A DNA stretch of 64,000 bases from a virus (taxonomy: Duplodnaviria > Caudoviricetes). Below, piece after piece: positions 1 through 64,000 of this stretch (its first letter is position 1; each line of letters opens with the position of its first letter). Both the position numbers and the translations under genes were made by a program. The notes beneath the pieces were generated by a model. That model had not been told where the DNA came from, did not search any database, and saw only the letters and a program-made list of their open reading frames with translations. The DNA lies in IMG/VR virus record IMGVR_UViG_3300029705_000039. One strand, given 5' to 3'.

Positions 1-878
1 CAGACGCTATTGCAAATGCTTTTGAAGATACAACCGTTTTAATCGGTGAAGCGTATATTGAGGGTAAAGTAGACCGAGATGTAGGAGCCGTGCTTCGCTC
101 ATTAACCGATAAGGCAATTGCCCGACAGAAGGGTAATAATGTTGTAAAGTTCCGCATCTTTGATTGCCTTTACTATAATGGTGAAAATCTTCTTTCTACT
201 CCCATTATTGAGCGCATTAAGTATCTCCCGCAGGCAGTCGAAGCAATTGGACACGAACTTGTTAGTTATGTAAAGTATTATGAAGCCAAGCCTGAAACTT
301 TCTGGGATAAACTTTCTACTATCTTTGAAAAAGGCGGCGAAGGCGTAGTTCTTTATAAAAAAAGTATGTTGCCTTGCGAAAACCGCACTCCTGCCTGGCA
401 GACTATTAAGGTAAAGCAAGTTTTGAAGGAACATATTGATTGTTTTATTTATGGTGTAGAACCTGCGGAAAAGAACTACACTGGCAAAGAACTTCCCACG
501 TGGCAATACTGGATGGATGATAAGACAGGAGAAAAGTTCCTTGGCTCCTATTATCTTAAGTATTGTGATGGCGGTATGATTATTCCTATTTCTAAGGGAT
601 ATTATTATAATTGGCCTGGTGCAATTAAGTGCGCAGTTTATGATGAAAATCACAATCCTGTTGTTCTTTGTAAATGCTCTGGCCTTACTGAAGAAATGAA
701 GGCGGCCTTGCGGGATAACTATGATGAATGGCATATGTGCCCTGTAAAGATTGACGGCATGATGATTTCAAAAGATTCAAAAACTGGCTCAATTAGCGTG
801 CGACATCCGAAGTTGATTTCTATTAGAGATAATGACATTGATATTAATGATTGTCTATTGTCTAAGGTGGTAAAGTAA
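1..878 (+). CDS. lig: ATP-dependent DNA ligase (5' partial; frame open from window start)
   Basis: Frame is open upstream of the track start (DAIANAFEDTTVLIGEAY). Ligase motifs VLIGE, FRIFDCL, EGVVLYK, TIKVK and C-terminal SVRHP..IR. Confidence 0.85.
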   Translation, partial: DAIANAFEDTTVLIGEAYIEGKVDRDVGAVLRSLTDKAIARQKGNNVVKFRIFDCLYYNGENLLSTPIIERIKYLPQAVEAIGHELVSYVKYYEAKPETFWDKLSTIFEKGGEGVVLYKKSMLPCENRTPAWQTIKVKQVLKEHIDCFIYGVEPAEKNYTGKELPTWQYWMDDKTGEKFLGSYYLKYCDGGMIIPISKGYYYNWPGAIKCAVYDENHNPVVLCKCSGLTEEMKAALRDNYDEWHMCPVKIDGMMISKDSKTGSISVRHPKLISIRDNDIDINDCLLSKVVK

Positions 879-880
879 CT

Positions 881-1132
881 ATGAAATATATAAAGAAACC
901 TATCCCTGTTGAAGCATTTTGTCCTGCGGAAGAGGCTTGGCCCGAATGGTTTACGAATAATCATATTCGTGTTATATTAGAAGAAAATATGATAATTGAG
1001 ATTGATACATTAGAAGGCACAATGAAATGCTCTGGTGACGACTATATTATCCAAGGCGTAGATGGCGAACTTTACCCCTGTCGCCGCGATATTTTCTTAA
1101 AGACTTATGAAAAATTTGAAGAGGACAATTAA
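881..1132 (+). CDS. Conserved small phage hypothetical protein (KYIKKPIPVEA...TLEG...DYIIQGVDGELYPC type)
   Basis: 83-aa ORF with a recognisable phage motif pattern. Confidence 0.75.
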   Translation: MKYIKKPIPVEAFCPAEEAWPEWFTNNHIRVILEENMIIEIDTLEGTMKCSGDDYIIQGVDGELYPCRRDIFLKTYEKFEEDN

Positions 1133-1135
1133 AAT

Positions 1136-1164
1136 TTGTCTTTTTTAAAAATTTAATATATAAT
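1136..1164 (+). promoter_or_regulatory. sigmaA-type promoter
   Basis: TTGTCT-17bp-TATAAT followed by AAGGAG and ATG 1176. Confidence 0.6.
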
Positions 1165-1175
1165 AAGGAGAACAT

Positions 1176-1382
1176 ATGGATTTTATATTTAACTCTCGTT
1201 AGAAAAAAGTAGAAATTTTTTATGAGAACGAAATAGAACAAAAAGCATTGTTTGAATTTCTTGGTAAGCATATAAAGTTTAAAACTGGCGGCATTCCCGA
1301 CAGCATATATATAAATAGTCCTGAAATTAGTTGGACTACTGTAAATACTTAGCCGCCTTATACTATAAGCACAGCAGATTAA
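1176..1382 (+). CDS. Hypothetical protein, TAG-recoded (2 in-frame TAG); frame continues past the TAA to 1547
   Basis: Promoter, RBS AAGGAG, ATG 1176; MDFIFNSR*KKVEIFYENEIEQKALFEFLG... Confidence 0.55.
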
Positions 1383-1583
1383 GCCATTACTTTAAATAAT
1401 GGTAATGTCTCTACTATTGACACCGCTTCAATAGAAAAAGCAGTTTCTAATTCAATTAATTCCAATTTTCGCGAAGCAAAAATTTCTTTAGAATTAGATA
1501 ACTCCTCTGATGAAGGTGGATATATTACTTGTTCCCCACAAAACTAAATAATAGGTCTCCGCATTATTGACCTTTATAAAAAT

Positions 1584-1797
1584 GCCGTGTGCCGTTACGT
1601 TAAGACAGGGAGGCAGACCCGCCGCAAGAATCTGCTCGCTCATTGACAATCGTCAGGGCGTCAATCCGTAGAACTCTACTACGGGTCAGGAGTAATCCAG
1701 TTAAGTGAGGGATGGTAGCGTAGTTATCGTAGGGCCGCTGATAACCCAGAAGAGCAATCTTCTGGAAGGTAAAATTTTTTTACCTTTGCCGTAGGGA
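1584..1797 (+). ncRNA. Candidate structured non-coding RNA of unknown family
   Basis: GC-rich intergenic island with serial stems: GCAGA..TCTGC, TTGAC..GTCAA, CCGTAG..CTACGG, GTTATC..GATAAC, CCAGAAGA-GCAA-TCTTCTGG, AAGGTAAAA..TTTTACCTT. Confidence 0.45.
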
Positions 1798-1830
1798 TTT
1801 ATTATTTTATAAAAATTATCTTAATATAAA

Positions 1831-1926
1831 CTCGTTGTCGTTCCGCTTCGCGGAACTCCGCACTTCGTTCTTGTGAAGATTGCTTCGTCTCGCACTGCGT
1901 GCTCAACGAACCAACTTCTACAAGAG
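1831..1926 (-). other. Cluster of GNA-triloop DNA mini-hairpins; candidate origin or priming signal
   Basis: Minus strand GTTCCGC-GAA-GCGGAAC (1840-1856), AC-GAA-GT (1862-1868), GCAC-GCA-GTGC (1892-1902), with AT-rich flanks. Confidence 0.35.
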
Positions 1927-2088
1927 AGTAAAAGATGAACGAAAAAATGTATATAATTATAAAGGGTTTAAGGATAAATTTGTCCGTAATCAAATTATTA
2001 TCGAGAAAACTTTTATCACAAAATAAATATACTTATTTACTTATAAAAGAGAGAAATCTCTCAAATTATTTTGGAGGATATTCTATAT

Positions 2089-2688
2089 ATGAATGATGGT
2101 TTTTTAACATTAGTTGAGGAGCAATCCACGTTAGACCCAGTAATGTATCAATATTTTAATCATTATAAAAATCATCGAACTATTATTTTTAATCGCGCAG
2201 TAGATGATAGTATTGTAGAGACTGTTATTTTACCGCTATTAGAGTTTGAAAATGATAGTAATATCGAGCCCGTCAAACTTATTCTATCTACACCTGGCGG
2301 CTCCGTAAGTGATGGGTTAATTTTATGTAATGTTATTGATAATTACAAAAAACCTTTAGAAATTTATGTGTATGGATATGCTTGTTCTATGGGCACAATT
2401 ATTTTATGCGCAGGAAATAAGAACCCAAATGTTAAGAAGTATTGCTATCCCTTTTCTTTCGGTCTTTTCCACGCTGGTTATTCGGCCGTAGAAGGTGAAA
2501 GTCTAAGTGTTGAGGACCAAATCGCTTTTAATAAGAAAACCGATAACACTATTCGTGATTATGTCGTAGAAAATACTAAAATTACCGCAGAAGAATATAA
2601 AGCAAATGAACGTCGTCAATGGTATCTGAGTGCCCAAGAAATGAAAGAAAAGGGACTTGTTGATATTATTATTGGCGGAGATGAATAA
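2089..2688 (+). CDS. clpP: ClpP-like protease proteolytic subunit
   Basis: RBS GGAGG then ATG 2089; LILSTPGGSV, YACSMG (catalytic Ser), FH, WYLSAQE..KGLVDII. Confidence 0.85.
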   Translation: MNDGFLTLVEEQSTLDPVMYQYFNHYKNHRTIIFNRAVDDSIVETVILPLLEFENDSNIEPVKLILSTPGGSVSDGLILCNVIDNYKKPLEIYVYGYACSMGTIILCAGNKNPNVKKYCYPFSFGLFHAGYSAVEGESLSVEDQIAFNKKTDNTIRDYVVENTKITAEEYKANERRQWYLSAQEMKEKGLVDIIIGGDE

Positions 2689-2693
2689 TTATT

Positions 2694-3926
2694 ATGCTTA
2701 AAGAAACAATTCGTTTCTACGACACAAGCGCTCTTCTTGGCGGCGCAACCATTGATGAAAATGCGTATATTAGTTCTATTGTATTAGATGAGATAGAACA
2801 TATTAAAACAAGTGCGGTAAAAGATGAGGAAATAAAGTTCGCGGCGAGGGCATTAGTTCGTAAATTAATGAAAGCCAATAATTTTAAACACGAAATCTTT
2901 TCGCAAGAAGCACTTGAAAAAGTTATGAAGAAGTATCGTTTCTTGGAACGTAAAAATGATAGCCTTCTAATTTGTGAGGCTATTCTATTAACAAAAAAAT
3001 ATCACGTTATTTTTATTACTCAGGATGCTTGCCAATATCTTATTATTAAAGACCGTTTTCCAGAAATAGTGCCAGAGTATTTTGAAGAAGAAAAACATAA
3101 AGAAAATTTATGGAAAGGCTTTATTACTATCACTCCAAGCGAACAAGAATTAAATAAAATCTACTCCAATCCAAATGATAATATCTTAAATTTAGTCAAT
3201 AATGAATATGCTATTATTCAAAATGGTAATGAAATTGCTGATATTATTAAATGGACGGAGGATGGTTATAGAAGTCTAAACTATAAACCAATTCAATCTG
3301 AATACTTTGGTAAAATTAATCCACGAAATATCCAACAAAAGATGTTTTTTGATTTACTCCAAGATAGGAACATTCCTATAAAACTATGTCGCGGGCCTTA
3401 TGGTAGCGGGAAGACTTATTTAGCCTTGGCACAGGCGATGCACCTTATTAAATTTCATAAGTTTGATAAGTTAGTCTTTATTAGAAATAATATTGAAGTC
3501 GCGGGCTCAAAGCAATTAGGCGCGCTACCGGGCGACCAAATTGAAAAATTACTACCTTATTTGATGCCTTTAGCAGATCATTTAGGAGATATAAGTATTT
3601 TAGAACAGTATATCACCGAAGGTATCATTGAACCGATACACGTTGGTTTCCTGCGCGGCCGCAGTTTTAATAATAGCATTATATTTGTCGATGAAGGCGA
3701 AAACCTAACAGATAATATTATGAAACTTATTATTGGACGAGTCGGTGAAGGTAGCGAATTATGGATATTAGGAGATGAAGCGCAAGCGGACCTAAATATC
3801 TTTAAGAAAAATGGCGGCATCGCGGCTTTAGTGAATAGTCTAAAAGGGCACGGAATGTTTGGTACAGTTGAATTACAAAAGACGGAGCGTTCTGCTGTAG
3901 CTCAATTATGCGATTTAATTAAATAA
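2694..3926 (+). CDS. phoH: PIN-domain PhoH-like ATPase
   Basis: N-terminal PIN (YDTSAL, D..ND, TQD); Walker A GPYGSGKT; LPGD..EK, FLRGRSF, VDEGEN, GD..Q.D. Confidence 0.9.
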   Translation: MLKETIRFYDTSALLGGATIDENAYISSIVLDEIEHIKTSAVKDEEIKFAARALVRKLMKANNFKHEIFSQEALEKVMKKYRFLERKNDSLLICEAILLTKKYHVIFITQDACQYLIIKDRFPEIVPEYFEEEKHKENLWKGFITITPSEQELNKIYSNPNDNILNLVNNEYAIIQNGNEIADIIKWTEDGYRSLNYKPIQSEYFGKINPRNIQQKMFFDLLQDRNIPIKLCRGPYGSGKTYLALAQAMHLIKFHKFDKLVFIRNNIEVAGSKQLGALPGDQIEKLLPYLMPLADHLGDISILEQYITEGIIEPIHVGFLRGRSFNNSIIFVDEGENLTDNIMKLIIGRVGEGSELWILGDEAQADLNIFKKNGGIAALVNSLKGHGMFGTVELQKTERSAVAQLCDLIK

Positions 3927-3927
3927 T

Positions 3928-3960
3928 AATTAGGGGTAGATTTTCTACCCCTAATTTTTT
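3928..3960 (+). terminator. Intrinsic terminator
   Basis: AATTAGGGGTAGA-TTT-TCTACCCCTAATT followed by T-run. Confidence 0.75.
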
Positions 3961-3987
3961 GACTTCTTTTAAATTTTATTTTATAAT
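3959..3987 (+). promoter_or_regulatory. sigmaA-type promoter
   Basis: TTGACT-17bp-TATAAT. Confidence 0.7.
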
Positions 3988-4012
3988 ATTTATATAAAAG
4001 GAGTGAAGTCAA

Positions 4013-4297
4013 ATGCCGAAAACTGTTTATGTATGTGAATATTGTCATACCGCTTATCCCAATCGTATGGATGCTCGTTGGTGCGAAATTCTCCACGAGC
4101 ATAAGACAGGTCTTGGTTTATATAATGAGCGAGTCATGGCAGAGATAAAGCGTCTTAATCAAAATCCTTGCGATTATTGCCGACGCGCATATTATGTATA
4201 TGGCTCTGAATGGAATTGTGATTGTCAAAAGAATTGTCATAATTTCTCTTTATTCATTGCCAAGGAGAATGAAAATGGTGACTCATTAGTTAATTGA
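4013..4297 (+). CDS. Cys-rich hypothetical protein (zinc-finger-like)
   Basis: RBS AAGGAG; CEYC..CE..H, CDYC, CDC..C. Confidence 0.7.
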   Translation: MPKTVYVCEYCHTAYPNRMDARWCEILHEHKTGLGLYNERVMAEIKRLNQNPCDYCRRAYYVYGSEWNCDCQKNCHNFSLFIAKENENGDSLVN

Positions 4298-4568
4298 CAA
4301 AAATGTATTCTCGCATATGGTAAACGAATTACCGCAAGTAGAATTTAATGGATAGATACTAATTCCTTTAAAACGAATTAATCAAATATTGTCTTTCCTA
4401 CCAATAGAAGTTCGTGGGAGAACTACTATGTAGAAAAATAGTTATAATACAATTCGATGCACCTATTGTGGAGAATTTTTACCTAATAGCGAAATGGAAG
4501 TAGCACATTTTAAATACTGCCCGTATTGCGGATTAGATATTGAAGAATTAAAATTTGACAATTATTAA
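4275..4568 (+). CDS. Zinc-ribbon protein, TAG-recoded (3 TAG)
   Basis: RBS AAGGAG; MVTH*LIDK...RCTYCGE...FKYCPYCG, ends TAA; absent from the ORF track. Confidence 0.75.
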
Positions 4569-4583
4569 AAATCGTATTATAAT
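4555..4583 (+). promoter_or_regulatory. sigmaA-type promoter upstream of topoisomerase B
   Basis: TTGACA-17bp-TATAAT. Confidence 0.8.
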
Positions 4584-4620
4584 ATAATGTAAAGAAAAGT
4601 GAGAAAAGGAGTTTAAGTAT

Positions 4621-6489
4621 ATGAATTATACCGCTAATGACCTTCAAACACTTTCCGCAGGACGAGCATACCGAGAGAAGATTGGTATGTATTTGTCTGC
4701 TGATAGACAGGAAGCAATTGACCTTGGTTTAAGAGAATTGATTTATAACGCTCAAGACGAATTCGAAGCAACTCATCAAAAGAATGCTTTTGTAAAGGTT
4801 TCTATTGATACTGACGCGCAGGAAATTCAAGTTGAAGATAATATGCGTGGTATTCCAGTTGCTATTCGTGATGACGGTATTAATTCCTTAACTGCGGCTT
4901 TCCTTATTCCCCACAGCGGAGCCAAGCATAAAGAAGGCGTATATCAAGCCGCGGTAGGTGTTAATGGTCAGGGCAATAAGATTGTGTGTCATACTTCAAA
5001 GTGGTTAAGAGTCCAAGTTTGCCGCGATGGTAAAATTTATCAGCAGTCTTTTCACGAGACTGACGAAGGTGCTGTCCCAGATGGAGATATTCAAGTAATT
5101 GGTAAAACCGCGGCAACAGGCACCAAAATTACTTATGTTCCCAGTGAGAAAGTATACCAAGGTGCGAAGATTGATATTGAAAATCTAATTGACAGTCTTA
5201 CAATGCTTTCATACTTTACCAAAGGTTTAAAGATTATTCTTAATGTCGATGGCGATACAATGGAGTTCTATTCCGCGAATGGACTTGCGGATGGGCTTAA
5301 AGCAGAAGAGCGTATTCATAAGAATATTATTCATTTTGTAAAAGACTATGAAGATTGCTCCGTTGAACTCGCTCTTCAATGGAATAAAAAGAAAGGTGAA
5401 ATTAAGCCTTATGCCAACAATCTTTATGTAAAAGATGGTGGTGCATTCATCAGCGGTTTTAAGAGTTCTCTGACTAAAACCTTTAATACTATTTGCGGCG
5501 GTTCTTTTACTGGCGAACAAATTCGTAAAGGACTGGACGGTTTCGTAAGCGTTAAAGTTCATAACGTTCAATTTACAAACCAGCAAAAAAGTTCTCTTGC
5601 TAATCCTGAAGCAAGGACCGCTACTTCCGCCGCGATTACAGAAGCCTTAAAGATTTTTGCCGCGAATAATCACGATGATTTCTATAAAATTGTGGCTATC
5701 CTTTCTAAAGAGCAGAAAGCAGACGAAGCCGCAGAACGAGCCCGCAATGCTATTCTAAATCAAGAAAAAAAAGAAGCCGCCTCTAAAAAGCGTAAAGTCC
5801 AAATGCCCGATAAGTTTAAGGACTGTGAAAGGCACGGCGAAGATAGTATCCTTATTATCTGCGAAGGTAATTCCGCTCTTGCTGGTCTAATGCCTGCTCG
5901 TGATGTTAATACCGAAGCTCTATATGCGGTTCGTGGTAAGGTGAAAAATCTTCTAAAACATCCGCTTGAAGAGTGCCTTGAAAATCAGGAAATTAGCGAT
6001 ATCATCTGTGCTCTTGGTTGCGGCATTCAGGAAAAGTATAATCCTAAGAAACTTAATTATGGTAAGGTCGCAATCGCAACTGATGGTGATGCGGACGGTT
6101 TTAACATTATGTGTCTAATTGCTACGATGTTTTCTGTCCTTATGCCGGAATTTTTAACCGAAGGTCGTCTTTGTTGGTTGCGCGCTCCATTATTTAAACT
6201 TGAAAATGGTAGCCAAAAAGTATTTGCTTATACCGAAGAAGAGCTTAATGACATTCGTAAAGATAAAAGCTCTTGGAATCAAGTGCGTTTTAAAGGGTTG
6301 GGCGAGCTCTCCGCCGATGATATGGAACGATCTATGCTTCATAAGGAAAATCGTCGTCTTGAGGTTTTAACAGTAGATGACTTTGATTCTGCTATGGAGA
6401 GCCTTAACATTCTAATGGGTGCTGGACGGGTTAAGGAACGTAGAGATTTTTTGTTTGAGAATGTAGATTTCGGAGCATTGTATGAGTAA
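4621..6489 (+). CDS. gyrB: Type IIA topoisomerase subunit B (GyrB/ParE-like)
   Basis: GHKL ELIYNAQDE, DNMRGIP, GVNGQG; TOPRIM CEGNSA, RGK, TDGDADG, RFKGLGE. Confidence 0.92.
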   Translation: MNYTANDLQTLSAGRAYREKIGMYLSADRQEAIDLGLRELIYNAQDEFEATHQKNAFVKVSIDTDAQEIQVEDNMRGIPVAIRDDGINSLTAAFLIPHSGAKHKEGVYQAAVGVNGQGNKIVCHTSKWLRVQVCRDGKIYQQSFHETDEGAVPDGDIQVIGKTAATGTKITYVPSEKVYQGAKIDIENLIDSLTMLSYFTKGLKIILNVDGDTMEFYSANGLADGLKAEERIHKNIIHFVKDYEDCSVELALQWNKKKGEIKPYANNLYVKDGGAFISGFKSSLTKTFNTICGGSFTGEQIRKGLDGFVSVKVHNVQFTNQQKSSLANPEARTATSAAITEALKIFAANNHDDFYKIVAILSKEQKADEAAERARNAILNQEKKEAASKKRKVQMPDKFKDCERHGEDSILIICEGNSALAGLMPARDVNTEALYAVRGKVKNLLKHPLEECLENQEISDIICALGCGIQEKYNPKKLNYGKVAIATDGDADGFNIMCLIATMFSVLMPEFLTEGRLCWLRAPLFKLENGSQKVFAYTEEELNDIRKDKSSWNQVRFKGLGELSADDMERSMLHKENRRLEVLTVDDFDSAMESLNILMGAGRVKERRDFLFENVDFGALYE

Positions 6490-6877
6490 TAAATATAAGT
6501 TTGAAACATTGGAAGAACTGCAATTAGCATTTCCAATCCATTCTGTTTTTTCAGAACAAAAAGTAATTAACGAAATTACTTGTTATAATGTTTATGATTT
6601 TGATACAGAATTAATTAATATGTTAAAAGAAGAATCTATCAGTTTAAAAAAGATTGATGATGGAACTTATTTACGTATTACCGCTAAAATGAATACAATT
6701 TCTGTTGATGGTTATATATACGATGGAACATATTGGTATCCAGCACAAAGAACTCTTGATACATATAAACGACTTAATGAATATGATATTTTTCGAGATA
6801 AAGAAATTATTCGTGAAGGAAAAGAGTGCCATTATCGTCCTGGTATAAATATGAAAATTATTTATCCATCAGAATAA
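6482..6877 (+). CDS. Hypothetical protein
   Basis: 131-aa ORF overlapping the gyrB stop. Confidence 0.6.
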   Translation: MSNKYKFETLEELQLAFPIHSVFSEQKVINEITCYNVYDFDTELINMLKEESISLKKIDDGTYLRITAKMNTISVDGYIYDGTYWYPAQRTLDTYKRLNEYDIFRDKEIIREGKECHYRPGINMKIIYPSE

Positions 6878-6933
6878 ATTACTTTGGATAATGCCAAATA
6901 TAAGAGACAATATCTTTAAGGAGGCTTTTCATT

Positions 6934-7401
6934 TTGGCTAATTATTGGTATATAGATATTAATAGTAATAATTTAACCGCAGAAGTAGCCAGCGAAATTT
7001 TAAAATATACTGGTGAAAATCATTTTATTCGTAGTTTTAGTTATCAGCACGGTGATTGTGTAAATAGAAAAGTTGGCGGAAAACTTTATATGAATACTCG
7101 CGGCCTGCCCAATATCATCGATATTCTTAAAAAATATGATATTGCAGAGAGTGAAATAAAGTGTGAAGATGAGTTTGAGAGCGCTTGGACTGCGATTTTC
7201 GAACAGTATTTCGCCGACTTGCCCGTTACCAGGGAGTATCATTCTATTCTCGAAAAGAATATAAATGAAAAGATAATTGAGTTAGATTGGGATGGAAAAA
7301 ATTGGGACAAACTTGAAGATTACTTTAAAACTTGTTGGGGAAGTAGAAGTTTTCAATTCGAGCCTGAAAATTGGACGATTATTGGAATTAAAGAAGAATA
7401 A
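6934..7401 (+). CDS. Hypothetical protein
   Basis: RBS AAGGAGG, TTG start, 155 aa. Confidence 0.65.
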   Translation: MANYWYIDINSNNLTAEVASEILKYTGENHFIRSFSYQHGDCVNRKVGGKLYMNTRGLPNIIDILKKYDIAESEIKCEDEFESAWTAIFEQYFADLPVTREYHSILEKNINEKIIELDWDGKNWDKLEDYFKTCWGSRSFQFEPENWTIIGIKEE

Positions 7402-7429
7402 TATTGTTATTATAACAATGGAGGATTCT

Positions 7430-8065
7430 ATGAAACAAGGCGAAAGATATGGCGCTTTGACTCTAAGATACAAGGAAGGTAATTATTGGGTTTGTTCTTG
7501 TGATTGTGGAAATTAGAACGTAATAGCCGAAGCAAAAAATTTATTAAATCATTGTTATCCTTGCTGTGGCAAATGTAGGCGTTTAGGCACTTGGGCAATA
7601 AAAGAGGCAGGATTGCGTAAATAGAAAGCATTAAATATTGAGCATCAAGAAGTCGTGAAGAAAAATAAAAAACATTATTATTCTGAGACTTCCCGGGGCT
7701 ATATTAAGAGTTCTAAGAAAGAAACTATAATTTATAAAAAATTAACTCAACTAGGAAAAATATTTGAAACTGAAAAAGAGTTTGGTGTTTGCTACCCAGG
7801 AAGTTATACTCCTTTTAGATTTGATTTCTGTGTCGCTTCTTCTGAAAGTCCAGTTGGATTTTATTTAATTGAATATGACGGATAGCAACATCAAAAACCA
7901 ATTAAAATATTTGGTGGAGAAGCGCAATTTAAAAAGCAGCAATGGCGAGATCAGTATAAAAACCAATGGTGTAAAAATAATAACATTCCTTTAATTCGAA
8001 TTACGGGGAACGTTATTTCCGATGCTGATTTAGAACTTAAAACTACAGAATTCCGTGCGGTTTAA
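7430..8065 (+). CDS. Free-standing Vsr/DUF559-like endonuclease with N-terminal WxCxCDCGN domain, TAG-recoded (3 TAG)
   Basis: RBS GGAGG; WVCSCDCGN*; FRFDF...LIEYDG*QH...RDQYKNQWCKNNNIPLIRI; joins track ORFs 7292-7516 and 7655-7885. Confidence 0.85.
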
Positions 8066-8067
8066 AA

Positions 8068-8096
8068 TTGACAAAATTTAAATTTTATCATATAAT
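8068..8096 (+). promoter_or_regulatory. sigmaA-type promoter upstream of topoisomerase A
   Basis: TTGACA-17bp-TATAAT. Confidence 0.8.
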
Positions 8097-8126
8097 AAAT
8101 AAAGAAAGAAAGGAGTAAAGCAACCT

Positions 8127-10067
8127 ATGAATTATAATGTAGATTTTCAAAAAACTATTGAAGATGCTTTCCTTATTTATGGCGGAAGCGTCGCACAAGA
8201 GCGTTCTGTCCCTGATGTGCGTGATGGCTTAAAAATTGGTTTGCGGCAGGGACTTTATTCTCAGTATCATAGCAAGCTTACTCATTCCCATAAATTCCAA
8301 AAGGCTCAGAAGTCTGTCGCAGCAGCAATGAGTCTTTGTTATGTTCATGGCGACGCTGCTATGTATGATACCTTCATTCGCGCGGCAAAGCCTTGGGCAT
8401 ATCGGTATCCTCTTGAAGAAGCTCAAGGTGCCGTTGGCAGCCAAGCTTCTCCCGATGACCATTCTGCCGCTCGATATGTTGAAATGCGTAGCAGCGAACT
8501 GGCAGATTATTTATTCGCAGGTTTGAAGAAGAATGCAGTCAAGGATTGGTATAATAACTATGACGATACCGAAAAAATCCCCAGTGTTCTCTGCCCTGTT
8601 GGTTTTTGGCCGCTGATTAATGGCTGTCAGGGTATTGCTGTTAGTTTTTCTACAAGTTCTCCGCAGTATAATCTTCGAGAAGTAAATGCGGCTCTTGAAA
8701 AACTTATCCTCAATCCTGACGCCGATTTTAATAGCATTTATTGTGCTCCCGATTTTGCTACTGGTGGCATTGTGGTAAATGCACAAGAAACCAAAGAAAG
8801 CATTAAAAATGGTAGCGGTAAGGCTTGCCGCATTAGAGCAAAGCTTGAATATATGGGCAAGGAAAATTGTATTAAGGCAACGGAACTTCCTTACGGTGTT
8901 TATACCAATACCGTTATTGCCCAGCTTGCCGCTCTTACTGAGGAAGATGAAAATTATGGTATTGCGAAAGTAATCGACCATACAAAGAAAACCGCAGATA
9001 TTCGTATTTATCTAAATAAGGATGCTAATCCCGCAGTTATGATGCGGAAGCTTTACGCAGATACTTCTCTTGAAAGTTCTTTTGCGATTAATCAAATCTT
9101 TCTTGACCAAGGCCGCTTTCCGCGTGTATTCGGTTGGCGAGATGCTTGCCTTGCTTATATCGCTCATATGAATGAATGTAAGCGACGCGAACTGAAATTC
9201 GATATGGATGCTCTTATTCATCGCAATCATATCCTTGATGGCCTCAAAATTGCCCTCGCCAATATCGATGATGTTGTAGCCCTTATTCGCAACAGTGAAA
9301 ACGCGGCAAAGGCTAAGATTGGTCTAATGGAACGTTATGGTTTGGATGACGAGCAGGCCAAGGCAATTCTGGATATGAAGCTTCAGCGACTTGCTAATCT
9401 TGAGGCGATTAAGGTTAATACAGAGTTTGAAGAAAACGCCGCGAAAATCGACTATCTTGGCAACATTCTCGGCAGTCAGGATGAAGTTAATAAACTTCTA
9501 ATTGCGGCCTTGCGAGAAGTTGCGGAAAAGTTTGGCGATGCCCGCCGCACTCAGTTGATGAATCTGTCTGAACAGGTAGAAGAAATTAAGGAAGAAGAAG
9601 TAATTCTTAGTGTAAGTGGCAATACTATTAAGGTTGTTAAGCGTGGCGTAAAAGATATTATTAAAACCACCAATCTTAGCACTATTGTTTTCGTCACTGA
9701 TGAAGCAAAGATGTATAAGGTTCCTGTTGCTAATATTATCGAAGCAGGTAGCGCGAAAATTTCTACTCTTATCAAGGACAGTGCCACTATTGTATTTGTT
9801 GGCGATTTAGCACAAATCCAATTAAATAAATATTGGATGTTTGCTACAAAAGATGGTATGATTAAAAAGAGCGCCGTCGGAGAATATAATTATAACGGTC
9901 GCCAAGGCAATAAAATGATGAAGTTGCGGGAAAAAGATTCTATCATTTCTTGTGGAGTTTTCACTTCAGATTTGGAGAGTTTCAACTTTTTTGGCGGTGG
10001 TTCTGTTTTAGTGGGCAATGTAAAAGTCACCACTAAAACCGCAATGGGTAATAAAATGATTAAATGA
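8127..10067 (+). CDS. gyrA: Type IIA topoisomerase subunit A (GyrA/ParC-like, short C-terminal domain)
   Basis: PDVRDGLK, HGD, AARY (catalytic Tyr), NG..GIAV, PDFATGG, QAKAILDMKLQRL. Confidence 0.92.
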   Translation: MNYNVDFQKTIEDAFLIYGGSVAQERSVPDVRDGLKIGLRQGLYSQYHSKLTHSHKFQKAQKSVAAAMSLCYVHGDAAMYDTFIRAAKPWAYRYPLEEAQGAVGSQASPDDHSAARYVEMRSSELADYLFAGLKKNAVKDWYNNYDDTEKIPSVLCPVGFWPLINGCQGIAVSFSTSSPQYNLREVNAALEKLILNPDADFNSIYCAPDFATGGIVVNAQETKESIKNGSGKACRIRAKLEYMGKENCIKATELPYGVYTNTVIAQLAALTEEDENYGIAKVIDHTKKTADIRIYLNKDANPAVMMRKLYADTSLESSFAINQIFLDQGRFPRVFGWRDACLAYIAHMNECKRRELKFDMDALIHRNHILDGLKIALANIDDVVALIRNSENAAKAKIGLMERYGLDDEQAKAILDMKLQRLANLEAIKVNTEFEENAAKIDYLGNILGSQDEVNKLLIAALREVAEKFGDARRTQLMNLSEQVEEIKEEEVILSVSGNTIKVVKRGVKDIIKTTNLSTIVFVTDEAKMYKVPVANIIEAGSAKISTLIKDSATIVFVGDLAQIQLNKYWMFATKDGMIKKSAVGEYNYNGRQGNKMMKLREKDSIISCGVFTSDLESFNFFGGGSVLVGNVKVTTKTAMGNKMIK

Positions 10068-10077
10068 GGAGAAAAGA

Positions 10078-10446
10078 ATGAATAAGCAGTATTAGGAATT
10101 ATTTCAAATGGTAGCCCGCAACGGCGCGTTGAATGCGGAAAAAGCAATGGAAACATTAGGTGAGAATGCGGATGCCGAAAAGATAGACGTATTGGTTGAG
10201 ATGCGAGACCGTTTTAATCTTTTAGAGGATAAGTTTCTAAAAGGAGAAAGTGATTTTGAATTAACTGATTTTATGCAGTTATATGCGGGCGCGATGGTAT
10301 CTCGTAATATTATTCAGAAAAATATTGATACCTGGGCCGCGATTGTAAAGGAATATGACGATAATCTAATTCCCAAATTATATGAAGTAGCAAGCACTAC
10401 AGAAGATGCTAAACGTGCTTCATTAATTGAAGAATATTTTTCATAA
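10078..10446 (+). CDS. Hypothetical protein with a single TAG at codon 6
   Basis: RBS GAGGAG precedes ATG 10078, in frame with track ORF 10108; MNKQY*ELFQMVARN. Confidence 0.7.
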
Positions 10447-10447
10447 T

Positions 10448-10476
10448 TTGACAAAACTAAAATTTTAATATATAAT
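10448..10476 (+). promoter_or_regulatory. sigmaA-type promoter
   Basis: TTGACA-17bp-TATAAT. Confidence 0.8.
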
Positions 10477-10502
10477 ATTTATGTAATGAGGTAAATCAAA
10501 TT

Positions 10503-10859
10503 ATGACTGAAAATGCTAAAAAGGTTTTAAACTTTCTACAGAAAAATTATGGTAAAGAATTTACAAAACACGAAATTGTTGAAAAAATCGATATTAATAT
10601 GTCCGCGGTAAGTGGCTCTGTTAATGGATTAGTTAGTAGAGGGCTTGCGACTGAGCGAAGAGAACTCATTCAGGGGCGCTTTAAGGGTGAAAAAGATACT
10701 GAAATTCGTTATGTGAAATTAACTGAAAAAGGTAAAGAATATGACCCTGATGAAGAAGAACGTCGTCAAGCGGAAGCCCATCTTGAACTGGTCGCGGCAC
10801 GAAAGAAAGAACGAGCAAGGCTTAAAGCCGAACGTGCTAAATTAAATTCTGTACTATAA
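10503..10859 (+). CDS. Winged-helix (MarR-like) DNA-binding protein
   Basis: VLNFL..TKHEIVEKIDINMSAVSGSVNGLVSRGL...YVKLTEKG. Confidence 0.7.
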   Translation: MTENAKKVLNFLQKNYGKEFTKHEIVEKIDINMSAVSGSVNGLVSRGLATERRELIQGRFKGEKDTEIRYVKLTEKGKEYDPDEEERRQAEAHLELVAARKKERARLKAERAKLNSVL

Positions 10860-10901
10860 ATAATAAAATAATTAAAAGATATTTTGGAGGAAAAAGAAAT
10901 T

Positions 10902-11861
10902 ATGTATAAGTCTATTGATACCCCTGCTCTAAATAGTGTTGTAATTAATGGTGCTCTACTCGGTCTGGATATGCGTGAAGGCAAGAGCGCGCCTTCTAAG
11001 GGAAGCAAGCCTTATCGTTCTGTAAATGCTACTGTTCGTGTAAATCAGACTTATGGCGGCAAGAGCGAAGTAAGCGAACTTCCTGTAAGTTTTATTGCTA
11101 TGAAGCATAAGAAGGATGGCACTGATAACCCCGTATATGAAACTCTTGGCAAGTATGCTACTGAGTATCATACTGCTCAGAAGGATGGCATTGAGAATGC
11201 GACTAATGTAAATGTCAATGGCCGTCGTGGCAATGGCTCTCTAAGTGAGAATATGTTTGCCACTCCTCAGAATCCCGAAACTGTTGTTTCTGGTTGGAAT
11301 ATTAATGCCTCTTTCCTAAACGAAAATCGCAATGTTGCTCCTGGCAACAGTGGTGATTGTGCTACTTTTGATATTGAAATTTTCATCCTCAATCTAGACC
11401 GTGAAGTTTCTCCCGAAGGCGAAGAGACTGGACGTCTAAAGATTCGCGGCGGCGTAGTTAAGTTCGGTCGTAAGTTAGATTGTTTGGATTTCTTTGTAGA
11501 AGATAAGGGCGCGATTGATTATATCGAGCGCAACTATAATGTAAATGATACTGCTCACTTTGTTGGCCGCATTCGTTTCACTTCTGAAACTGTGTCTTAC
11601 GAAACCTCCAATACTTGGGGTGAATCCATTCCTCAGACTTCTACTCGTAAGAAGCGTGAGCTAATCATTACTGGTCCTGGTGTCGGCGGCGAAGATGGTC
11701 CCTATGATGAGGAACGTTCCTATGACCCTGAAGATATTCGTGTTCTGGTTGCCGACCGCAACGCTCTAAAGGAACAGAAGAAGATGGAAGCTCGTGCCAA
11801 GGCTTCCAAGCCCACAGCAAGCGCGGCAGCACCTAAGCCCACTTACGGTTGGGAAGAGTAA
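10902..11861 (+). CDS. Putative single-stranded DNA-binding protein (tandem OB-fold-like)
   Basis: RBS GGAGG; beta-rich duplicated pattern, acidic/aromatic C-tail (YGWEE), located next to the Sak4-like ATPase. Confidence 0.55.
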   Translation: MYKSIDTPALNSVVINGALLGLDMREGKSAPSKGSKPYRSVNATVRVNQTYGGKSEVSELPVSFIAMKHKKDGTDNPVYETLGKYATEYHTAQKDGIENATNVNVNGRRGNGSLSENMFATPQNPETVVSGWNINASFLNENRNVAPGNSGDCATFDIEIFILNLDREVSPEGEETGRLKIRGGVVKFGRKLDCLDFFVEDKGAIDYIERNYNVNDTAHFVGRIRFTSETVSYETSNTWGESIPQTSTRKKRELIITGPGVGGEDGPYDEERSYDPEDIRVLVADRNALKEQKKMEARAKASKPTASAAAPKPTYGWEE

Positions 11862-11873
11862 TCTCTTCCCACC
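11848..11873 (+). terminator. Stem-loop at the end of the SSB-like gene
   Basis: GGGAAGAG-TAAT-CTCTTCCC; no clear U-tract. Confidence 0.35.
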
Positions 11874-11926
11874 GTCCCCTCGTAGAATAAATAAGAAAGA
11901 TATAAGAAAGGAGAATATAATTAATT

Positions 11927-12919
11927 ATGGCTAATATTGATATTTTTAACATTCAACCTACACAGCTATGTAAGGACCTACGAGGTCGTTTTGTAATGTT
12001 ATATGGTCAGGCTAAGAGTGGTAAGACTTCTATGTCCGCAATGTGGCCTAAGCCCCTACTGGTTGCTTTTGAGAAAGGCTATAACGCTCTGGTTGGTGTG
12101 CGGCCTGCTGACGTTGCTTCTTGGGCAGATTTTAAGTCCATTTGCCGCCAGCTAAAGAAGCCTGAAGCAAAAGAACTTTATGAAACCATTGTAATTGATA
12201 CTATCGCTATTGCTTATGCTCTCTGCGAAAAGTACATTCTAAATCGCGAAGGTGTCCAGGCAATTGGTGATATTGGTTATGGTAAGGGCTGGGGTATGCT
12301 AAAGGACGAGTTTGAAACTACTTTCCGTGAGTTAACCCAGTTGGGTTATGCTATTGTATTCATTGCTCACTCTAAGACTAAGAAAACTGAATATACTGAT
12401 GAAGAGGGCAATGAACTTGATGCTTTGGCTCCTGACCTGCCCAATGCTGCTTATCAGATTGTAAACCGAATGGTTGACGTTATTGGTTATATCGGCGTTG
12501 AATATGACCTAAAGAGCGGTCAGTCTTATCGCTACCTCTATACTCGCGGCACGCCCACTATTTTTGCGGGTAGTCGTTATAAGTACCTGGCTCCTAAGAT
12601 TGAACTTGGTTATAAGCAGTTGGTAGATGCTATTGCGGAAGCCATGGAAAAGGAAGCGGAACTAACTGGCACTGGTTTTGTAAGTGAGCAGGAAATCAAT
12701 TATAATGTTGGTATTCCGAAGCGTTCTTTTGAAGAGACTATGACCGAAGCAAAGGACCTATGGAATAAGATTATTAAGGCTAAGGGTGAGGAAGGCCGCG
12801 AAGCCATTAAAAACGCAATTTCTCAGGTATTCGGCCACGATATGCAGCTCTCTCGCGCCACTCCTGAACAGCAGGATATGGTAGAGTTGGTAATTGAAGA
12901 CCTGCGTAAAATCCTATAA
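11927..12919 (+). CDS. AAA_24 / Sak4-like recombination ATPase
   Basis: Walker A GQAKSGKT, FEKG, Walker B IVIDT, GYGKGW, FIAH, VDVIGY. Confidence 0.8.
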   Translation: MANIDIFNIQPTQLCKDLRGRFVMLYGQAKSGKTSMSAMWPKPLLVAFEKGYNALVGVRPADVASWADFKSICRQLKKPEAKELYETIVIDTIAIAYALCEKYILNREGVQAIGDIGYGKGWGMLKDEFETTFRELTQLGYAIVFIAHSKTKKTEYTDEEGNELDALAPDLPNAAYQIVNRMVDVIGYIGVEYDLKSGQSYRYLYTRGTPTIFAGSRYKYLAPKIELGYKQLVDAIAEAMEKEAELTGTGFVSEQEINYNVGIPKRSFEETMTEAKDLWNKIIKAKGEEGREAIKNAISQVFGHDMQLSRATPEQQDMVELVIEDLRKIL

Positions 12920-12938
12920 TAGAGGTTAGATAGATAAT

Positions 12939-12968
12939 AACCCCGGTAGTTATACCGGGGTTTTATTT
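12939..12968 (+). terminator. Intrinsic terminator
   Basis: AACCCCGGTA-GTTA-TACCGGGGTT then TTATTT. Confidence 0.75.
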
Positions 12969-12995
12969 GACAAAAGTTAAATTTTATTATATAAT
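12967..12995 (+). promoter_or_regulatory. sigmaA-type promoter of the helicase/primase operon
   Basis: TTGACA-17bp-TATAAT. Confidence 0.8.
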
Positions 12996-13020
12996 GGTTA
13001 TAGAAAGGTGGTATATAAAT

Positions 13021-13503
13021 ATGCTTAGATGTAAAACTTGTCGCAAACAATGTCCAGAAAATACAGTGATTACTCATAATGGTTTGTATTTTTGTTGTGA
13101 AGAATGTTTTACGTCTTTTTTGATTAAAGAAAAGGAACAAGAAGATAGGAATTATTGTTATGCTACAATTAGCCGCATATTTGGAGTAAGGCCGCTTACA
13201 CCAAAATTATTTACAGAAGTAAAGCGGACTTGCGAAAATGAAAAACTTACATACAAAAATCTTGCGGCGGTACTTCATTATATGTATGAAGTAAAGCAAA
13301 TTCCTATTTATAGTCCTACTTTATTTTATGTGCCACAATATGTAGAGGAAGCAAAAGGATATTATCAAACAATTCAGACTAGAATTGACCAAGCAGAAGA
13401 GCTAATCAAAAAGGACAAAAAAAGAAATAGTGTTGTTGTGAAACCTAATTATAAAAATAATAAACGAACTTTGGGTATCAAAATTAATCTAGAAGATGTA
13501 TAA
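13021..13503 (+). CDS. Hypothetical protein with N-terminal Cys cluster (possible helicase accessory)
   Basis: RBS AAGGTGG, ATG 13021; CKTC...FCCEEC; directly upstream of the helicase. Confidence 0.6.
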   Translation: MLRCKTCRKQCPENTVITHNGLYFCCEECFTSFLIKEKEQEDRNYCYATISRIFGVRPLTPKLFTEVKRTCENEKLTYKNLAAVLHYMYEVKQIPIYSPTLFYVPQYVEEAKGYYQTIQTRIDQAEELIKKDKKRNSVVVKPNYKNNKRTLGIKINLEDV

Positions 13504-13515
13504 AGGAGTAGGCCA

Positions 13516-15102
13516 ATGACTTTTAATAATACTGATTTGTATTGCCAGGTTCTTGGCAGTATTATGAAAGAACCGTCAGTGTTAGGTAATTTGCCTATGC
13601 CTATTGCCATAGACGATTTTAGCACAGAAAACCAAATTACTCGGGTAGTTTATTTCTCACTATCAAATCTAATTGAGGGCGGCACGGTAACTATTAATGC
13701 TGTTACCATTGAGGCATTTTTGCAAGGTTATCCTTCACTATTACAAACTTATAATAAAAACAACGGGCGTCAATTTGTTCTAATGTGCTTAGATAAAGGA
13801 CAGCCTGAAAATTTTATGGCATTCTATAGTAGACTAAAAAAGAATGCCTTACTGCGCGAACTAAGTCTTAAGGGATATGATATTTCTCCTTATGACTTTG
13901 AATCGGCTTCCCCTGGTAGCCGGCAAGAATTTGAATGTATTACACGTTATGAAGAAGCAACTGAAGAAGATATTCTTGCCTATGTAGAAAAAACATTTGC
14001 ATCTATTCGTTCTAAATATACTTATGGAGCTTCAGGATATATCAATGCAGCAGATGGACTTGAAGAGTTGCTTGAAGAATTAAAAGTAAGTCCTGAAATT
14101 GGTCCGGAATTGAATGGAGCCTATTATAATTCTATTGTTGGTGGCGCATTGCGCGGCCGTATGTATCTTCGTTCTGGCGGCACCAATGTAGGTAAGACTC
14201 GTTGGGCAGTATTCGATGCTTGTAGTATTATTTATCCTATCAGATATGATGAAAACGCAAAGAACTTTATATGGATTAAAGATAAAGTTCCTCAAAAGGT
14301 TTTATTTGTTACTACAGAAATGACCGCGAAAGAAATACAAACAATTATTTTGGCTTACGTTTCTGGTGTAGAAGAACAACATATTAAACGAAATGCTTGT
14401 ACAACAGAAGAAGCCGAACGCGTAAAGATTGGTCTAGAAATTATGAAAAAATATAATCAATTTTTCTTTTTGGAAATGATTGAAAATCCAAATCTTACGA
14501 ATGTACAGAGTACGATTAAAAAACATATTTTGCTTAATGATGTAGGATATATATTTTATGACTACATCTTTACTTCACCTTCTCTAATTAGTCAATTTAG
14601 TTCTAGTGGTATTCGAGAAGATGTGGCCCTAGGATTGTTGAGTAATCAATTAAAAGAAATTGCGGCAAATTATAATGTATTTGTAGCGACAAGTACGCAG
14701 GTAAATGGCGATGGTTTAAAAGCGGGAGAAAAACGTGACCAACGGGCATTAAGAGGTTCAAAAGCCATTGCTGATAAAGCAGATGTCGGCTGTCTTATTG
14801 CAAAAGTAACTCCTGAAGAATTAGAGCAAATTCATCCATATATTAAGGAATACGGTTCTCCAACTCATGTAACAGATATTTACAAATTACGTAGTGGTAC
14901 ATATAAAGGATGCCGCATTTGGTCAAAAATAAATCTTGGTACTGGCCATAAAATTGATTTGTTTTTGACTGATGAGGCAGGTAATTTAATTACTATGGAA
15001 GATTATGAGTATCTTCCTCCGCTTCCAGGTGAAACAATTTGGATTAATAAGCAGTTTTTAGATTCTATCCCAATAGATGATGAAAGGAATGATGAATTTT
15101 AA
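13516..15102 (+). CDS. dnaB: DnaB-like replicative helicase
   Basis: Walker A SGGTNVGKT, TTEM, FYDYI, STQVN, LRGSKAIADKAD, YKLR. Confidence 0.85.
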   Translation: MTFNNTDLYCQVLGSIMKEPSVLGNLPMPIAIDDFSTENQITRVVYFSLSNLIEGGTVTINAVTIEAFLQGYPSLLQTYNKNNGRQFVLMCLDKGQPENFMAFYSRLKKNALLRELSLKGYDISPYDFESASPGSRQEFECITRYEEATEEDILAYVEKTFASIRSKYTYGASGYINAADGLEELLEELKVSPEIGPELNGAYYNSIVGGALRGRMYLRSGGTNVGKTRWAVFDACSIIYPIRYDENAKNFIWIKDKVPQKVLFVTTEMTAKEIQTIILAYVSGVEEQHIKRNACTTEEAERVKIGLEIMKKYNQFFFLEMIENPNLTNVQSTIKKHILLNDVGYIFYDYIFTSPSLISQFSSSGIREDVALGLLSNQLKEIAANYNVFVATSTQVNGDGLKAGEKRDQRALRGSKAIADKADVGCLIAKVTPEELEQIHPYIKEYGSPTHVTDIYKLRSGTYKGCRIWSKINLGTGHKIDLFLTDEAGNLITMEDYEYLPPLPGETIWINKQFLDSIPIDDERNDEF

Positions 15103-16220
15103 TGTGTCAATTTTCTGCTGATTTTAATGATGAATTAGCCCGCAGAAATGGATATAGTGATGATATCATTATTCAGTCTTTTACTTTAGATGATGTAGAA
15201 CGTTTTTTGCGTAGCCTTGGTGTAGAAGAAATTGACAAACAAGATGAATATCTAATTTGTCCCACAATTTGTCATAATCCGCTTGACCAGGCGGAAACAA
15301 TGAAGTTATATTATTATAATAAAACTAAAAACTTCCATTGTTATACCCAATGTAGTGAGAATTTTTCCATTATAACTTTATATCAACGTTATATGGAACT
15401 TAATCATCAAAAAATTACTTTTGATGAAGCAATTGATTATCTTCGTCGTTTTGTTTCTTTAAGGAACTATAATGAAGAAGATGTGCGGCCTAGTAATATT
15501 ACTTATGATTTTAGTATCGAAGAAAAGCAAGATATTATTACTTTGCCGCGTATTAATCCTAATGTAATGGATATGTTTATTCCTATGAGTCATCCCCTAT
15601 GGTTAAGTGAAGGAATTGACAGAGTAGTTCAAGAACAATTTAACATAAGGTTTTCATATCAGCAAAATAAAATTATTATTCCTCATTATGATATTAATGG
15701 CAATTTGGTTGGTATTAGAAGTAGAGCCATTGATAAGGAAGATTTAGCTTTTGGCAAATACCGTCCGGTACAAATCGGTACTGAGATGTATAACCATCAG
15801 TTAGGTTTTAATTTATATGGAATATGGGAACATAAGAAAGCGATTCAACGCACGAAAAGGGCAGTTATCTATGAAGGAGAAAAAAGCGTAATGCGCGATA
15901 GTTCTTTTTATGGCCCTTATAGTGTTGCAGTCGCGACTTGTGGTTCTCAATTAAATAGATTTCAAATTAATCTATTAATAAAAGAACTTGGCGTTAATGA
16001 AATTATTCTTGCCTATGATAAAGAGTATGAAAAAACTTTTGATACTGATGGTAAGAAATATAGACAGCGATTGATAAGTAAATGCGAAAAATATCGTGGC
16101 CTTGCAAATTTTTATTATATTTTTGATGAACACAATTTGCTTGATAGAAAAGATGCGCCTTGTGATAAAGGACAAGAAATATTAGAAACGTTAATGAAAA
16201 GGAGAATTAAAATTAAATGA
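15102..16220 (+). CDS. dnaG: DNA primase (zinc finger + TOPRIM)
   Basis: CPTICHN...HCYTQC; IIIP..GNLVGIRSR; EGEKS; LAYD; KD. Confidence 0.85.
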   Translation: MCQFSADFNDELARRNGYSDDIIIQSFTLDDVERFLRSLGVEEIDKQDEYLICPTICHNPLDQAETMKLYYYNKTKNFHCYTQCSENFSIITLYQRYMELNHQKITFDEAIDYLRRFVSLRNYNEEDVRPSNITYDFSIEEKQDIITLPRINPNVMDMFIPMSHPLWLSEGIDRVVQEQFNIRFSYQQNKIIIPHYDINGNLVGIRSRAIDKEDLAFGKYRPVQIGTEMYNHQLGFNLYGIWEHKKAIQRTKRAVIYEGEKSVMRDSSFYGPYSVAVATCGSQLNRFQINLLIKELGVNEIILAYDKEYEKTFDTDGKKYRQRLISKCEKYRGLANFYYIFDEHNLLDRKDAPCDKGQEILETLMKRRIKIK

Positions 16221-17950
16221 AATATAAGCTAAAATGGGAACTACCCCATGATGCCGCGACCTGTCTAGGATGGTTATTAGACGCACGCGGCGTAGAAGAT
16301 ATTGAAGGTTATGTATATCCAAGTAAAGATTATGAATTAAATCCTCGTCTACTTGATAATATTGATAGAGGCGCGAATTTGCTAAAGAAGCATCTTGATA
16401 ATGATAGTAATATTCTATTAGTTCAAGACTGTGATACAGATGGCATTATGAGTTCGGCGATGCTGTGGCTGTATATTAAAGATTTTTATCCAAATGCTAA
16501 GTTAGAGTATGTTTGCCACGAACATAAGCAGCATGGCCTAGAAGATATTATTGATGATATCGAAGAAAGTGATTATGATTTAATCATTCTTCCCGATGCC
16601 AGTAGCAACGATTATGATTATCATGAACGACTACATAATGCTCATAAAGATATCTTAGTAATTGATCACCATGAAGCAGAAAAATATAGCTATTATGCCG
16701 TTGTTGTAAATAATCAGTTATCTACAAATTATTCTAATAAATCCTTTAGCGGCGCAGGCATTGTTTATAAGTTTCTAATGGTAATGGATGAATTAATGGG
16801 TAAGCCGGGCCATTGCGAAAAATATATGGACCTATGTGCGCTAGCCAATGTTGCCGATTGTATGAGTATGAAGCATCCTGAAACTCGTTATTACATCATA
16901 GAAGGTTTAAAGCGAGTTCAGAATGATGGTTTCAAGGCTTTTATTAATCAGCAATCTTATTCTTTATTTAAAGAAACCAAAGAGCTTGGCTACATTGGAG
17001 TGGCTTTTTATATTGCTCCTCTACTAAATGCGGTAGTTCGTGTAGGCACAATGGAAGAAAAACGACTATTATTTGAAGCTTTTATTAACCCTAATAAGCT
17101 TATCCAGTCTGACAAGCGCGGAGCCAAGCCAGGCGATATGGAACGAGTTGCAGTTGAAATGGCTCGGCGTGCCTCCAATGCTCGTAATCGTCAGAATAAA
17201 ACGAAAGAGCGGGCAACAGAACTACTTGATATGCGGGTTCATAAGTACGATTTACTAGATAACAAAATTCTAATTATTCAGGTAGATGATAAAGACAATA
17301 TTCCCCAGGAACTGCGCGGTCTTATCTGCGCTCAATTTGTAAATCGCTATCATCGTCCTTGCGCGATTGTAGCACGAAATGATGAAGGTTTCCTCCGCGG
17401 CAGTATTCGTGGCAATGATTCGTTCGAAGAAGTTCCTGATTTCAAAGCGTTTCTAGAAAAGTCTGGTTTAATGGATTATGTCCAAGGCCATGCTAATGCG
17501 GCAGGTATGAGTATTCATGAAAGTAATCTGGAAGATTTACTTGCTTATGCGAATACACATATTTCAAATGAGGGCCTTTCAAATGTATATTATGTAGATT
17601 ATATCTTTAATGAAGATGAAGATTTTTCTGCTTTATTATTAAATATTGCGGCCCAACCTAATCTATGGGGCAATGATATTGAAGAGCCTATGGTTGTTGT
17701 AGAACGCATTCCTTATTATCGTGAGCAATTATTCGTAATGGGCGAAAATAAGGATTCTTCTAAATTTAATCATAATGGTGTGGAATACGTGAAATTTAAG
17801 GATTCTGATTATATTCAGGAAATGACCGCCTATGAACGCGGCTATATTACCGTTTATGGTAGCATTAAGCAGAATACTTGGGCTGGCCGCACCACTCCAC
17901 AAATTCTTATTCAAGATTACATTATTGAAGACGCTACCTATGATTTTTGA
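16217..17950 (+). CDS. recJ: RecJ-like DHH ssDNA exonuclease
   Basis: DCDTDG, HG, IDHH, SGAG, VAD, APLLNAVVR, GSIR, GHANAAG. Confidence 0.9.
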   Translation: MKYKLKWELPHDAATCLGWLLDARGVEDIEGYVYPSKDYELNPRLLDNIDRGANLLKKHLDNDSNILLVQDCDTDGIMSSAMLWLYIKDFYPNAKLEYVCHEHKQHGLEDIIDDIEESDYDLIILPDASSNDYDYHERLHNAHKDILVIDHHEAEKYSYYAVVVNNQLSTNYSNKSFSGAGIVYKFLMVMDELMGKPGHCEKYMDLCALANVADCMSMKHPETRYYIIEGLKRVQNDGFKAFINQQSYSLFKETKELGYIGVAFYIAPLLNAVVRVGTMEEKRLLFEAFINPNKLIQSDKRGAKPGDMERVAVEMARRASNARNRQNKTKERATELLDMRVHKYDLLDNKILIIQVDDKDNIPQELRGLICAQFVNRYHRPCAIVARNDEGFLRGSIRGNDSFEEVPDFKAFLEKSGLMDYVQGHANAAGMSIHESNLEDLLAYANTHISNEGLSNVYYVDYIFNEDEDFSALLLNIAAQPNLWGNDIEEPMVVVERIPYYREQLFVMGENKDSSKFNHNGVEYVKFKDSDYIQEMTAYERGYITVYGSIKQNTWAGRTTPQILIQDYIIEDATYDF

Positions 17951-17975
17951 CAAAATTTAAATTTTAGTGTATAAT
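17947..17975 (+). promoter_or_regulatory. sigmaA-type promoter upstream of dnaE
   Basis: TTGACA-17bp-TATAAT. Confidence 0.8.
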
Positions 17976-18007
17976 ATAAATAATTAGAGGAAGGAGAAAG
18001 TTGAAAG

Positions 18008-21000
18008 ATGGTAAAGCAATACCCTGGTACTTTGCATGCTCATACGGATTTTAGCAATCTTCGTCTTCGAGACTCGATTAATAAAGTCCCTACACTAATT
18101 AATAAAGCAATTGAACTTGGCCATACTTGTGTAGCAATTACCGACCACGAAACAATTAGTAGTTTCGTACAGGTTGAAGAATACGCGGCCAAGGTAAAGG
18201 ATAAGATTAAGGTTATTCGTGGCAATGAGATTTATCTTACTCGTAATAATCTTAATAGTTCTAACTTCAATAAGGAACGTGGCGATGATTACTTTCACTT
18301 TATCCTTCTTGCTAAGGATATCGAAGGGTATCATCAGATTTGCGAACTTTCTACGAGAGCCTGGATGCGTTCTTATGTTTCTCGTAGAATGCGTCGTGTT
18401 CCTACTTATTATAGAGACTTAAAGGAAATTGTGGCGCCGAATCCCGGACATCTGGTAGCAAGTACGGCTTGTCTGGGCGGTCAGCTTCCTAAGTTTATTC
18501 TTAAATATCGTGAAACCGGTGATATGAATTATATTGATACTGCGAAGAACTGGTGTCAATATATGACTGGTATTTTTGGAAAGGGTAATTTTTATTTGGA
18601 GATGCAACCTTCCAATAATGCTGAACAGGTTTATGTAAATAAAACTCTATTAAAGTTCAGTGAAGAACTTGACATTCCATATATTATTACAACTGACGCT
18701 CATTATCTTTCTAAAGAAGATGCCAATATTCACGAAAAATATCTAAATTCACAAGATGGCGACCGTGAGGTAAAGTCATTCTACGAGACAACTTATATGA
18801 TGGGCACAGAAGAAATTGAAGGCTTCTTTAAGTATTTTAGTAAGTCTCAAATTGACGCGGCTTATGATAGTATTAATCATATCGTCTCTATGTGCGAAGA
18901 GTTTAGTATTAAGCGCCCGCTTCGTATTCCGGAACTTCCTTGGTTAGAGTATAATCATGACGTTCCTAATCTTGAGTTTTACTTAACTAAAATGCCTACT
19001 CTTCGTAAGTTCCAGACTTCTAGTCGTAATGCAGATCGAGAAATGGTTTATGCAGTTATTGACGGTATTCATCGTCATAAAGATTTGCAGAATGATGCCG
19101 CTTATGCCGCACTTGAGGAATGTTTGGATATGACTTGGGTTTCAAGTGAAATCAATAACGCAAGTTGGAGCGCTTATTGTTTGAATCTTCAAAAGATTAT
19201 CGAGGAATGTTGGAACTCCGGAACTATTGTGGGTCCCGCCCGTGGTTCTGGTGGTGGCTTTATTCTTCTGTATTGTTTGGATATTATTCAGATGAATGCA
19301 CTTCGTGAAAAGACGACCATGTATCCTTGGCGTTTCTTGAACCCGCAACGTGTTAGCCCGTTGGATGTTGACTTTGATATTTCTGGTTTAAAACGCGCTT
19401 CAACTCTTGAGCATCTTCGTAAAGTGTATGGTCAAGATCGTGTTTGTAATGTTCTTACCTTGAGAACTGAAAAGTCTAAGAGTGCTATTTTAACTGCGGC
19501 TCGTGGTTTGGAAATGTCTCCCGAAGAAGGTCAGTATCTTTCTTCTTTAGTTAGCGCCGAGCGCGGCCAGCTATATACTCTTAAGCAGATGTATTATGGC
19601 GATGAAGAAAATGGTATCGCACCGAGTTCCACTTTCGTGGAGGAAATGAATAATCATCCTGACCTTTGGGCGATTGCTCAGCGAATTGAAGGTTTGGTAT
19701 GCGGCGCAGGCATCCACGCGGGCGGCATTATTTTTAATGATGAACCTTTCACTAATACGGCATCTTTGATGCGGGCACCTGATGGAACAGTAATTAGTGG
19801 ATTCGAACTTCATGACGCGGAAAAACTTTCACTGATTAAGTATGATGCTTTGTCCGTTGAAGGTATGGATAAGATTCAGATTTGTTTAGAGTTGCTTATT
19901 GAAAATGGTTTTGTAAAACCGGAGGCAACTTTAAAAGAAACCTATGAAAAGGTAATTGGTATTTATAATATTGAGCGTGATGACCCGACGATGTGGAAAA
20001 AAGTTTGGAATCACGATATCATCAGTCTATTCCAAATGGAACAGCAAAGTGGTATTCAAGGTATTGCGGCCACCAAGCCGAATAATGTTGATGACCTTGC
20101 CTCATTGAACTCCGTTATTCGTCTAATGGCGCAGGAAAAAGGTGCAGAAACTCCTATTGAGAAATATGCGCGTTTTAGAAAGAATCCTATGGCGTGGGAA
20201 CAGGAAATGAAGGCTGCGGGTTTAAGCGAAGAGGAACGCAAACTTCTTCACAAAGAGCTGGATGTTTCATCTGGTCTATGCATTGCTCAGGAACAGTTTA
20301 TGATGTTGGTTCAACTTCCGGAAATTGGCGGTTTTGATCTTCAGTGGGCAGACCGACTTCGTAAGTCCATTGCGAAAAAGAATCCAAAGGAATATGATAA
20401 GCTAACTACTGAGTTTTATGAAAATATGCGGCAAAAGAATCTTTCTGAAAATTTGTGTGCATATGTTTGGAATACTCTAATTGCTATGAACCGCGGCTAT
20501 GGCTTCAATGCCGCCCATACCCTTGGCTATTCATTGGTTGCACTACAAGAAATGAACCTCGCGCATAAGTATCCAATTATCTTCTGGAATACAGCGAATC
20601 TTATTGTTGATAGCGCCGGTGTTGCTGAAACAGATGAAGGCGATGAAGAAACTTTAGTTGTTGAACTGGAAGATTCTGAAGAAGTAGAGGAAATTGTAGA
20701 CATCTATGAGCCGGAAGAATGGGAAGAGTATGAATATGAAGATCTTCCTGATCGTTCTGCGAAAAAGAAAAAGAAAACAAAGTCTATTAACTTCGGTAAG
20801 ATTGCAACTGCAATTGGTAAATTCCAAATGGCGGGCATTAAAGTAACTCCTCCGAATATCAACGAAAGTGGTTTTACTTTTACTCCTCTGGTAAAAGAAA
20901 ATGCAATTGCAAGCGGTTTGCGTAATATTACCCGTATTTCCGCAGATTTGGTTAATCAGATTATTGCGAATCGTCCATATACTTCTATGGATGATTTCCA

Positions 21001-21979
21001 GGCAAAGGTAAAAGTGAATCGCACTCAGATGTTGAACCTTCTAAAGTGTGGAGCTTTTGATAGTTTGCATCCCGACCGAATGGCGGCCATCCAGAGCTAT
21101 CTATCTAGCAAAGCCGCGACCAAAGAAAAATTAACCTTGGCAAATGTACCGATGTTAATTAAATATGGTATTCTCGATGAAGAAGCCGCGAAATATTGTG
21201 AGTTATATTCTTTTAATAAGTTTTTAAGAAAGAATATTAAAGATGATGTTATCGTATTTCCCAATGAAAATGCATTAAATTATTATTGCGATCGATATGA
21301 CATTGATTTACTAATTAATGGAGAAAGCATTAGTGTAAAAGTTTGGGAAAAGATTTATAAAAAGAATATTGCTCCGCTAAGTGATTTCATCAAAGACAAT
21401 ATGGATGAATTGCTTGATAGGTTAAATGAAGCATTAATTCAAGAACAATTTGAGAATTATGCCAAAGGAACGATTTCTCATTATGAGATTGAATCTATGT
21501 CTTTCTATTATCATGAGCACGAGCTTCAAAATGTAAATCGTATGATTTATGATATTCAGGACTTTAATCGCCTTCCAGAGAAGCCAACTGTTGAGCGAGT
21601 TATTCCCACAAAAGATGGAAAGTCTATTGAATTACTAGAACTTTCTCATATTTGTGGCACAGTTTTAGATAAAAATAAAATGAAAAATTCCATCTCACTT
21701 CTAACACCTACTGGTGTGGTAACTGTGAAAATTTGGAAAAATCAGTTTGCCAAGTATGACAAACAAATCTCCGAAATCCAATCTGACGGAAAAAAGAAAG
21801 TTCGAGAAAAGTCTTGGTTTAGTCGCGGCAATCTTTTATATCTACAAGGTATTCGTCGTGGTGATACTTTTATTCCCAAGGCATATAAAAATAGCCTACA
21901 TAGAATTCCCATTATGAAAATTACATCAGTTGAAGGAGATAGGATAACTTATACTGACAAGAGGTATGATGAGGAATGA
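18008..21979 (+). CDS. dnaE: DNA polymerase III alpha subunit (DnaE family)
   Basis: PHP LHAHTDFS, ITDHE, TTDAHY; GPARGSGGG, LDVDFD, HAGG, KYDAL, YGFNAAH. Confidence 0.95.
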   Translation: MVKQYPGTLHAHTDFSNLRLRDSINKVPTLINKAIELGHTCVAITDHETISSFVQVEEYAAKVKDKIKVIRGNEIYLTRNNLNSSNFNKERGDDYFHFILLAKDIEGYHQICELSTRAWMRSYVSRRMRRVPTYYRDLKEIVAPNPGHLVASTACLGGQLPKFILKYRETGDMNYIDTAKNWCQYMTGIFGKGNFYLEMQPSNNAEQVYVNKTLLKFSEELDIPYIITTDAHYLSKEDANIHEKYLNSQDGDREVKSFYETTYMMGTEEIEGFFKYFSKSQIDAAYDSINHIVSMCEEFSIKRPLRIPELPWLEYNHDVPNLEFYLTKMPTLRKFQTSSRNADREMVYAVIDGIHRHKDLQNDAAYAALEECLDMTWVSSEINNASWSAYCLNLQKIIEECWNSGTIVGPARGSGGGFILLYCLDIIQMNALREKTTMYPWRFLNPQRVSPLDVDFDISGLKRASTLEHLRKVYGQDRVCNVLTLRTEKSKSAILTAARGLEMSPEEGQYLSSLVSAERGQLYTLKQMYYGDEENGIAPSSTFVEEMNNHPDLWAIAQRIEGLVCGAGIHAGGIIFNDEPFTNTASLMRAPDGTVISGFELHDAEKLSLIKYDALSVEGMDKIQICLELLIENGFVKPEATLKETYEKVIGIYNIERDDPTMWKKVWNHDIISLFQMEQQSGIQGIAATKPNNVDDLASLNSVIRLMAQEKGAETPIEKYARFRKNPMAWEQEMKAAGLSEEERKLLHKELDVSSGLCIAQEQFMMLVQLPEIGGFDLQWADRLRKSIAKKNPKEYDKLTTEFYENMRQKNLSENLCAYVWNTLIAMNRGYGFNAAHTLGYSLVALQEMNLAHKYPIIFWNTANLIVDSAGVAETDEGDEETLVVELEDSEEVEEIVDIYEPEEWEEYEYEDLPDRSAKKKKKTKSINFGKIATAIGKFQMAGIKVTPPNINESGFTFTPLVKENAIASGLRNITRISADLVNQIIANRPYTSMDDFQAKVKVNRTQMLNLLKCGAFDSLHPDRMAAIQSYLSSKAATKEKLTLANVPMLIKYGILDEEAAKYCELYSFNKFLRKNIKDDVIVFPNENALNYYCDRYDIDLLINGESISVKVWEKIYKKNIAPLSDFIKDNMDELLDRLNEALIQEQFENYAKGTISHYEIESMSFYYHEHELQNVNRMIYDIQDFNRLPEKPTVERVIPTKDGKSIELLELSHICGTVLDKNKMKNSISLLTPTGVVTVKIWKNQFAKYDKQISEIQSDGKKKVREKSWFSRGNLLYLQGIRRGDTFIPKAYKNSLHRIPIMKITSVEGDRITYTDKRYDEE

Positions 21980-23034
21980 TTGGAATATATGATAATGACT
22001 TTATGGCGGTGAAGAGAGGACTTCCCTCTCCTTCACTAGCCGCGATGAAAATGTCGGCTTTTTTAAAAACAAACGAAGAAGATAACGTATATTTAATTAC
22101 TTCTTTAGAAACCGCGGCCCAGTGTAATAAGGTTTATTTTTTTAGTGATAGAATTATAGATAAACTTCCTAAAGAAATATTCACAATGGATAACATTGAA
22201 CTATATGGAAAGTATTTAGAAAAACTTCCTAAGATAGTAGAACACATGGTGCCTGATATTACATTATATCATGATGTGGTTCAAGACCGTTTAGTGAATA
22301 AAATTACTGCTACAAATAGAGCACTACAATTTTTGGATAGCATTTATTATCAAGCATATGGTTCAGAAGGAGAAAGATTGCCTTTGCCGCCTTCTTCTAC
22401 AAGAAAAAGATTTTATATTTATGATGAAGATTTTTTAGGGTATGAAGATTGTTGGGATATTTTAAATGAGCTATTAGAACGTGCTCCTTCTGGTATTTAT
22501 ATGACACAACCAATCCAATGCCATACTGTAAAACAGTTTTTTACATTGCGTGAGGATTATGAAAAAGTTAGCCGCAGTAATAAAGTAATATTAGATTATT
22601 TTGTTCCACTTCATCACTTTGATATGTATTTTAGTAAATATAAATTGAGGTTGCTTGGTGAAATTACCAAAACCTCGGAGGTTTATATTTACTTAGGTAA
22701 AAATTATTCTAATAATGCTTATGGGGACACCTTTTATATAAAGAACTTGTATTATTGTTTAAACCTTATTTTCAGTTATTGGTCCCGCAATATTCCCATT
22801 AAAGCAGAGATGTTTGAAAAAGAAGACGCAATTAACCCATATAAAGATATTTATAACTGTATAAGACTTTGGACTAATAGTGAAAATCAAAATATGAAAT
22901 TAAAAGAAAGTTTCAACTCTAAAAAACTTAAGACCAAATTAGAAGAATTTCTTAAAGAACATTCTGTGATGGAGCAATTCTTTGAGAAAAGCAAAAATGA
23001 CTTAATTACTACAAGGGGGATATGGAGAATATGA
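21976..23034 (+). CDS. Hypothetical protein; N-terminus resembles phage radical-SAM-associated proteins but lacks CxxxCxxC
   Basis: MIGIYDND...PSLAAMKMSAFLK; ATGA overlap with dnaE. Confidence 0.55.
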   Translation: MIGIYDNDFMAVKRGLPSPSLAAMKMSAFLKTNEEDNVYLITSLETAAQCNKVYFFSDRIIDKLPKEIFTMDNIELYGKYLEKLPKIVEHMVPDITLYHDVVQDRLVNKITATNRALQFLDSIYYQAYGSEGERLPLPPSSTRKRFYIYDEDFLGYEDCWDILNELLERAPSGIYMTQPIQCHTVKQFFTLREDYEKVSRSNKVILDYFVPLHHFDMYFSKYKLRLLGEITKTSEVYIYLGKNYSNNAYGDTFYIKNLYYCLNLIFSYWSRNIPIKAEMFEKEDAINPYKDIYNCIRLWTNSENQNMKLKESFNSKKLKTKLEEFLKEHSVMEQFFEKSKNDLITTRGIWRI

Positions 23035-23249
23035 GACAAAATGAGGATATTCGTGCTGAGATGCAGGAAATTCAATTAAAACTCCAAAAGAAATTAGCAG
23101 AATGTTGCGCTACATTTGAACTACATCCTGAAATTAATGCTTTAAGACAGCAAATTGATGCTCTCCGCAAGGAATGCACGCATCTTAATACGAATCACGA
23201 AATTGAACTTTATAATGGACGCTGTATCTACTGTGGAAAAAAGATGTGA
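23031..23249 (+). CDS. Small coiled-coil/zinc-ribbon hypothetical protein
   Basis: RBS GGAG; C.H...CIYCG; start may be 23022. Confidence 0.6.
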   Translation: MRQNEDIRAEMQEIQLKLQKKLAECCATFELHPEINALRQQIDALRKECTHLNTNHEIELYNGRCIYCGKKM

Positions 23250-23260
23250 GGTGATAAGAT

Positions 23261-24508
23261 ATGGAATATGTAATCAAACGTGATGGTTCTCAGGTCTTAT
23301 ATAATAAAGATAAAATTTATGAAGCTATTAATGCCGCGAATGAAGAATGTATTCTTAAAGAAGAAGGGTATTTAACATTAGAATCTCTCTATGATGCCTT
23401 AGAGGATATTGATAGTCGTTGCAACGACCATGTGTCTGATATTGGTGTAGAAGAAATTCAGAACATTGTTGAACGTGTATTAATGTCCTATGAACCTGAT
23501 GTTGCTCGTGCTTATATTCGCTATCGTTATATGAAAGAAGTCGCTCGTGAATATAAGGCAGACTTTTTTGAAGCGATTGGCGATAAACTCGCGGCTAAGA
23601 ATGTAGTCAACCAAAATGCCAACGTAGACGAGCATTCCTTCGGCGGCCGCGTAGGCGAAGCATCTGATGCTATGATGAAAGAGTATGCACTTAACTTCTG
23701 CATGTCCAAGATGGCGCGCGAAAATCATTTAAATAATGAAATTTATATTCATGACCTAAGTGCTTATGCAGTTGGGATGCACAATTGCCTTACTGTTCCT
23801 TTTGACCATCTACTTGAAAAAGGCTTCAATACTCGTCAAGTTGATATTCGTCCCGCTAATAGTGTAGATACTGCTTTCCAGTTAGTTGCTGTTATTTTCC
23901 AACTACAATCTCTAATGCAGTTTGGCGGCGTAAGTGCTTCTCATATTGACTGGACTATGGTACCTTATGTAAGAAAGAGTTTTAGAAAACATTGGAACAA
24001 TGGATTAAAATATTTAGCATTTTGGGAAGTAAAAGATGAAGACTATGAAACTGAAAATAAGCCCTTGGATGAATATCCCAATTTTGATGATTATCAAGAT
24101 ATTTATCGGTATGCTATGGAAATGACTGAAAAAGAACTATCCCAAGCCGCAGAAGGCTTATATCATAACCTCAATTCTCTCCAAAGCCGCAGCGGAAACC
24201 AGTTGCCCTTTACCTCCCTTAACTATGGAACTTGCACTCTTCCTGAAGGTCGCATGGTAATTAAGGCTCTACTTGAAGGCTCCATTAAAGGCGTAGGCAA
24301 GCATCATCGCACTCCTATCTTCCCTTGCGGTATTTTCCAAGTCGGCGAAGGAATCAACAAGCATCCTGGCGACCCTAATTATGATTTATTCCAGCTGGCA
24401 CTAAAATCAACTTCTTTACGTCTATATCCCAATTATGCTAATATTGATTGGTCTGGTAATGCAGGATATGATAAAAACGACCCAAAAACTTATTTCTCTA
24501 CCATGGGT
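23261..24508 (+). CDS. nrdD: Anaerobic ribonucleotide reductase NrdD, exon 1
   Basis: ATP-cone VIKRDG, IYIHDL, HNC, QFGG, HNLNSLQSRSGNQLPFTS; ends TYFSTMG|. Confidence 0.92.
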
Positions 24509-25334
24509 AAGTGCAAACTACAGCTCATGTAAAATCTTTTGAACCTCGCCCGAGGGTGTCTGCGTAAGCAGGCTAACGGTTAGGTCCCACGAGGATGAGA
24601 CCGTGCGAAGATTCGTTATAATATTCATCTCTGTGAGGTGAATATATGGAAGTTTATAAGATTACTAACCTAATAAATGATAAAGTTTATATTGGTTAGA
24701 CAATTCGACCTATTTAGTAGCGTTTTCATCGGCATATAAGCGATGCTATGAATAATATACTTGATACACATTTTGCAAGAGCAATAAGAAAATACGGTCC
24801 AGATAATTGGAAAATAGAAAGTATAGACATCGCTAAAACATAGGAAGAATTAAATCAAAAAGAACAGTATTGGATTAATTATTATAATTCTGTTATAGAT
24901 GGATATAATGAAACAAATGCCATTAGCAAGTGCGGTGGAAATACTTATCAATCTAAAACAGAAGAAGAAATGAAAATTATTAAGGAAAAGATACGAAAAA
25001 CTAAACTTGGTGGTAAAAATCCCATGGCACGAAAAATAAAAAGAACAAATATACAAACTGGAGAAACCGATATTTTTGAAACAGTTATATCTTGTGCCAA
25101 AGCTTGCGGGATACAAAATGGAAAAACATCAATTACCACCCGGCTAAATAAACAAATAACTTCTCCTTATAAAAATACTTGGACTTTTGAATATTATAAC
25201 GAATAACGTGTATCGACTATCCCTGATGAATGTAAGGGAGTAGGACAGGAGATAGGCACCTGTCCGAAGCGGAAGACTATCTTGACAAAGATAGAAGATA
25301 TAGTCAGTGCTGATGGCAACATCAGATAAACATG
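24509..25334 (+). mobile_element. Group I intron in nrdD
   Basis: Splits the conserved MG|CR. 5' exon ends in U pairing U.G in P1 (CAUGGGU/GCUCAUG); P10 CUACA/UGUAG; P7 GACUA / AAGAUAUAGUC; terminal G 25334. Confidence 0.92.
24646..25206 (+). CDS. Intron-encoded GIY-YIG homing endonuclease, TAG-recoded (4 TAG)
   Basis: MEVYKITNLINDKVYIG*T...RF..H...AIRKYG...KEQYWI..YNS..GYN; NUMOD1-like C-terminus. Confidence 0.9.
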
Positions 25335-26339
25335 TGTAGAACGGCGAACGGCTGGGATGTAAATGGTTTGGGTCAGCAAAAGGACGGCCGCGGTAATATT
25401 TGTCCTGTAACGATTATTATGCCTACGCTTGCAATGATGGCTTTGGGTGGTGGAGGAGGTCCTTGTGAGGAATTGACACTAGAACACCCAGTAATAGAAG
25501 AGCGTATTAAGAAATTTATGACTCTTCTTGATAAGAAAATCCACGAAGCCAAAGATATGCTAATTGAGCGCTTTGAATATATTTGCCGCCAAAGTCCTGA
25601 CTCAGCCAAGTTTATGTATGAAAATAATACTATGGCAGGCTATGTGCCAGAAGAAGGTATTCGCTCTGCCTTAAAGCATGGAACAGTTGTAATTGGACAA
25701 CTTGGTTTAGCAGAAACCTTAGAAATTTTAATCGGTAAGAATCACACTACTCCCGAAGGTATGGAACTTGCAAAGCGTATTGAGCAGTTATTTAAAGATA
25801 GATGTGCTGAATTTAAGCAACAGTATAAATTGAACTTTGGTGTATATTATACGCCTGCTGAAAACCTCTGCTATACTGCTATGAAGAAGTTCCAAGATAA
25901 ATATGGAACTATTCCTCATGTAAGCGACCATGAATACTTCACTAATAGTATCCACGTTCCTGTTTGGGAAAAGGTTAATGTTCTTGAAAAAATCGATATT
26001 GAAAGCGAACTAACTGGTTATAGTTCCGCAGGCTGCATTACTTATGTTGAACTTGAAAGCGGCATTAAAAATAACCTATCCGCCTTGGAACAAATTGTTA
26101 TCTATGCTATGGATAAAGATATTCCTTATCTTGCTATCAATGTCCCCAATGATACTTGCCTTGATTGCGGCTATACTGATGAATTTAACGACAAGTGTCC
26201 TGAGTGCGGCAGTACCAATATTCAGCAGCTTCGCCGCGTAACAGGCTACTTAACAGGCGACTATAAAACCGCCTTCAATAAAGGTAAACAATATGAAACT
26301 GAAGACCGAGTAAAACATACCGGAAGGATGGAACAGTAA
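25335..26339 (+). CDS. nrdD: NrdD exon 2
   Basis: CRT, GRGNI, TPAENL, FTNS.H, CxxC..CxxC zinc site, glycyl-radical RRVTGYL. Confidence 0.92.
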   Translation, partial: CRTANGWDVNGLGQQKDGRGNICPVTIIMPTLAMMALGGGGGPCEELTLEHPVIEERIKKFMTLLDKKIHEAKDMLIERFEYICRQSPDSAKFMYENNTMAGYVPEEGIRSALKHGTVVIGQLGLAETLEILIGKNHTTPEGMELAKRIEQLFKDRCAEFKQQYKLNFGVYYTPAENLCYTAMKKFQDKYGTIPHVSDHEYFTNSIHVPVWEKVNVLEKIDIESELTGYSSAGCITYVELESGIKNNLSALEQIVIYAMDKDIPYLAINVPNDTCLDCGYTDEFNDKCPECGSTNIQQLRRVTGYLTGDYKTAFNKGKQYETEDRVKHTGRMEQ

Positions 26340-26341
26340 TT

Positions 26342-26935
26342 ATGAAATACGCAGGAATTATTTATGATGATACCGCCGCGGCCCCTGGTTTAAGTCTATC
26401 CTTCTACACTCAAGGTTGCCCTATCCACTGTCCTGGTTGCCATAACCAGGATATGTGGGATTTTGAAGGCGGATATGAATTTACAGACGAAGTAAGAGAT
26501 AAAGTTATTGCTAAACTCAATGAAAACGGAGTTCTCCGCAATCTTTGTATTATTGGCGGCGAACCACTTTGTCCGCAAAATGCTCATATGACAGAATTGC
26601 TTTGCGGCTTTGCAAGAGTAGAATATCCAGATATTAAGATTTATGTTTGGACTGGTTATACTTTAGAAGAATTATGCAAACGCGAGCAAGATATAGATAC
26701 GCTTGATGGTAAGCATATTCGTAATATTCTAGAATGTGTTGATGTTCTAATTGCTAATCCATTTGATATCTCCAAACGAGACATCACATTAGAATTACGC
26801 GGTTCTTCTAATCAGGAGATTTATAAATTCGTCACTGAAAATGAGTTCGCTGATGGCGGCAAACAATTTGGGTTTGAACGCGCAAACAAAATCTATCCTT
26901 ATGTTATTAAGGAAGGAAAATTTAAAGAGGGCTAA
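26342..26935 (+). CDS. nrdG: Anaerobic RNR activating enzyme (radical SAM)
   Basis: QGCPIHCPGCHN, GGEPL, WTGY, RGSSNQ. Confidence 0.92.
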   Translation: MKYAGIIYDDTAAAPGLSLSFYTQGCPIHCPGCHNQDMWDFEGGYEFTDEVRDKVIAKLNENGVLRNLCIIGGEPLCPQNAHMTELLCGFARVEYPDIKIYVWTGYTLEELCKREQDIDTLDGKHIRNILECVDVLIANPFDISKRDITLELRGSSNQEIYKFVTENEFADGGKQFGFERANKIYPYVIKEGKFKEG

Positions 26936-26952
26936 GCCCTCTTTATTTTTTT
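26924..26952 (+). terminator. Intrinsic terminator
   Basis: AAAGAGGGC-TAA-GCCCTCTTT then T-run. Confidence 0.75.
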
Positions 26953-26961
26953 GCTTAAAAT

Positions 26962-26990
26962 TTGACAAAAATATTTTTTTAGCTTATAAT
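26962..26990 (+). promoter_or_regulatory. sigmaA-type promoter
   Basis: TTGACA-17bp-TATAAT. Confidence 0.75.
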
Positions 26991-27031
26991 TAATACATAA
27001 GAAATACAGGAGTAGTGAAGTTTAGGATAGT

Positions 27032-28033
27032 ATGGATATCTTTATTATTATATGTCTAATTGGTTTATCTCTTTACCTTGCTTATAAATATACTCAATTA
27101 CAAAAGTAGCAATCTAGTTATAAGGAACTATAGACGGATATTTAGAACGCGAATAGTATCTTAGACGATATTAAAGCATAGACTAAAACCGCCACAGAAG
27201 AGCTACAAGATATATAGCAATCTTAGACTAGTCATCAGTTTGAATTGGTTGCTCTACTTGCTAAAGAAGACGAATTACGCAAAAATATTGATAGTAATTA
27301 GGCAATCGTAGCAAGCCAAACCGAAATTATTAATAACTATCGAGAGCAATACAGTGCCCTAAAAGATGAGTAGGATAAAAAATGTCTACAAATCATTTAG
27401 GATACTTCCTTAAAAATTAATTAGATTGAAGCAAGTTATAAATTAACTATTGAATAGAAGGAACAAGAAACCAAAGCGATTATTGAATAGTTAGCTGCCA
27501 ATCTTGAGGAAGAGCGGCAAAAATATCTTTCTATTATCGAAACTGTCTAGAATGCTTAGACAGAAGATGAAAAAGATGCCAATAGGCATATTAAAATTCG
27601 TGATGCCACAAAAGATGATATTAATTATCTTTTAAATAATGTTGCCAATAAACTATCTAATCCTGATATTTTATATAAGCTTATTTGGTCTGAATATATT
27701 CAAAAACCTACTAATGAGATGTTAGACTTTATTTTACCACAACGTGATTGCCCGGGTATTTATAAAATCACTAACGATAAAAATAAAAAAGCGTATATCG
27801 GTCGTTCCACTTCTGTCCGTAAACGTCTAACCGACCACATCAAAAGCGCGGTTGGCATAAGCACCATCGCGGATTAGCGAGTTCATCAAGCAATGCGGGA
27901 AGAAGGCTTATGGAATTTTACTTTTGAACTGATAGAAGAATGCGATAAAGACAAGCTTAATGAGCGAGAAAAATTTTATATCCAATTCTTCTCAACCGAA
28001 CAACTTGGATATAATCAGAAAGCAGGAGGCTAA
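27032..28033 (+). CDS. Membrane-anchored coiled-coil protein with C-terminal GIY-YIG nuclease, TAG-recoded (~15 TAG)
   Basis: 333-aa frame open except for TAG; N-terminal TM helix IFIIICLIGLSLYLAY, heptad-like Q/E/K region, PGIYKITN..AYIGRS..RL..H..EREKFYI..GYN. Confidence 0.85.
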
Positions 28034-28035
28034 TT

Positions 28036-28431
28036 GTGTTAGTAAATCAAATTATTCCCACCGAAATGCGTGAGCGTATATGCGTGCATTGCGACCATCA
28101 CGATAATGATACTGGCGACCCAATGACCTATCTAATCGCTGGGCCGCGGCAGGGTAAATCAACAGAAACCATTCGTCAAGCAGTCTTTCGCCGCAATACG
28201 ATTCTTTCTACCGAATATGATTTTTATAGAAGCGCGGGAATGAAGCACGTGAGTGAAGCCCGACCAGGAGAAGTGTCATACTTAGGTTTGCGCGACATAT
28301 TCGCTAATGAGCTAAAATTAACTGAACCTCTAAATTTATGTGTAGATAATGCTCGGACTGTCTTGGAAGAACTCTTAACCGAAAGGTTTAATGTCCCAGT
28401 AAAAATTAACTTTATGTCCTTGGAGGCTTAA
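28036..28431 (+). CDS. Hypothetical protein with P-loop-like motif
   Basis: RBS GGAGG; YLIAGPRQGKST. Confidence 0.55.
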   Translation: MLVNQIIPTEMRERICVHCDHHDNDTGDPMTYLIAGPRQGKSTETIRQAVFRRNTILSTEYDFYRSAGMKHVSEARPGEVSYLGLRDIFANELKLTEPLNLCVDNARTVLEELLTERFNVPVKINFMSLEA

Positions 28432-28433
28432 TC

Positions 28434-28775
28434 ATGGACGATAAAATGCTAAAAGATATGGAAAAAGTTAAAGTCACCGCCGCGGCGCAAGATTTATGGG
28501 AGCCCGCAAAACCTGGCGAGACTTTAGATAATATTTGGATACCTAATCGTCGCGAACGCAGAAAGATGTTAAAAGCTAAAGGCAAAAAACGTCATATGCG
28601 CGTTATGGGTAAAATCCTGCAAGAAGCGGAAAATTGCGCAAAAGGTAGCCCTGAATTTAAAAAAGAAATCTACAAGGCCCTTTATGATAATCTTAAAAAA
28701 ATGACTGAAAATATTGAAGAAGAACTAAAAGAAAAGAACGAAAAGGAGAACACTGAAAATGTTGGAACTGATTAA
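28434..28775 (+). CDS. Hypothetical protein
   Basis: RBS GGAGG; basic PNRRERRK motif. Confidence 0.65.
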   Translation: MDDKMLKDMEKVKVTAAAQDLWEPAKPGETLDNIWIPNRRERRKMLKAKGKKRHMRVMGKILQEAENCAKGSPEFKKEIYKALYDNLKKMTENIEEELKEKNEKENTENVGTD

Positions 28776-28959
28776 GGAAACTAAGGTATGGCGCGTAAGC
28801 TCTGAAGATGCGGCTGTTGATATGATTAATGAAGAGAAAGAAAAGGCCGCAGGCTATACTATCACTAAAGCCGCTTATGTAATTAAGATTAAGAAATCTA
28901 AGGGAGAAATTGTAGATTCTTGGTGTATTGTAACGATTGAATATTCTTATGAGGTGTAA
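28759..28959 (+). CDS. Small hypothetical protein
   Basis: RBS AAGGAG; 66 aa, in operon. Confidence 0.65.
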   Translation: MLELIKETKVWRVSSEDAAVDMINEEKEKAAGYTITKAAYVIKIKKSKGEIVDSWCIVTIEYSYEV

Positions 28960-28963
28960 ATAA

Positions 28964-29758
28964 ATGCCCACTAATGATTGGACTGAATTATTTGATAGTT
29001 TTCAAGAACTATTTGCTATGACAGACGAAGATTTAGAACGAGTAAAACCTATTATTCTACGCGAAATTTCTGAAAATATTAGCGGCCCTAATTCTCTTGT
29101 CAGTATTGAGAATTATATTAAGGAATGCGATTTAATGGGATATGATATTAATCGATATAATGAAGATATCGAAAATAGTCGTATCTTAATCTATAATACT
29201 ATGATGGAACTAAAAGAGAAATATGCCGATTCCGAAATGAAGGCAGAATTAATTGATAATATCTATAGCCTTATGGAATCTTATTTAGCCTTAGTTGCTC
29301 TTAAAGTAGCCAATCGTGAAAGCGCGAATATTGGTATTGAATTGATTCATCCTGCTGCTAAGATTCCTACTTACGCCCATGATGGCGACCAGGGTGCTGA
29401 TATTTATGTTCCTGAGGATAACATTATCCCTGCCAATGCACGCGGCCATATGGTTCATACTGGCATCAAACTCTTAATCCCTCGCGGCTGGGCAATTTCT
29501 ATTCGACCTCGTAGTGGTATGAGTAAGAATACCCCCTTGCGCATTTCCAATTCTCCTGCGACTATCGACCAGCAGTATCGCGGAGAAGTTAATATTCTTT
29601 TTGATAATTTGAGTGATGAACCTTATGAAATTAAGGCTGGCGAACGAATTGCTCAATTTATCTTAGAAAAGAATTATAAGGCAGATTATAGTCAGGTTGA
29701 TACTGTTGAGCCTGATACCGACCGCGGCGAAGGCGGCTTTGGAAGTTCTGGCAACTAA
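28964..29758 (+). CDS. dut: Trimeric dUTPase with ~120-aa N-terminal extension
   Basis: GAD, RPRSG, TIDQQYRGE, GERIAQ, RGEGGFGSSG. Confidence 0.9.
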   Translation: MPTNDWTELFDSFQELFAMTDEDLERVKPIILREISENISGPNSLVSIENYIKECDLMGYDINRYNEDIENSRILIYNTMMELKEKYADSEMKAELIDNIYSLMESYLALVALKVANRESANIGIELIHPAAKIPTYAHDGDQGADIYVPEDNIIPANARGHMVHTGIKLLIPRGWAISIRPRSGMSKNTPLRISNSPATIDQQYRGEVNILFDNLSDEPYEIKAGERIAQFILEKNYKADYSQVDTVEPDTDRGEGGFGSSGN

Positions 29759-30498
29759 TGGCAATTAATATTTTCACGGTTTAGTCAGACCTTGAAAATG
29801 CTGGTTGGTAGTTATTATCTACTACATATAAAAATTTAAAAACTCCTCTTGAAATGGTATGTCCTAAAGGGCATATCATTCAAGAGACTTATGAAGTTTG
29901 GCGTAAAAAACACGAATGCTCTGAATGCGCAAAGTTGGCGGCCAAGGCATCAAAAAGAAATAAATTACCATAGAAAAATAATAATGTTTATCGTATTTTA
30001 GCCCTGGACGCCGCCACCGGTACAACAGGCTATTCAATTTATGACGATAAACAATTAGTTGCTTATGGAACATTTACTACACAATATAGTGATGATTCTA
30101 CTGATAAAATTAATTAGGTAAAAAAATGGGTAGATGAAGTTTGCCAAGTTTGTGCGCCAGATGCTATTGGTATTGAAAATATTTAGTATCAAAAAGAACA
30201 CGGTGTAAAAACATTTTAGACACTTGCCAATTTATAGGGCGTCCTATTAGATTTCTGTTTTGAAAATCGCGATAAATATAAATATGGCTTGGCCGCGTCT
30301 TCTACTTGGCGCTCATATCTAGGAATTAATCACGGCGATTAGCGCGAAAGTGCAAAGAAGTAGGCATAGTCCTATGTAAAACTTATGTTTGGAATTGATG
30401 CCACACAAGATGAAGCGGATGCTATTTGTTTAGGTAAATATTTTACAAGTAAATTTATAGAAAAGCGAAAAATCGCTTGGGGAGAAGATATTTTATGA
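29758..30498 (+). CDS. ruvC: RuvC-like Holliday junction resolvase with N-terminal zinc ribbon, TAG-recoded (10 TAG)
   Basis: CPKGH..CSEC; RILALDAATGTTGY, IGIENI*YQ, LANL*GV, STWRS, DEADAICLG; stop/start overlaps at both ends. Confidence 0.88.
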
Positions 30499-30875
30499 TT
30501 ACTCTAACTGTTAAAGATTTATTGAATATGAAAGATGTCCTTCAGGTTATGGCAAATACTCCTATGGCCGCGAAAGATAGTTTAAATATGTATCGTATGC
30601 TTAAGGTATTTGATAAAGAATATGAAGGCATTAGTGAAACTCAAGCTAATCTACTAAAGAAATATGTTGCCAAAGAGGGTGAAGAATACCTTACCGATAA
30701 GAATGGTAATTATGTAATTACTGCGGATAAGATGGAAGATTATAATAAGGAAGCAATTGAATTTTTAAATACTACTATTGAATTTAATATTAATCCTTTG
30801 TCTTGGAATGCGGTAGAAAGTATGAAACTAACTCCTAATCAGATTTCTACTTTAGAAAAGATTATGGAAGAGTAA
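30495..30875 (+). CDS. Hypothetical protein
   Basis: RBS GGAG, ATGA overlap with ruvC. Confidence 0.65.
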   Translation: MITLTVKDLLNMKDVLQVMANTPMAAKDSLNMYRMLKVFDKEYEGISETQANLLKKYVAKEGEEYLTDKNGNYVITADKMEDYNKEAIEFLNTTIEFNINPLSWNAVESMKLTPNQISTLEKIMEE

Positions 30876-30888
30876 GATAGGTAAAAAG

Positions 30889-30919
30889 AAAAAGAGGGCG
30901 AAAGCCCTCTTTTATTTTT
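30889..30919. terminator. Bidirectional terminator between the convergent arms
   Basis: AAAAAGAGGGC-GAAA-GCCCTCTTTT with A- and T-runs on both sides. Confidence 0.85.
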
Positions 30920-33900
30920 ATAGATAAACATACATAACATAAGCGTTCGACCACGTATGGTCCTCACCTTCATTCAAACCTTCCAAATTTACTGTCATTT
31001 TTATAATAGAGCCCGCGGGAATATTATGAACATAATTGCCGGAACTCTGATTATGAATCTAAAATTCAATACCTAATTGTGTTGAATTTACCAAATTAGT
31101 AATTGTTGTTTTATCTGTTGAAGTGAAGGTAAAAGAATATTCTCTAGTACCGCCAGAGGTAGCCAATGTTATACCGCCATTTAAAGAACTAGAAAATAAT
31201 TTTATGTATTTACCAGTAGACTCTTGCCACCATCCAATAGCGCATCTAAGTCTACGTGGATCATAGCCAGACGAGGAGCAATTAATGGGGACTTTAACCG
31301 TTACAGACATACTAGTCGCGCCAGCATCGGAAGCATTCACTTTATTATTATATAATGTATAACCACAATGACGGTTCTCTGCTGCGCCTCCATCAGTAAA
31401 AAGATAATACTCACTCGTAGTGCTTTTCGACGTAAAAGTTTTCTTGGCTTCAGTACCAGTATTTTGATAAATTTTTGTGCTAGAACCAGAAGGACAAATC
31501 CATATATTCCCTAGTTCAGCAGGAGGTTCGTCTGGGCCAACATAAATTTTTTTCTATAACATTAACTCTTCGCCATTTAATAACAAAGATAAAGCATTAA
31601 TATTGGCATTTTCTATTGTAACAGTACCAGATTCGGGAGTAATCTCAATATCTTCAGCCTAAGTAGATAATTGAGTATTATCCTATATGGTAAAAAGCGG
31701 AGAAACTAAATTTAAACTATTAGCTATAATACGAACATCAGGAGCCTATTCATAATCAGAAGGTTCAAACGTTAATTTTTCATCCTCATCAGTTTCACCA
31801 ATATAATTGCCTGTGACTCTGAAAATCTCACCAGCTTTAAAATCCGCTTTCGTACCTTTTGTAAAAATGCCCTCCTAACTAATAGACAAAGATGTTAATA
31901 TTATATCATTATTGTATTGATTTAATTCTATCGCTAACTGCGAACTCTCGTCTTGGCCTAAAAGAATTACAGAGTGGTATCCGGAATCTTCTCCTGTTTT
32001 TAATAAAATTCCATCAGAAAGTGTAATCTAACTTCCGGAAGATACAAGCGTAATTCGTCCACCCTATAAATCAATACCATCCTGATTTAAAATAATATGA
32101 TTGCTTTGCTCGTCCGTGATGATATGCTCCAGACGAATTTCTCCACCATTTAAAGAAATATTGCCGCCAGATAATGAAATGGAAGCCTAGCTTAATATTT
32201 GAATACCATCATTACTCAATATCATATTATTGGTAGCATTTTCCTCAGTGCCGGTCTTTAGCTCAATCTTACTATTACCGTATACTTTTATATTATTTCC
32301 AGTTAATAGTAAACCTTTTCCTCCAAAACTCAGCCCATTTGCGGTTAATGAGGTATCTTCATTTTTAAGCTCTTCATTCGCGGCCTACACGACTTCAATT
32401 TTGTTATCTATTATTTTTAGATTTCCAATCTGACCATATTCTGCATAAATGCCGCCACGCAGGTGAACGTTTTCACCATATAAACCATATCCTTTAGGAT
32501 TGAGACCTTCAGGAAGATTGGGTAAATCTTTTAACCCATCCAAATTACCAATTCTTACTTTCGGCAGATTATCATTTATACCTTCTGCGTTAGCGCCATA
32601 AAAATCAATATAAGGAGCTTTATCAGCAATCGCGGTAAATAGAATACCTTCTTTGGAAACATCATTACCATTTTGAGTTCCTAAATAAATTAAATTCCAC
32701 TGACCAGAGGGAATAAGTTCTTTGCCAATAACCTCACTCACCGCAATTTGAGTATTATTCTTATCATAGAATAAATTCTATTCTGCACCGCTGATATTAA
32801 TCATACCGGTTAATATAGTATCATTATCCGTATTAGAAATGCGCATATGATAATTACGAATAGAATATAACAATCCGTCATCCGTTCCTACTGTCGCGGT
32901 TAAGCCAATGATATCATTTTCTACCCATTCGCGGCCATAGTGCTTTTTGCCCTCTTCAATAAGTTTAACACCTTTTAATTTAATCGTAAAAGGTATACCA
33001 GTCTATAAGGTAATTTCCGCATTTTGCGAAATGTTTGAGTCAATAATCGCGGTAGGTGCCAAATACATTTCGCCGCCGACGGCGCTGGTTTCTTTATATT
33101 CAAATACAGAGGCCGCGATTGTGCCACGAACGTGAACATTATTAAAAACCGCATTACCATCCTAATTAATCTGCCATCCTTGGCCAATAACAGTATCACC
33201 GCTATAGTTCATACTAGAGATGGTGCCAGTCATAAAAATACTACCGCTATCTTTATCTAACTATAAAGTAGTCTAGCCAGTCTTATCTCTTAAAGTCAAA
33301 CCATCCCAATTAAGAGAAACAAGCGCGGCCTTACCTTGTTCAAGAGCAGGGAAATCTTTAACTATTTCGGCGTTTTGTTCTTCATAATTGGCAAAAGTTT
33401 CATTTAAATTTTCGTCAATACATTGTAATCCATATTGTGAAAATTTTACATAATTCTTTCGTTGTGCTTTACCATCAGCATCATACTTATACGCCAAAAT
33501 ACCTTCGCTGTTCCATTGGAAAGCCATCTCATCGCCCGCGAAAATACGAATTAAGTTAGTATCTATTTGGCCCGCGGTAATTAATTTAGCATTTAATCCA
33601 TTAGGAGTTAGACCTGTGCTCCAAATTCTGCGGCCATTCGAGTCTAAAGAATTAGATAAGAAAATGCCGCCGCCCTGGAGAACTACTTGTCCATATGCGC
33701 CATTGGCATAGGGTTTAGTATTGGTTAAAATAATGCCTTCAGTAGGACTAATCTCGACTCCAGTAAGCGAATAATCTAAAAATAAATTATTATTATTAAT
33801 AGACTGCTATAAGACGTCTCCACTTATTGTTCCAGTCGCCTCAAACTTACCAGCCGCAATATTGTAATTGCGCTCATTCTACTTCATTGCCTCACTGCTG

Positions 33901-36900
33901 GCGGTAATAACACTAAACAAATCCTCAAATTTAGTCTTATAGTTCTATACTACCATCTCGTCATTTTGAGGACTACTTAAATCATAAGTAATCTCATTTA
34001 AATAACCGGAAGCCGCGTGCACGCCTAATAGCGGGTCATTAATGTAAGCCATTTGACCTACACGAACGTAGTTCATTTTGTCTGGCACGGCAGACATGGA
34101 GAGTTCATAGGAGTATTTGGGGAAAGCGTTATCTACAGAAACATTCTTAGCGTCCAAATACAACAACTCATTCGCACGAGAGGTTTGATAATTAATATGG
34201 TATTTGTAATCACTTATCTGATTGAAGAAATTTTTACTATTAATTTTGAAGGTAATATGTGGGTCATCATCCCGCATTAAGACGGTATAATCATAATACT
34301 TGGTTAATGGTTCGATATCTATTTCTTCTAATTCATTACCTTCTTCATCCTTCCCAAATTCCGCCATAGTATGAGGATAGATTTTGAGCGCATCCGAGCC
34401 AGATAGAACGTTCTCTTCTCTTAGAACGATACGAGGATAACAGATAGGAAATTTCTCATTATTAAGAGTAAATTTCTCACTGTCAGAATGCTCAAAAGGA
34501 TAATCACCCGCGTCATCCTCAAAGCAATAAGTAATAATATTCGCAGAAGGGACTTCTAAATCAAAATAAGTTCCTTGGTTTTTGTCATCATTAAATAAAA
34601 TTACTGGAATAGCTTTATATGAAATAGAATTACCAGATTGCACTTTCTTCTTCAAATAAGCGAAAATATAGCCCGCATTAAGATGTAAAATCTTATCTCC
34701 AAAATAGGAGGAGCCGCCAGATAACAGTTTAGTAATGTCTGCTATTTGGTCGTAGTTCTAATCCGTATTACTTATAACTGTTGCGTCGAGGCTATGTACG
34801 GTTTGCTTGTCTGTTTTTACAGTAATATAAAAGCCGTTTTCTTCGGTATCGTCAGGATAGAGACAAATTTTATCGTTTTCAACTACAGGCGAGGCTAGAG
34901 TGACGGTGAAATAATAAGTCTTACCATTGTAAGTAAACTTTAGTTTATTACCAACATCAAAGCGCTCTACCCACGTTTCTGCGATTGTTGCTTCATATAC
35001 ATTTTTCTTTACACGAAGATTCAGCTTACTAATATCACGTTCATCCGCAATCCATTTCTAGACTGTTCCTGTATCGGACATATTTAAGGGTAAATACGGG
35101 AAGTATTTCTTTTCTATCTATCCGACGTCTTCGGTTATTTCGTAATATTCTTTATCTTCATAATCAAATAGCTCTGTATCAAAGAAGAAGCCGCTTTCGG
35201 CGGGAACATCAAATTGATTAAGCGCGCCTTTCATTGTATAATCTACACTATAATCTTGCCGCGGGTCTTGATACTCATCGGGAGTCCAATATCCTTCGCG
35301 AAGAAGCGGGCCAAGAATACGTTCAAGTTCGTTATTTAGTTTATCTTTTTTATCTAAATATTCTCTTTGCTTAGCTTCTAGTTCTTCGAGTTCTTTTTGA
35401 GTTTGTTCTTGTTTCGCAATATATTCTTCTTCTAATAGAGTATATTGTTCCTCGGTTAGCTTCAAACTAGCGCAAATACTATCATACTTTAAAACAGGAT
35501 AATAACTTAAAGTAGCGTATAAACTATTTTTATTGCTTTCTACGTGTTCATTCGCGGGATGGCAATATAAACACAAAACCTATCCATACTGGTCCTTATA
35601 GGCATAAAAACGATTTTTATTTGCTTCCGGGATATTAGGAACCTTTTTTGTAACAATAATAGGACGATCTTCAACATTAATTAAGTTATCTTCCTTGTCC
35701 TCACAATCACGAGTATAGTATAACTTAATAGAACTACTATCCACTCCATCAAAGTGTAATGCGCCTTTAAGAACCGAACCTTCATCTACAAAGATAATAC
35801 TTACCGGATTAACTTTTGTTCTATCAACCTAACGTTCAATGAACTCGTTATTACGTAAAGCGTCATAGTCATTATATTCCTATTGAGCAGATTGTTTTTG
35901 CTTATCTGCCAACGCAGCCTAGGCTTTATACTCATTTAGTAATACAGTTTTTGTATTAATACTAGGCGCCAATTCTTTTAGCGCTAAATTAAGTCTACGA
36001 ATTTCTGTTTTATACTTTTCAATGAATTGTTTCTGGTATGCGCTAATAGCATTAATAGAATCAAAATAATCAAAATTAAGAATAAACTCATCCATTAAAG
36101 GATTTGCTTTGGTATCCGCAATCGTAATATAGCCATTCTCCATAGCATCAGACTGAGAAGGAGTAACATACATCTTGGTATAAATCTCAGTGCTGTCACT
36201 GGTGCGGGAAATATTTTGTAAGTTAGTCTAATAGTCAACTACAAAGGGATTTTCCTGTTTTATAGCGTAATTATAAAAAACAACCTTGCGGCCGGTCCAT
36301 ACTTTATCATTGACTTCATTACCATTTTCGTCAATTTTTGTATCATAATATTCGCGCACAAAACGACCATTCTAATCGCACTTATATTCGTAATGGCAGA
36401 ATACTTCAAAGGCTTCCGCGATGGACTAAGTAATATTATATTTATTACTCTAATAACAATCGATAGTTCGCTATTTTTCTTCGCCCAACTTAAATCCCGC
36501 TGGCACTAAAGTCTTGCCAGTCTCATCTTCTTCCCAGGCGCTTACATATGAGTCTTCGTAGATTTTATCGGCGGCCCGCGTTTTATCGGCGTGGAAACTC
36601 CAATCCATACGGATTTCATAACACCAAGGAGTTAGCCATTTTGTTATTTTACCATTGCTGTCTTTTTCATTGGGGAAAACTTTATCAAGCCAATAGTTAA
36701 TATTATTGCGGATAGTTTGGTCTTTTTCGTATTCTAACTCTAAAATTTCTTTTGTTAATTCTAATTTATAGCCATGTTTGCCAAGTTCCGCAAACGCCAG
36801 CCCAGAACCCGTTACTTCTTTTATAGTGGTATAATGCTCGTCTCTTTTATCTACAATTTTGTCTATAATAAATGGAAACACCTTTAACTCATAATCTTGC

Positions 36901-37220
36901 GGCTTAGTGGAGCCTTCTTTTTGGAATAACACAAAAGCTTTTAATACTCTTGTATTCTCCGCCAATATCCCTGTGGCGATATTATTTTGCCAACGAGGAT
37001 TGATTTCACGAGCATTGGTTTTAGGATTAGTAATATATTTAGGTATAGAGAATGTAATGCTCTATGTACCATCACTATTAATCGTAATCCGCGGCTCATT
37101 TAATTGTCCTATAAAATTATCATTATAGGACTGTAGGGTGCCTATAAAGTCATCCTACAGTCCATACACTTCAATCTTATAAGGACGTAATTCATATTCT
37201 GTAAACGTCCTTGTACTCAA
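30918..37220 (-). CDS. Large tail protein (Tal/baseplate-hub plus fibre-like, ~2100 aa), TAG-recoded
   Basis: RBS GGAGG, TTG start. Seven track fragments (31059-36965) share one frame and all end in TAG; motifs LITAGQIDTNLIRI, WQIN*DGNAVFNNVHVRGTI, IYVGPDEP; downstream of Dit. Confidence 0.8.
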
Positions 37221-37238
37221 GATAATTCCTCCATTATA

Positions 37239-39002
37239 TCATAGATATGTATAATCATATTCTAACTTCACTAAAGGAAAGCTTTCAATTGATGCGTTCT
37301 TTACAAACTATAAAGCGTGACAGGAAATAATTTGACCATTTTCATCAATTGAATCTCCTCCTTCTAAATTAAAGTAGGGAGTGAGTATCATATCTCCACA
37401 AAATTCTTTCCCCGAATAGCTAATTATTTCAAAGGCGTCATTAATAGCATTATATTGAAAATCAATTGTAGTCTGAGACTCTTTACCATCTAATTTAATG
37501 GTAATAGGGTAAAACGCGGCCCAAGTGCCATCGGGCTACGTTATATCATATACATATTCATTGTCGCTCTCGCGCCGCGCATTTTCGCAAAGCATTAAGA
37601 GCATCATAACATTGAAGTAAGCCAGCCAATTTCCAGTATAGGTTTTAGATTCATATCCTAACATAGAAATATCCAATGTGGCAGTATTATCTAATAGCTT
37701 ATCGTTCTTATCACAGAATGTCTCATTCTTACGAATTAATGCCAAGCACGACAACGCCCAACGACTCACCTTTTCGTGAACTACTTCCTCTCTAATAGAA
37801 TTTTCCAAATCCACGGCCGCATAATTACCGCTCTTATGGAAATTATATGCCATTTGAATTACACGGTGAATAGAATGTATTAAATTGGGAGTAGTATAAT
37901 CAAACTTATATACAAAGTCTTCCTCAAAAGGCGCGGGAATTTTCATAACAATATCGCGCTCACCTTCGGGTTGAGAATAATCTGGGCCATATTCTCCAGT
38001 GAGGATTTTAGAACCCAATATAGAATTATACGGAACGGCCGCCATTTGTTCTTCAAGTTTTAATGAAGTATAGTTGATATCATCATTAATATTACTGAAA
38101 TAAATAGGCTTCCATTCAGAGGTAGTAGTTAAAGGGGTAAAACTTGGAGTGAATTGAATTGTAATTTTTGCGGGCGTGCGCACGGTGGAAGGATTATAGT
38201 AAATCATAGGATTATTAAGTCCCACATCACTATGGCCGCTATCAGTAACCAAACTGCTTACATCGTTATCTCTATCATAGTCTAAACATTTATCTGTTCC
38301 AAGATGACATTGCTTAATATCTACGAATTCTTGTAAGCCTAAAATCATCGTGCCTAATGTGCCATTGCCTAAAACCGCATTACGAGGGTCAACAAAAATA
38401 GTTTTATTCCAACTGGAAGAAAGCGGCACGCCATTATTATGGACGGTTTTTATAGCGTCGATACGTTCATCATAAGATAATTCTTCTAACGGCTTATCTA
38501 TATAGCTTAAAGTGCTATAGAGATAAGGGTCATCAAATTCAAAAGTTATGCTTGCTTCGCCCTTATATTCGTTAATTGGTACTTGAGTTCCTAACATATT
38601 AATATATTTACGAAACGGAACAACTTTAAACTCTACCACGTCCGAAACGCGGCAATAGCCATAACGATGGGTAAGTTTGTCCTCAATAAATTTACCATAT
38701 TGGCCAGGTTTGAAATGATACTTAAAAGCATTTACTTGCTGTTCGGTCATACCATCCGTAGCTAAAGAAAAAGTCATTTTCTTACTCTTAACTTTTGTTC
38801 CCCAAAATAACTAACCCGCGGCGCCGTTGATTTCGGTAGTTTCGTTCTCAAAATCAGGTGTGGCCGCGAAGGTATGGCGGTCGCCGTCAAAGACGGCGAC
38901 CATACCAAATTCGCTTATATGTTTTCCATTAAACTCAAAGTCAATGAATTCCTTTTCATAACACTTCTTGTTAAGTGTTAATTCTTGAACCTATATTCCC
39001 AT
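37239..39002 (-). CDS. Distal tail (Dit-like) protein with insertion, TAG-recoded
   Basis: MGI*VQEL...FEFNGKHISEFG...INGAAG*LFWG...FEFDDPYLY...YDYTYL then TGA; directly after the TMP. Confidence 0.75.
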
Positions 39003-39007
39003 TCCTT

Positions 39008-42000
39008 TTACCTCCGACTTACGCCGCGATTGGTGGTTTTAGATGCGATAGAAACCATACGGCTCATTACATCGTTAGCCAAGTCATCAACATCGTAAGA
39101 ATTATTAAGTTTTCCGACAGAAATTTGAACTGCACCGGGAGCAATAGTAATATCTCCAGTGGAGTTGTTTGTGATATTAGTGAGAGACTGCATATGACTA
39201 TTAAATGCCTCAAGAGTAGCACGAATGCCTGATAATGCACCGCCATCGCCAGCGAACTTAACTGCTTCGCTAATCATAGCAGTTTGTTTAGCATTTAGGA
39301 AAGCTTCGGGCTTGGTTTTAGAACCGTGAACAACTGCGGGACCAGTATAGTCAACAAGGCCGCCTTCAGAGTAGTAGAGAGTTTCGATGCTACGGCTCAT
39401 GATTTTTTTATATTCAGGATTTTCTGCTATTTTACCAGTCTTCTTATCTATTACAATATATCTTTGTACTTTACTAGCATCTAAATTTTTCTATGCTTCG
39501 GCTTCCTTTTTATTCGTATATAATTTTCCATTGTATCTATAACCATAGACATCGCCCTTCTTTCGAACCTTGCCACTACCAGACCCTCCACTAGAGCTTC
39601 CACTGGCCGCAGCCGCAGCATTCTCAGCTTTCTACTCCTCAGTCTTTTTAGCTAAGTGCTCCGCCAAAACTTTAGCAACTTCTTGTTTCGCTTCGGTATC
39701 ACTCATGCCATCAATAATAGAAGAAGAATATGTAGTCTTTAATAAATTATCTATATCCGCTTTACGCTAATCAGATAGAGCATTATACTCACCAGTATAG
39801 TCTCGGTTCTTATCTAAGTTCTCCAATCCCGCGCCATATTCTTTGACAATATCAGATTTAGTCATGCTCTTTGTATCGGCTACAAAGGCAGATTCCAAAT
39901 TCTTAGCGCGTTCTTCCTCAGCGAATATACCCGACATTTTTAGCCATTCGTTTAATGCGTCAACCTATTGCTCTTTGGATTTCTCCCAATAGCCATCTGT
40001 ATTACCTTGTAGGAAAGCAACAATAGAATTTTCTCCGCCGTCCATGACCTCGGCTACGCGCTACCATAGGATACCGTGTTCTTTTTGATATTCTAATGCT
40101 TCTTCCTGAATGGTAATTTGCTATTCAAGCAACTCTACCTAACGCTCATTCGCGGCCTGGATATTATCAATGGCTTCCTACTGAGTAGTAAAGTATTCAT
40201 CCTTTAATGCGTCATTTAACTGACTCTCAAGGTCCGCAATTCCACTGGCGGAGCCGCCGCTACGACGCAATAGAGCAAGTTGACGTTGAAGGGATTCACG
40301 ATTTTCGGTAGATTCGTTTTGCTTATAAAGGTCTTGTTCTTTATCTAAGGCGTCTTGAATGCCCTCTACATAAGCATCATTAGCTTCTTCGATAAGTTCT
40401 TTTTGTTTCTCTAGAGCATCAATTTCTTTCTCCCAAGCATCAACCAAGGCATCATAAATGTCTTGCTCAAGTTCCATACGGTTTTTACGGAACTCTTCAT
40501 CTACTTCATTTATTGTTTTCTGTAGGTCTTGGAGAGTTTCTTCGGTTTCATTGACGGTATCGGCAAGATCGTCGTAGTCATCAATTTGTTTTTGTAGGTC
40601 CGCAACGAACTGCTCTATAAGTTTAGTTCCTTCATACTTCTTACCATTAGCATCAGTATAAGTATAGCCTAACTTATTTAGCGCGGCTGTCTACTCTGCG
40701 GTAGACATTTCCTTAAGTTCTTGTAGATATTTAAGCGCACCTTTGCCGCCATTGGTTTCGTTGCCTTCGATATATTGTAAAGTTCCATTTTCATCAAAGG
40801 TCAAGAACTTAGACCAAATACTATTAGAAAGAATATGCTCTTTTTGGAGTTCTAATTGTTCTTTTTGATAATCTAAAAGTGTACGCTGATAATTCATTTG
40901 CTCCAATAAGAGCTTCTTTTGTTGCATTAAATTATTAGCATACTCATGGCCATCATAAACAGCAATATTTTCACGTTCAGCAAGTAAATTATTAATATCT
41001 TGCTCTACACGAGAAATCTTGCGACTTAAATTATACCATTCTTCCAAATCATCAATTTTGGCTGCTTCGTCTCCTCCGCCACCTCCACCGCCTCCAGCGT
41101 TCATAAGCTCTGCGGCGGTAAGGTTCTTCAATAAACCTTGCCATACGGATTTTGCGCGTTGTACAACAGCTAACGCCGCGGAAGCGCCGCCACCTGCGAA
41201 CGCAGGGCCGCTTACATTGCCATCAGCCATGGCAGTGCCGCGAATATTCATTTGTCCGTTTAGGATGCCTTGGGTTTGGAGATGATTGAAGATTATTGCA
41301 TCTTTAGGAAGATTAACAAATTCAGCACCATTCGCGCCCAACATATGATATTGGCCATCATATACTGCTAATTCTGGACCAAGCTCACCAACAAGAACTT
41401 TATTAGCTAATTGAGCGCCAGACATCATACGGCCGATAGAACCATCAGCAAATGCAGAACCGCTGATGTTATTTATGGTGCCAGTCCATTTACCGCCGTC
41501 TTTGGTAAATGCGGTAGACCAAATCTTAGGAATACTTCTAATTGCTCTGGCAACTGCAATCGCAGCATTTTCTACTTTATTAGCACCGTCTTCCTTAATG
41601 TCAGTCTTATGAGTATTAGGAATGGCATTGATAGCCTCAGTTGCGGCAGTCGTGGAAACCTAAAGGGTATCAAGCCCATCCAAAACTACAGAAGGTTCAC
41701 TACTAGTGGTATCGAGAACTGCCAATTCTTCCTGAACTACTTGTGTCTTACTTAATGCGTCCTCATTATCAACAGTAATAACATGGTTGGCAGTGCTGCC
41801 CTACTGAGGCGCAGAAGTTGAACCTTCTTTTTTAGGCGATGTAGGCGTTGAAGGAGAGCCGTTAAATTCTGAGTTTACTTTAATTGGAGAGCCTTCTATA
41901 TCTGTTTTTAACCCTTCATAAGCACTTAAGATGGAAGAAAATACCTCTTCACTATTAGTATCTACAAAACTAATCTTGAAGCCTTCACTCATCTACGTGT

Positions 42001-45000
42001 TAATAGAATCTAAAGTAGCAGAAATCTACGCTAAAATTTCACTGTCAGATAATGTAGGAACAACCCCAACTTTTAATCCGCTACCTTCTATAGTAGTAGT
42101 TAGACCAGCATCTGCGAACTATTGACTAAACTGTTGCTATAATGTCGCTATTGTACTTTCATCGGTAATATCTTTCCCGCTACTATCTTGGAAAGTTATC
42201 TTACTATTCGCAGTATCATATACTACTGTAACAGTTTGGTCAGTTCCGTCTACTTTTACCTCTTGTCCTAAGAATGCCTTATCAAAAGCGGCTTTAACTT
42301 CGATTGGAGTTATGCGCCAGGTAATATTACCCTTAGCATCGAATACGAAACTAAAATATTGCCCTTCTTGGCCATGAAATAAATTATAATTTGTTTCTAA
42401 TTGCTGAAGTTGTTTTTCATCAAGGGTAACTGGCTCGCCATCCTTATCGGTGACAACTACTTCTTGTTCCGCTAGCTTTAATTCAACTTTGTAATCAACT
42501 TCTCCAGCAGATAAAGTGACGTTAGTATCTCCGCCTAATAAAGCTTTATAAAAAGCGTCCTAAACGGCATCAAAATCAATAGGAGAAGCGCTCCCCGCGG
42601 CAGCAATCATCTGCTATAACAATTTTTCTTGTGCGTCTTTAGTTAGAGTCGCGAAGGTCTGCCCATCTCCGAGGCCGGCTGTTAAAACAGCATATAATGC
42701 CTACGCAACAGCAGTAGCTTTTCCCTCTCCTTGTGCGGAAGCCTAAGAAATAGCCGAGGCTAATTGCATGTAATAGCCCGCGACGTCAAGATTTTTTATC
42801 TCGCCATTTTCGTCAAAAATAAGGTTATTAAATAAATTCGCGCCCGCATTTTCGCCTTCGAGGCCAAGCAGTTGACCTAAAGCATTAGCAGTATTAGCGT
42901 TTACGCCTACGCCCTTCTCATCAAAGAGTTTATCATTCTTTTCCGTTTGGATTTGTACAATAAGTTCCTTCTTGCTTTTGTCATCTAACTTATCCCACTC
43001 AGCGATCCAATCAGCCAAAGTTTTGGTAGTCTCTTCGCCATTAAAAGTAGAGGTAATATTAATCCCAAAACCAATGTCGCCTATCTCTTCAATAGCCACC
43101 ATTGCCTTAAGCATATCCTCTAAGCCAGAAAGATATTTAATCTATTGCTGAGCTACCGCTTTCAAGCCATCGGTCATACTATTTTTCATCATGCTCATCG
43201 CAGAACTTACAGAGATACCCAACTTAGCTGCTACGCCGCCAATGTCAACAGTTCCCCAATCATCGGTATTACTGATAACAGATTGGACAAATTCTTCATA
43301 AGTAAGGTCGGCGCCCTTTAAGGATTTGGCCAAAGCATAGAAACCAGGAGTAGCCTTTTTGGCTTCTTTGCTGCTGTCAAGCATCGCTTTTAATCCACTC
43401 TATTTCCCAGCTCGCTCATATATAAAGTCCATCATATTAAGGAAGTCTTTATATCCAACTTCACCCTTGGACTTAAATGTACTAAAAGTCGTTTTTACCT
43501 TATCAATTTGTTTAACAAAGTTATCAAAATTATCGGTTAAACCACTAGTTGGTTCTTTATCCATAAAATTGAATAAAGGATTATCTGAGTCTAGCATAGC
43601 CGCGGATTGAATTTGTTTTAATACCGCAAGATATCCCTCCGCCGCTTCTTTCGCAGCATTATTAGCGCTATTCGCAGCATCGCCATACGCGGCAATACGC
43701 TTTTCTGTTTCTGCAATTTCAGCGTCAAGATCATCATAACTCTTAATAACAGAACTAGCACCATCTTTAATAGATTCAAATACCTGTTCTCCAAAACCTT
43801 CCGCAGCACCCTTTGCTTGAGCTTCATTGAATAATTTACCAATTAAAACTCTTTGGTCCTATGCACTAAGTTCTAAACCAGCGGAAGTAAGATTAGCTTT
43901 TCCGCTTAACTCATAGCGTTTACTTAAAGCATCAAAACTTTCTACGCTCAGGGAACCATTTGCACCCTTTCCTAAGGAATCAATATTATCAGAAATAGCC
44001 TTAATTAACTCATCAATTAAAGTTAAGCCTAATTGCTGTAAACGTTCATTAATGGTAGCAGTATCAATATCAATACCAGTTCCCGCGAATTCCTTAGCCC
44101 AAAGCTCGATTTTTTTAGATGGATCAACCGCTTCATTCATCTGCTTCGCAAGATCTTGTGCAGTATCTAAACTCATTTCCCTACCAGTAAGCTTTTTATA
44201 CTCCTTGGCAAGTTCTGAAGCACTTACTTCAGTAGCGGTAGCAAATGTTTTAATAGTATCAGCGAAGGAGTGAGAAAGAGTGTCCTTTTGCCATTCTAGG
44301 GTGTGTATTAATTCGTCACTAGCGTCAATGCGAGTCGCGGCTTCGCGAGCTAATTTTTGGGATTCTGTTCTTACAATAGAATCAGCTTGATCATTATTTG
44401 CTGTATTCTAATAATAATCTAATAAAAGTGTATCTTTTTTAACCTATCTATTTAATTCCTCTATAATCTAACTCGTATTTTTCAGATACAATCCGGCACC
44501 GGTCGCATTTTCTTCCCAATCTAGCGCTGTCTGAATCCCCAATGTCTCTAACTCTGCCGCCAATTTCGCCGCGGTATCATAGCTCATAGCTTCACGAGAG
44601 CTTAGAGTTTTAGCAATGGAAGTTTCTTCGCCGAATTGGGAGATTAGGGATTGTTTATATGCACTTTTAATAGAAGAAGTAGCGCTATCAAATGAAGTAA
44701 TGCCGTCGTTATAGCTTTTGATAATAGAAGCAATATAATCATTAATTTGCTCTGATAAAGGTTTGGCAATAAACTTATCAAGCTCTCCGCGTAATTGCTC
44801 ATTATCAAGAACTGCAATATCCTCAGCAGTCATCTCGCCGGAGATGATTTTGGCTTGGTTATCTAGAATTTCTTGCGTGTATTCTTGAGTGCCTTTTTTC
44901 AAGCCGCGTTGGTATTCTTGCCAGGCTTTCTCAATTTCTTCGGGAGTTTTACCGAGTTTCTACATCCGAAGGGTAAATAAATCCTTATTATTGGCCTCTA

Positions 45001-48000
45001 GCGCAATCTATATGTTTTTTATCTACCAATCTGTTAGACCTTCAAGACCATACTCTTTTAGTAATCCTTCAACAGCCTACTAGTCTAATGTTTCCTCACC
45101 AGCTGCCACTTTCTCGCCAAGAGAAGCTAATCCTTTCTGGAAGGCTTCTGCCTGGTCAGAGACGATATAGCCTAAGGCACGTGATACATAGGATGGAACG
45201 TCTTTCAAGGCATCCTGAATTAACGTATATGTGCCATCTTGTTCCTATTTAAATAACTTCGTATATGAATCTTTATCATATCCGGACGCGGCTGCGATTT
45301 GTCCAACTTCGTCCTAAGAATAACCTTTGTATCCTTTGGAAGCAATTGTCTCATAAGCCTTAATTTTATCAACATCAATCCCAGCTTCCTTAGCGTCTTG
45401 GGCGATTTCCGCTGTTAGTGCTGCTGCCTTTGCTTGTTTTGTAGATTCTTCCGCATAATAATTTATAACATCTTGGGTGGCTTGGTCAATATTTTTACCT
45501 AAAGTTTCAAAATAATGTTTCCAATAAGCGGCCATATTACCGGCCTCGCCGCCACCTTCAACCCAAGCATTATAATCATCTTCGTTCCAATATTGTCGAA
45601 TTGAATTCCAGACACTTTCATACTATAATAGATTCTCGTCTTCTAACTGTTGTTTCGATTCTATCTTCGCAAGAGCATTGAGCGTATTAACAGGTAATAA
45701 AGACATACCGCCTTTATAATAATCAATCGATAATAGCTTGTCCTATTCCTTCTATAAATTTTCTTTTAACTTGCTATTCTAGTCATCAAAATAATCTTTA
45801 ATAGCCTCTATATTCGTACTATAAAACTTTCCATCAATAAACTAAAAATTTTCCCACTTCATTCCATAAGTAGAAATCATCTTAGTAACATCTTCCAATT
45901 CCATACCAGAAGATAACTTCTACATAGCGTCGGTAGCTTCACCCAAGCCTTTTGCGAGGTTATCTGTTAGGGTAGCATATTCAGTGATAAGGTTGGCGGC
46001 TTTGACAGGGATAAGTCTAATTTGTTCGATTAATTCCTAACCCTATTCTGTATCGCCAAGTTCTGTTTTCTCTATTTCTGCAATAATACTTTCCTAACCA
46101 GTATAACTAAAAACGTCGGCTCCCGCGCTACCTAATGCAGCTTGCGCGGCGTTTCTTAGAATATCATTTTGGATACCATTGATATAATTCCAAGTGTCTA
46201 GATAAGCATTAGCAACTTCCGCGGCACCAGCTTGATCTGTTTTGCCAGATTCAATTAGAGAGTCTAGAGTATCAGCAAAAGAGTCCACGGCATTATGATA
46301 CATGGGAGGGATAGCATTTTCAATAGTATCATGTAAATTAGTTTTACCCTTACCAATGCGTCCCAGCGCCAACTATGTCCAGTTAAAGATCCGGTCAGTA
46401 CCCAATAAATTTTTATTTAAATTCATTGATGATTTTATAATTTCTTCATTATAAACCTCATCCATCCATTTCTAGAAAAATTTTCTGTCTGTATCCGTAG
46501 TAAGTTTATTTAAAAACTCATCTCTTTTTGCCTAAAATTCTTGCGCAGTTAACTGACCAGACTAGACAGACTCGTTGAAATCACTAAAATCGTCATCAAT
46601 ATATTTGCTTTTAAAAATATTAACGACACTTTGTGCCCCTTCTGCCAGATTCTGATAAAGCTAACTCATTATTGATAAAGCGGTTGAATCGAACTATATA
46701 TTACCATCTTTATCTTTAGTATATAAAGTTCCACTTTCTATTAAGCTTTTAATCTTATCATTATTCAATAGCGAGTCAACAAAAGAACTATTAAGATATT
46801 CTCCTAATCCGCTAAGATTCTGTAATGACTCTAGTGCTTCCTCCGTGGGGAAATATAAACTGGTCTAGGTATTTGCATAGGCTTCTAGTAGAGCTTTATT
46901 AGATGCTTTTAATGCTGCCTATTCCTATATTTTCTATTTCACTAATAACTATTCTCTGTTTAATGCGTCCTAAAAAGTCTCGTTTTTGTCCAAATCTATT
47001 AAACCAAGATCATCTAAATTATCATTTAAAAATTCCGTAGCATTTGCAATAGAACCGAATACTTCATAAGCTATTCCACTGCCGTTCTCTATTTGCTCAA
47101 ACATTCTACTAGTGATATCAGCTAAAGGAGTATCACCAGTCAAAAAATCGTCATAAAATTGAACAAATTTATCGCCTTTTTCCTGAGCCACTGATTTTCT
47201 TAATGCTAGACGTGATGCTGGATCATAGCGGGTATCCATACTATCAGTAAAATCGTATTTTTCTTTTAATCGACCGAGCACGCCTCCGCCAGCACCACTT
47301 AATAAGTAATCCAAATCTTCTTTTTTATCGCCTACACCGTAAAAGATACTATCGGCTGCATTTTGACCATATTGTTTCGCAATCTTTTGTTTAACTTGTT
47401 CTACCAAAGAAGTGTTTTCATCGAGGGGATCAAGCTAAACATTCACTATACTTCCAGTTACCTAGTCAGCAAGCTCTTCCAAAGAACTATATGGAAAGTT
47501 ATCTGGATTGAAATTGAAATCGGTAAACACTCTTTCCCAATTTTTTTCATCGGGAAGTGAAAATTTTCCATAGGCACTAGCCTATGACCCAATTTGTGTT
47601 GAATTAGTTATAAAAGAAAGTTTTCCCTAATTCTCGGAAATCGTATGATCTAAAGTATCAATTCTTTTTGCTATCTCTATACCTTCCTGTGCGGCAGCCT
47701 ATAAAGTCGCATCGGCTGCTTTCTTACGAGCTTGTGCCAATAGCTATTCTGCATTAGAAGCATCTACTATAGCATTTCCCATTTCATCAAAACTATGGCT
47801 TAATTCTGGGAATTTTTCAAACGCGCTATTAGACGCATCGAGATATGCCTGCTATGCTTCTTCACTATCATAGCGAGCCTTTTCTAATCGTTTTAAATTA
47901 TCTAACGTGCTTTTTAACTCAGTTGCTCTGTTACGTGCTTCCGCTCGTTTAATATCGGCTTCTTGTGATTCCTACTCAGCTTTCTTAAGAGCTTCTTGAG

Positions 48001-50932
48001 CTTTCTGTGCTTCAGTAGGCCAAGAAGTCGCCCAACTAATAACTGTAGTAATAATACCAGCAATCACGCCTAAAACAGGATTAATCATTCCCAGCTAAGT
48101 TCCAACTGATAACCCTGCTCCTAAACTGGTCATTACCGCGCCTGCTTCTTGATTTTCAGCTGCTACGGCACTGCCGCCCAAGCTTAGTCCTAAACTAACT
48201 GCTGTTAGAGCAGTTCCGATACCAGCCTTCTTGCGACTCATAGTCGCGGCCTTTGTACCTTCACCAGGTTGAGTAGAAGCATTCTCTAAAAATTGCTATT
48301 TATTATCATTAGCGCCTTGACGTGTTGCAAGTGTCATTTCTGACAAAGTAGCTTTCCAAGTTGCAGCAATATTATTAAAACTAGAAGAGAATGTATTTAC
48401 AAAAATAGTACCTAATAATTTTACACCAGAAACAATACTTGCTACAGTAAAGATAGAAGTAAATTTGGATAATTTATTAAAGCCTTTAATTAAGTTATTA
48501 ACAAACTCCAATGCTCCACCAATAGCAGGACCATTGATAATAGACATATAGAACTGTTGGAAACTAGTTGAAATGTTATTCAACTTTGTCTCTAAACTAT
48601 CCAATGTCTTCGCATACTATAATAAACCAGCATCTTCACTATCCTGTGCGGCGCCCGCCACTTCGTCTAAACGTTCCCAGTTATCGACTAAGGCAATGAA
48701 ACGAGATTGTTGACGGTTGCCTGCCATAATGGTAGCAATATAGCGTTGGGTATTTTTATCCAAGCTATCCCACTTAGCAGATAGTTCGAAAATTACATCG
48801 TCAAAATCACGGAACTAACCTTGCGCGTCCTTCAGAGAAATACCTACAGACCTCAACGCGGCGTCAGTTTTGTTATAATCGATAACTTCGCCTTCGCTAT
48901 CCTGAGTTAAACCGCTCTTCATTTCACCATAACGAGAAATGATGGACTTTAAAGCGCTACCTAAGTTCTGCGCACTTTCACGAGTGGTTTCAACCATGAC
49001 CGCTAACATCGCAGTTGTATTTTCAAAACTACTTCCTACGCTCTCAGCGGAAGAAGCGGTCTTAGACATAGCAGTAGCAAGTTCTTCTGTATCGGAAGCA
49101 GTGACAGCAGCAACCTTAGAATAAACATCAGTAACATGGCTGGCATCGCTCATTTCCATCTTAAAGGAACGAATAGCCACCGTCATAGCATTCGCGGCTT
49201 TGGAATAGTCCATACCAGCAATACGTGCCATTTTTAAGGTCTCAGTTGTGGCCTCCATTACCTCGGCGGTGCCAAGGCCCTATTGATAATACAATTGAGA
49301 AACTTCATAAACGCCTTGAGTAGTTACGCCATATTGTTGCGCGAGGGACATATATTGGTCAATTTTGCCCCATAAATCGCCAACAGACATATCGGTAACT
49401 ACAGCGATATTAGTCATAGCTTTATCAAGATTTTGGATTTCCTGATAGGCTTGACGAATGCCCTACTTAATTAAGTTAACAACTTCACGAGCACTCATCC
49501 ATTGTTTAATAGAAGAAGTCAGCTAAGCTTTGAAATTATCTGCGTCTTTTTGCGCGCTTTCAGTGTCCCGCTTAATCTACTCGCCTTTATAGTAGGCTTC
49601 CATTACTTTTCGCGCATCCGCTAATGCGTTGTAAGAGCCTTGGGCATTTTCCTCTGCACCTTTTCGTATCGGCCCTGTAGCATCGCTTTCTCTCTAGTTA
49701 ACATTTCTCTGAGCTGTGCCTACTTGGCCTTCGTGCCGTTTGTCAATACCTCTATAAGTATCTTCGCGAAGATCCTCTATATTCTCAAGCTAAGCCTCAA
49801 CCGTGCTTAATAAAGCAGTAGTCTATTTTAAGTTATCTTTCGCTGCTGCTACCGCAGTATCTGCCGCGGTAGATTCGCCTTGAGCAGTTTTTAAGTCTGC
49901 CGCGGCTTTAATTTGTTTTGCCTTTACAGCATCAATACCTTCACTATCTTTGACTACTTGCGCGGCTTGTGCCTAAATAGCGTTCTATCCTTGTTTATTA
50001 ACAGGGGTTTGCTTTATATAATCTGCTACCTTATCCTTGATGATATCTACATAGTCAGGTGCGGCCTATGACGCAAAAGCTTTAATTTGCTCCGGAGTAA
50101 AACCAATCATTCTTGCGAAGAAATCGGTTACTTGGCGACCGCCTGATTTAAAACTGCCATTAGATGCTATCTGGTTATCTAAAATCTTTTGATATTCAGC
50201 AATCTAATCTTCCACTGACAAAGACTTATCCGTTGCCATCGAATTAATTTTCTTTGCTATATTTACAACAGATTTAGTTTCGGCATTTTTTACTCTATTA
50301 GTTAGGTCGTCATACTTAGACTATTTTCTACCAGTATTTTTCGTTGCCTCTGCCGCAACCGCATTTGCGTCAGCTAAAGCCTTGGTATAATTAGCAATTT
50401 TAGTGCGCGCATCATCCGCGGTTTTACCCATAGTCTTGATGTTTTGTTCAAAACTCTTGGACGCATCAAAACCAGTCTGGTCCTTGGTATTAGCAAGCTC
50501 ATCAAATCTCTTGTCGCCTTTTGTTAATGTGCCAACAGATTGACGTTTCTAAGCCGCAATTTCTGCGTATAAATCTTGTAGCTCCTTCTTAGCTTGCCGT
50601 AAAGCTTCGGTATCAACACCCAAACCAGTGGCACTTGTTGTTTCTGCGGATTTCTATAAACTCCGCATGATTTTATCGATATCACGCATAAGCGAGAAGG
50701 ATTTTTCCAAATCACTCGCCGAGAAAATAGATTGCGATGTAATTAAATCCAGGTCAGAAACTTTGCTAGATAGCTAATTAAAAACTTTATTTAAGCTTTT
50801 ACCTATTGCGCTTGCTGGATCTACACCATCAAAAATCTTCTACGCATTCGCTTGCAATTGCTTGAACTGATTCGCGGAGTTCTTCATCTCCAGTTGCAAG
50901 CTAACTGGCAATTGTATGGTATTATTTGCCAC
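39008..50932 (-). CDS. Tape measure protein (~3970 aa), TAG-recoded
   Basis: RBS AGGAGG, GTG start. 14 track fragments share one frame; TP901-type core (VYSKVAAVTASDTEELATAMSKTAS..ETTRESAQNLGSALKSIISR); C-terminal GGLVDYTGPA..HG..PE. Confidence 0.88.
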
Positions 50933-50956
50933 GATTCCTTTCCCTCCTTATAAACG

Positions 50957-50986
50957 AAAAAAGAGCCCTCACTTGCGTGAGGGCTT
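50957..50986 (-). terminator. Intrinsic terminator upstream of the TMP
   Basis: AGCCCTCAC-GCAA-GTGAGGGCT-CTTTTTT on the minus strand. Confidence 0.7.
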
Positions 50987-50991
50987 ATATA

Positions 50992-51801
50992 TTAGATGCC
51001 ATAAATATCATCATCTAAATATGTAATACGATAGACCATAGCATCATATGTTTCCAAATGTTCTGGCATCGCAACTATCCTAAACGTTCCCACTGTGGGG
51101 TCCGCCTACTCTCCCATCCGCAAGTTAATATTACTCATTATATATACCTTTGGCATTTCTAAAATGCCAGTATGAAGAATGCCATCGTTTTCATCCTTCA
51201 AATAAAAAGTCGCTTCCAGAGAGTATAAATTAGGTTTTCTTTCCCTGTTCATTATATAACTAATAGGCTAATTTTCAGGTATGAAGTAATAATCTGCCAT
51301 AATAGTGGCATAAGCATAAACCTCTCCAAAATCAACCATATTTTCATTTTCATCTTTAGGAGTAAGACTTATATAATGTTGGATATTCTCTGCTTGAAAA
51401 ATCTTATAAAAACGCTTTTTAGACTTATCAAACGAATGCCGCAACTACGCGCGGCCTTTTCCATCCAACTCTATAATTTCGTGAATAGGGACTGACATAT
51501 TTAGCGGCTCTACCATATTAGATTCCAATAGCATATTTAAACTTAATTGATTTAAAGTGCCATTAGAAAACTAAAAAGTAGTATCACTTCTATCCTCCCA
51601 AACAACACGCGGCTGATTTAAGAAACCACCGCGGGCCGCCACTACCTAAGTATTCTCAGATAAACGAGCAATTTGGATATTTCTAAAATATAAAACTGGT
51701 TCGCCAGGAGCGAAATGATAATTACCTAAAGTCATATAGTCCTTTGCTTTTAAGACTACATCCTCTAAGTCTTTTATACCCATTTCTTGAATAAAATCCA
51801 T
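50992..51801 (-). CDS. Second tail-tube-like protein (paralog of the major tail protein), TAG-recoded
   Basis: RBS AGGAGG; MGIKDLEDV..GEPVLYF..VAARGGFLNQPRVVWE aligns by eye with MTP YGIKEVANV..GDIVLYL..VSAQGGWGNPKLVTWD; absent from the track. Confidence 0.78.
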
Positions 51802-51821
51802 TTGGAGTTACCTCCTATAAT

Positions 51822-51846
51822 AAAAAAATGGGAGCTTACGCTCCCC
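51822..51846 (-). terminator. Intrinsic terminator after the HNH gene
   Basis: GGGAGC-GTAA-GCTCCC-ATTTTTTT on the minus strand. Confidence 0.7.
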
Positions 51847-51854
51847 TATATAAA

Positions 51855-52592
51855 TTACCCATTAGGGGCAATTGATTTCCACTTAAAATTGCCAGCCGTT
51901 TTATTGCGGCCACGGCATACTTCACTAATTCCTTTCGCGCTAACGCCTGTTTCACGGGCGGCCTCTGCGATAGAACTAAAGGAAGCGATTAGATTATCAT
52001 TTAAATCAAATTGTTGGACTGCGGTAAAACGTGGGCGTTTTTGATTGAAATCTATAGCGCCAACATCGTCACGAATCCATTTATATCCACCCGCGGAACC
52101 ACGTTCACCACGAGTTACGGCACTAATATTCTGCATAGCAACACCAGTCGCATCAGCGGCTTCGCGCAAACTATCATATGTAGCAATTAATTCTCCTGTT
52201 AAGGAATATTGGCTTACTGTCTTTTTCATTTTTTCGTGATTGGCCGCAGCCAATTGCCGCATATGTTCGCGGTTCTTGTCGCGATTAGAATGATTATAAC
52301 TGTGCTTTAGATTGTCGCCACGACTGCACCATTCCAAATTAGAAACACAATTATTTTCTTTATTGTAATCTTTATGATTTACATCAGAAAGATTGTCAGG
52401 GTTGGGTAAGAAAGCTTCTGCGACGAGACGGTGGACATAACAAACTTTTCTGCCTAAATCGTTAACTAAAGTAACTTGCCGATAACCATTCTTAGTCGTT
52501 TGTTGTTTTAGCACCATATTGTTGCTACGTTTGATTACAATTCCAGTATCAGTGACTGAATAGTTTGTAAAGTTTGCGATAATTTTTTCCAT
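51855..52592 (-). CDS. Free-standing HNH homing endonuclease with two NUMOD1-like repeats (no TAG)
   Basis: RBS GAGGTG, ATG 52592; VHRLVAEAFLPNP..VNHKDYNKENNCVSNLEW; QYSLTGELIATYDSLREAA / QFDLNDNLIASFSSIAEAA. Confidence 0.9.
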   Translation of the reverse strand: MEKIIANFTNYSVTDTGIVIKRSNNMVLKQQTTKNGYRQVTLVNDLGRKVCYVHRLVAEAFLPNPDNLSDVNHKDYNKENNCVSNLEWCSRGDNLKHSYNHSNRDKNREHMRQLAAANHEKMKKTVSQYSLTGELIATYDSLREAADATGVAMQNISAVTRGERGSAGGYKWIRDDVGAIDFNQKRPRFTAVQQFDLNDNLIASFSSIAEAARETGVSAKGISEVCRGRNKTAGNFKWKSIAPNG

Positions 52593-52619
52593 AAAAATAC
52601 ACCTCAATAATGTTAAATT

Positions 52620-52646
52620 ATGGAGGGGAGATTTTCTCCCCTCCAT
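52620..52646 (-). terminator. Strong stem-loop between the MTP and HNH genes
   Basis: ATGGAGGGGAGA-TTT-TCTCCCCTCCAT. Confidence 0.5.
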
Positions 52647-52716
52647 AGATTGTGTATTTTTATGGAGTTCTCTTGATTAAAAATTTTTCTAGGATTAATT
52701 GAAAATTTTCAACCTA

Positions 52717-53562
52717 TTAGTATTTAATCAAGCTCATCATATTGCCGTTCTCGTCGCGTAGAACGTTTAGAGTCATATTGAAGGTAGAAGGATCGCCTTC
52801 AGCCTGCATGGTTAAAGTAACCTCAGATAGCATCTTAGCCTTGTTAATTACGAACTGGAAGGCCTCGTCCTTGCCGGTCTTTTCAGAGCGGATTAGAGCG
52901 TCGCCAACTACGCGATAGGTGCCAGGATACTTATCGGGAGAGATAACTAGTTCGGTAGCGGCATCCTTCTCTTCTACTTCTTCCTGCCAGAAGAAACGAA
53001 TACGAGTGGGCTCAGAAGCAGAAATAGTGGGTTCGGTAGAAGTCTGACCTTCAGCGGGTTCGGCAATAACCTGTCCACGAGTGCCATCAGTCATATTAAC
53101 CCAACGATAATCGGCAGGAGCAGTCTTGGGGAAATGATTTTCACCGTCTACAGTCTCACCATCGCCAGTGGGGAAAGCAAATTCAGCGCCCTTATCAAAT
53201 ACCTTTTCAGCATTCTTACGAATAGTTACCTTTACTACTTCGCCTTCAGCCTGACCCTCGGCACCAGAACGCTTCATTTCAGCGCCCATTAGGATACGCA
53301 TTTCTTCCCAAGAAATTACGGCATCTTCTAGAGTTAGGTTAATATCCTTGCCGTAGTCCCAGGTTACGAGTTTGGGGTTGCCCCAGCCGCCCTGAGCGGA
53401 TACGTTCTCAGCAGTAGTTTCAACGGTAGAAACCTTTAGAGTGTCTAGGTATAGAACAATGTCACCAGCATTGATGCCAGCGGCTTTGTCCTCGGATAGA
53501 GCCTCAAAATAAACATTGGCAACTTCCTTAATACCATAACGTTCAAAAATATTCATGGCCAT
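52717..53562 (-). CDS. Major tail (tube) protein
   Basis: Position before the TMP, biased codon usage, AQGGWGNPKLVTWD, LTMQAEGDPSTF. Confidence 0.75.
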   Translation of the reverse strand: MAMNIFERYGIKEVANVYFEALSEDKAAGINAGDIVLYLDTLKVSTVETTAENVSAQGGWGNPKLVTWDYGKDINLTLEDAVISWEEMRILMGAEMKRSGAEGQAEGEVVKVTIRKNAEKVFDKGAEFAFPTGDGETVDGENHFPKTAPADYRWVNMTDGTRGQVIAEPAEGQTSTEPTISASEPTRIRFFWQEEVEEKDAATELVISPDKYPGTYRVVGDALIRSEKTGKDEAFQFVINKAKMLSEVTLTMQAEGDPSTFNMTLNVLRDENGNMMSLIKY

Positions 53563-53580
53563 TGTATTTTTCCTCCTTAA

Positions 53581-54345
53581 TTAAAAAGACATAGTCTTTA
53601 TCCAATGAGAAAGTTTGTTTTTGTCAATCTTCGCGCCCGCTAATGAAGCGCGAGTATTTATATCAAACTCTTCACGCCAACTCATACGTTTGAGTTGGTC
53701 TTGGAGAGCGTAATATGTTAAATCCCAAATATTTAGCATATTATAAGCCTAACTTCCAATGGTAAGTGAAGCTATCATATCTGATAATTCAATATCGCTA
53801 CCATCTTTCTTCTTTGCTTTTCGTTTCGCTTCCTCTCTGTCCTTGCGGCCTTTGAGAAGTTTTTTCTTTAAAGCACGAACTCTAGGAGAATCACTTTCTA
53901 GAAATTCTAGCGTGTCCTCTTTAGGGTCGCGCATCGCGCAAGCGAGAGCTACTAAATCTGAAAATCCTTGGAAATTGTCGTTAGTCAATATCCTCTTCTC
54001 AGAGAAGTCTCCTAAAACAATTGAAGGAGTTGGGTCAGAAATAAAAGTAGGCTTTTCCTCGGTAAAAAAGTTAAAAGCGGCACTAATTAATTTATGATTT
54101 TCTTTATCCATCTATGCCAACAAAATAAGATACTCAAAATCTGTAAGCGGAGATAATAACTTTTGAACTTCAGCATCTTCAACCGTAGGTTTTTGTATTG
54201 TCATAAAGGAGATATACTAATAAAATCGGTCTAATCCCTCCGCGGCTATATCCTTCAAAAAGGGGGATTTTACCAAACAAACATCCGAATAAATAACCGG
54301 TTTGCCGCTTAAGAACTTTAAAATTCTACTATCAGTTGAACTCAT
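53581..54345 (-). CDS. Virion/tail assembly protein, TAG-recoded
   Basis: ATG 54345 to TAA 53581 in frame with track ORF 53749-54111; C-terminal NIWDLTYYALQDQ..HWIK. Confidence 0.65.
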
Positions 54346-54817
54346 TTATTTTATAATACATAGAATAGCCGCCCAACTGAGGAGATAATACCAAAGGAGT
54401 AGCATGGGAAAACTGTAAGTTCCCTATGCCGCTTAATTTTGCCTGATTAAACAGGACGTCAATTTCTTGCATAATTAGATATGGCCGCAAACTATCAGCA
54501 TCAATTACCCATTCACTATAAGGACAAACAATATCAAATCTAATACGAGTTACCTTAAAGTCTGGATTCGCGGGATTGATAGTAAAATTATCAAACACAG
54601 CAATAATAAAAGAGCACTCAATTCCCTCTTCAGGAATTTTAGGAACAATAACAATCTATTTATGTAATAAATCTGCTCCATTAACATCTTCATATTTATC
54701 ACTGAAAGGGTCTGTATCCTGATACTTTAAAAGCCGGCATATTTTTTGATTGTGAATTAAACGGTCTGCTATTTTAAATAGGTTTTCACCCATTACAGCA
54801 AATCTACGTTGAGACAT
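54332..54817 (-). CDS. Putative tail completion/terminator protein, TAG-recoded
   Basis: RBS AGGTGG; one TAG joins the N-terminal part to track ORF 54332-54598 (RFDIVC..W..LRPYLIM). Confidence 0.65.
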
Positions 54818-54819
54818 TA

Positions 54820-56022
54820 TTATACCACCTACCATAACGCGACGACTTTAATTTTCTTTGTATAAACCTTATCCTTATACTTAGCAGTTAATGTAAATGT
54901 TCCTATTTTATTCTTAGAATTGGCAGTAATGGAACAATGATTTCCTTCGGAAATCATAGTAGCCAAATCAGTCGCACCAATATCAAACTCAACCTAATCG
55001 GCATTTTCTAAGATATACTCATTTGTAGTAGTTAAACGAATACGCTCATTGCCAATAAAAATCGGTTGAATAGTAGCCTCTGCGCCAATAACTATTGTCT
55101 ATGTTGCAGAAACACCATTATAAGAAACTGTGACGGTGCCGCCGCCGGCTTCATGTGCCTAGATAAGTCCGTTTTCTAAAAGAGTTAGATTACCATCTAC
55201 ATTGATTTGACCTTTAATATCCTAAAGAACCCCATCTTTAGAAATAGAATAATTTAAATCTATTATAGTATTAGGCTATACGATTTGATTCTTAGGCATA
55301 TCAATAGACCAAACTGCTAACTTATCAATATTCGCTATACTTTGATTTACATCATCACGTTGCTGATTTAAATTAGTTTCAGTGAAAGACATATGAATCA
55401 CACCTGGCACTGAATTCTAATCATAGTCAACCAAATACCAAACTTCATCTAGCACCATAATCTCCGTATTAATTGCCATTAACTAATGCGGCATTATGAT
55501 ATGAATATGTTTGTTTGGTTGTGGTGTAATCATATCATTCCAGGTTCTAAAATTATCCTTAATCTTGGAATCTTTAGAACCTAATAAATACACCCAACTT
55601 TCTTTTAAAATACCAGTTGTATCAATCCACTTAATATAGTGATTGCAACGCACCATATAAAACTTTTGATGCGGCTAATAAGAGGAAGTGGTAGAACGAT
55701 AAATCAACCACACCTCATTGTTCCACTCTATTAAGTCTCCCTGTTTTAGGGCCGGGCCGCCATCTTCAAGAACTTTGGTTAGAAGAATTTGAGAAACTCG
55801 ATTGTCGTCTTCCTTATCTGTAAGAATGACTCCATCAAAAGTCTCAAAAACTTCGGCTTTTGTCAAATCTTGAATATTGCTAATAGATTTTAAGCCATAC
55901 TATGTATGCTAATTATATTTTAAATAACGACGAAATTCTAATATACCAGAATTAAAGGCTCTTTCTTGCGGCGAAGTTCCTAAATGAGAAATCCGTTTTT
56001 TATAAACTTCAAGATAACTCAT
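54820..56022 (-). CDS. Putative head-closure/neck protein with C-terminal beta-rich (Ig-like) region, TAG-recoded
   Basis: MSYLEVYKKRI...LKQGDLIEWNNEVWLIY..CNHYIKW; ends LW*VV then TAA. Confidence 0.65.
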
Positions 56023-56269
56023 TTTTACTTAACTCCGTTACTAAGTTCATACACTCGAAAATAGTGCGACGAAAGTATTCATAATTTAAATACTTTAAAG
56101 AACTTAGCTTCCCAATCAAAGTCCAATAATTAATGGTACGATTGTTATTTTGAAAACCCATTAGTTCAACGATTATAGTATCCAAGAATTTTTCCCAAGC
56201 GCCCTCTTTTTCCTTTTCACATAAAAGGCCGTATAAACGGCCTTTTAGTTTATTATAATAACCCATCAT
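56009..56269 (-). CDS. Hypothetical protein
   Basis: 86 aa, overlapped with neighbours in the operon. Confidence 0.65.
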   Translation of the reverse strand: MMGYYNKLKGRLYGLLCEKEKEGAWEKFLDTIIVELMGFQNNNRTINYWTLIGKLSSLKYLNYEYFRRTIFECMNLVTELSKNELS

Positions 56270-56706
56270 TTACCGGCGAGCTTCCCAAATATTTTATTTG
56301 GCTTATAATGTTCTGCGCGGCCATACCTATCTAATAGTAAGCGGCATTCATCGCGAACCTGTTCACCAGTTTTATTTAGTTTATCAAGGAAATTAGCTTG
56401 TGAAAAATCTTTATCGCTATAAAGTTGTCGAATGTTGTCCCAAGTCGCAATACAGCGGCGAACCCATTCTAACTTCATTAGATTTGCTATAACCTAAATC
56501 TCGTCATTACTTAAATCTTCGTTAAAGGTGGCGGAATCTTTATCGTAATCTAAGGATACTCTTGGATACCGGAATTGAACTATCGCCGAATCTAAAATCA
56601 TCCGCCAATCTTCTGAAACGATATCGTATGCTTCTGTTAGCATCCAATCATCTGCTTCAATTTTAGAAAGAAAAGCATCATAAACATTCTATAAAGGAGT
56701 AGCCAT
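56266..56706 (-). CDS. Putative head-tail adaptor, TAG-recoded (2 TAG)
   Basis: RBS GGAGGT; MATPL*NVYDAFLSKI...FNEDLSNDEI*VIANLMKLEW..YSDKDFSQAN. Confidence 0.7.
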
Positions 56707-56720
56707 ACGGCCGCACCTCC

Positions 56721-57161
56721 TTAATTCATAGAGCGCTGTAAGTTTAGAGCCTGTAGTACATCTACGCCACAATGAGTTTTGATTAATGCTACTCGGGGCG
56801 CATCCATTATAGAGAACTTAATGGCTGCCGCGATAATCTTATCCTTCATTGCAGGAGAAGCTTCTTTTAAAATACGCGCTAATTCTTGTACAGTGCCTTT
56901 AGTCACTAAATCCTCAGCATTAACATCAATGTCCTTAGGAATTTCAGGCATTGCTTCCTTTACTTCCGCGTCATCTGTAATAACTTTAATAAAGCCATTG
57001 CGCACATAATTGCGGCAACCATTATCATAGTTAAACTCTTCAAAAACGTCATCGGGCATTGTAGTTTCATGACCGGGGTTTAAATCACGACGATAACGAA
57101 CGTTATCCAAAATAATACTAATGCGATAGCCGCTAGTATTCTTAATCCTTACTTTACTCAT
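56721..57161 (-). CDS. Hypothetical virion-region protein
   Basis: RBS AAGGAG, 146 aa, no TAG. Confidence 0.7.
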   Translation of the reverse strand: MSKVRIKNTSGYRISIILDNVRYRRDLNPGHETTMPDDVFEEFNYDNGCRNYVRNGFIKVITDDAEVKEAMPEIPKDIDVNAEDLVTKGTVQELARILKEASPAMKDKIIAAAIKFSIMDAPRVALIKTHCGVDVLQALNLQRSMN

Positions 57162-57192
57162 AAATATTCTCCTTTAACTCCTTTATTATATT

Positions 57193-57216
57193 GGGAGGAA
57201 GGAAGTCCTTCCTCCC
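57193..57216 (-). terminator. Stem-loop after the major capsid gene
   Basis: GGGAGGAAGG-ACTT-CCTTCCTCCC; weak U-tract. Confidence 0.5.
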
Positions 57217-57230
57217 GTTATAAACTATAA

Positions 57231-58265
57231 TTAAGCCTGAATCTCGTCATGGCCCCAAGCATCGATGCCGGAGTTGTAGTAAATGCCCCAATAGTTGGGA
57301 GCAGATACGATACCAACACCAACTTTCTTGTAGCCCTGGATTTCCATAGAACGATCAGTATTCTTCCACTCATCGATGATGGTCTGGCCAACTAGAGCAA
57401 CCTTTACTAGCTTCTCTTTGCCAGCAGGAATTACATAAGCAAAACGGGGGTCGAAGACTAGCTTCTCGTTGCTGTCATCCTCGAAAGAGTTGGGGATTAC
57501 AACGACAGGAGCGCCAGCGAACTTACCAATGTAGCCGTATTCGCGGATTTCGTCGATTTCCCTATCAGAAACCTTATAGCCATCTGGAGTAGCAACAACA
57601 TTTAGCATGGTAGAAGCGAATAGAGCAGAGCAGTAGATTACAGGAGCACCATAAGCGCCTACAACCTGCACTAGCTGAGCCATCTTCTGATAGTCGAAGG
57701 TGTTAGCAGAAACCTTGTTGTTAGCGGGACGGCCAGTGTTGTTCCACTGAGCGGCTAAGCAGCCCTGGATCTCACGGAAAATCTGAGTCATCATACCATC
57801 TAGGATGATTTCATAAATCTCAGCGATATCCTCTAGACCATCTAGGTAGCGCTCGAAGTCGATGATACCAGCACCGCCAATGGTGTGGGATTCTACTTCC
57901 ATGTAGTCATAGTCTAAACGGAAGGTCTCGTATACACCAGAATTGGTAGCACGAGTTACGAACTGACGACCACGCTGGGCGCCACGCTTTACCTTGAAGA
58001 CTAGACGATCGTTATTACCATACTGAGAAACCTCAGCAAAGGAGCCAATTAGCTCTAGAACCTTGCGGGGTAGAACTTCCTCAGCATTCTGAGCTAGTAG
58101 GTCAAATAGTTCATACTTATTACGACGATATAGAGAATAAGTACCAACTAGCTTCTTAATTTCATCACGAAGAGCGGCTTCGTAATCAATGTTCTCGTTG
58201 GCAAATTCAACGGGAATATTGCGGCCCATGGCGCAATCTAATAGCTGTTTAATAGTTAGATTCAT
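57231..58265 (-). CDS. Major capsid protein
   Basis: 344 aa, strong codon bias, position after scaffold and decoration genes, GYIGKFAGAPVVVIPNSF. Confidence 0.8.
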   Translation of the reverse strand: MNLTIKQLLDCAMGRNIPVEFANENIDYEAALRDEIKKLVGTYSLYRRNKYELFDLLAQNAEEVLPRKVLELIGSFAEVSQYGNNDRLVFKVKRGAQRGRQFVTRATNSGVYETFRLDYDYMEVESHTIGGAGIIDFERYLDGLEDIAEIYEIILDGMMTQIFREIQGCLAAQWNNTGRPANNKVSANTFDYQKMAQLVQVVGAYGAPVIYCSALFASTMLNVVATPDGYKVSDREIDEIREYGYIGKFAGAPVVVIPNSFEDDSNEKLVFDPRFAYVIPAGKEKLVKVALVGQTIIDEWKNTDRSMEIQGYKKVGVGIVSAPNYWGIYYNSGIDAWGHDEIQA

Positions 58266-58280
58266 TTTCTTTTCCCTCCA

Positions 58281-58826
58281 TTACACACGCATCATTACGT
58301 ACTTGATGCCGGGGGTGCCAGCGGGAACGGTGTAAAGCTTTACAACCTGAGCGTAGGGACCTTCGGCGGGTTCTTCAGCAGTTACAGTGGGGGCGCCTTC
58401 ACCAATGGTAGGAACAACATATAGAGGACCAGCTTCTAGAGCATCAGCTAGTTCTTGACGCTGTTCGGCAACAGTTTCAGAAGCGAAATTATAGCTAAAG
58501 GTGTTGGTGGTGAAAGTATCGCCAACATTTAGAATGCCAACACGAGGATACTCGCCGGCCTTCTGAGAGTGCCACTTTAGAGCAGGACGCCAGCCGGTGA
58601 AATCCTTCTCAGCGGTGTAAACGATACCAAAAATCTTGGTAGCATCGGAAATTAGGCGAACTTCGCCATTGGCCTTATTGGCGTCTACCCACATGCCATT
58701 CTCGCAAGGAGCGGCCTCAGTGAACTCAGCACTTAGGGGGCTCTGAGAGACGATCATGCCAGTCTTTAGATACTCGGCGCGATTCATTTCTAGGACGCCG
58801 TACTTATCAATCATAAAACGAGCCAT
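58281..58826 (-). CDS. Capsid decoration/minor head protein
   Basis: 181 aa, CENG, YPRVGIL.VGDTFTTN; lies between scaffold and MCP. Confidence 0.6.
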   Translation of the reverse strand: MARFMIDKYGVLEMNRAEYLKTGMIVSQSPLSAEFTEAAPCENGMWVDANKANGEVRLISDATKIFGIVYTAEKDFTGWRPALKWHSQKAGEYPRVGILNVGDTFTTNTFSYNFASETVAEQRQELADALEAGPLYVVPTIGEGAPTVTAEEPAEGPYAQVVKLYTVPAGTPGIKYVMMRV

Positions 58827-58848
58827 AAATGATTACCTCCATTTATTA

Positions 58849-60246
58849 TCACTTTTTATAGGCTTTTAAAATCTTAAACAAAGTTGGTTCTTCGGCAGGC
58901 TCTTGCGGAATATGTACTTCCTGCTTCTGTTCCTTAGCCATAGAGAATTTAGTATACTCTAGTGCTAACTCTGTATTAAGCTCTTTAATAGTTAGAGAAT
59001 CCTTCTTATCAGTAATGCTCTGTAGAATTTCCGCAGGCATACAAGCAGAGAACTTGTTGATAATAGCTTCTTTCTCTTTCTTTTCATATTCTGTAATAGT
59101 ATCAGAATACTGTTGAATGGTCGCATCCTTTTCAACTAAAGTCGCGGCCTGGGCATTGAACTCATCTTGCTTAGCATTTAATTCTTGCTGCTTAGCTTCA
59201 AAGTCTGCCTTTAAGGTGTTAAGCTCTTCCTGTAGAGCGTTGAACTGGCCCTGAAGGGCTTCCTTATCAGCAACTAAAGTGTCATACTGATCTTTTAGTG
59301 CTGTATAAGTATTTAGGGCGTCAGTTAGCTTAGTATCCATTTCAGAGCGCGCGGCTTCAAACTCGGCAACCTGTGCTTTGTAATTGATTACCTCGAACTC
59401 TTCAGCAATAACTAACTTTCCTTCTTCATCAAAAGAATAAGAATACTTATTAACCTGGCCCGCGTTTTCACAAGATAGGGCAAAGATATGCTCTTCAGTA
59501 ATTTCGCAAGGAATTAGGTTAATAGAGTAGGCGCCTTCTTCGCTAAAATTAGGATTTAGAGCATTCCAAATAACTTCGAAATGTTCGTGCTCTAAACCAG
59601 CTACTTTTACGTGCATAGCGTCCTTACCTCCATTAGAGAAATAATTTTTAATAGCTTTAGTAAATTCAATATAGCTATCATCATTCATAGAGAAGAACGC
59701 CGCGCCTTCAAAACAAGGAGTTTTCATATCACCTAAGATACAAAGACCAGCCATAACCCCTTCGGTATATACATATTCTTCAAAGGGACTATCATCCATC
59801 ATGCGCCATTCTCCACGAACAGTTTCTGGATCAATTTCCATACTTTGGGTTTTTGTAAAAAGCTTTGAAGCTTCTTGCCAATATTTGGCCCAGACCAAAA
59901 CATCGTAAGTAGCATATGTTCTAGTCACGCCATCTTCGTCCAAGTGGTCGGTCCAAGTTAAACTATTAGGAATAACGAAGCCATATGCCTTGGCTAATTC
60001 AGGCCCCTCATGCCCTAAGAAATCGCCACGCATAGCATCATAATATCCAATCACAGGTTTGTTATAAGCAGATTTTGCTAACTTTTCAGCGAACTCGTCA
60101 GTAATATAACTACCATTGCGATTAGAGTATTTATAAAAAACCCTTACTTTACCTTGAAATAACTCAGGGTCCGAAGTTGGTAAAAGCCCTCCTTCTTCAA
60201 AGGAGATGTCAAAGCGAAACGGTATATTACGTTCCATTTTTTCCAC
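58849..60246 (-). CDS. Prohead protease-scaffold fusion
   Basis: NRNGSYIT, KPVIG, GHE, QSMEI, GLCILG..PCFEGA; long C-terminal coiled coil. Confidence 0.8.
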   Translation of the reverse strand: MEKMERNIPFRFDISFEEGGLLPTSDPELFQGKVRVFYKYSNRNGSYITDEFAEKLAKSAYNKPVIGYYDAMRGDFLGHEGPELAKAYGFVIPNSLTWTDHLDEDGVTRTYATYDVLVWAKYWQEASKLFTKTQSMEIDPETVRGEWRMMDDSPFEEYVYTEGVMAGLCILGDMKTPCFEGAAFFSMNDDSYIEFTKAIKNYFSNGGKDAMHVKVAGLEHEHFEVIWNALNPNFSEEGAYSINLIPCEITEEHIFALSCENAGQVNKYSYSFDEEGKLVIAEEFEVINYKAQVAEFEAARSEMDTKLTDALNTYTALKDQYDTLVADKEALQGQFNALQEELNTLKADFEAKQQELNAKQDEFNAQAATLVEKDATIQQYSDTITEYEKKEKEAIINKFSACMPAEILQSITDKKDSLTIKELNTELALEYTKFSMAKEQKQEVHIPQEPAEEPTLFKILKAYKK

Positions 60247-60249
60247 TCC

Positions 60250-61827
60250 TTAGGTTGCGCCCTCAAGATTTTTATCAGTCTTGTCGGAGCGTTCCTCAAT
60301 ATTTTTCTGTGGTCTACCGCCCTCATCACTTAAGTTTGGATTGGAGGTGGTCTTCTCTGGAATTTTTTCCCCGTCAGAAGATTTTTCTTCTTTTCCGGAA
60401 GTTGTATAAGAAGATTGTAGCGGCACCATAGATTTTTCTAGATGTAACACATTATTTTCGAAGTCTGTGATTTGCGCCAAATCGATAATATCCAAACCAA
60501 TAACAGAAGCAACGGTTTGTTTCGGATAACCATATTGCGCAGTTTTTAGATACATATCTACATCTTCCTTGCGGAAAATAGAAGAAGTGGGTAATAGTTT
60601 GATTGAGAAATAAAGCGCATCATTTTTAGCCTTACGCCGCAAGAAACTATTAATCGCCAACTCGTATTGATGGCTCCAAGCAAACATAAGAGAGATATCT
60701 TTCTTAATTGAGAAAGTCAAAGCGGTGGAGCCGCTGTCGGCGTTGAAAATTATAGAAGAGGTTCCTAAATCATCATATACACTATTTAAATATTTTTTCA
60801 AACGTGTAGCAGAAGAAGAGGCACTTGCTTCGGTATCCTAAACGTTCTCTAAACTGATATCAGCATAGGTGGTAATAACATCAATTGTATCATCTTCCGC
60901 CAGCATATTACACACACTTTCGTGTAATACTTCTGCTTCTGGCAAACTAAATAATAGTTCCCCATCAGTTTTATTAATAGGTAGCTTATGAATTAATAAC
61001 TTCCTTAATTCATTTTCATCGTGGCGTGCTTCGCGTTCCCGCGCTTGTTCTAATTCTTGCGCCGCGATAGTTGCGGATACAAATGGCGGAGTGTGGTCTT
61101 CATTGAAGAAGAAGCAAAGTCCGCCTTCGCTTGCGGGAATTTCCGCCCAGAATTCTTTATTTCTTTTATTTAGATATAGTGCCTAAACATATTTAGGGAA
61201 TAATTTTAGAATTAATTTACGCTCAATATCATTAGATGCTACTGCGTCAAAATATGAGAGATTTAATTCTAAAATTGGCAATCCATCGGCATCCAAGAAT
61301 CGGCTGCGGCAATAGCGGGCAGGCAACTTATAAAAAGCAGGTTTTTCTCCTTCGCTTTCTATCAAAAGCCCGTAATAGATACCCTCTGCTAAAACCGTTA
61401 AATTAATCTTTGGCAATACATAATCCAAGTGCATATCTTTAATATACTTAGAAATCTTCTTGTATGCCGGCTTCATCTTCTTGGGCCGCGAATCAATATC
61501 ATAGTGCGGAACAATTACATAACCATAATTTAATAAAGTCGCATAATATTGCAAGGGGCGCGCATAAGTCCCACTAAAGCGACTATAGTATTTAGATAGT
61601 TCGCGTATGGACTCCGGGTCACCACTTTCTAAAATCTACCGAATTTCTTCCTTAGTAAATCCGATAGAAGATACACCATAATGACCGCGGCCATAGCGTT
61701 CTCTATAACTATTGACTTGCTGTGGAACTTTGACAGCCTTCTTGGCAAAACTTTCAAACTCAGTTAAATCACGGCCAGGTTTTGCCGCATTTTGAGACTG
61801 AGCCTAAATCGGTTTTTCATTCGCCAT
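60250..61827 (-). CDS. Portal protein, TAG-recoded
   Basis: RBS GGAGG; MANEKPI*AQ...; track fragments 61183-61554 and 60250-60801 share a frame; PLQSSYT; lies between terminase and protease. Confidence 0.8.
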
Positions 61828-61833
61828 TGCTTA

Positions 61834-62395
61834 TCAATGCCTCCGTTTATTTCTTGAAGAAAAGAAGGTCATTTTAGAAGCATCCGTAATACCGGTTTTC
61901 TTTTTCCGCACTTCTTTATCTTCATAATACTTGATACGATATAATCCATAACTTAAAGCAGAAACACGGTCTTTGTTAATGCGGCGAGAAATTTGCTCGA
62001 CCGCTATTTGCCCTGCCGCGCCACTGGCTTTTAATTTTAGATTATTCATCTCATCAATAAGTCGCGAAGTCATGGTATAAGGTAGAAGAAATTTTTCCCG
62101 ACTTAAATAATTCATTTTCTGGCCTTTTTTTGTAGTCATTAGTTTATCTTTTACGATACGTTCATTAGCGAGTAATAATAAATTGCCACTATTAATTTGA
62201 ACGTAAAGATTAGAATAAATTTCACTATTCATTGTCGCGTTGGCTTTAATATTGAAAATAACCGCATTAGGACTTTTCTCTTGGCCGCGAGGAATAGGGT
62301 AATTGTCCTAATCGTTAATTACATAAAGCGGTTCATAGGTTTCGCCATTTGGGCCATACGAAGGAACAACTAGAGCATCAATTAGACCGGCACCA
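61834..62395 (-). CDS. terL: Terminase large subunit, last exon (nuclease end), contains TAG
   Basis: |GAGLIDALV...LIDEMNNLK...KDRVSALSYG. Confidence 0.85.
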
Positions 62396-63209
62396 CATTT
62401 ATATTCCATAAGAGTCGCTAATTCTTACGCGGGATTTTACCCAGCTTTACATTACTGTAAAGATTAGACTATATCTTCACCCATAATATTATGGGGCTCT
62501 CCACTTCGGGCCGCTTGGCCCTACGGCTTTCGCCTAGTCGTTGAACGTTCAAGAAAAATCAATATTTTCAGTTAAATACGCCCATCGTTCGTGGCGGCGA
62601 ATAGAATTTGCGTAGTCTTTACATAGTCCATACATTCTATCGATTTCCGCACCAGAATATTTTTTTGATAATAATAAATCTATTATTTCTAAAACTTGTT
62701 TTTCAGTCAGTTTACTTAGATTATTATTCTCACCACGCTAGGTTTTTAAACCAATATTAAAAGCGTGTTTTACATTCTCAGAACAAGTGGCCCATTCTAA
62801 ATTACTTATATGATTATTTAATTTATTGCCGTCAATATGATTAACCTACAAAGTATCCATATCATTACGAGGGGAAAAATTCTCCAACATTAGACGATGA
62901 ACGGAATAAGTATGACGTTTATTATCTTTTGAAATTAATCGCACTTTTTCATATCCATATCTATCAAGATGTGTAGATAGAAATCGTTTGCTAAAGTGGC
63001 TATATACTTTTCCATCCTCAGTTAAAGAATAATCATACTTCAAATCATATTTAGAATAGGTAATTGGGAATAATTTTTCCATAATATTTAAGCCTCCAAT
63101 AAAAGCTTTATTTTTCTTGCTTCGCTGCTGATTGTCCCAGAGGGAGTTCCCAGCAATTCAGAGAGTTTTTCAAATAGCTTACGCTATAAGGGCGCTAAGT
63201 GCTATTTTA
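62396..63209 (-). mobile_element. Group I intron in terminase
   Basis: Splicing restores IDGNGV|GAGLID. P1 GGCGU/GCGCC with U.G; GAAUUGCUGGGAA, AAUCAGCAG, UCAACGACUA, AAGAUAUAGUCU; terminal G 62396. Confidence 0.92.
62549..63082 (-). CDS. Intron-encoded HNH homing endonuclease, TAG-recoded (2 TAG)
   Basis: [49 protein letters not shown]. Confidence 0.9.
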
Positions 63210-63820
63210 ACGCCATTACCGTCGATTACAACCTCTTTTGGTCTATATTCTTTTACTAGTCCTTTGATGTGCGCGGCCTAGGCTAAAAGGTTCATTTTAG
63301 TGAGGTTTTGTGTAAATACCACTTCTTTGCGCCAGCCGCCATCACGAGGTTTGACTTTAAATACAAAGATAGAGGTATCGTTTTCGCCATATCTTGCGAC
63401 GTCAACTGACATTAAATAAAACCAACCCTTATTAACTTGATCTTGAGTAAGGTTATATTTTTTTTCGCAATGTAAGAGAGCGCGTGATTTTTCTAACTTT
63501 TTGGCATTGAACCAAGAATCAGAGGAACCGCCAGTCCATATACTCATAGATTCACGAGCAAAACCATCGCTGGAGAATGAACTGGAAAGTTTTTGGTCTT
63601 GAATAGTTTTCTTATCAAATAGGCCATATCGTAATGGTAATTCGTAGCTGGCGCCGCAAATAAAGTAATCTTCAGGCTCCAATACGGCTAAGGTAGTTAA
63701 TTCTATTAAACGTTCGTAAGCAAAAGTATTCTTTGAGCCAGCGCTCGTGATATATATCTACTATGAATGAGGTTCTTCGTCGTTCTGGCCGCCATCTGCT
63801 GTCATTCGCGGAATATTCAT
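63210..63820 (-). CDS. terL: Terminase large subunit, internal exon, contains TAGs
   Basis: EPHS**IYITSAG, FARESMSIW, SVDVAR..D, VVIDGNG. Confidence 0.85.
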
Positions 63821-64000
63821 CCAAATATCTTTACCCCACTTGGGGCCATAGGGCTCGTATTTTCATACGAAGTTGAGACTATATCTTCACGCATTAGCGT
63901 GTGCTCTGTTTCGAGAAAAGTCGTTAATTTTTCTCTACTCCCTTTTGGGATAGTCGTTGAGCCAAAAAATCGGTAAGTATTTTGTCAATTTTATTGAAGT
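63821..64000 (-). mobile_element. 3' part of a second group I intron in terminase (continues beyond the window)
   Basis: UCAACGACUAUCCC..GGGAGUAG and GAAGAUAUAGUCU core elements, P9 hairpins, G immediately before the exon (boundary +/-1 nt). Confidence 0.8.

What the first reader, a model, noticed from the sequence alone, without database searches (positions are those of the whole stretch)
1176..63820. Phage reassigns TAG to glutamine; at least 18 genes are hidden or fragmented in the standard-code track
Seen in sequence: TAG occupies conserved Gln sites, namely GIY-YIG YIG*T (24697), [12 protein letters not shown] (62846), RuvC ENI*YQ and NL*GV, and terminase S**IYITSAG; it also interrupts the endonuclease motif IEYDG*QH. 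Track fragments in the tail and TMP regions end in TAG and share one frame over 6.3 kb and 11.9 kb. Real genes end in TAA or TGA. Established: code 15 recoding is known in gut phages of standard-code hosts, so the phenomenon is not new, but it changes the whole annotation here.
Basis: partly seen in the sequence, partly recalled or inferred. Interest (0 to 1): 0.85.

Follow-up and report, generated by a model that had tools for sequence, protein, structure and literature searches.

The report
Gut phage reading TAG as glutamine
This fragment of a large gut phage reads the stop codon TAG as glutamine in its virion and DNA-cutting genes, a known phage habit, but its TAG-reading tRNA carries an unusual extra hairpin that copies the normal glutamine anticodon loop.

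Summary
With TAG read as sense, gene density in the window rises from 0.76 to 0.97 (late half 0.65 to 0.99). Eighteen ORFs of at least 100 aa carry 186 in-frame TAGs. The 2,100- and 3,974-codon frames have no TAA or TGA. TAG is never a terminator.

Codon-level comparison with four related phage contigs shows TAG opposite CAA/CAG at 36-42% of sites. Ordinary Gln is conserved at 44-52% and the background is 4%. Gln beats every other residue by at least 36 nats.

TAG is absent from replication genes and from the capsid and tail-tube genes. It is present in low-copy virion genes, RuvC and most homing endonucleases. This is the code 15, late-gene-gated recoding already published (Borges et al.; phAss-1), so the recoding itself is a new member of a known kind.

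Two points go beyond the finding. TerL and NrdD stay split under code 15, because group-I-intron-like inserts with endonuclease genes interrupt them. The suppressor tRNA(CUA), outside the window, has a tRNA-Gln body plus a covarying extra hairpin whose loop is a Gln (CUG) anticodon loop. That design recurs in many phages, including published phAss-1. I found no paper describing it, although this scan had already noted it on other genomes. Its function is inferred, not shown.

The parts
30918..37220 (-). 2,100-aa tail/host-recognition protein ORF with 32 in-frame TAG
   Evidence: Open only with TAG as sense. It has no in-frame TAA or TGA and no Pfam match.
37239..39002 (-). 587-aa distal-tail (Dit-like) protein ORF, 4 TAG
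   Evidence: weak PHROG match to distal tail protein.
39008..50932 (-). 3,974-aa tape measure protein ORF with 81 in-frame TAG
   Evidence: PF10145 PhageMin_Tail at aa 526-735. No TAA or TGA in 3,974 codons. Relatives have tape measure genes of 2,621 aa or more and 4,693 aa.
50992..51801 (-). 269-aa virion structural protein ORF, 5 TAG
   Evidence: phrog_2729.
53581..54345 (-). 254-aa YomV-like tail protein ORF, 3 TAG
   Evidence: phrog_4051; homologues in relatives carry PF27211 YomV_2nd.
54332..54835 (-). 167-aa YomW-like ORF, 1 TAG
   Evidence: positional homologue of PF27256 YomW genes in relatives.
54820..56022 (-). 400-aa virion protein ORF, 11 TAG
   Evidence: phrog_5251. The intact 397-402-aa homologues in L006 and L007 supplied many of the Gln-aligned TAG sites.
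56266..56772 (-). 168-aa head-tail ORF, 2 TAG
   Evidence: phrog_3853.
57231..58265 (-). Major capsid protein (YonB family), TAG-free
   Evidence: PF27364 YonB on homologues; 0 TAG. It shows that abundant virion proteins avoid TAG.
60250..61827 (-). Portal protein ORF, 525 aa, 4 TAG
   Evidence: The phrog_2739 portal match spans aa 57-520, covering three of the four TAGs (the first lies near the N terminus). Relatives have Q at two TAG columns, while at the other two L004 itself has TAG and L006/L007 have Glu, Arg or a gap.
61837..62394 (-). TerL piece 3 (aa 412-597 of the uninterrupted homologue), 1 TAG
   Evidence: tblastn with L004 TerL, 93% identity.
62395..63196 (-). Insert in TerL: group-I-intron-like RNA plus HNH endonuclease ORF (62549-63082, 2 TAG)
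   Evidence: Rfam Intron_gpI at 62445-62686 (-), 44.4 bits, E 1.3e-9, below the gathering score. PF13392 HNH_3. Absent from the L004 TerL.
63197..63820 (-). TerL piece 2 (aa 207-415), 3 TAG including the S**IYITSAG motif
   Evidence: Relatives have QQ and Q at the TAG sites.
63821..64000 (-). Start of the second TerL insert, which runs on beyond the window to about 65012 and holds a 301-aa Zn-finger/DUF723 ORF with 3 TAG. TerL piece 1 lies at window-equivalent 65013-65630.
   Evidence: Partial Intron_gpI hit at 63854-64000 (-), E 9e-5.
24646..25206 (+). GIY-YIG homing endonuclease ORF (4 TAG) inside the insert that splits nrdD (23261-24532 and 25332-26339)
   Evidence: PF01541. The two NRDD halves cover profile positions 2-268 and 264-562. 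Weak Intron_gpI hit at 25136-25326, E 0.006.
27032..28033 (+). 333-aa GIY-YIG protein ORF, 15 TAG (highest TAG density, 4.5%)
29758..30498 (+). RuvC-like resolvase ORF, 246 aa, 10 TAG
   Evidence: PF02075 RuvC at aa 80-223; motifs confirmed.
7277..8065 (+). Endonuclease-like ORF (DUF2726-type, IEYDG*QH), up to 4 TAG, between gyrB and gyrA. The true start is probably downstream of 7277.
4194..4568 (+). 124-aa ORF, 3 TAG, function unknown
8127..24532 (+). TAG-free replication and nucleotide-metabolism block: gyrA, AAA_24 ATPase, DnaB-like helicase, RecJ-like, Pol III alpha, NrdD N-half. The only TAG lies at the 5' edge of ORF 10078-10446.
   Evidence: TAG appears neither as sense nor as stop.

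Best explanation
The window is the middle of an 88.8-kb fragment, about 54% complete, of a large SPbeta-like siphovirus from a gut or similar anaerobic community. The phage uses genetic code 15, with TAG read as glutamine, in a module-specific way.

Replication and nucleotide-metabolism genes, and the most abundant virion proteins (capsid, tail tube), contain no TAG at all, either as sense or as stop. They can therefore be translated by an unmodified host ribosome. Low-copy virion proteins (portal, terminase, tape measure, tail tip), the RuvC-like resolvase and most homing endonucleases contain 1 to 81 TAGs each. They can be completed only once an amber suppressor is active.

The suppressor is a phage tRNA(CUA) at the start of the contig (G000:C1:238-328, outside the window). 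It has a tRNA-Gln body: weak U1-A72 pair, G2-C71, G3-C70, G73, G10, U35, and a Gln-type D arm. No aaRS, amidotransferase or release-factor gene is present in the fragment, so a host enzyme, most likely GlnRS, charges it.

Shown here: the reading frames, the Gln identity of TAG by comparison with relatives, the distribution of TAG over gene classes, the tRNA and its covariation-supported structure, and the Gln-anticodon-like loop of its extra arm.

Inferred: that recoding delays virion and nuclease production (the model of Borges et al.); that host GlnRS is the charging enzyme; that the extra CUG hairpin helps that enzyme accept a tRNA whose real anticodon is CUA; and that termination at TAG by RF1 is almost completely overcome late in infection. 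The last follows because 81 TAGs in one ORF demand near-100% suppression per codon.
For: Frames and density.

TAG aligned with CAA/CAG in four relatives, and the reverse. Likelihood ranking with Gln first by 36-173 nats. Residue-level examples in TerL and portal.

CAG is halved in TAG-rich genes (1.38% to 0.70%) while TAG reaches 2.06%.

TAG is never a terminator.

Gene functions. SPbeta-type virion module (YonB, YonD, YonG, YomU, YomV, YomW families).

tRNA(CUA): (Rfam tRNA, 50.6 bits). Cloverleaf with extra helix: 95% of cells paired, 14 pairs with compensatory change, 0 of 500 shuffles as good; MFE folds.

Extra-arm loop C(U/C)CUGAA against the real loop CUCUAAA. In an unbiased scan, 47 of 75 distinct long-arm CUA tRNA cores have an N-Y-(CUG/UUG)-R-N 7-nt hairpin loop, against a shuffle mean of 2.4 and 0 of 85 real Ser/Leu/Tyr arms.

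No RF-1, GlnRS/GluRS or GatB domain in six frames of the contig. None of 5 complete carriers of such tRNAs has a GlnRS/GluRS gene.

Candidate host family (Acutalibacteraceae) has GlnRS in 30 of 31 genomes, and its tRNA-Gln(CUG) has the same D stem and the loop CUCUGAC.
Against: There is no protein-level evidence (no proteomics) and no expression data.

The contig is only about 54% complete. A second, ordinary-length tRNA(CUA), a release factor or an aaRS could lie in the missing part. L012, L013 and phAss-1 carry a long and a short CUA tRNA side by side.

The host link is weak. The only hit in a bacterial bin is a contig that is itself TAG-recoded, so it is probably phage DNA binned with the MAG.

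Total Gln is not depleted in TAG-rich genes, so that internal test is only suggestive.

Short CUA suppressors without an extra arm exist in other phages, so the arm is not strictly required for suppression. In a canonical L-shaped tRNA a 3-bp variable-arm hairpin would sit far from the anticodon-binding domain of GlnRS, so the decoy idea needs an unusual binding mode.

One homing endonuclease in the late module (51855-52646) is TAG-free, so nuclease gating is not universal.
Confidence: 0.9

Rival explanations
1. TAG is read as an amino acid other than glutamine. Serine is the main candidate, since the suppressor has a long extra arm and G73 like bacterial tRNA-Ser. Leu, Tyr, Glu and Lys are other candidates.
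For: ARAGORN draws a 21-nt variable region, which is class-II-like. Some family members have A73, as Leu and Tyr tRNAs do. Earlier notes of this scan report other phages where TAG seems to mean Ser or Glu (not tested here).
Against: At TAG sites relatives have Ser 5-8%, Leu 2-3%, Tyr 3-4%, Glu 9-10% and Lys 4-6%, against Gln 36-42%. The self-conservation of those residues in the same alignments is 45-75%. The log-likelihood gap to the next best residue is at least 36 nats. The tRNA body is class I and Gln-like (4-bp D stem, AAUGG D loop, weak 1:72 pair). The extra helix is only 3 bp with a 7-nt loop, unlike Ser/Leu/Tyr arms.
Confidence: 0.03
2. The TAGs are real stops and the late genes are broken. 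The contig would be a decaying or defective phage, or the TAGs would be assembly or sequencing errors.
For: Under code 11 the late half looks like a field of fragments, with density 0.65.
Against: There are 235 in-frame TAGs in ORFs of at least 100 aa, but zero in-frame TAA or TGA in the same frames. Homology to relatives runs straight through the TAGs. Related contigs from independent samples share some of the same TAG positions (7 shared with L004). A matching suppressor tRNA is encoded.
Confidence: 0.01
3. Recoding is real, but the extra arm of the tRNA(CUA) has nothing to do with aminoacylation. It would be a leftover of a partial duplication of the anticodon arm, or serve another purpose: a binding site for a phage protein or modification enzyme, protection from host anticodon nucleases, or tuning of tRNA processing or stability.
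For: Suppressors without the arm exist. In a standard tRNA fold the variable arm points away from the anticodon. E. coli supE shows, from established knowledge, that a plain tRNA-Gln(CUA) is charged by GlnRS.
Against: A neutral leftover would not keep an invariant Y-CUG/UUG-R loop on a covarying stem across lineages with different acceptor stems and different capsids. The loop triplet is specifically a Gln anticodon (CUG 28, UUG 7, no other real triplet enriched). That points to Gln-specific recognition rather than a generic protein site.
Confidence: 0.35
4. The host itself reads TAG as Gln, so the phage simply matches its host and nothing is switched during infection.
For: Not excluded directly, since the host is unknown.
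Against: The replication genes avoid TAG completely, both as sense and as stop. A phage matched to a TAG=Gln host would not be expected to do that. The phage carries its own tRNA(CUA). The surveys by Borges et al. predict standard-code Firmicutes and Bacteroidetes hosts for such phages. The GlnRS genes of the candidate host family are open frames without internal stops, which is only weak evidence.
Confidence: 0.02

Closest known systems
Code 15 (TAG to Gln) gut phages with late-gene-biased recoding: crAss-like, Lak, Garnet, Amethyst, Agate and Topaz clades (Borges et al., bioRxiv 10.1101/2021.08.26.457843; metaproteomic proof for crAss-like phages, PMC9523058)
   Same: TAG is sense in structural genes, replication genes are compatible with the standard code, the phage encodes a tRNA(CUA), it has no phage aaRS, and close relatives have few or no in-frame TAGs.
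   Different: This is a different phage lineage, with an SPbeta-type virion module. Here TAG also marks homing endonucleases and a RuvC-like resolvase inside the early block, and it is avoided in the capsid and tail-tube genes. No lysis genes were identified in this fragment, so the lysis-timing part of the model could not be examined.
phAss-1 and the proposed Phassvirus group (PMC10607447; GenBank OQ749652.1, 'Caudoviricetes code 15 clade')
   Same: A large gut siphovirus-like phage with many tRNAs, TAG in TerL, portal, tape measure and tail genes, tRNA-Sup-CTA genes, no aaRS, and a predicted Clostridia host. Its portal is a distant homologue (27% identity). It carries a 91-nt CUA tRNA with the same CUCUGAA extra loop next to a 75-nt one.
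   Different: It is only distantly related. The paper does not mention the extra arm (no occurrence of 'variable').
Bacillus phage SPbeta (SPBc2) and relatives
   Same: Pol III alpha (YorL-like, 35% identity) and virion proteins of the YonB, YonD, YonG, YomU, YomV and YomW Pfam families.
   Different: SPbeta uses the standard code, is a temperate Bacillus phage and has a much shorter tape measure. Identities are low.
E. coli supE (tRNA-Gln2 with anticodon CUA), from established knowledge
   Same: A tRNA-Gln body with anticodon CUA that inserts Gln at UAG. It shares the identity elements U1-A72, G2-C71, G3-C70, G73, G10 and U35.
   Different: supE has a normal 5-nt variable loop and is a weak suppressor arising by point mutation. 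The phage tRNA has a conserved 20-21-nt extra arm with a second, Gln-type anticodon loop, and it must support near-complete reassignment.
Class II tRNAs (Ser, Leu, Tyr, Sec) and allo-tRNAs (PMC5389517)
   Same: A long variable region, and G73 in some members.
   Different: The acceptor/T arrangement is 7/5, not 8/4 or 9/3. The D arm is class I type. The extra helix is only 3 bp with a 7-nt anticodon-like loop, which none of 85 real Ser/Leu/Tyr arms shows. TAG sites do not align with Ser, Leu or Tyr.

Membership tests
Genetic code 15 phage (TAG reassigned to Gln) | In-frame TAG in otherwise intact, homologous genes, with no comparable in-frame TAA or TGA | tested here: met
   186 TAGs in 18 window ORFs. 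There are 0 TAA/TGA in frames of 2,100 and 3,974 codons. Homology runs through the TAGs.
Genetic code 15 phage (TAG reassigned to Gln) | Coding density gain specific to TAG-as-sense | tested here: met
   0.763 to 0.966 with TAG as sense; the TGA-as-sense control gives 0.775.
Genetic code 15 phage (TAG reassigned to Gln) | Homologue columns at TAG enriched for Gln over all other residues | tested here: met
   Gln at 36-42% of TAG sites against a 4% background. Gln is first in likelihood by 36-173 nats.
Genetic code 15 phage (TAG reassigned to Gln) | TAG not used as a terminator | tested here: met
   0 of 38 TAG-free ORFs have TAG as their first stop.
Genetic code 15 phage (TAG reassigned to Gln) | Gln actually incorporated at TAG in the protein | not testable with these tools
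   This needs proteomics of virions or infected cells.
Phage-encoded amber suppressor tRNA (tRNA-Sup-CTA) | tRNA gene with anticodon CUA and a valid cloverleaf in the same genome | tested here: met
   G000:C1:238-328. Found by ARAGORN and Rfam tRNA at 50.6 bits, with covariation support.
tRNA-Gln identity (E. coli GlnRS identity set, from established knowledge) | Weak or unpaired 1:72, G2-C71, G3-C70, G73, G10, U35, and a short variable loop | tested here: inconclusive
   The own tRNA has U1-A72, G2-C71, G3-C70, G73, G10 and U35. Position 36 is A, not G, as in supE. The variable region is 21 nt, not 4-5. Relatives vary at 3:70 and 73. Actual charging was not tested.
Class II tRNA-Ser-type suppressor (supD-like) | Long variable arm with a stem of at least 4-5 bp and a short loop, a class II D arm, and Ser at TAG-aligned sites | tested here: not met
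   The extra arm has a 3-bp stem and a 7-nt loop, the D stem is 4 bp with an AAUGG loop, and Ser sits at only 5-8% of TAG sites.
Code-change module with phage release factor and aaRS (as in Jade and Lak phages) | Phage-encoded RF2 or RF1, or a cognate aaRS | tested here: not met
   No RF-1, tRNA-synt_1c or GatB_N domain in six frames of the contig. The contig is only about 54% complete, so absence from the whole phage is not shown.
Group I intron with homing endonuclease (inserts in TerL and nrdD) | Host gene continuous in relatives, insert carrying a HEG, and a group I ribozyme fold | tested here: inconclusive
   TerL is uninterrupted in L004 and L006, and HEG ORFs are present. Rfam Intron_gpI hits are significant but below gathering: 44.4 bits E 1.3e-9, 28.2 bits E 9e-5, 21.6 bits E 0.006. 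Splicing was not tested.

The most novel reading that the evidence does not exclude
The suppressor tRNA(CUA) that enables this recoding belongs to a widespread but undescribed class of two-headed phage tRNAs. The real anticodon arm (CUA) reads UAG on the ribosome. A second mini-arm in the variable region displays the cognate Gln anticodon loop (CUG or UUG) to the host's glutamine-charging enzyme. The anticodon change would otherwise weaken recognition, and the second arm restores efficient and specific glutaminylation. If so, phages have evolved a modular way to uncouple tRNA identity from decoding.
Probability: 0.4. Interest if true: 0.85.

Novelty: new member of a known kind. Interest (0 to 1): 0.5.

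Why it matters
For annotation, reading this contig with code 11 breaks or hides the whole virion module. The portal, terminase, a 3,974-aa tape measure and a 2,100-aa tail protein all appear as dozens of fragments. Any gene catalogue, host-range prediction or taxonomy built on such calls is wrong, and translation table 15 should be used.

For biology, the contig adds an SPbeta-like, probably Clostridia-infecting lineage to the phages that gate late functions by stop-codon reassignment. It also shows a sharper pattern than usual. TAG is excluded from replication genes and from the most abundant virion proteins. It is concentrated in low-copy virion proteins and in DNA-cutting enzymes (three GIY-YIG, one HNH, a DUF2726-type nuclease, RuvC), including endonucleases sitting inside introns of essential genes. 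A very close relative (82% capsid identity) has no TAG at all in the same 21 kb, neither as sense nor as stop, which gives a natural pair for studying how the switch evolves.

The most interesting thread is the suppressor tRNA. Its extra hairpin with a Gln anticodon loop may explain how host enzymes charge stop-codon-reading tRNAs efficiently enough to read 81 TAGs in one gene. If so, it could also serve as a template for engineered orthogonal suppressors.

Tried and rejected
- Amino-acid composition test. Total Gln is not lower in TAG-rich genes. Only CAG is halved, so the test is suggestive and not decisive.
- The search for related loci with the portal protein alone in viral contigs found nothing. 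Cultured-phage relatives are under 30% identical and too distant for site-level inference. I used metagenomic relatives reached through the TAG-free capsid gene instead.
- PDB sequence searches with the RuvC-like and HNH proteins. The RuvC query gave only spurious repeat-protein hits. I-HmuI has Val opposite the HNH TAG. Neither informs the code.
- Pairwise identity of the tRNA body to Gln, Ser, Leu, Tyr and Glu tRNAs did not discriminate. Structural features did.
- My first family scan for the long tRNA required CTGAA in the pattern, so the conservation of CUG in alignment A2 is partly circular. I repeated the scan without that constraint.
- The automatic 'longest stem' choice of hairpin register split the signal between registers. 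I replaced it with an any-register count with controls.
- Rfam at gathering threshold found no introns. Only the E-value mode on short stretches gave sub-threshold group I hits. L003:1-1200 gave nothing credible.
- Host assignment. The single hit in species-representative genomes is a contig that is itself TAG-recoded, so it is not proof of a prophage or of the host.
- Anchoring on the radical-SAM-operon gene next to the tRNA. One recoded relative (L035) has a long CUA tRNA nearby. One contig whose anchor gene translates under the standard code (L036) has none within 21 kb. One recoded relative (L037) also has none in that stretch. This is too little to establish co-occurrence.

Full report
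**What the window is.** The window is G000:C1:20682-84681 of a single 88,844-bp linear viral contig that CheckV rates about 54% complete.

The plus strand of the first 31 kb encodes early and middle functions. These are a Clp protease, PhoH, GyrB and GyrA, an AAA_24 ATPase, a DnaB-like helicase, a RecJ-like nuclease, Pol III alpha, a split NrdD with its activase, and dUTPase.

The minus strand from 30.9 kb to the window end encodes the virion module. In related contigs this module carries the SPbeta-specific Pfam families YonB (capsid), YonD, YonG, YomU (tube), YomV and YomW. Cultured relatives are distant: Pol III alpha is 35% identical to SPbeta's, and the portal is under 30% identical to those of Bacillus and Lactococcus phages and the gut phage phAss-1.

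**Checking the observation.** Under the standard code the late half is a field of fragments. With TAG read through it becomes a compact operon.
- Greedy gene density in the window rises from 0.763 to 0.966. In the late half it rises from 0.652 to 0.986.
- Reading TGA through instead gives only 0.775. For the whole contig the figures are 0.748 and 0.933.
30918-37220 is 2,100 codons with 32 TAG. 39008-50932 is 3,974 codons with 81 TAG.
- Neither frame contains a single TAA or TGA, although about 100 and 190 would be expected in unconstrained sequence (log10 P of -45 and -84).
- Eighteen window ORFs of at least 100 aa contain 186 TAGs. In one of them (10078-10446) the only TAG may lie upstream of the real start.
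- TAG is never a terminator. In the 38 TAG-free ORFs of the contig the first stop of any kind is TAA 30 times, TGA 8 times and TAG never, though TAG and TGA trinucleotides are equally common (P about 0.0007).

**Which amino acid.** The TAG-free capsid gene has hundreds of metagenomic relatives from 97% to 56% identity. I fetched about 21 kb around it from four of them. L004, L005 and L007 are themselves recoded. L006 has no in-frame TAG at all.

tblastn with TAG masked as X, mapped back to codons, shows this genome's TAG opposite CAA or CAG far more often than anything else. The relatives' TAGs likewise sit opposite this genome's CAA or CAG.

In L006 alone, 20 of 48 aligned TAG sites are Gln. 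Over all four loci the count is 75 of 208. The fraction (0.36-0.42) is close to the self-conservation of ordinary Gln in the same alignments (0.44-0.52) and about ten times the background Gln frequency (0.035-0.041).

I scored the observed residues against the empirical substitution profile of each of the 20 amino acids. Gln is first by 36 nats (L006 only), 66 nats (L006 and L007) and 173 nats (all four). Ser, Leu, Tyr, Trp, Glu and Lys are all far behind.

Concrete cases:
- TerL PHS**IYITSAG here against PHSQQIYITSAG in L004 and PHSQQVYITSAG in L005, and PHQQQNYISSAG in L006.
- A*AAHIK here against AQAAHIK.
- Portal PKYV*ALY and LENV*DTEA here against Q in all three relatives.

Within the genome, CAG falls from 1.38% of codons in TAG-free genes to 0.70% in TAG-rich genes, where TAG is 2.06%. 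That fits CAG-to-TAG transitions, but total Gln is not depleted, so this internal test alone would not have been decisive. Comparison with solved structures added nothing.

**Where TAG is and is not.**
- The replication block (8127-24532) and the other plus-strand enzymes are TAG-free.
- In the plus-strand half, the TAG-bearing ORFs of known function are all nucleases. They are two GIY-YIG proteins (24646-25206 with 4 TAG; 27032-28033 with 15 TAG), a DUF2726-type endonuclease (7277-8065) and a RuvC-like resolvase (29758-30498 with 10 TAG). A third GIY-YIG with 10 TAGs lies just upstream of the window.
- In the virion module TAG is frequent in portal, terminase, tape measure, tail tip and several minor proteins. 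It is absent from the capsid, the YonD-like protein, the tube protein and an I-HmuI-like HNH endonuclease.

This matches the published model that recoding keeps late or dangerous functions untranslatable until the code is switched. Two details are added here: abundant proteins avoid TAG, and DNA-cutting enzymes are preferentially marked. The temporal interpretation is inference, since no expression data could be obtained.

**Not all fragmentation is due to TAG.** The terminase of L004 (597 aa, uninterrupted) maps to three separate stretches here: aa 1-206, 207-415 and 412-597. Inserts of 1.2 and 0.8 kb separate them, each holding an endonuclease ORF.

Rfam in E-value mode finds group I intron matches in both inserts. 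They score 44.4 bits (E 1.3e-9) and 28.2 bits (E 9e-5, cut by the window end), both below the gathering score. The reading frame of piece 2 leaves the TerL alignment right after VVIDGNGV.

nrdD is split in the same way around a GIY-YIG ORF, with a weak intron hit. These genes remain split under table 15.

**How TAG is decoded.** There is no tRNA in the window. The contig has 23, mostly in arrays upstream, and one has anticodon CUA (C1:238-328, 91 nt). No release-factor, GlnRS/GluRS-type or GatB domain is found in any of the six frames or among annotated ORFs. Since the contig is about half a genome, this limits the claim to the fragment.

The tRNA has the acceptor and core features of tRNA-Gln: U1-A72, G2-C71, G3-C70, G73, G10, U35, a 4-bp D stem and an AAUGG D loop. 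Its variable region, however, is 21 nt long.

Related long CUA tRNAs exist in many IMG/VR contigs. In an alignment of 11 distinct sequences the five-helix structure pairs in 95% of cells, with 14 pairs showing compensatory changes and no shuffle reaching the observed values. The 3-bp extra helix itself covaries, G-C to U-A at two of its pairs. Position 1:72 is always U-A or a mismatch. Minimum-free-energy folds give the same five-arm shape.

**The extra arm.** Earlier notes of this scan on other genomes suggested that such arms copy the tRNA-Gln anticodon loop. I tested this here.
- The loop is CUCUGAA in 10 of 11 aligned sequences and CCCUGAA in this genome. That is a pyrimidine, then CUG, then a purine, and it differs from the tRNA's real loop CUCUAAA by one base.
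- My first scan pattern contained CTGAA, so I repeated the search with a pattern fixing only the CUA loop, a long gap and the T arm.
- Of 75 distinct cores, 47 have a hairpin with a 7-nt loop N-Y-(CUG or UUG)-R-N. Shuffled variable regions give 2.4 on average (maximum 7). None of 85 real Ser, Leu or Tyr tRNAs from the same loci has one. CUG (28) and UUG (7) are the only genuinely enriched central triplets.
- Carriers include complete genomes with a related capsid (39-43% identity) and complete genomes without any detectable homologue of it. None of five complete carriers encodes a GlnRS/GluRS-type enzyme, and one has a release-factor domain.
- The published phage phAss-1 has a 91-nt CUA tRNA with the same loop beside a 75-nt one. 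Its paper does not mention this. Three literature searches found no description of the design.

**Host and charging enzyme.** The only hit for the capsid among species-representative genomes is a contig in an Acutalibacteraceae MAG. That contig is itself TAG-recoded, so it is a weak host hint. In that family 30 of 31 genomes encode a full GlnRS. The MAG's tRNA-Gln(CUG) has the same D stem (GUGU/GCAC), G73 and the loop CUCUGAC.

Direct charging of the phage tRNA by a host GlnRS is therefore plausible. The idea that the spare CUG loop feeds the enzyme's anticodon-binding site is attractive but unproven. In a canonical tRNA fold the variable arm is far from the anticodon, and arm-less CUA suppressors exist.

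**Verdict.** The recoding is a clear but already known phenomenon in a lineage not specifically described, so it is a new member of a known kind.

The suppressor tRNA with a second, Gln-type anticodon loop is the part that could be new biology. It lies outside the window, and this scan has already found it on other DNA. Its function rests on sequence statistics only.

Noticed in passing
window 61837-64000, continuing to window-equivalent 65630 (L003:1-1712): The large terminase gene is in three pieces, corresponding to aa 1-206, 207-415 and 412-597 of the uninterrupted 597-aa homologue in L004 (89-93% identical). Two inserts separate them, each with an endonuclease ORF (HNH; Zn-finger/DUF723) and sub-threshold group I intron signals. 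The endonuclease ORFs themselves contain TAG.
   Followed up: partly
window 23261-26339: The anaerobic ribonucleotide reductase gene nrdD is split at 24532/25332 by an insert holding a GIY-YIG endonuclease ORF (4 TAG). There is a weak group I intron hit at 25136-25326 (E 0.006).
   Followed up: partly
window 39008-50932 (-): The tape measure protein is 3,974 aa, and 4,693 aa in relative L004. By the usual rule of about 1.5 angstrom per residue, that would mean a tail of roughly 0.6 micrometre, unless much of the protein is not ruler.
   Followed up: no
window 52717-53562, 57231-60246 (-): Within the TAG-rich late module, the capsid (YonB), the YonD-like 465-aa protein, a 181-aa protein and the tail tube (YomU-like) have no TAG at all. 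TAG seems to be avoided in the most abundant virion proteins.
   Followed up: partly
window 51855-52646 (-): An I-HmuI-like HNH/NUMOD homing endonuclease sits between virion genes and, unlike the other endonucleases, is TAG-free.
   Followed up: no
L006 (Logan SRR19576307 contig, 21 kb around the capsid gene): This relative, with 82% capsid identity, has no in-frame TAG and also no TAG terminator in 23 genes. It may represent a TAG-free intermediate state between the codes.
   Followed up: partly
L001:97-237: Between tRNA-Leu(CAA) and the tRNA(CUA) lies a tRNA-like piece with a T arm and an internal GCCA.
   Followed up: no
L001:11850-11930: ARAGORN calls a tRNA with a four-base anticodon here, and Rfam scores it 36 bits. 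No intact tRNA-Gln(UUG/CUG) was found in the contig.
   Followed up: no
L001:7087-7200: An Rfam 'drum' RNA (75.8 bits) lies inside the tRNA array.
   Followed up: no
L001:9379-9933 and L001:15647-16939: The phage carries a formate/nitrite-transporter-like gene and a xanthine/uracil permease family gene. Both are TAG-free and are possible auxiliary metabolic genes.
   Followed up: no
L001:448-5160: Directly downstream of the suppressor tRNA is an operon with two radical-SAM-type enzymes and a glycosyltransferase. It is conserved next to tRNA arrays in relatives (L035-L037).
   Followed up: partly
L033 (Acutalibacteraceae MAG contig JAZQTG010000088.1): The contig carrying a 53%-identical capsid gene is itself TAG-recoded (ORF coverage 0.69 to 0.92). 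It is probably phage DNA binned with the MAG rather than host chromosome.
   Followed up: partly
G034:C1:133964-134293 (IMG/VR 3300031555_003801): One of five complete phage genomes carrying the long-arm tRNA(CUA) encodes a release-factor-domain protein (113 bits, 356-aa frame). The others do not.
   Followed up: no
OQ749652.1 (phAss-1) 62,4xx-62,6xx; L134:1487-1655: The published phage phAss-1 has a 91-nt CUA tRNA with the CUCUGAA extra loop immediately beside a 75-nt CUA tRNA. L012 and L013 show the same long-plus-short pairing.
   Followed up: partly
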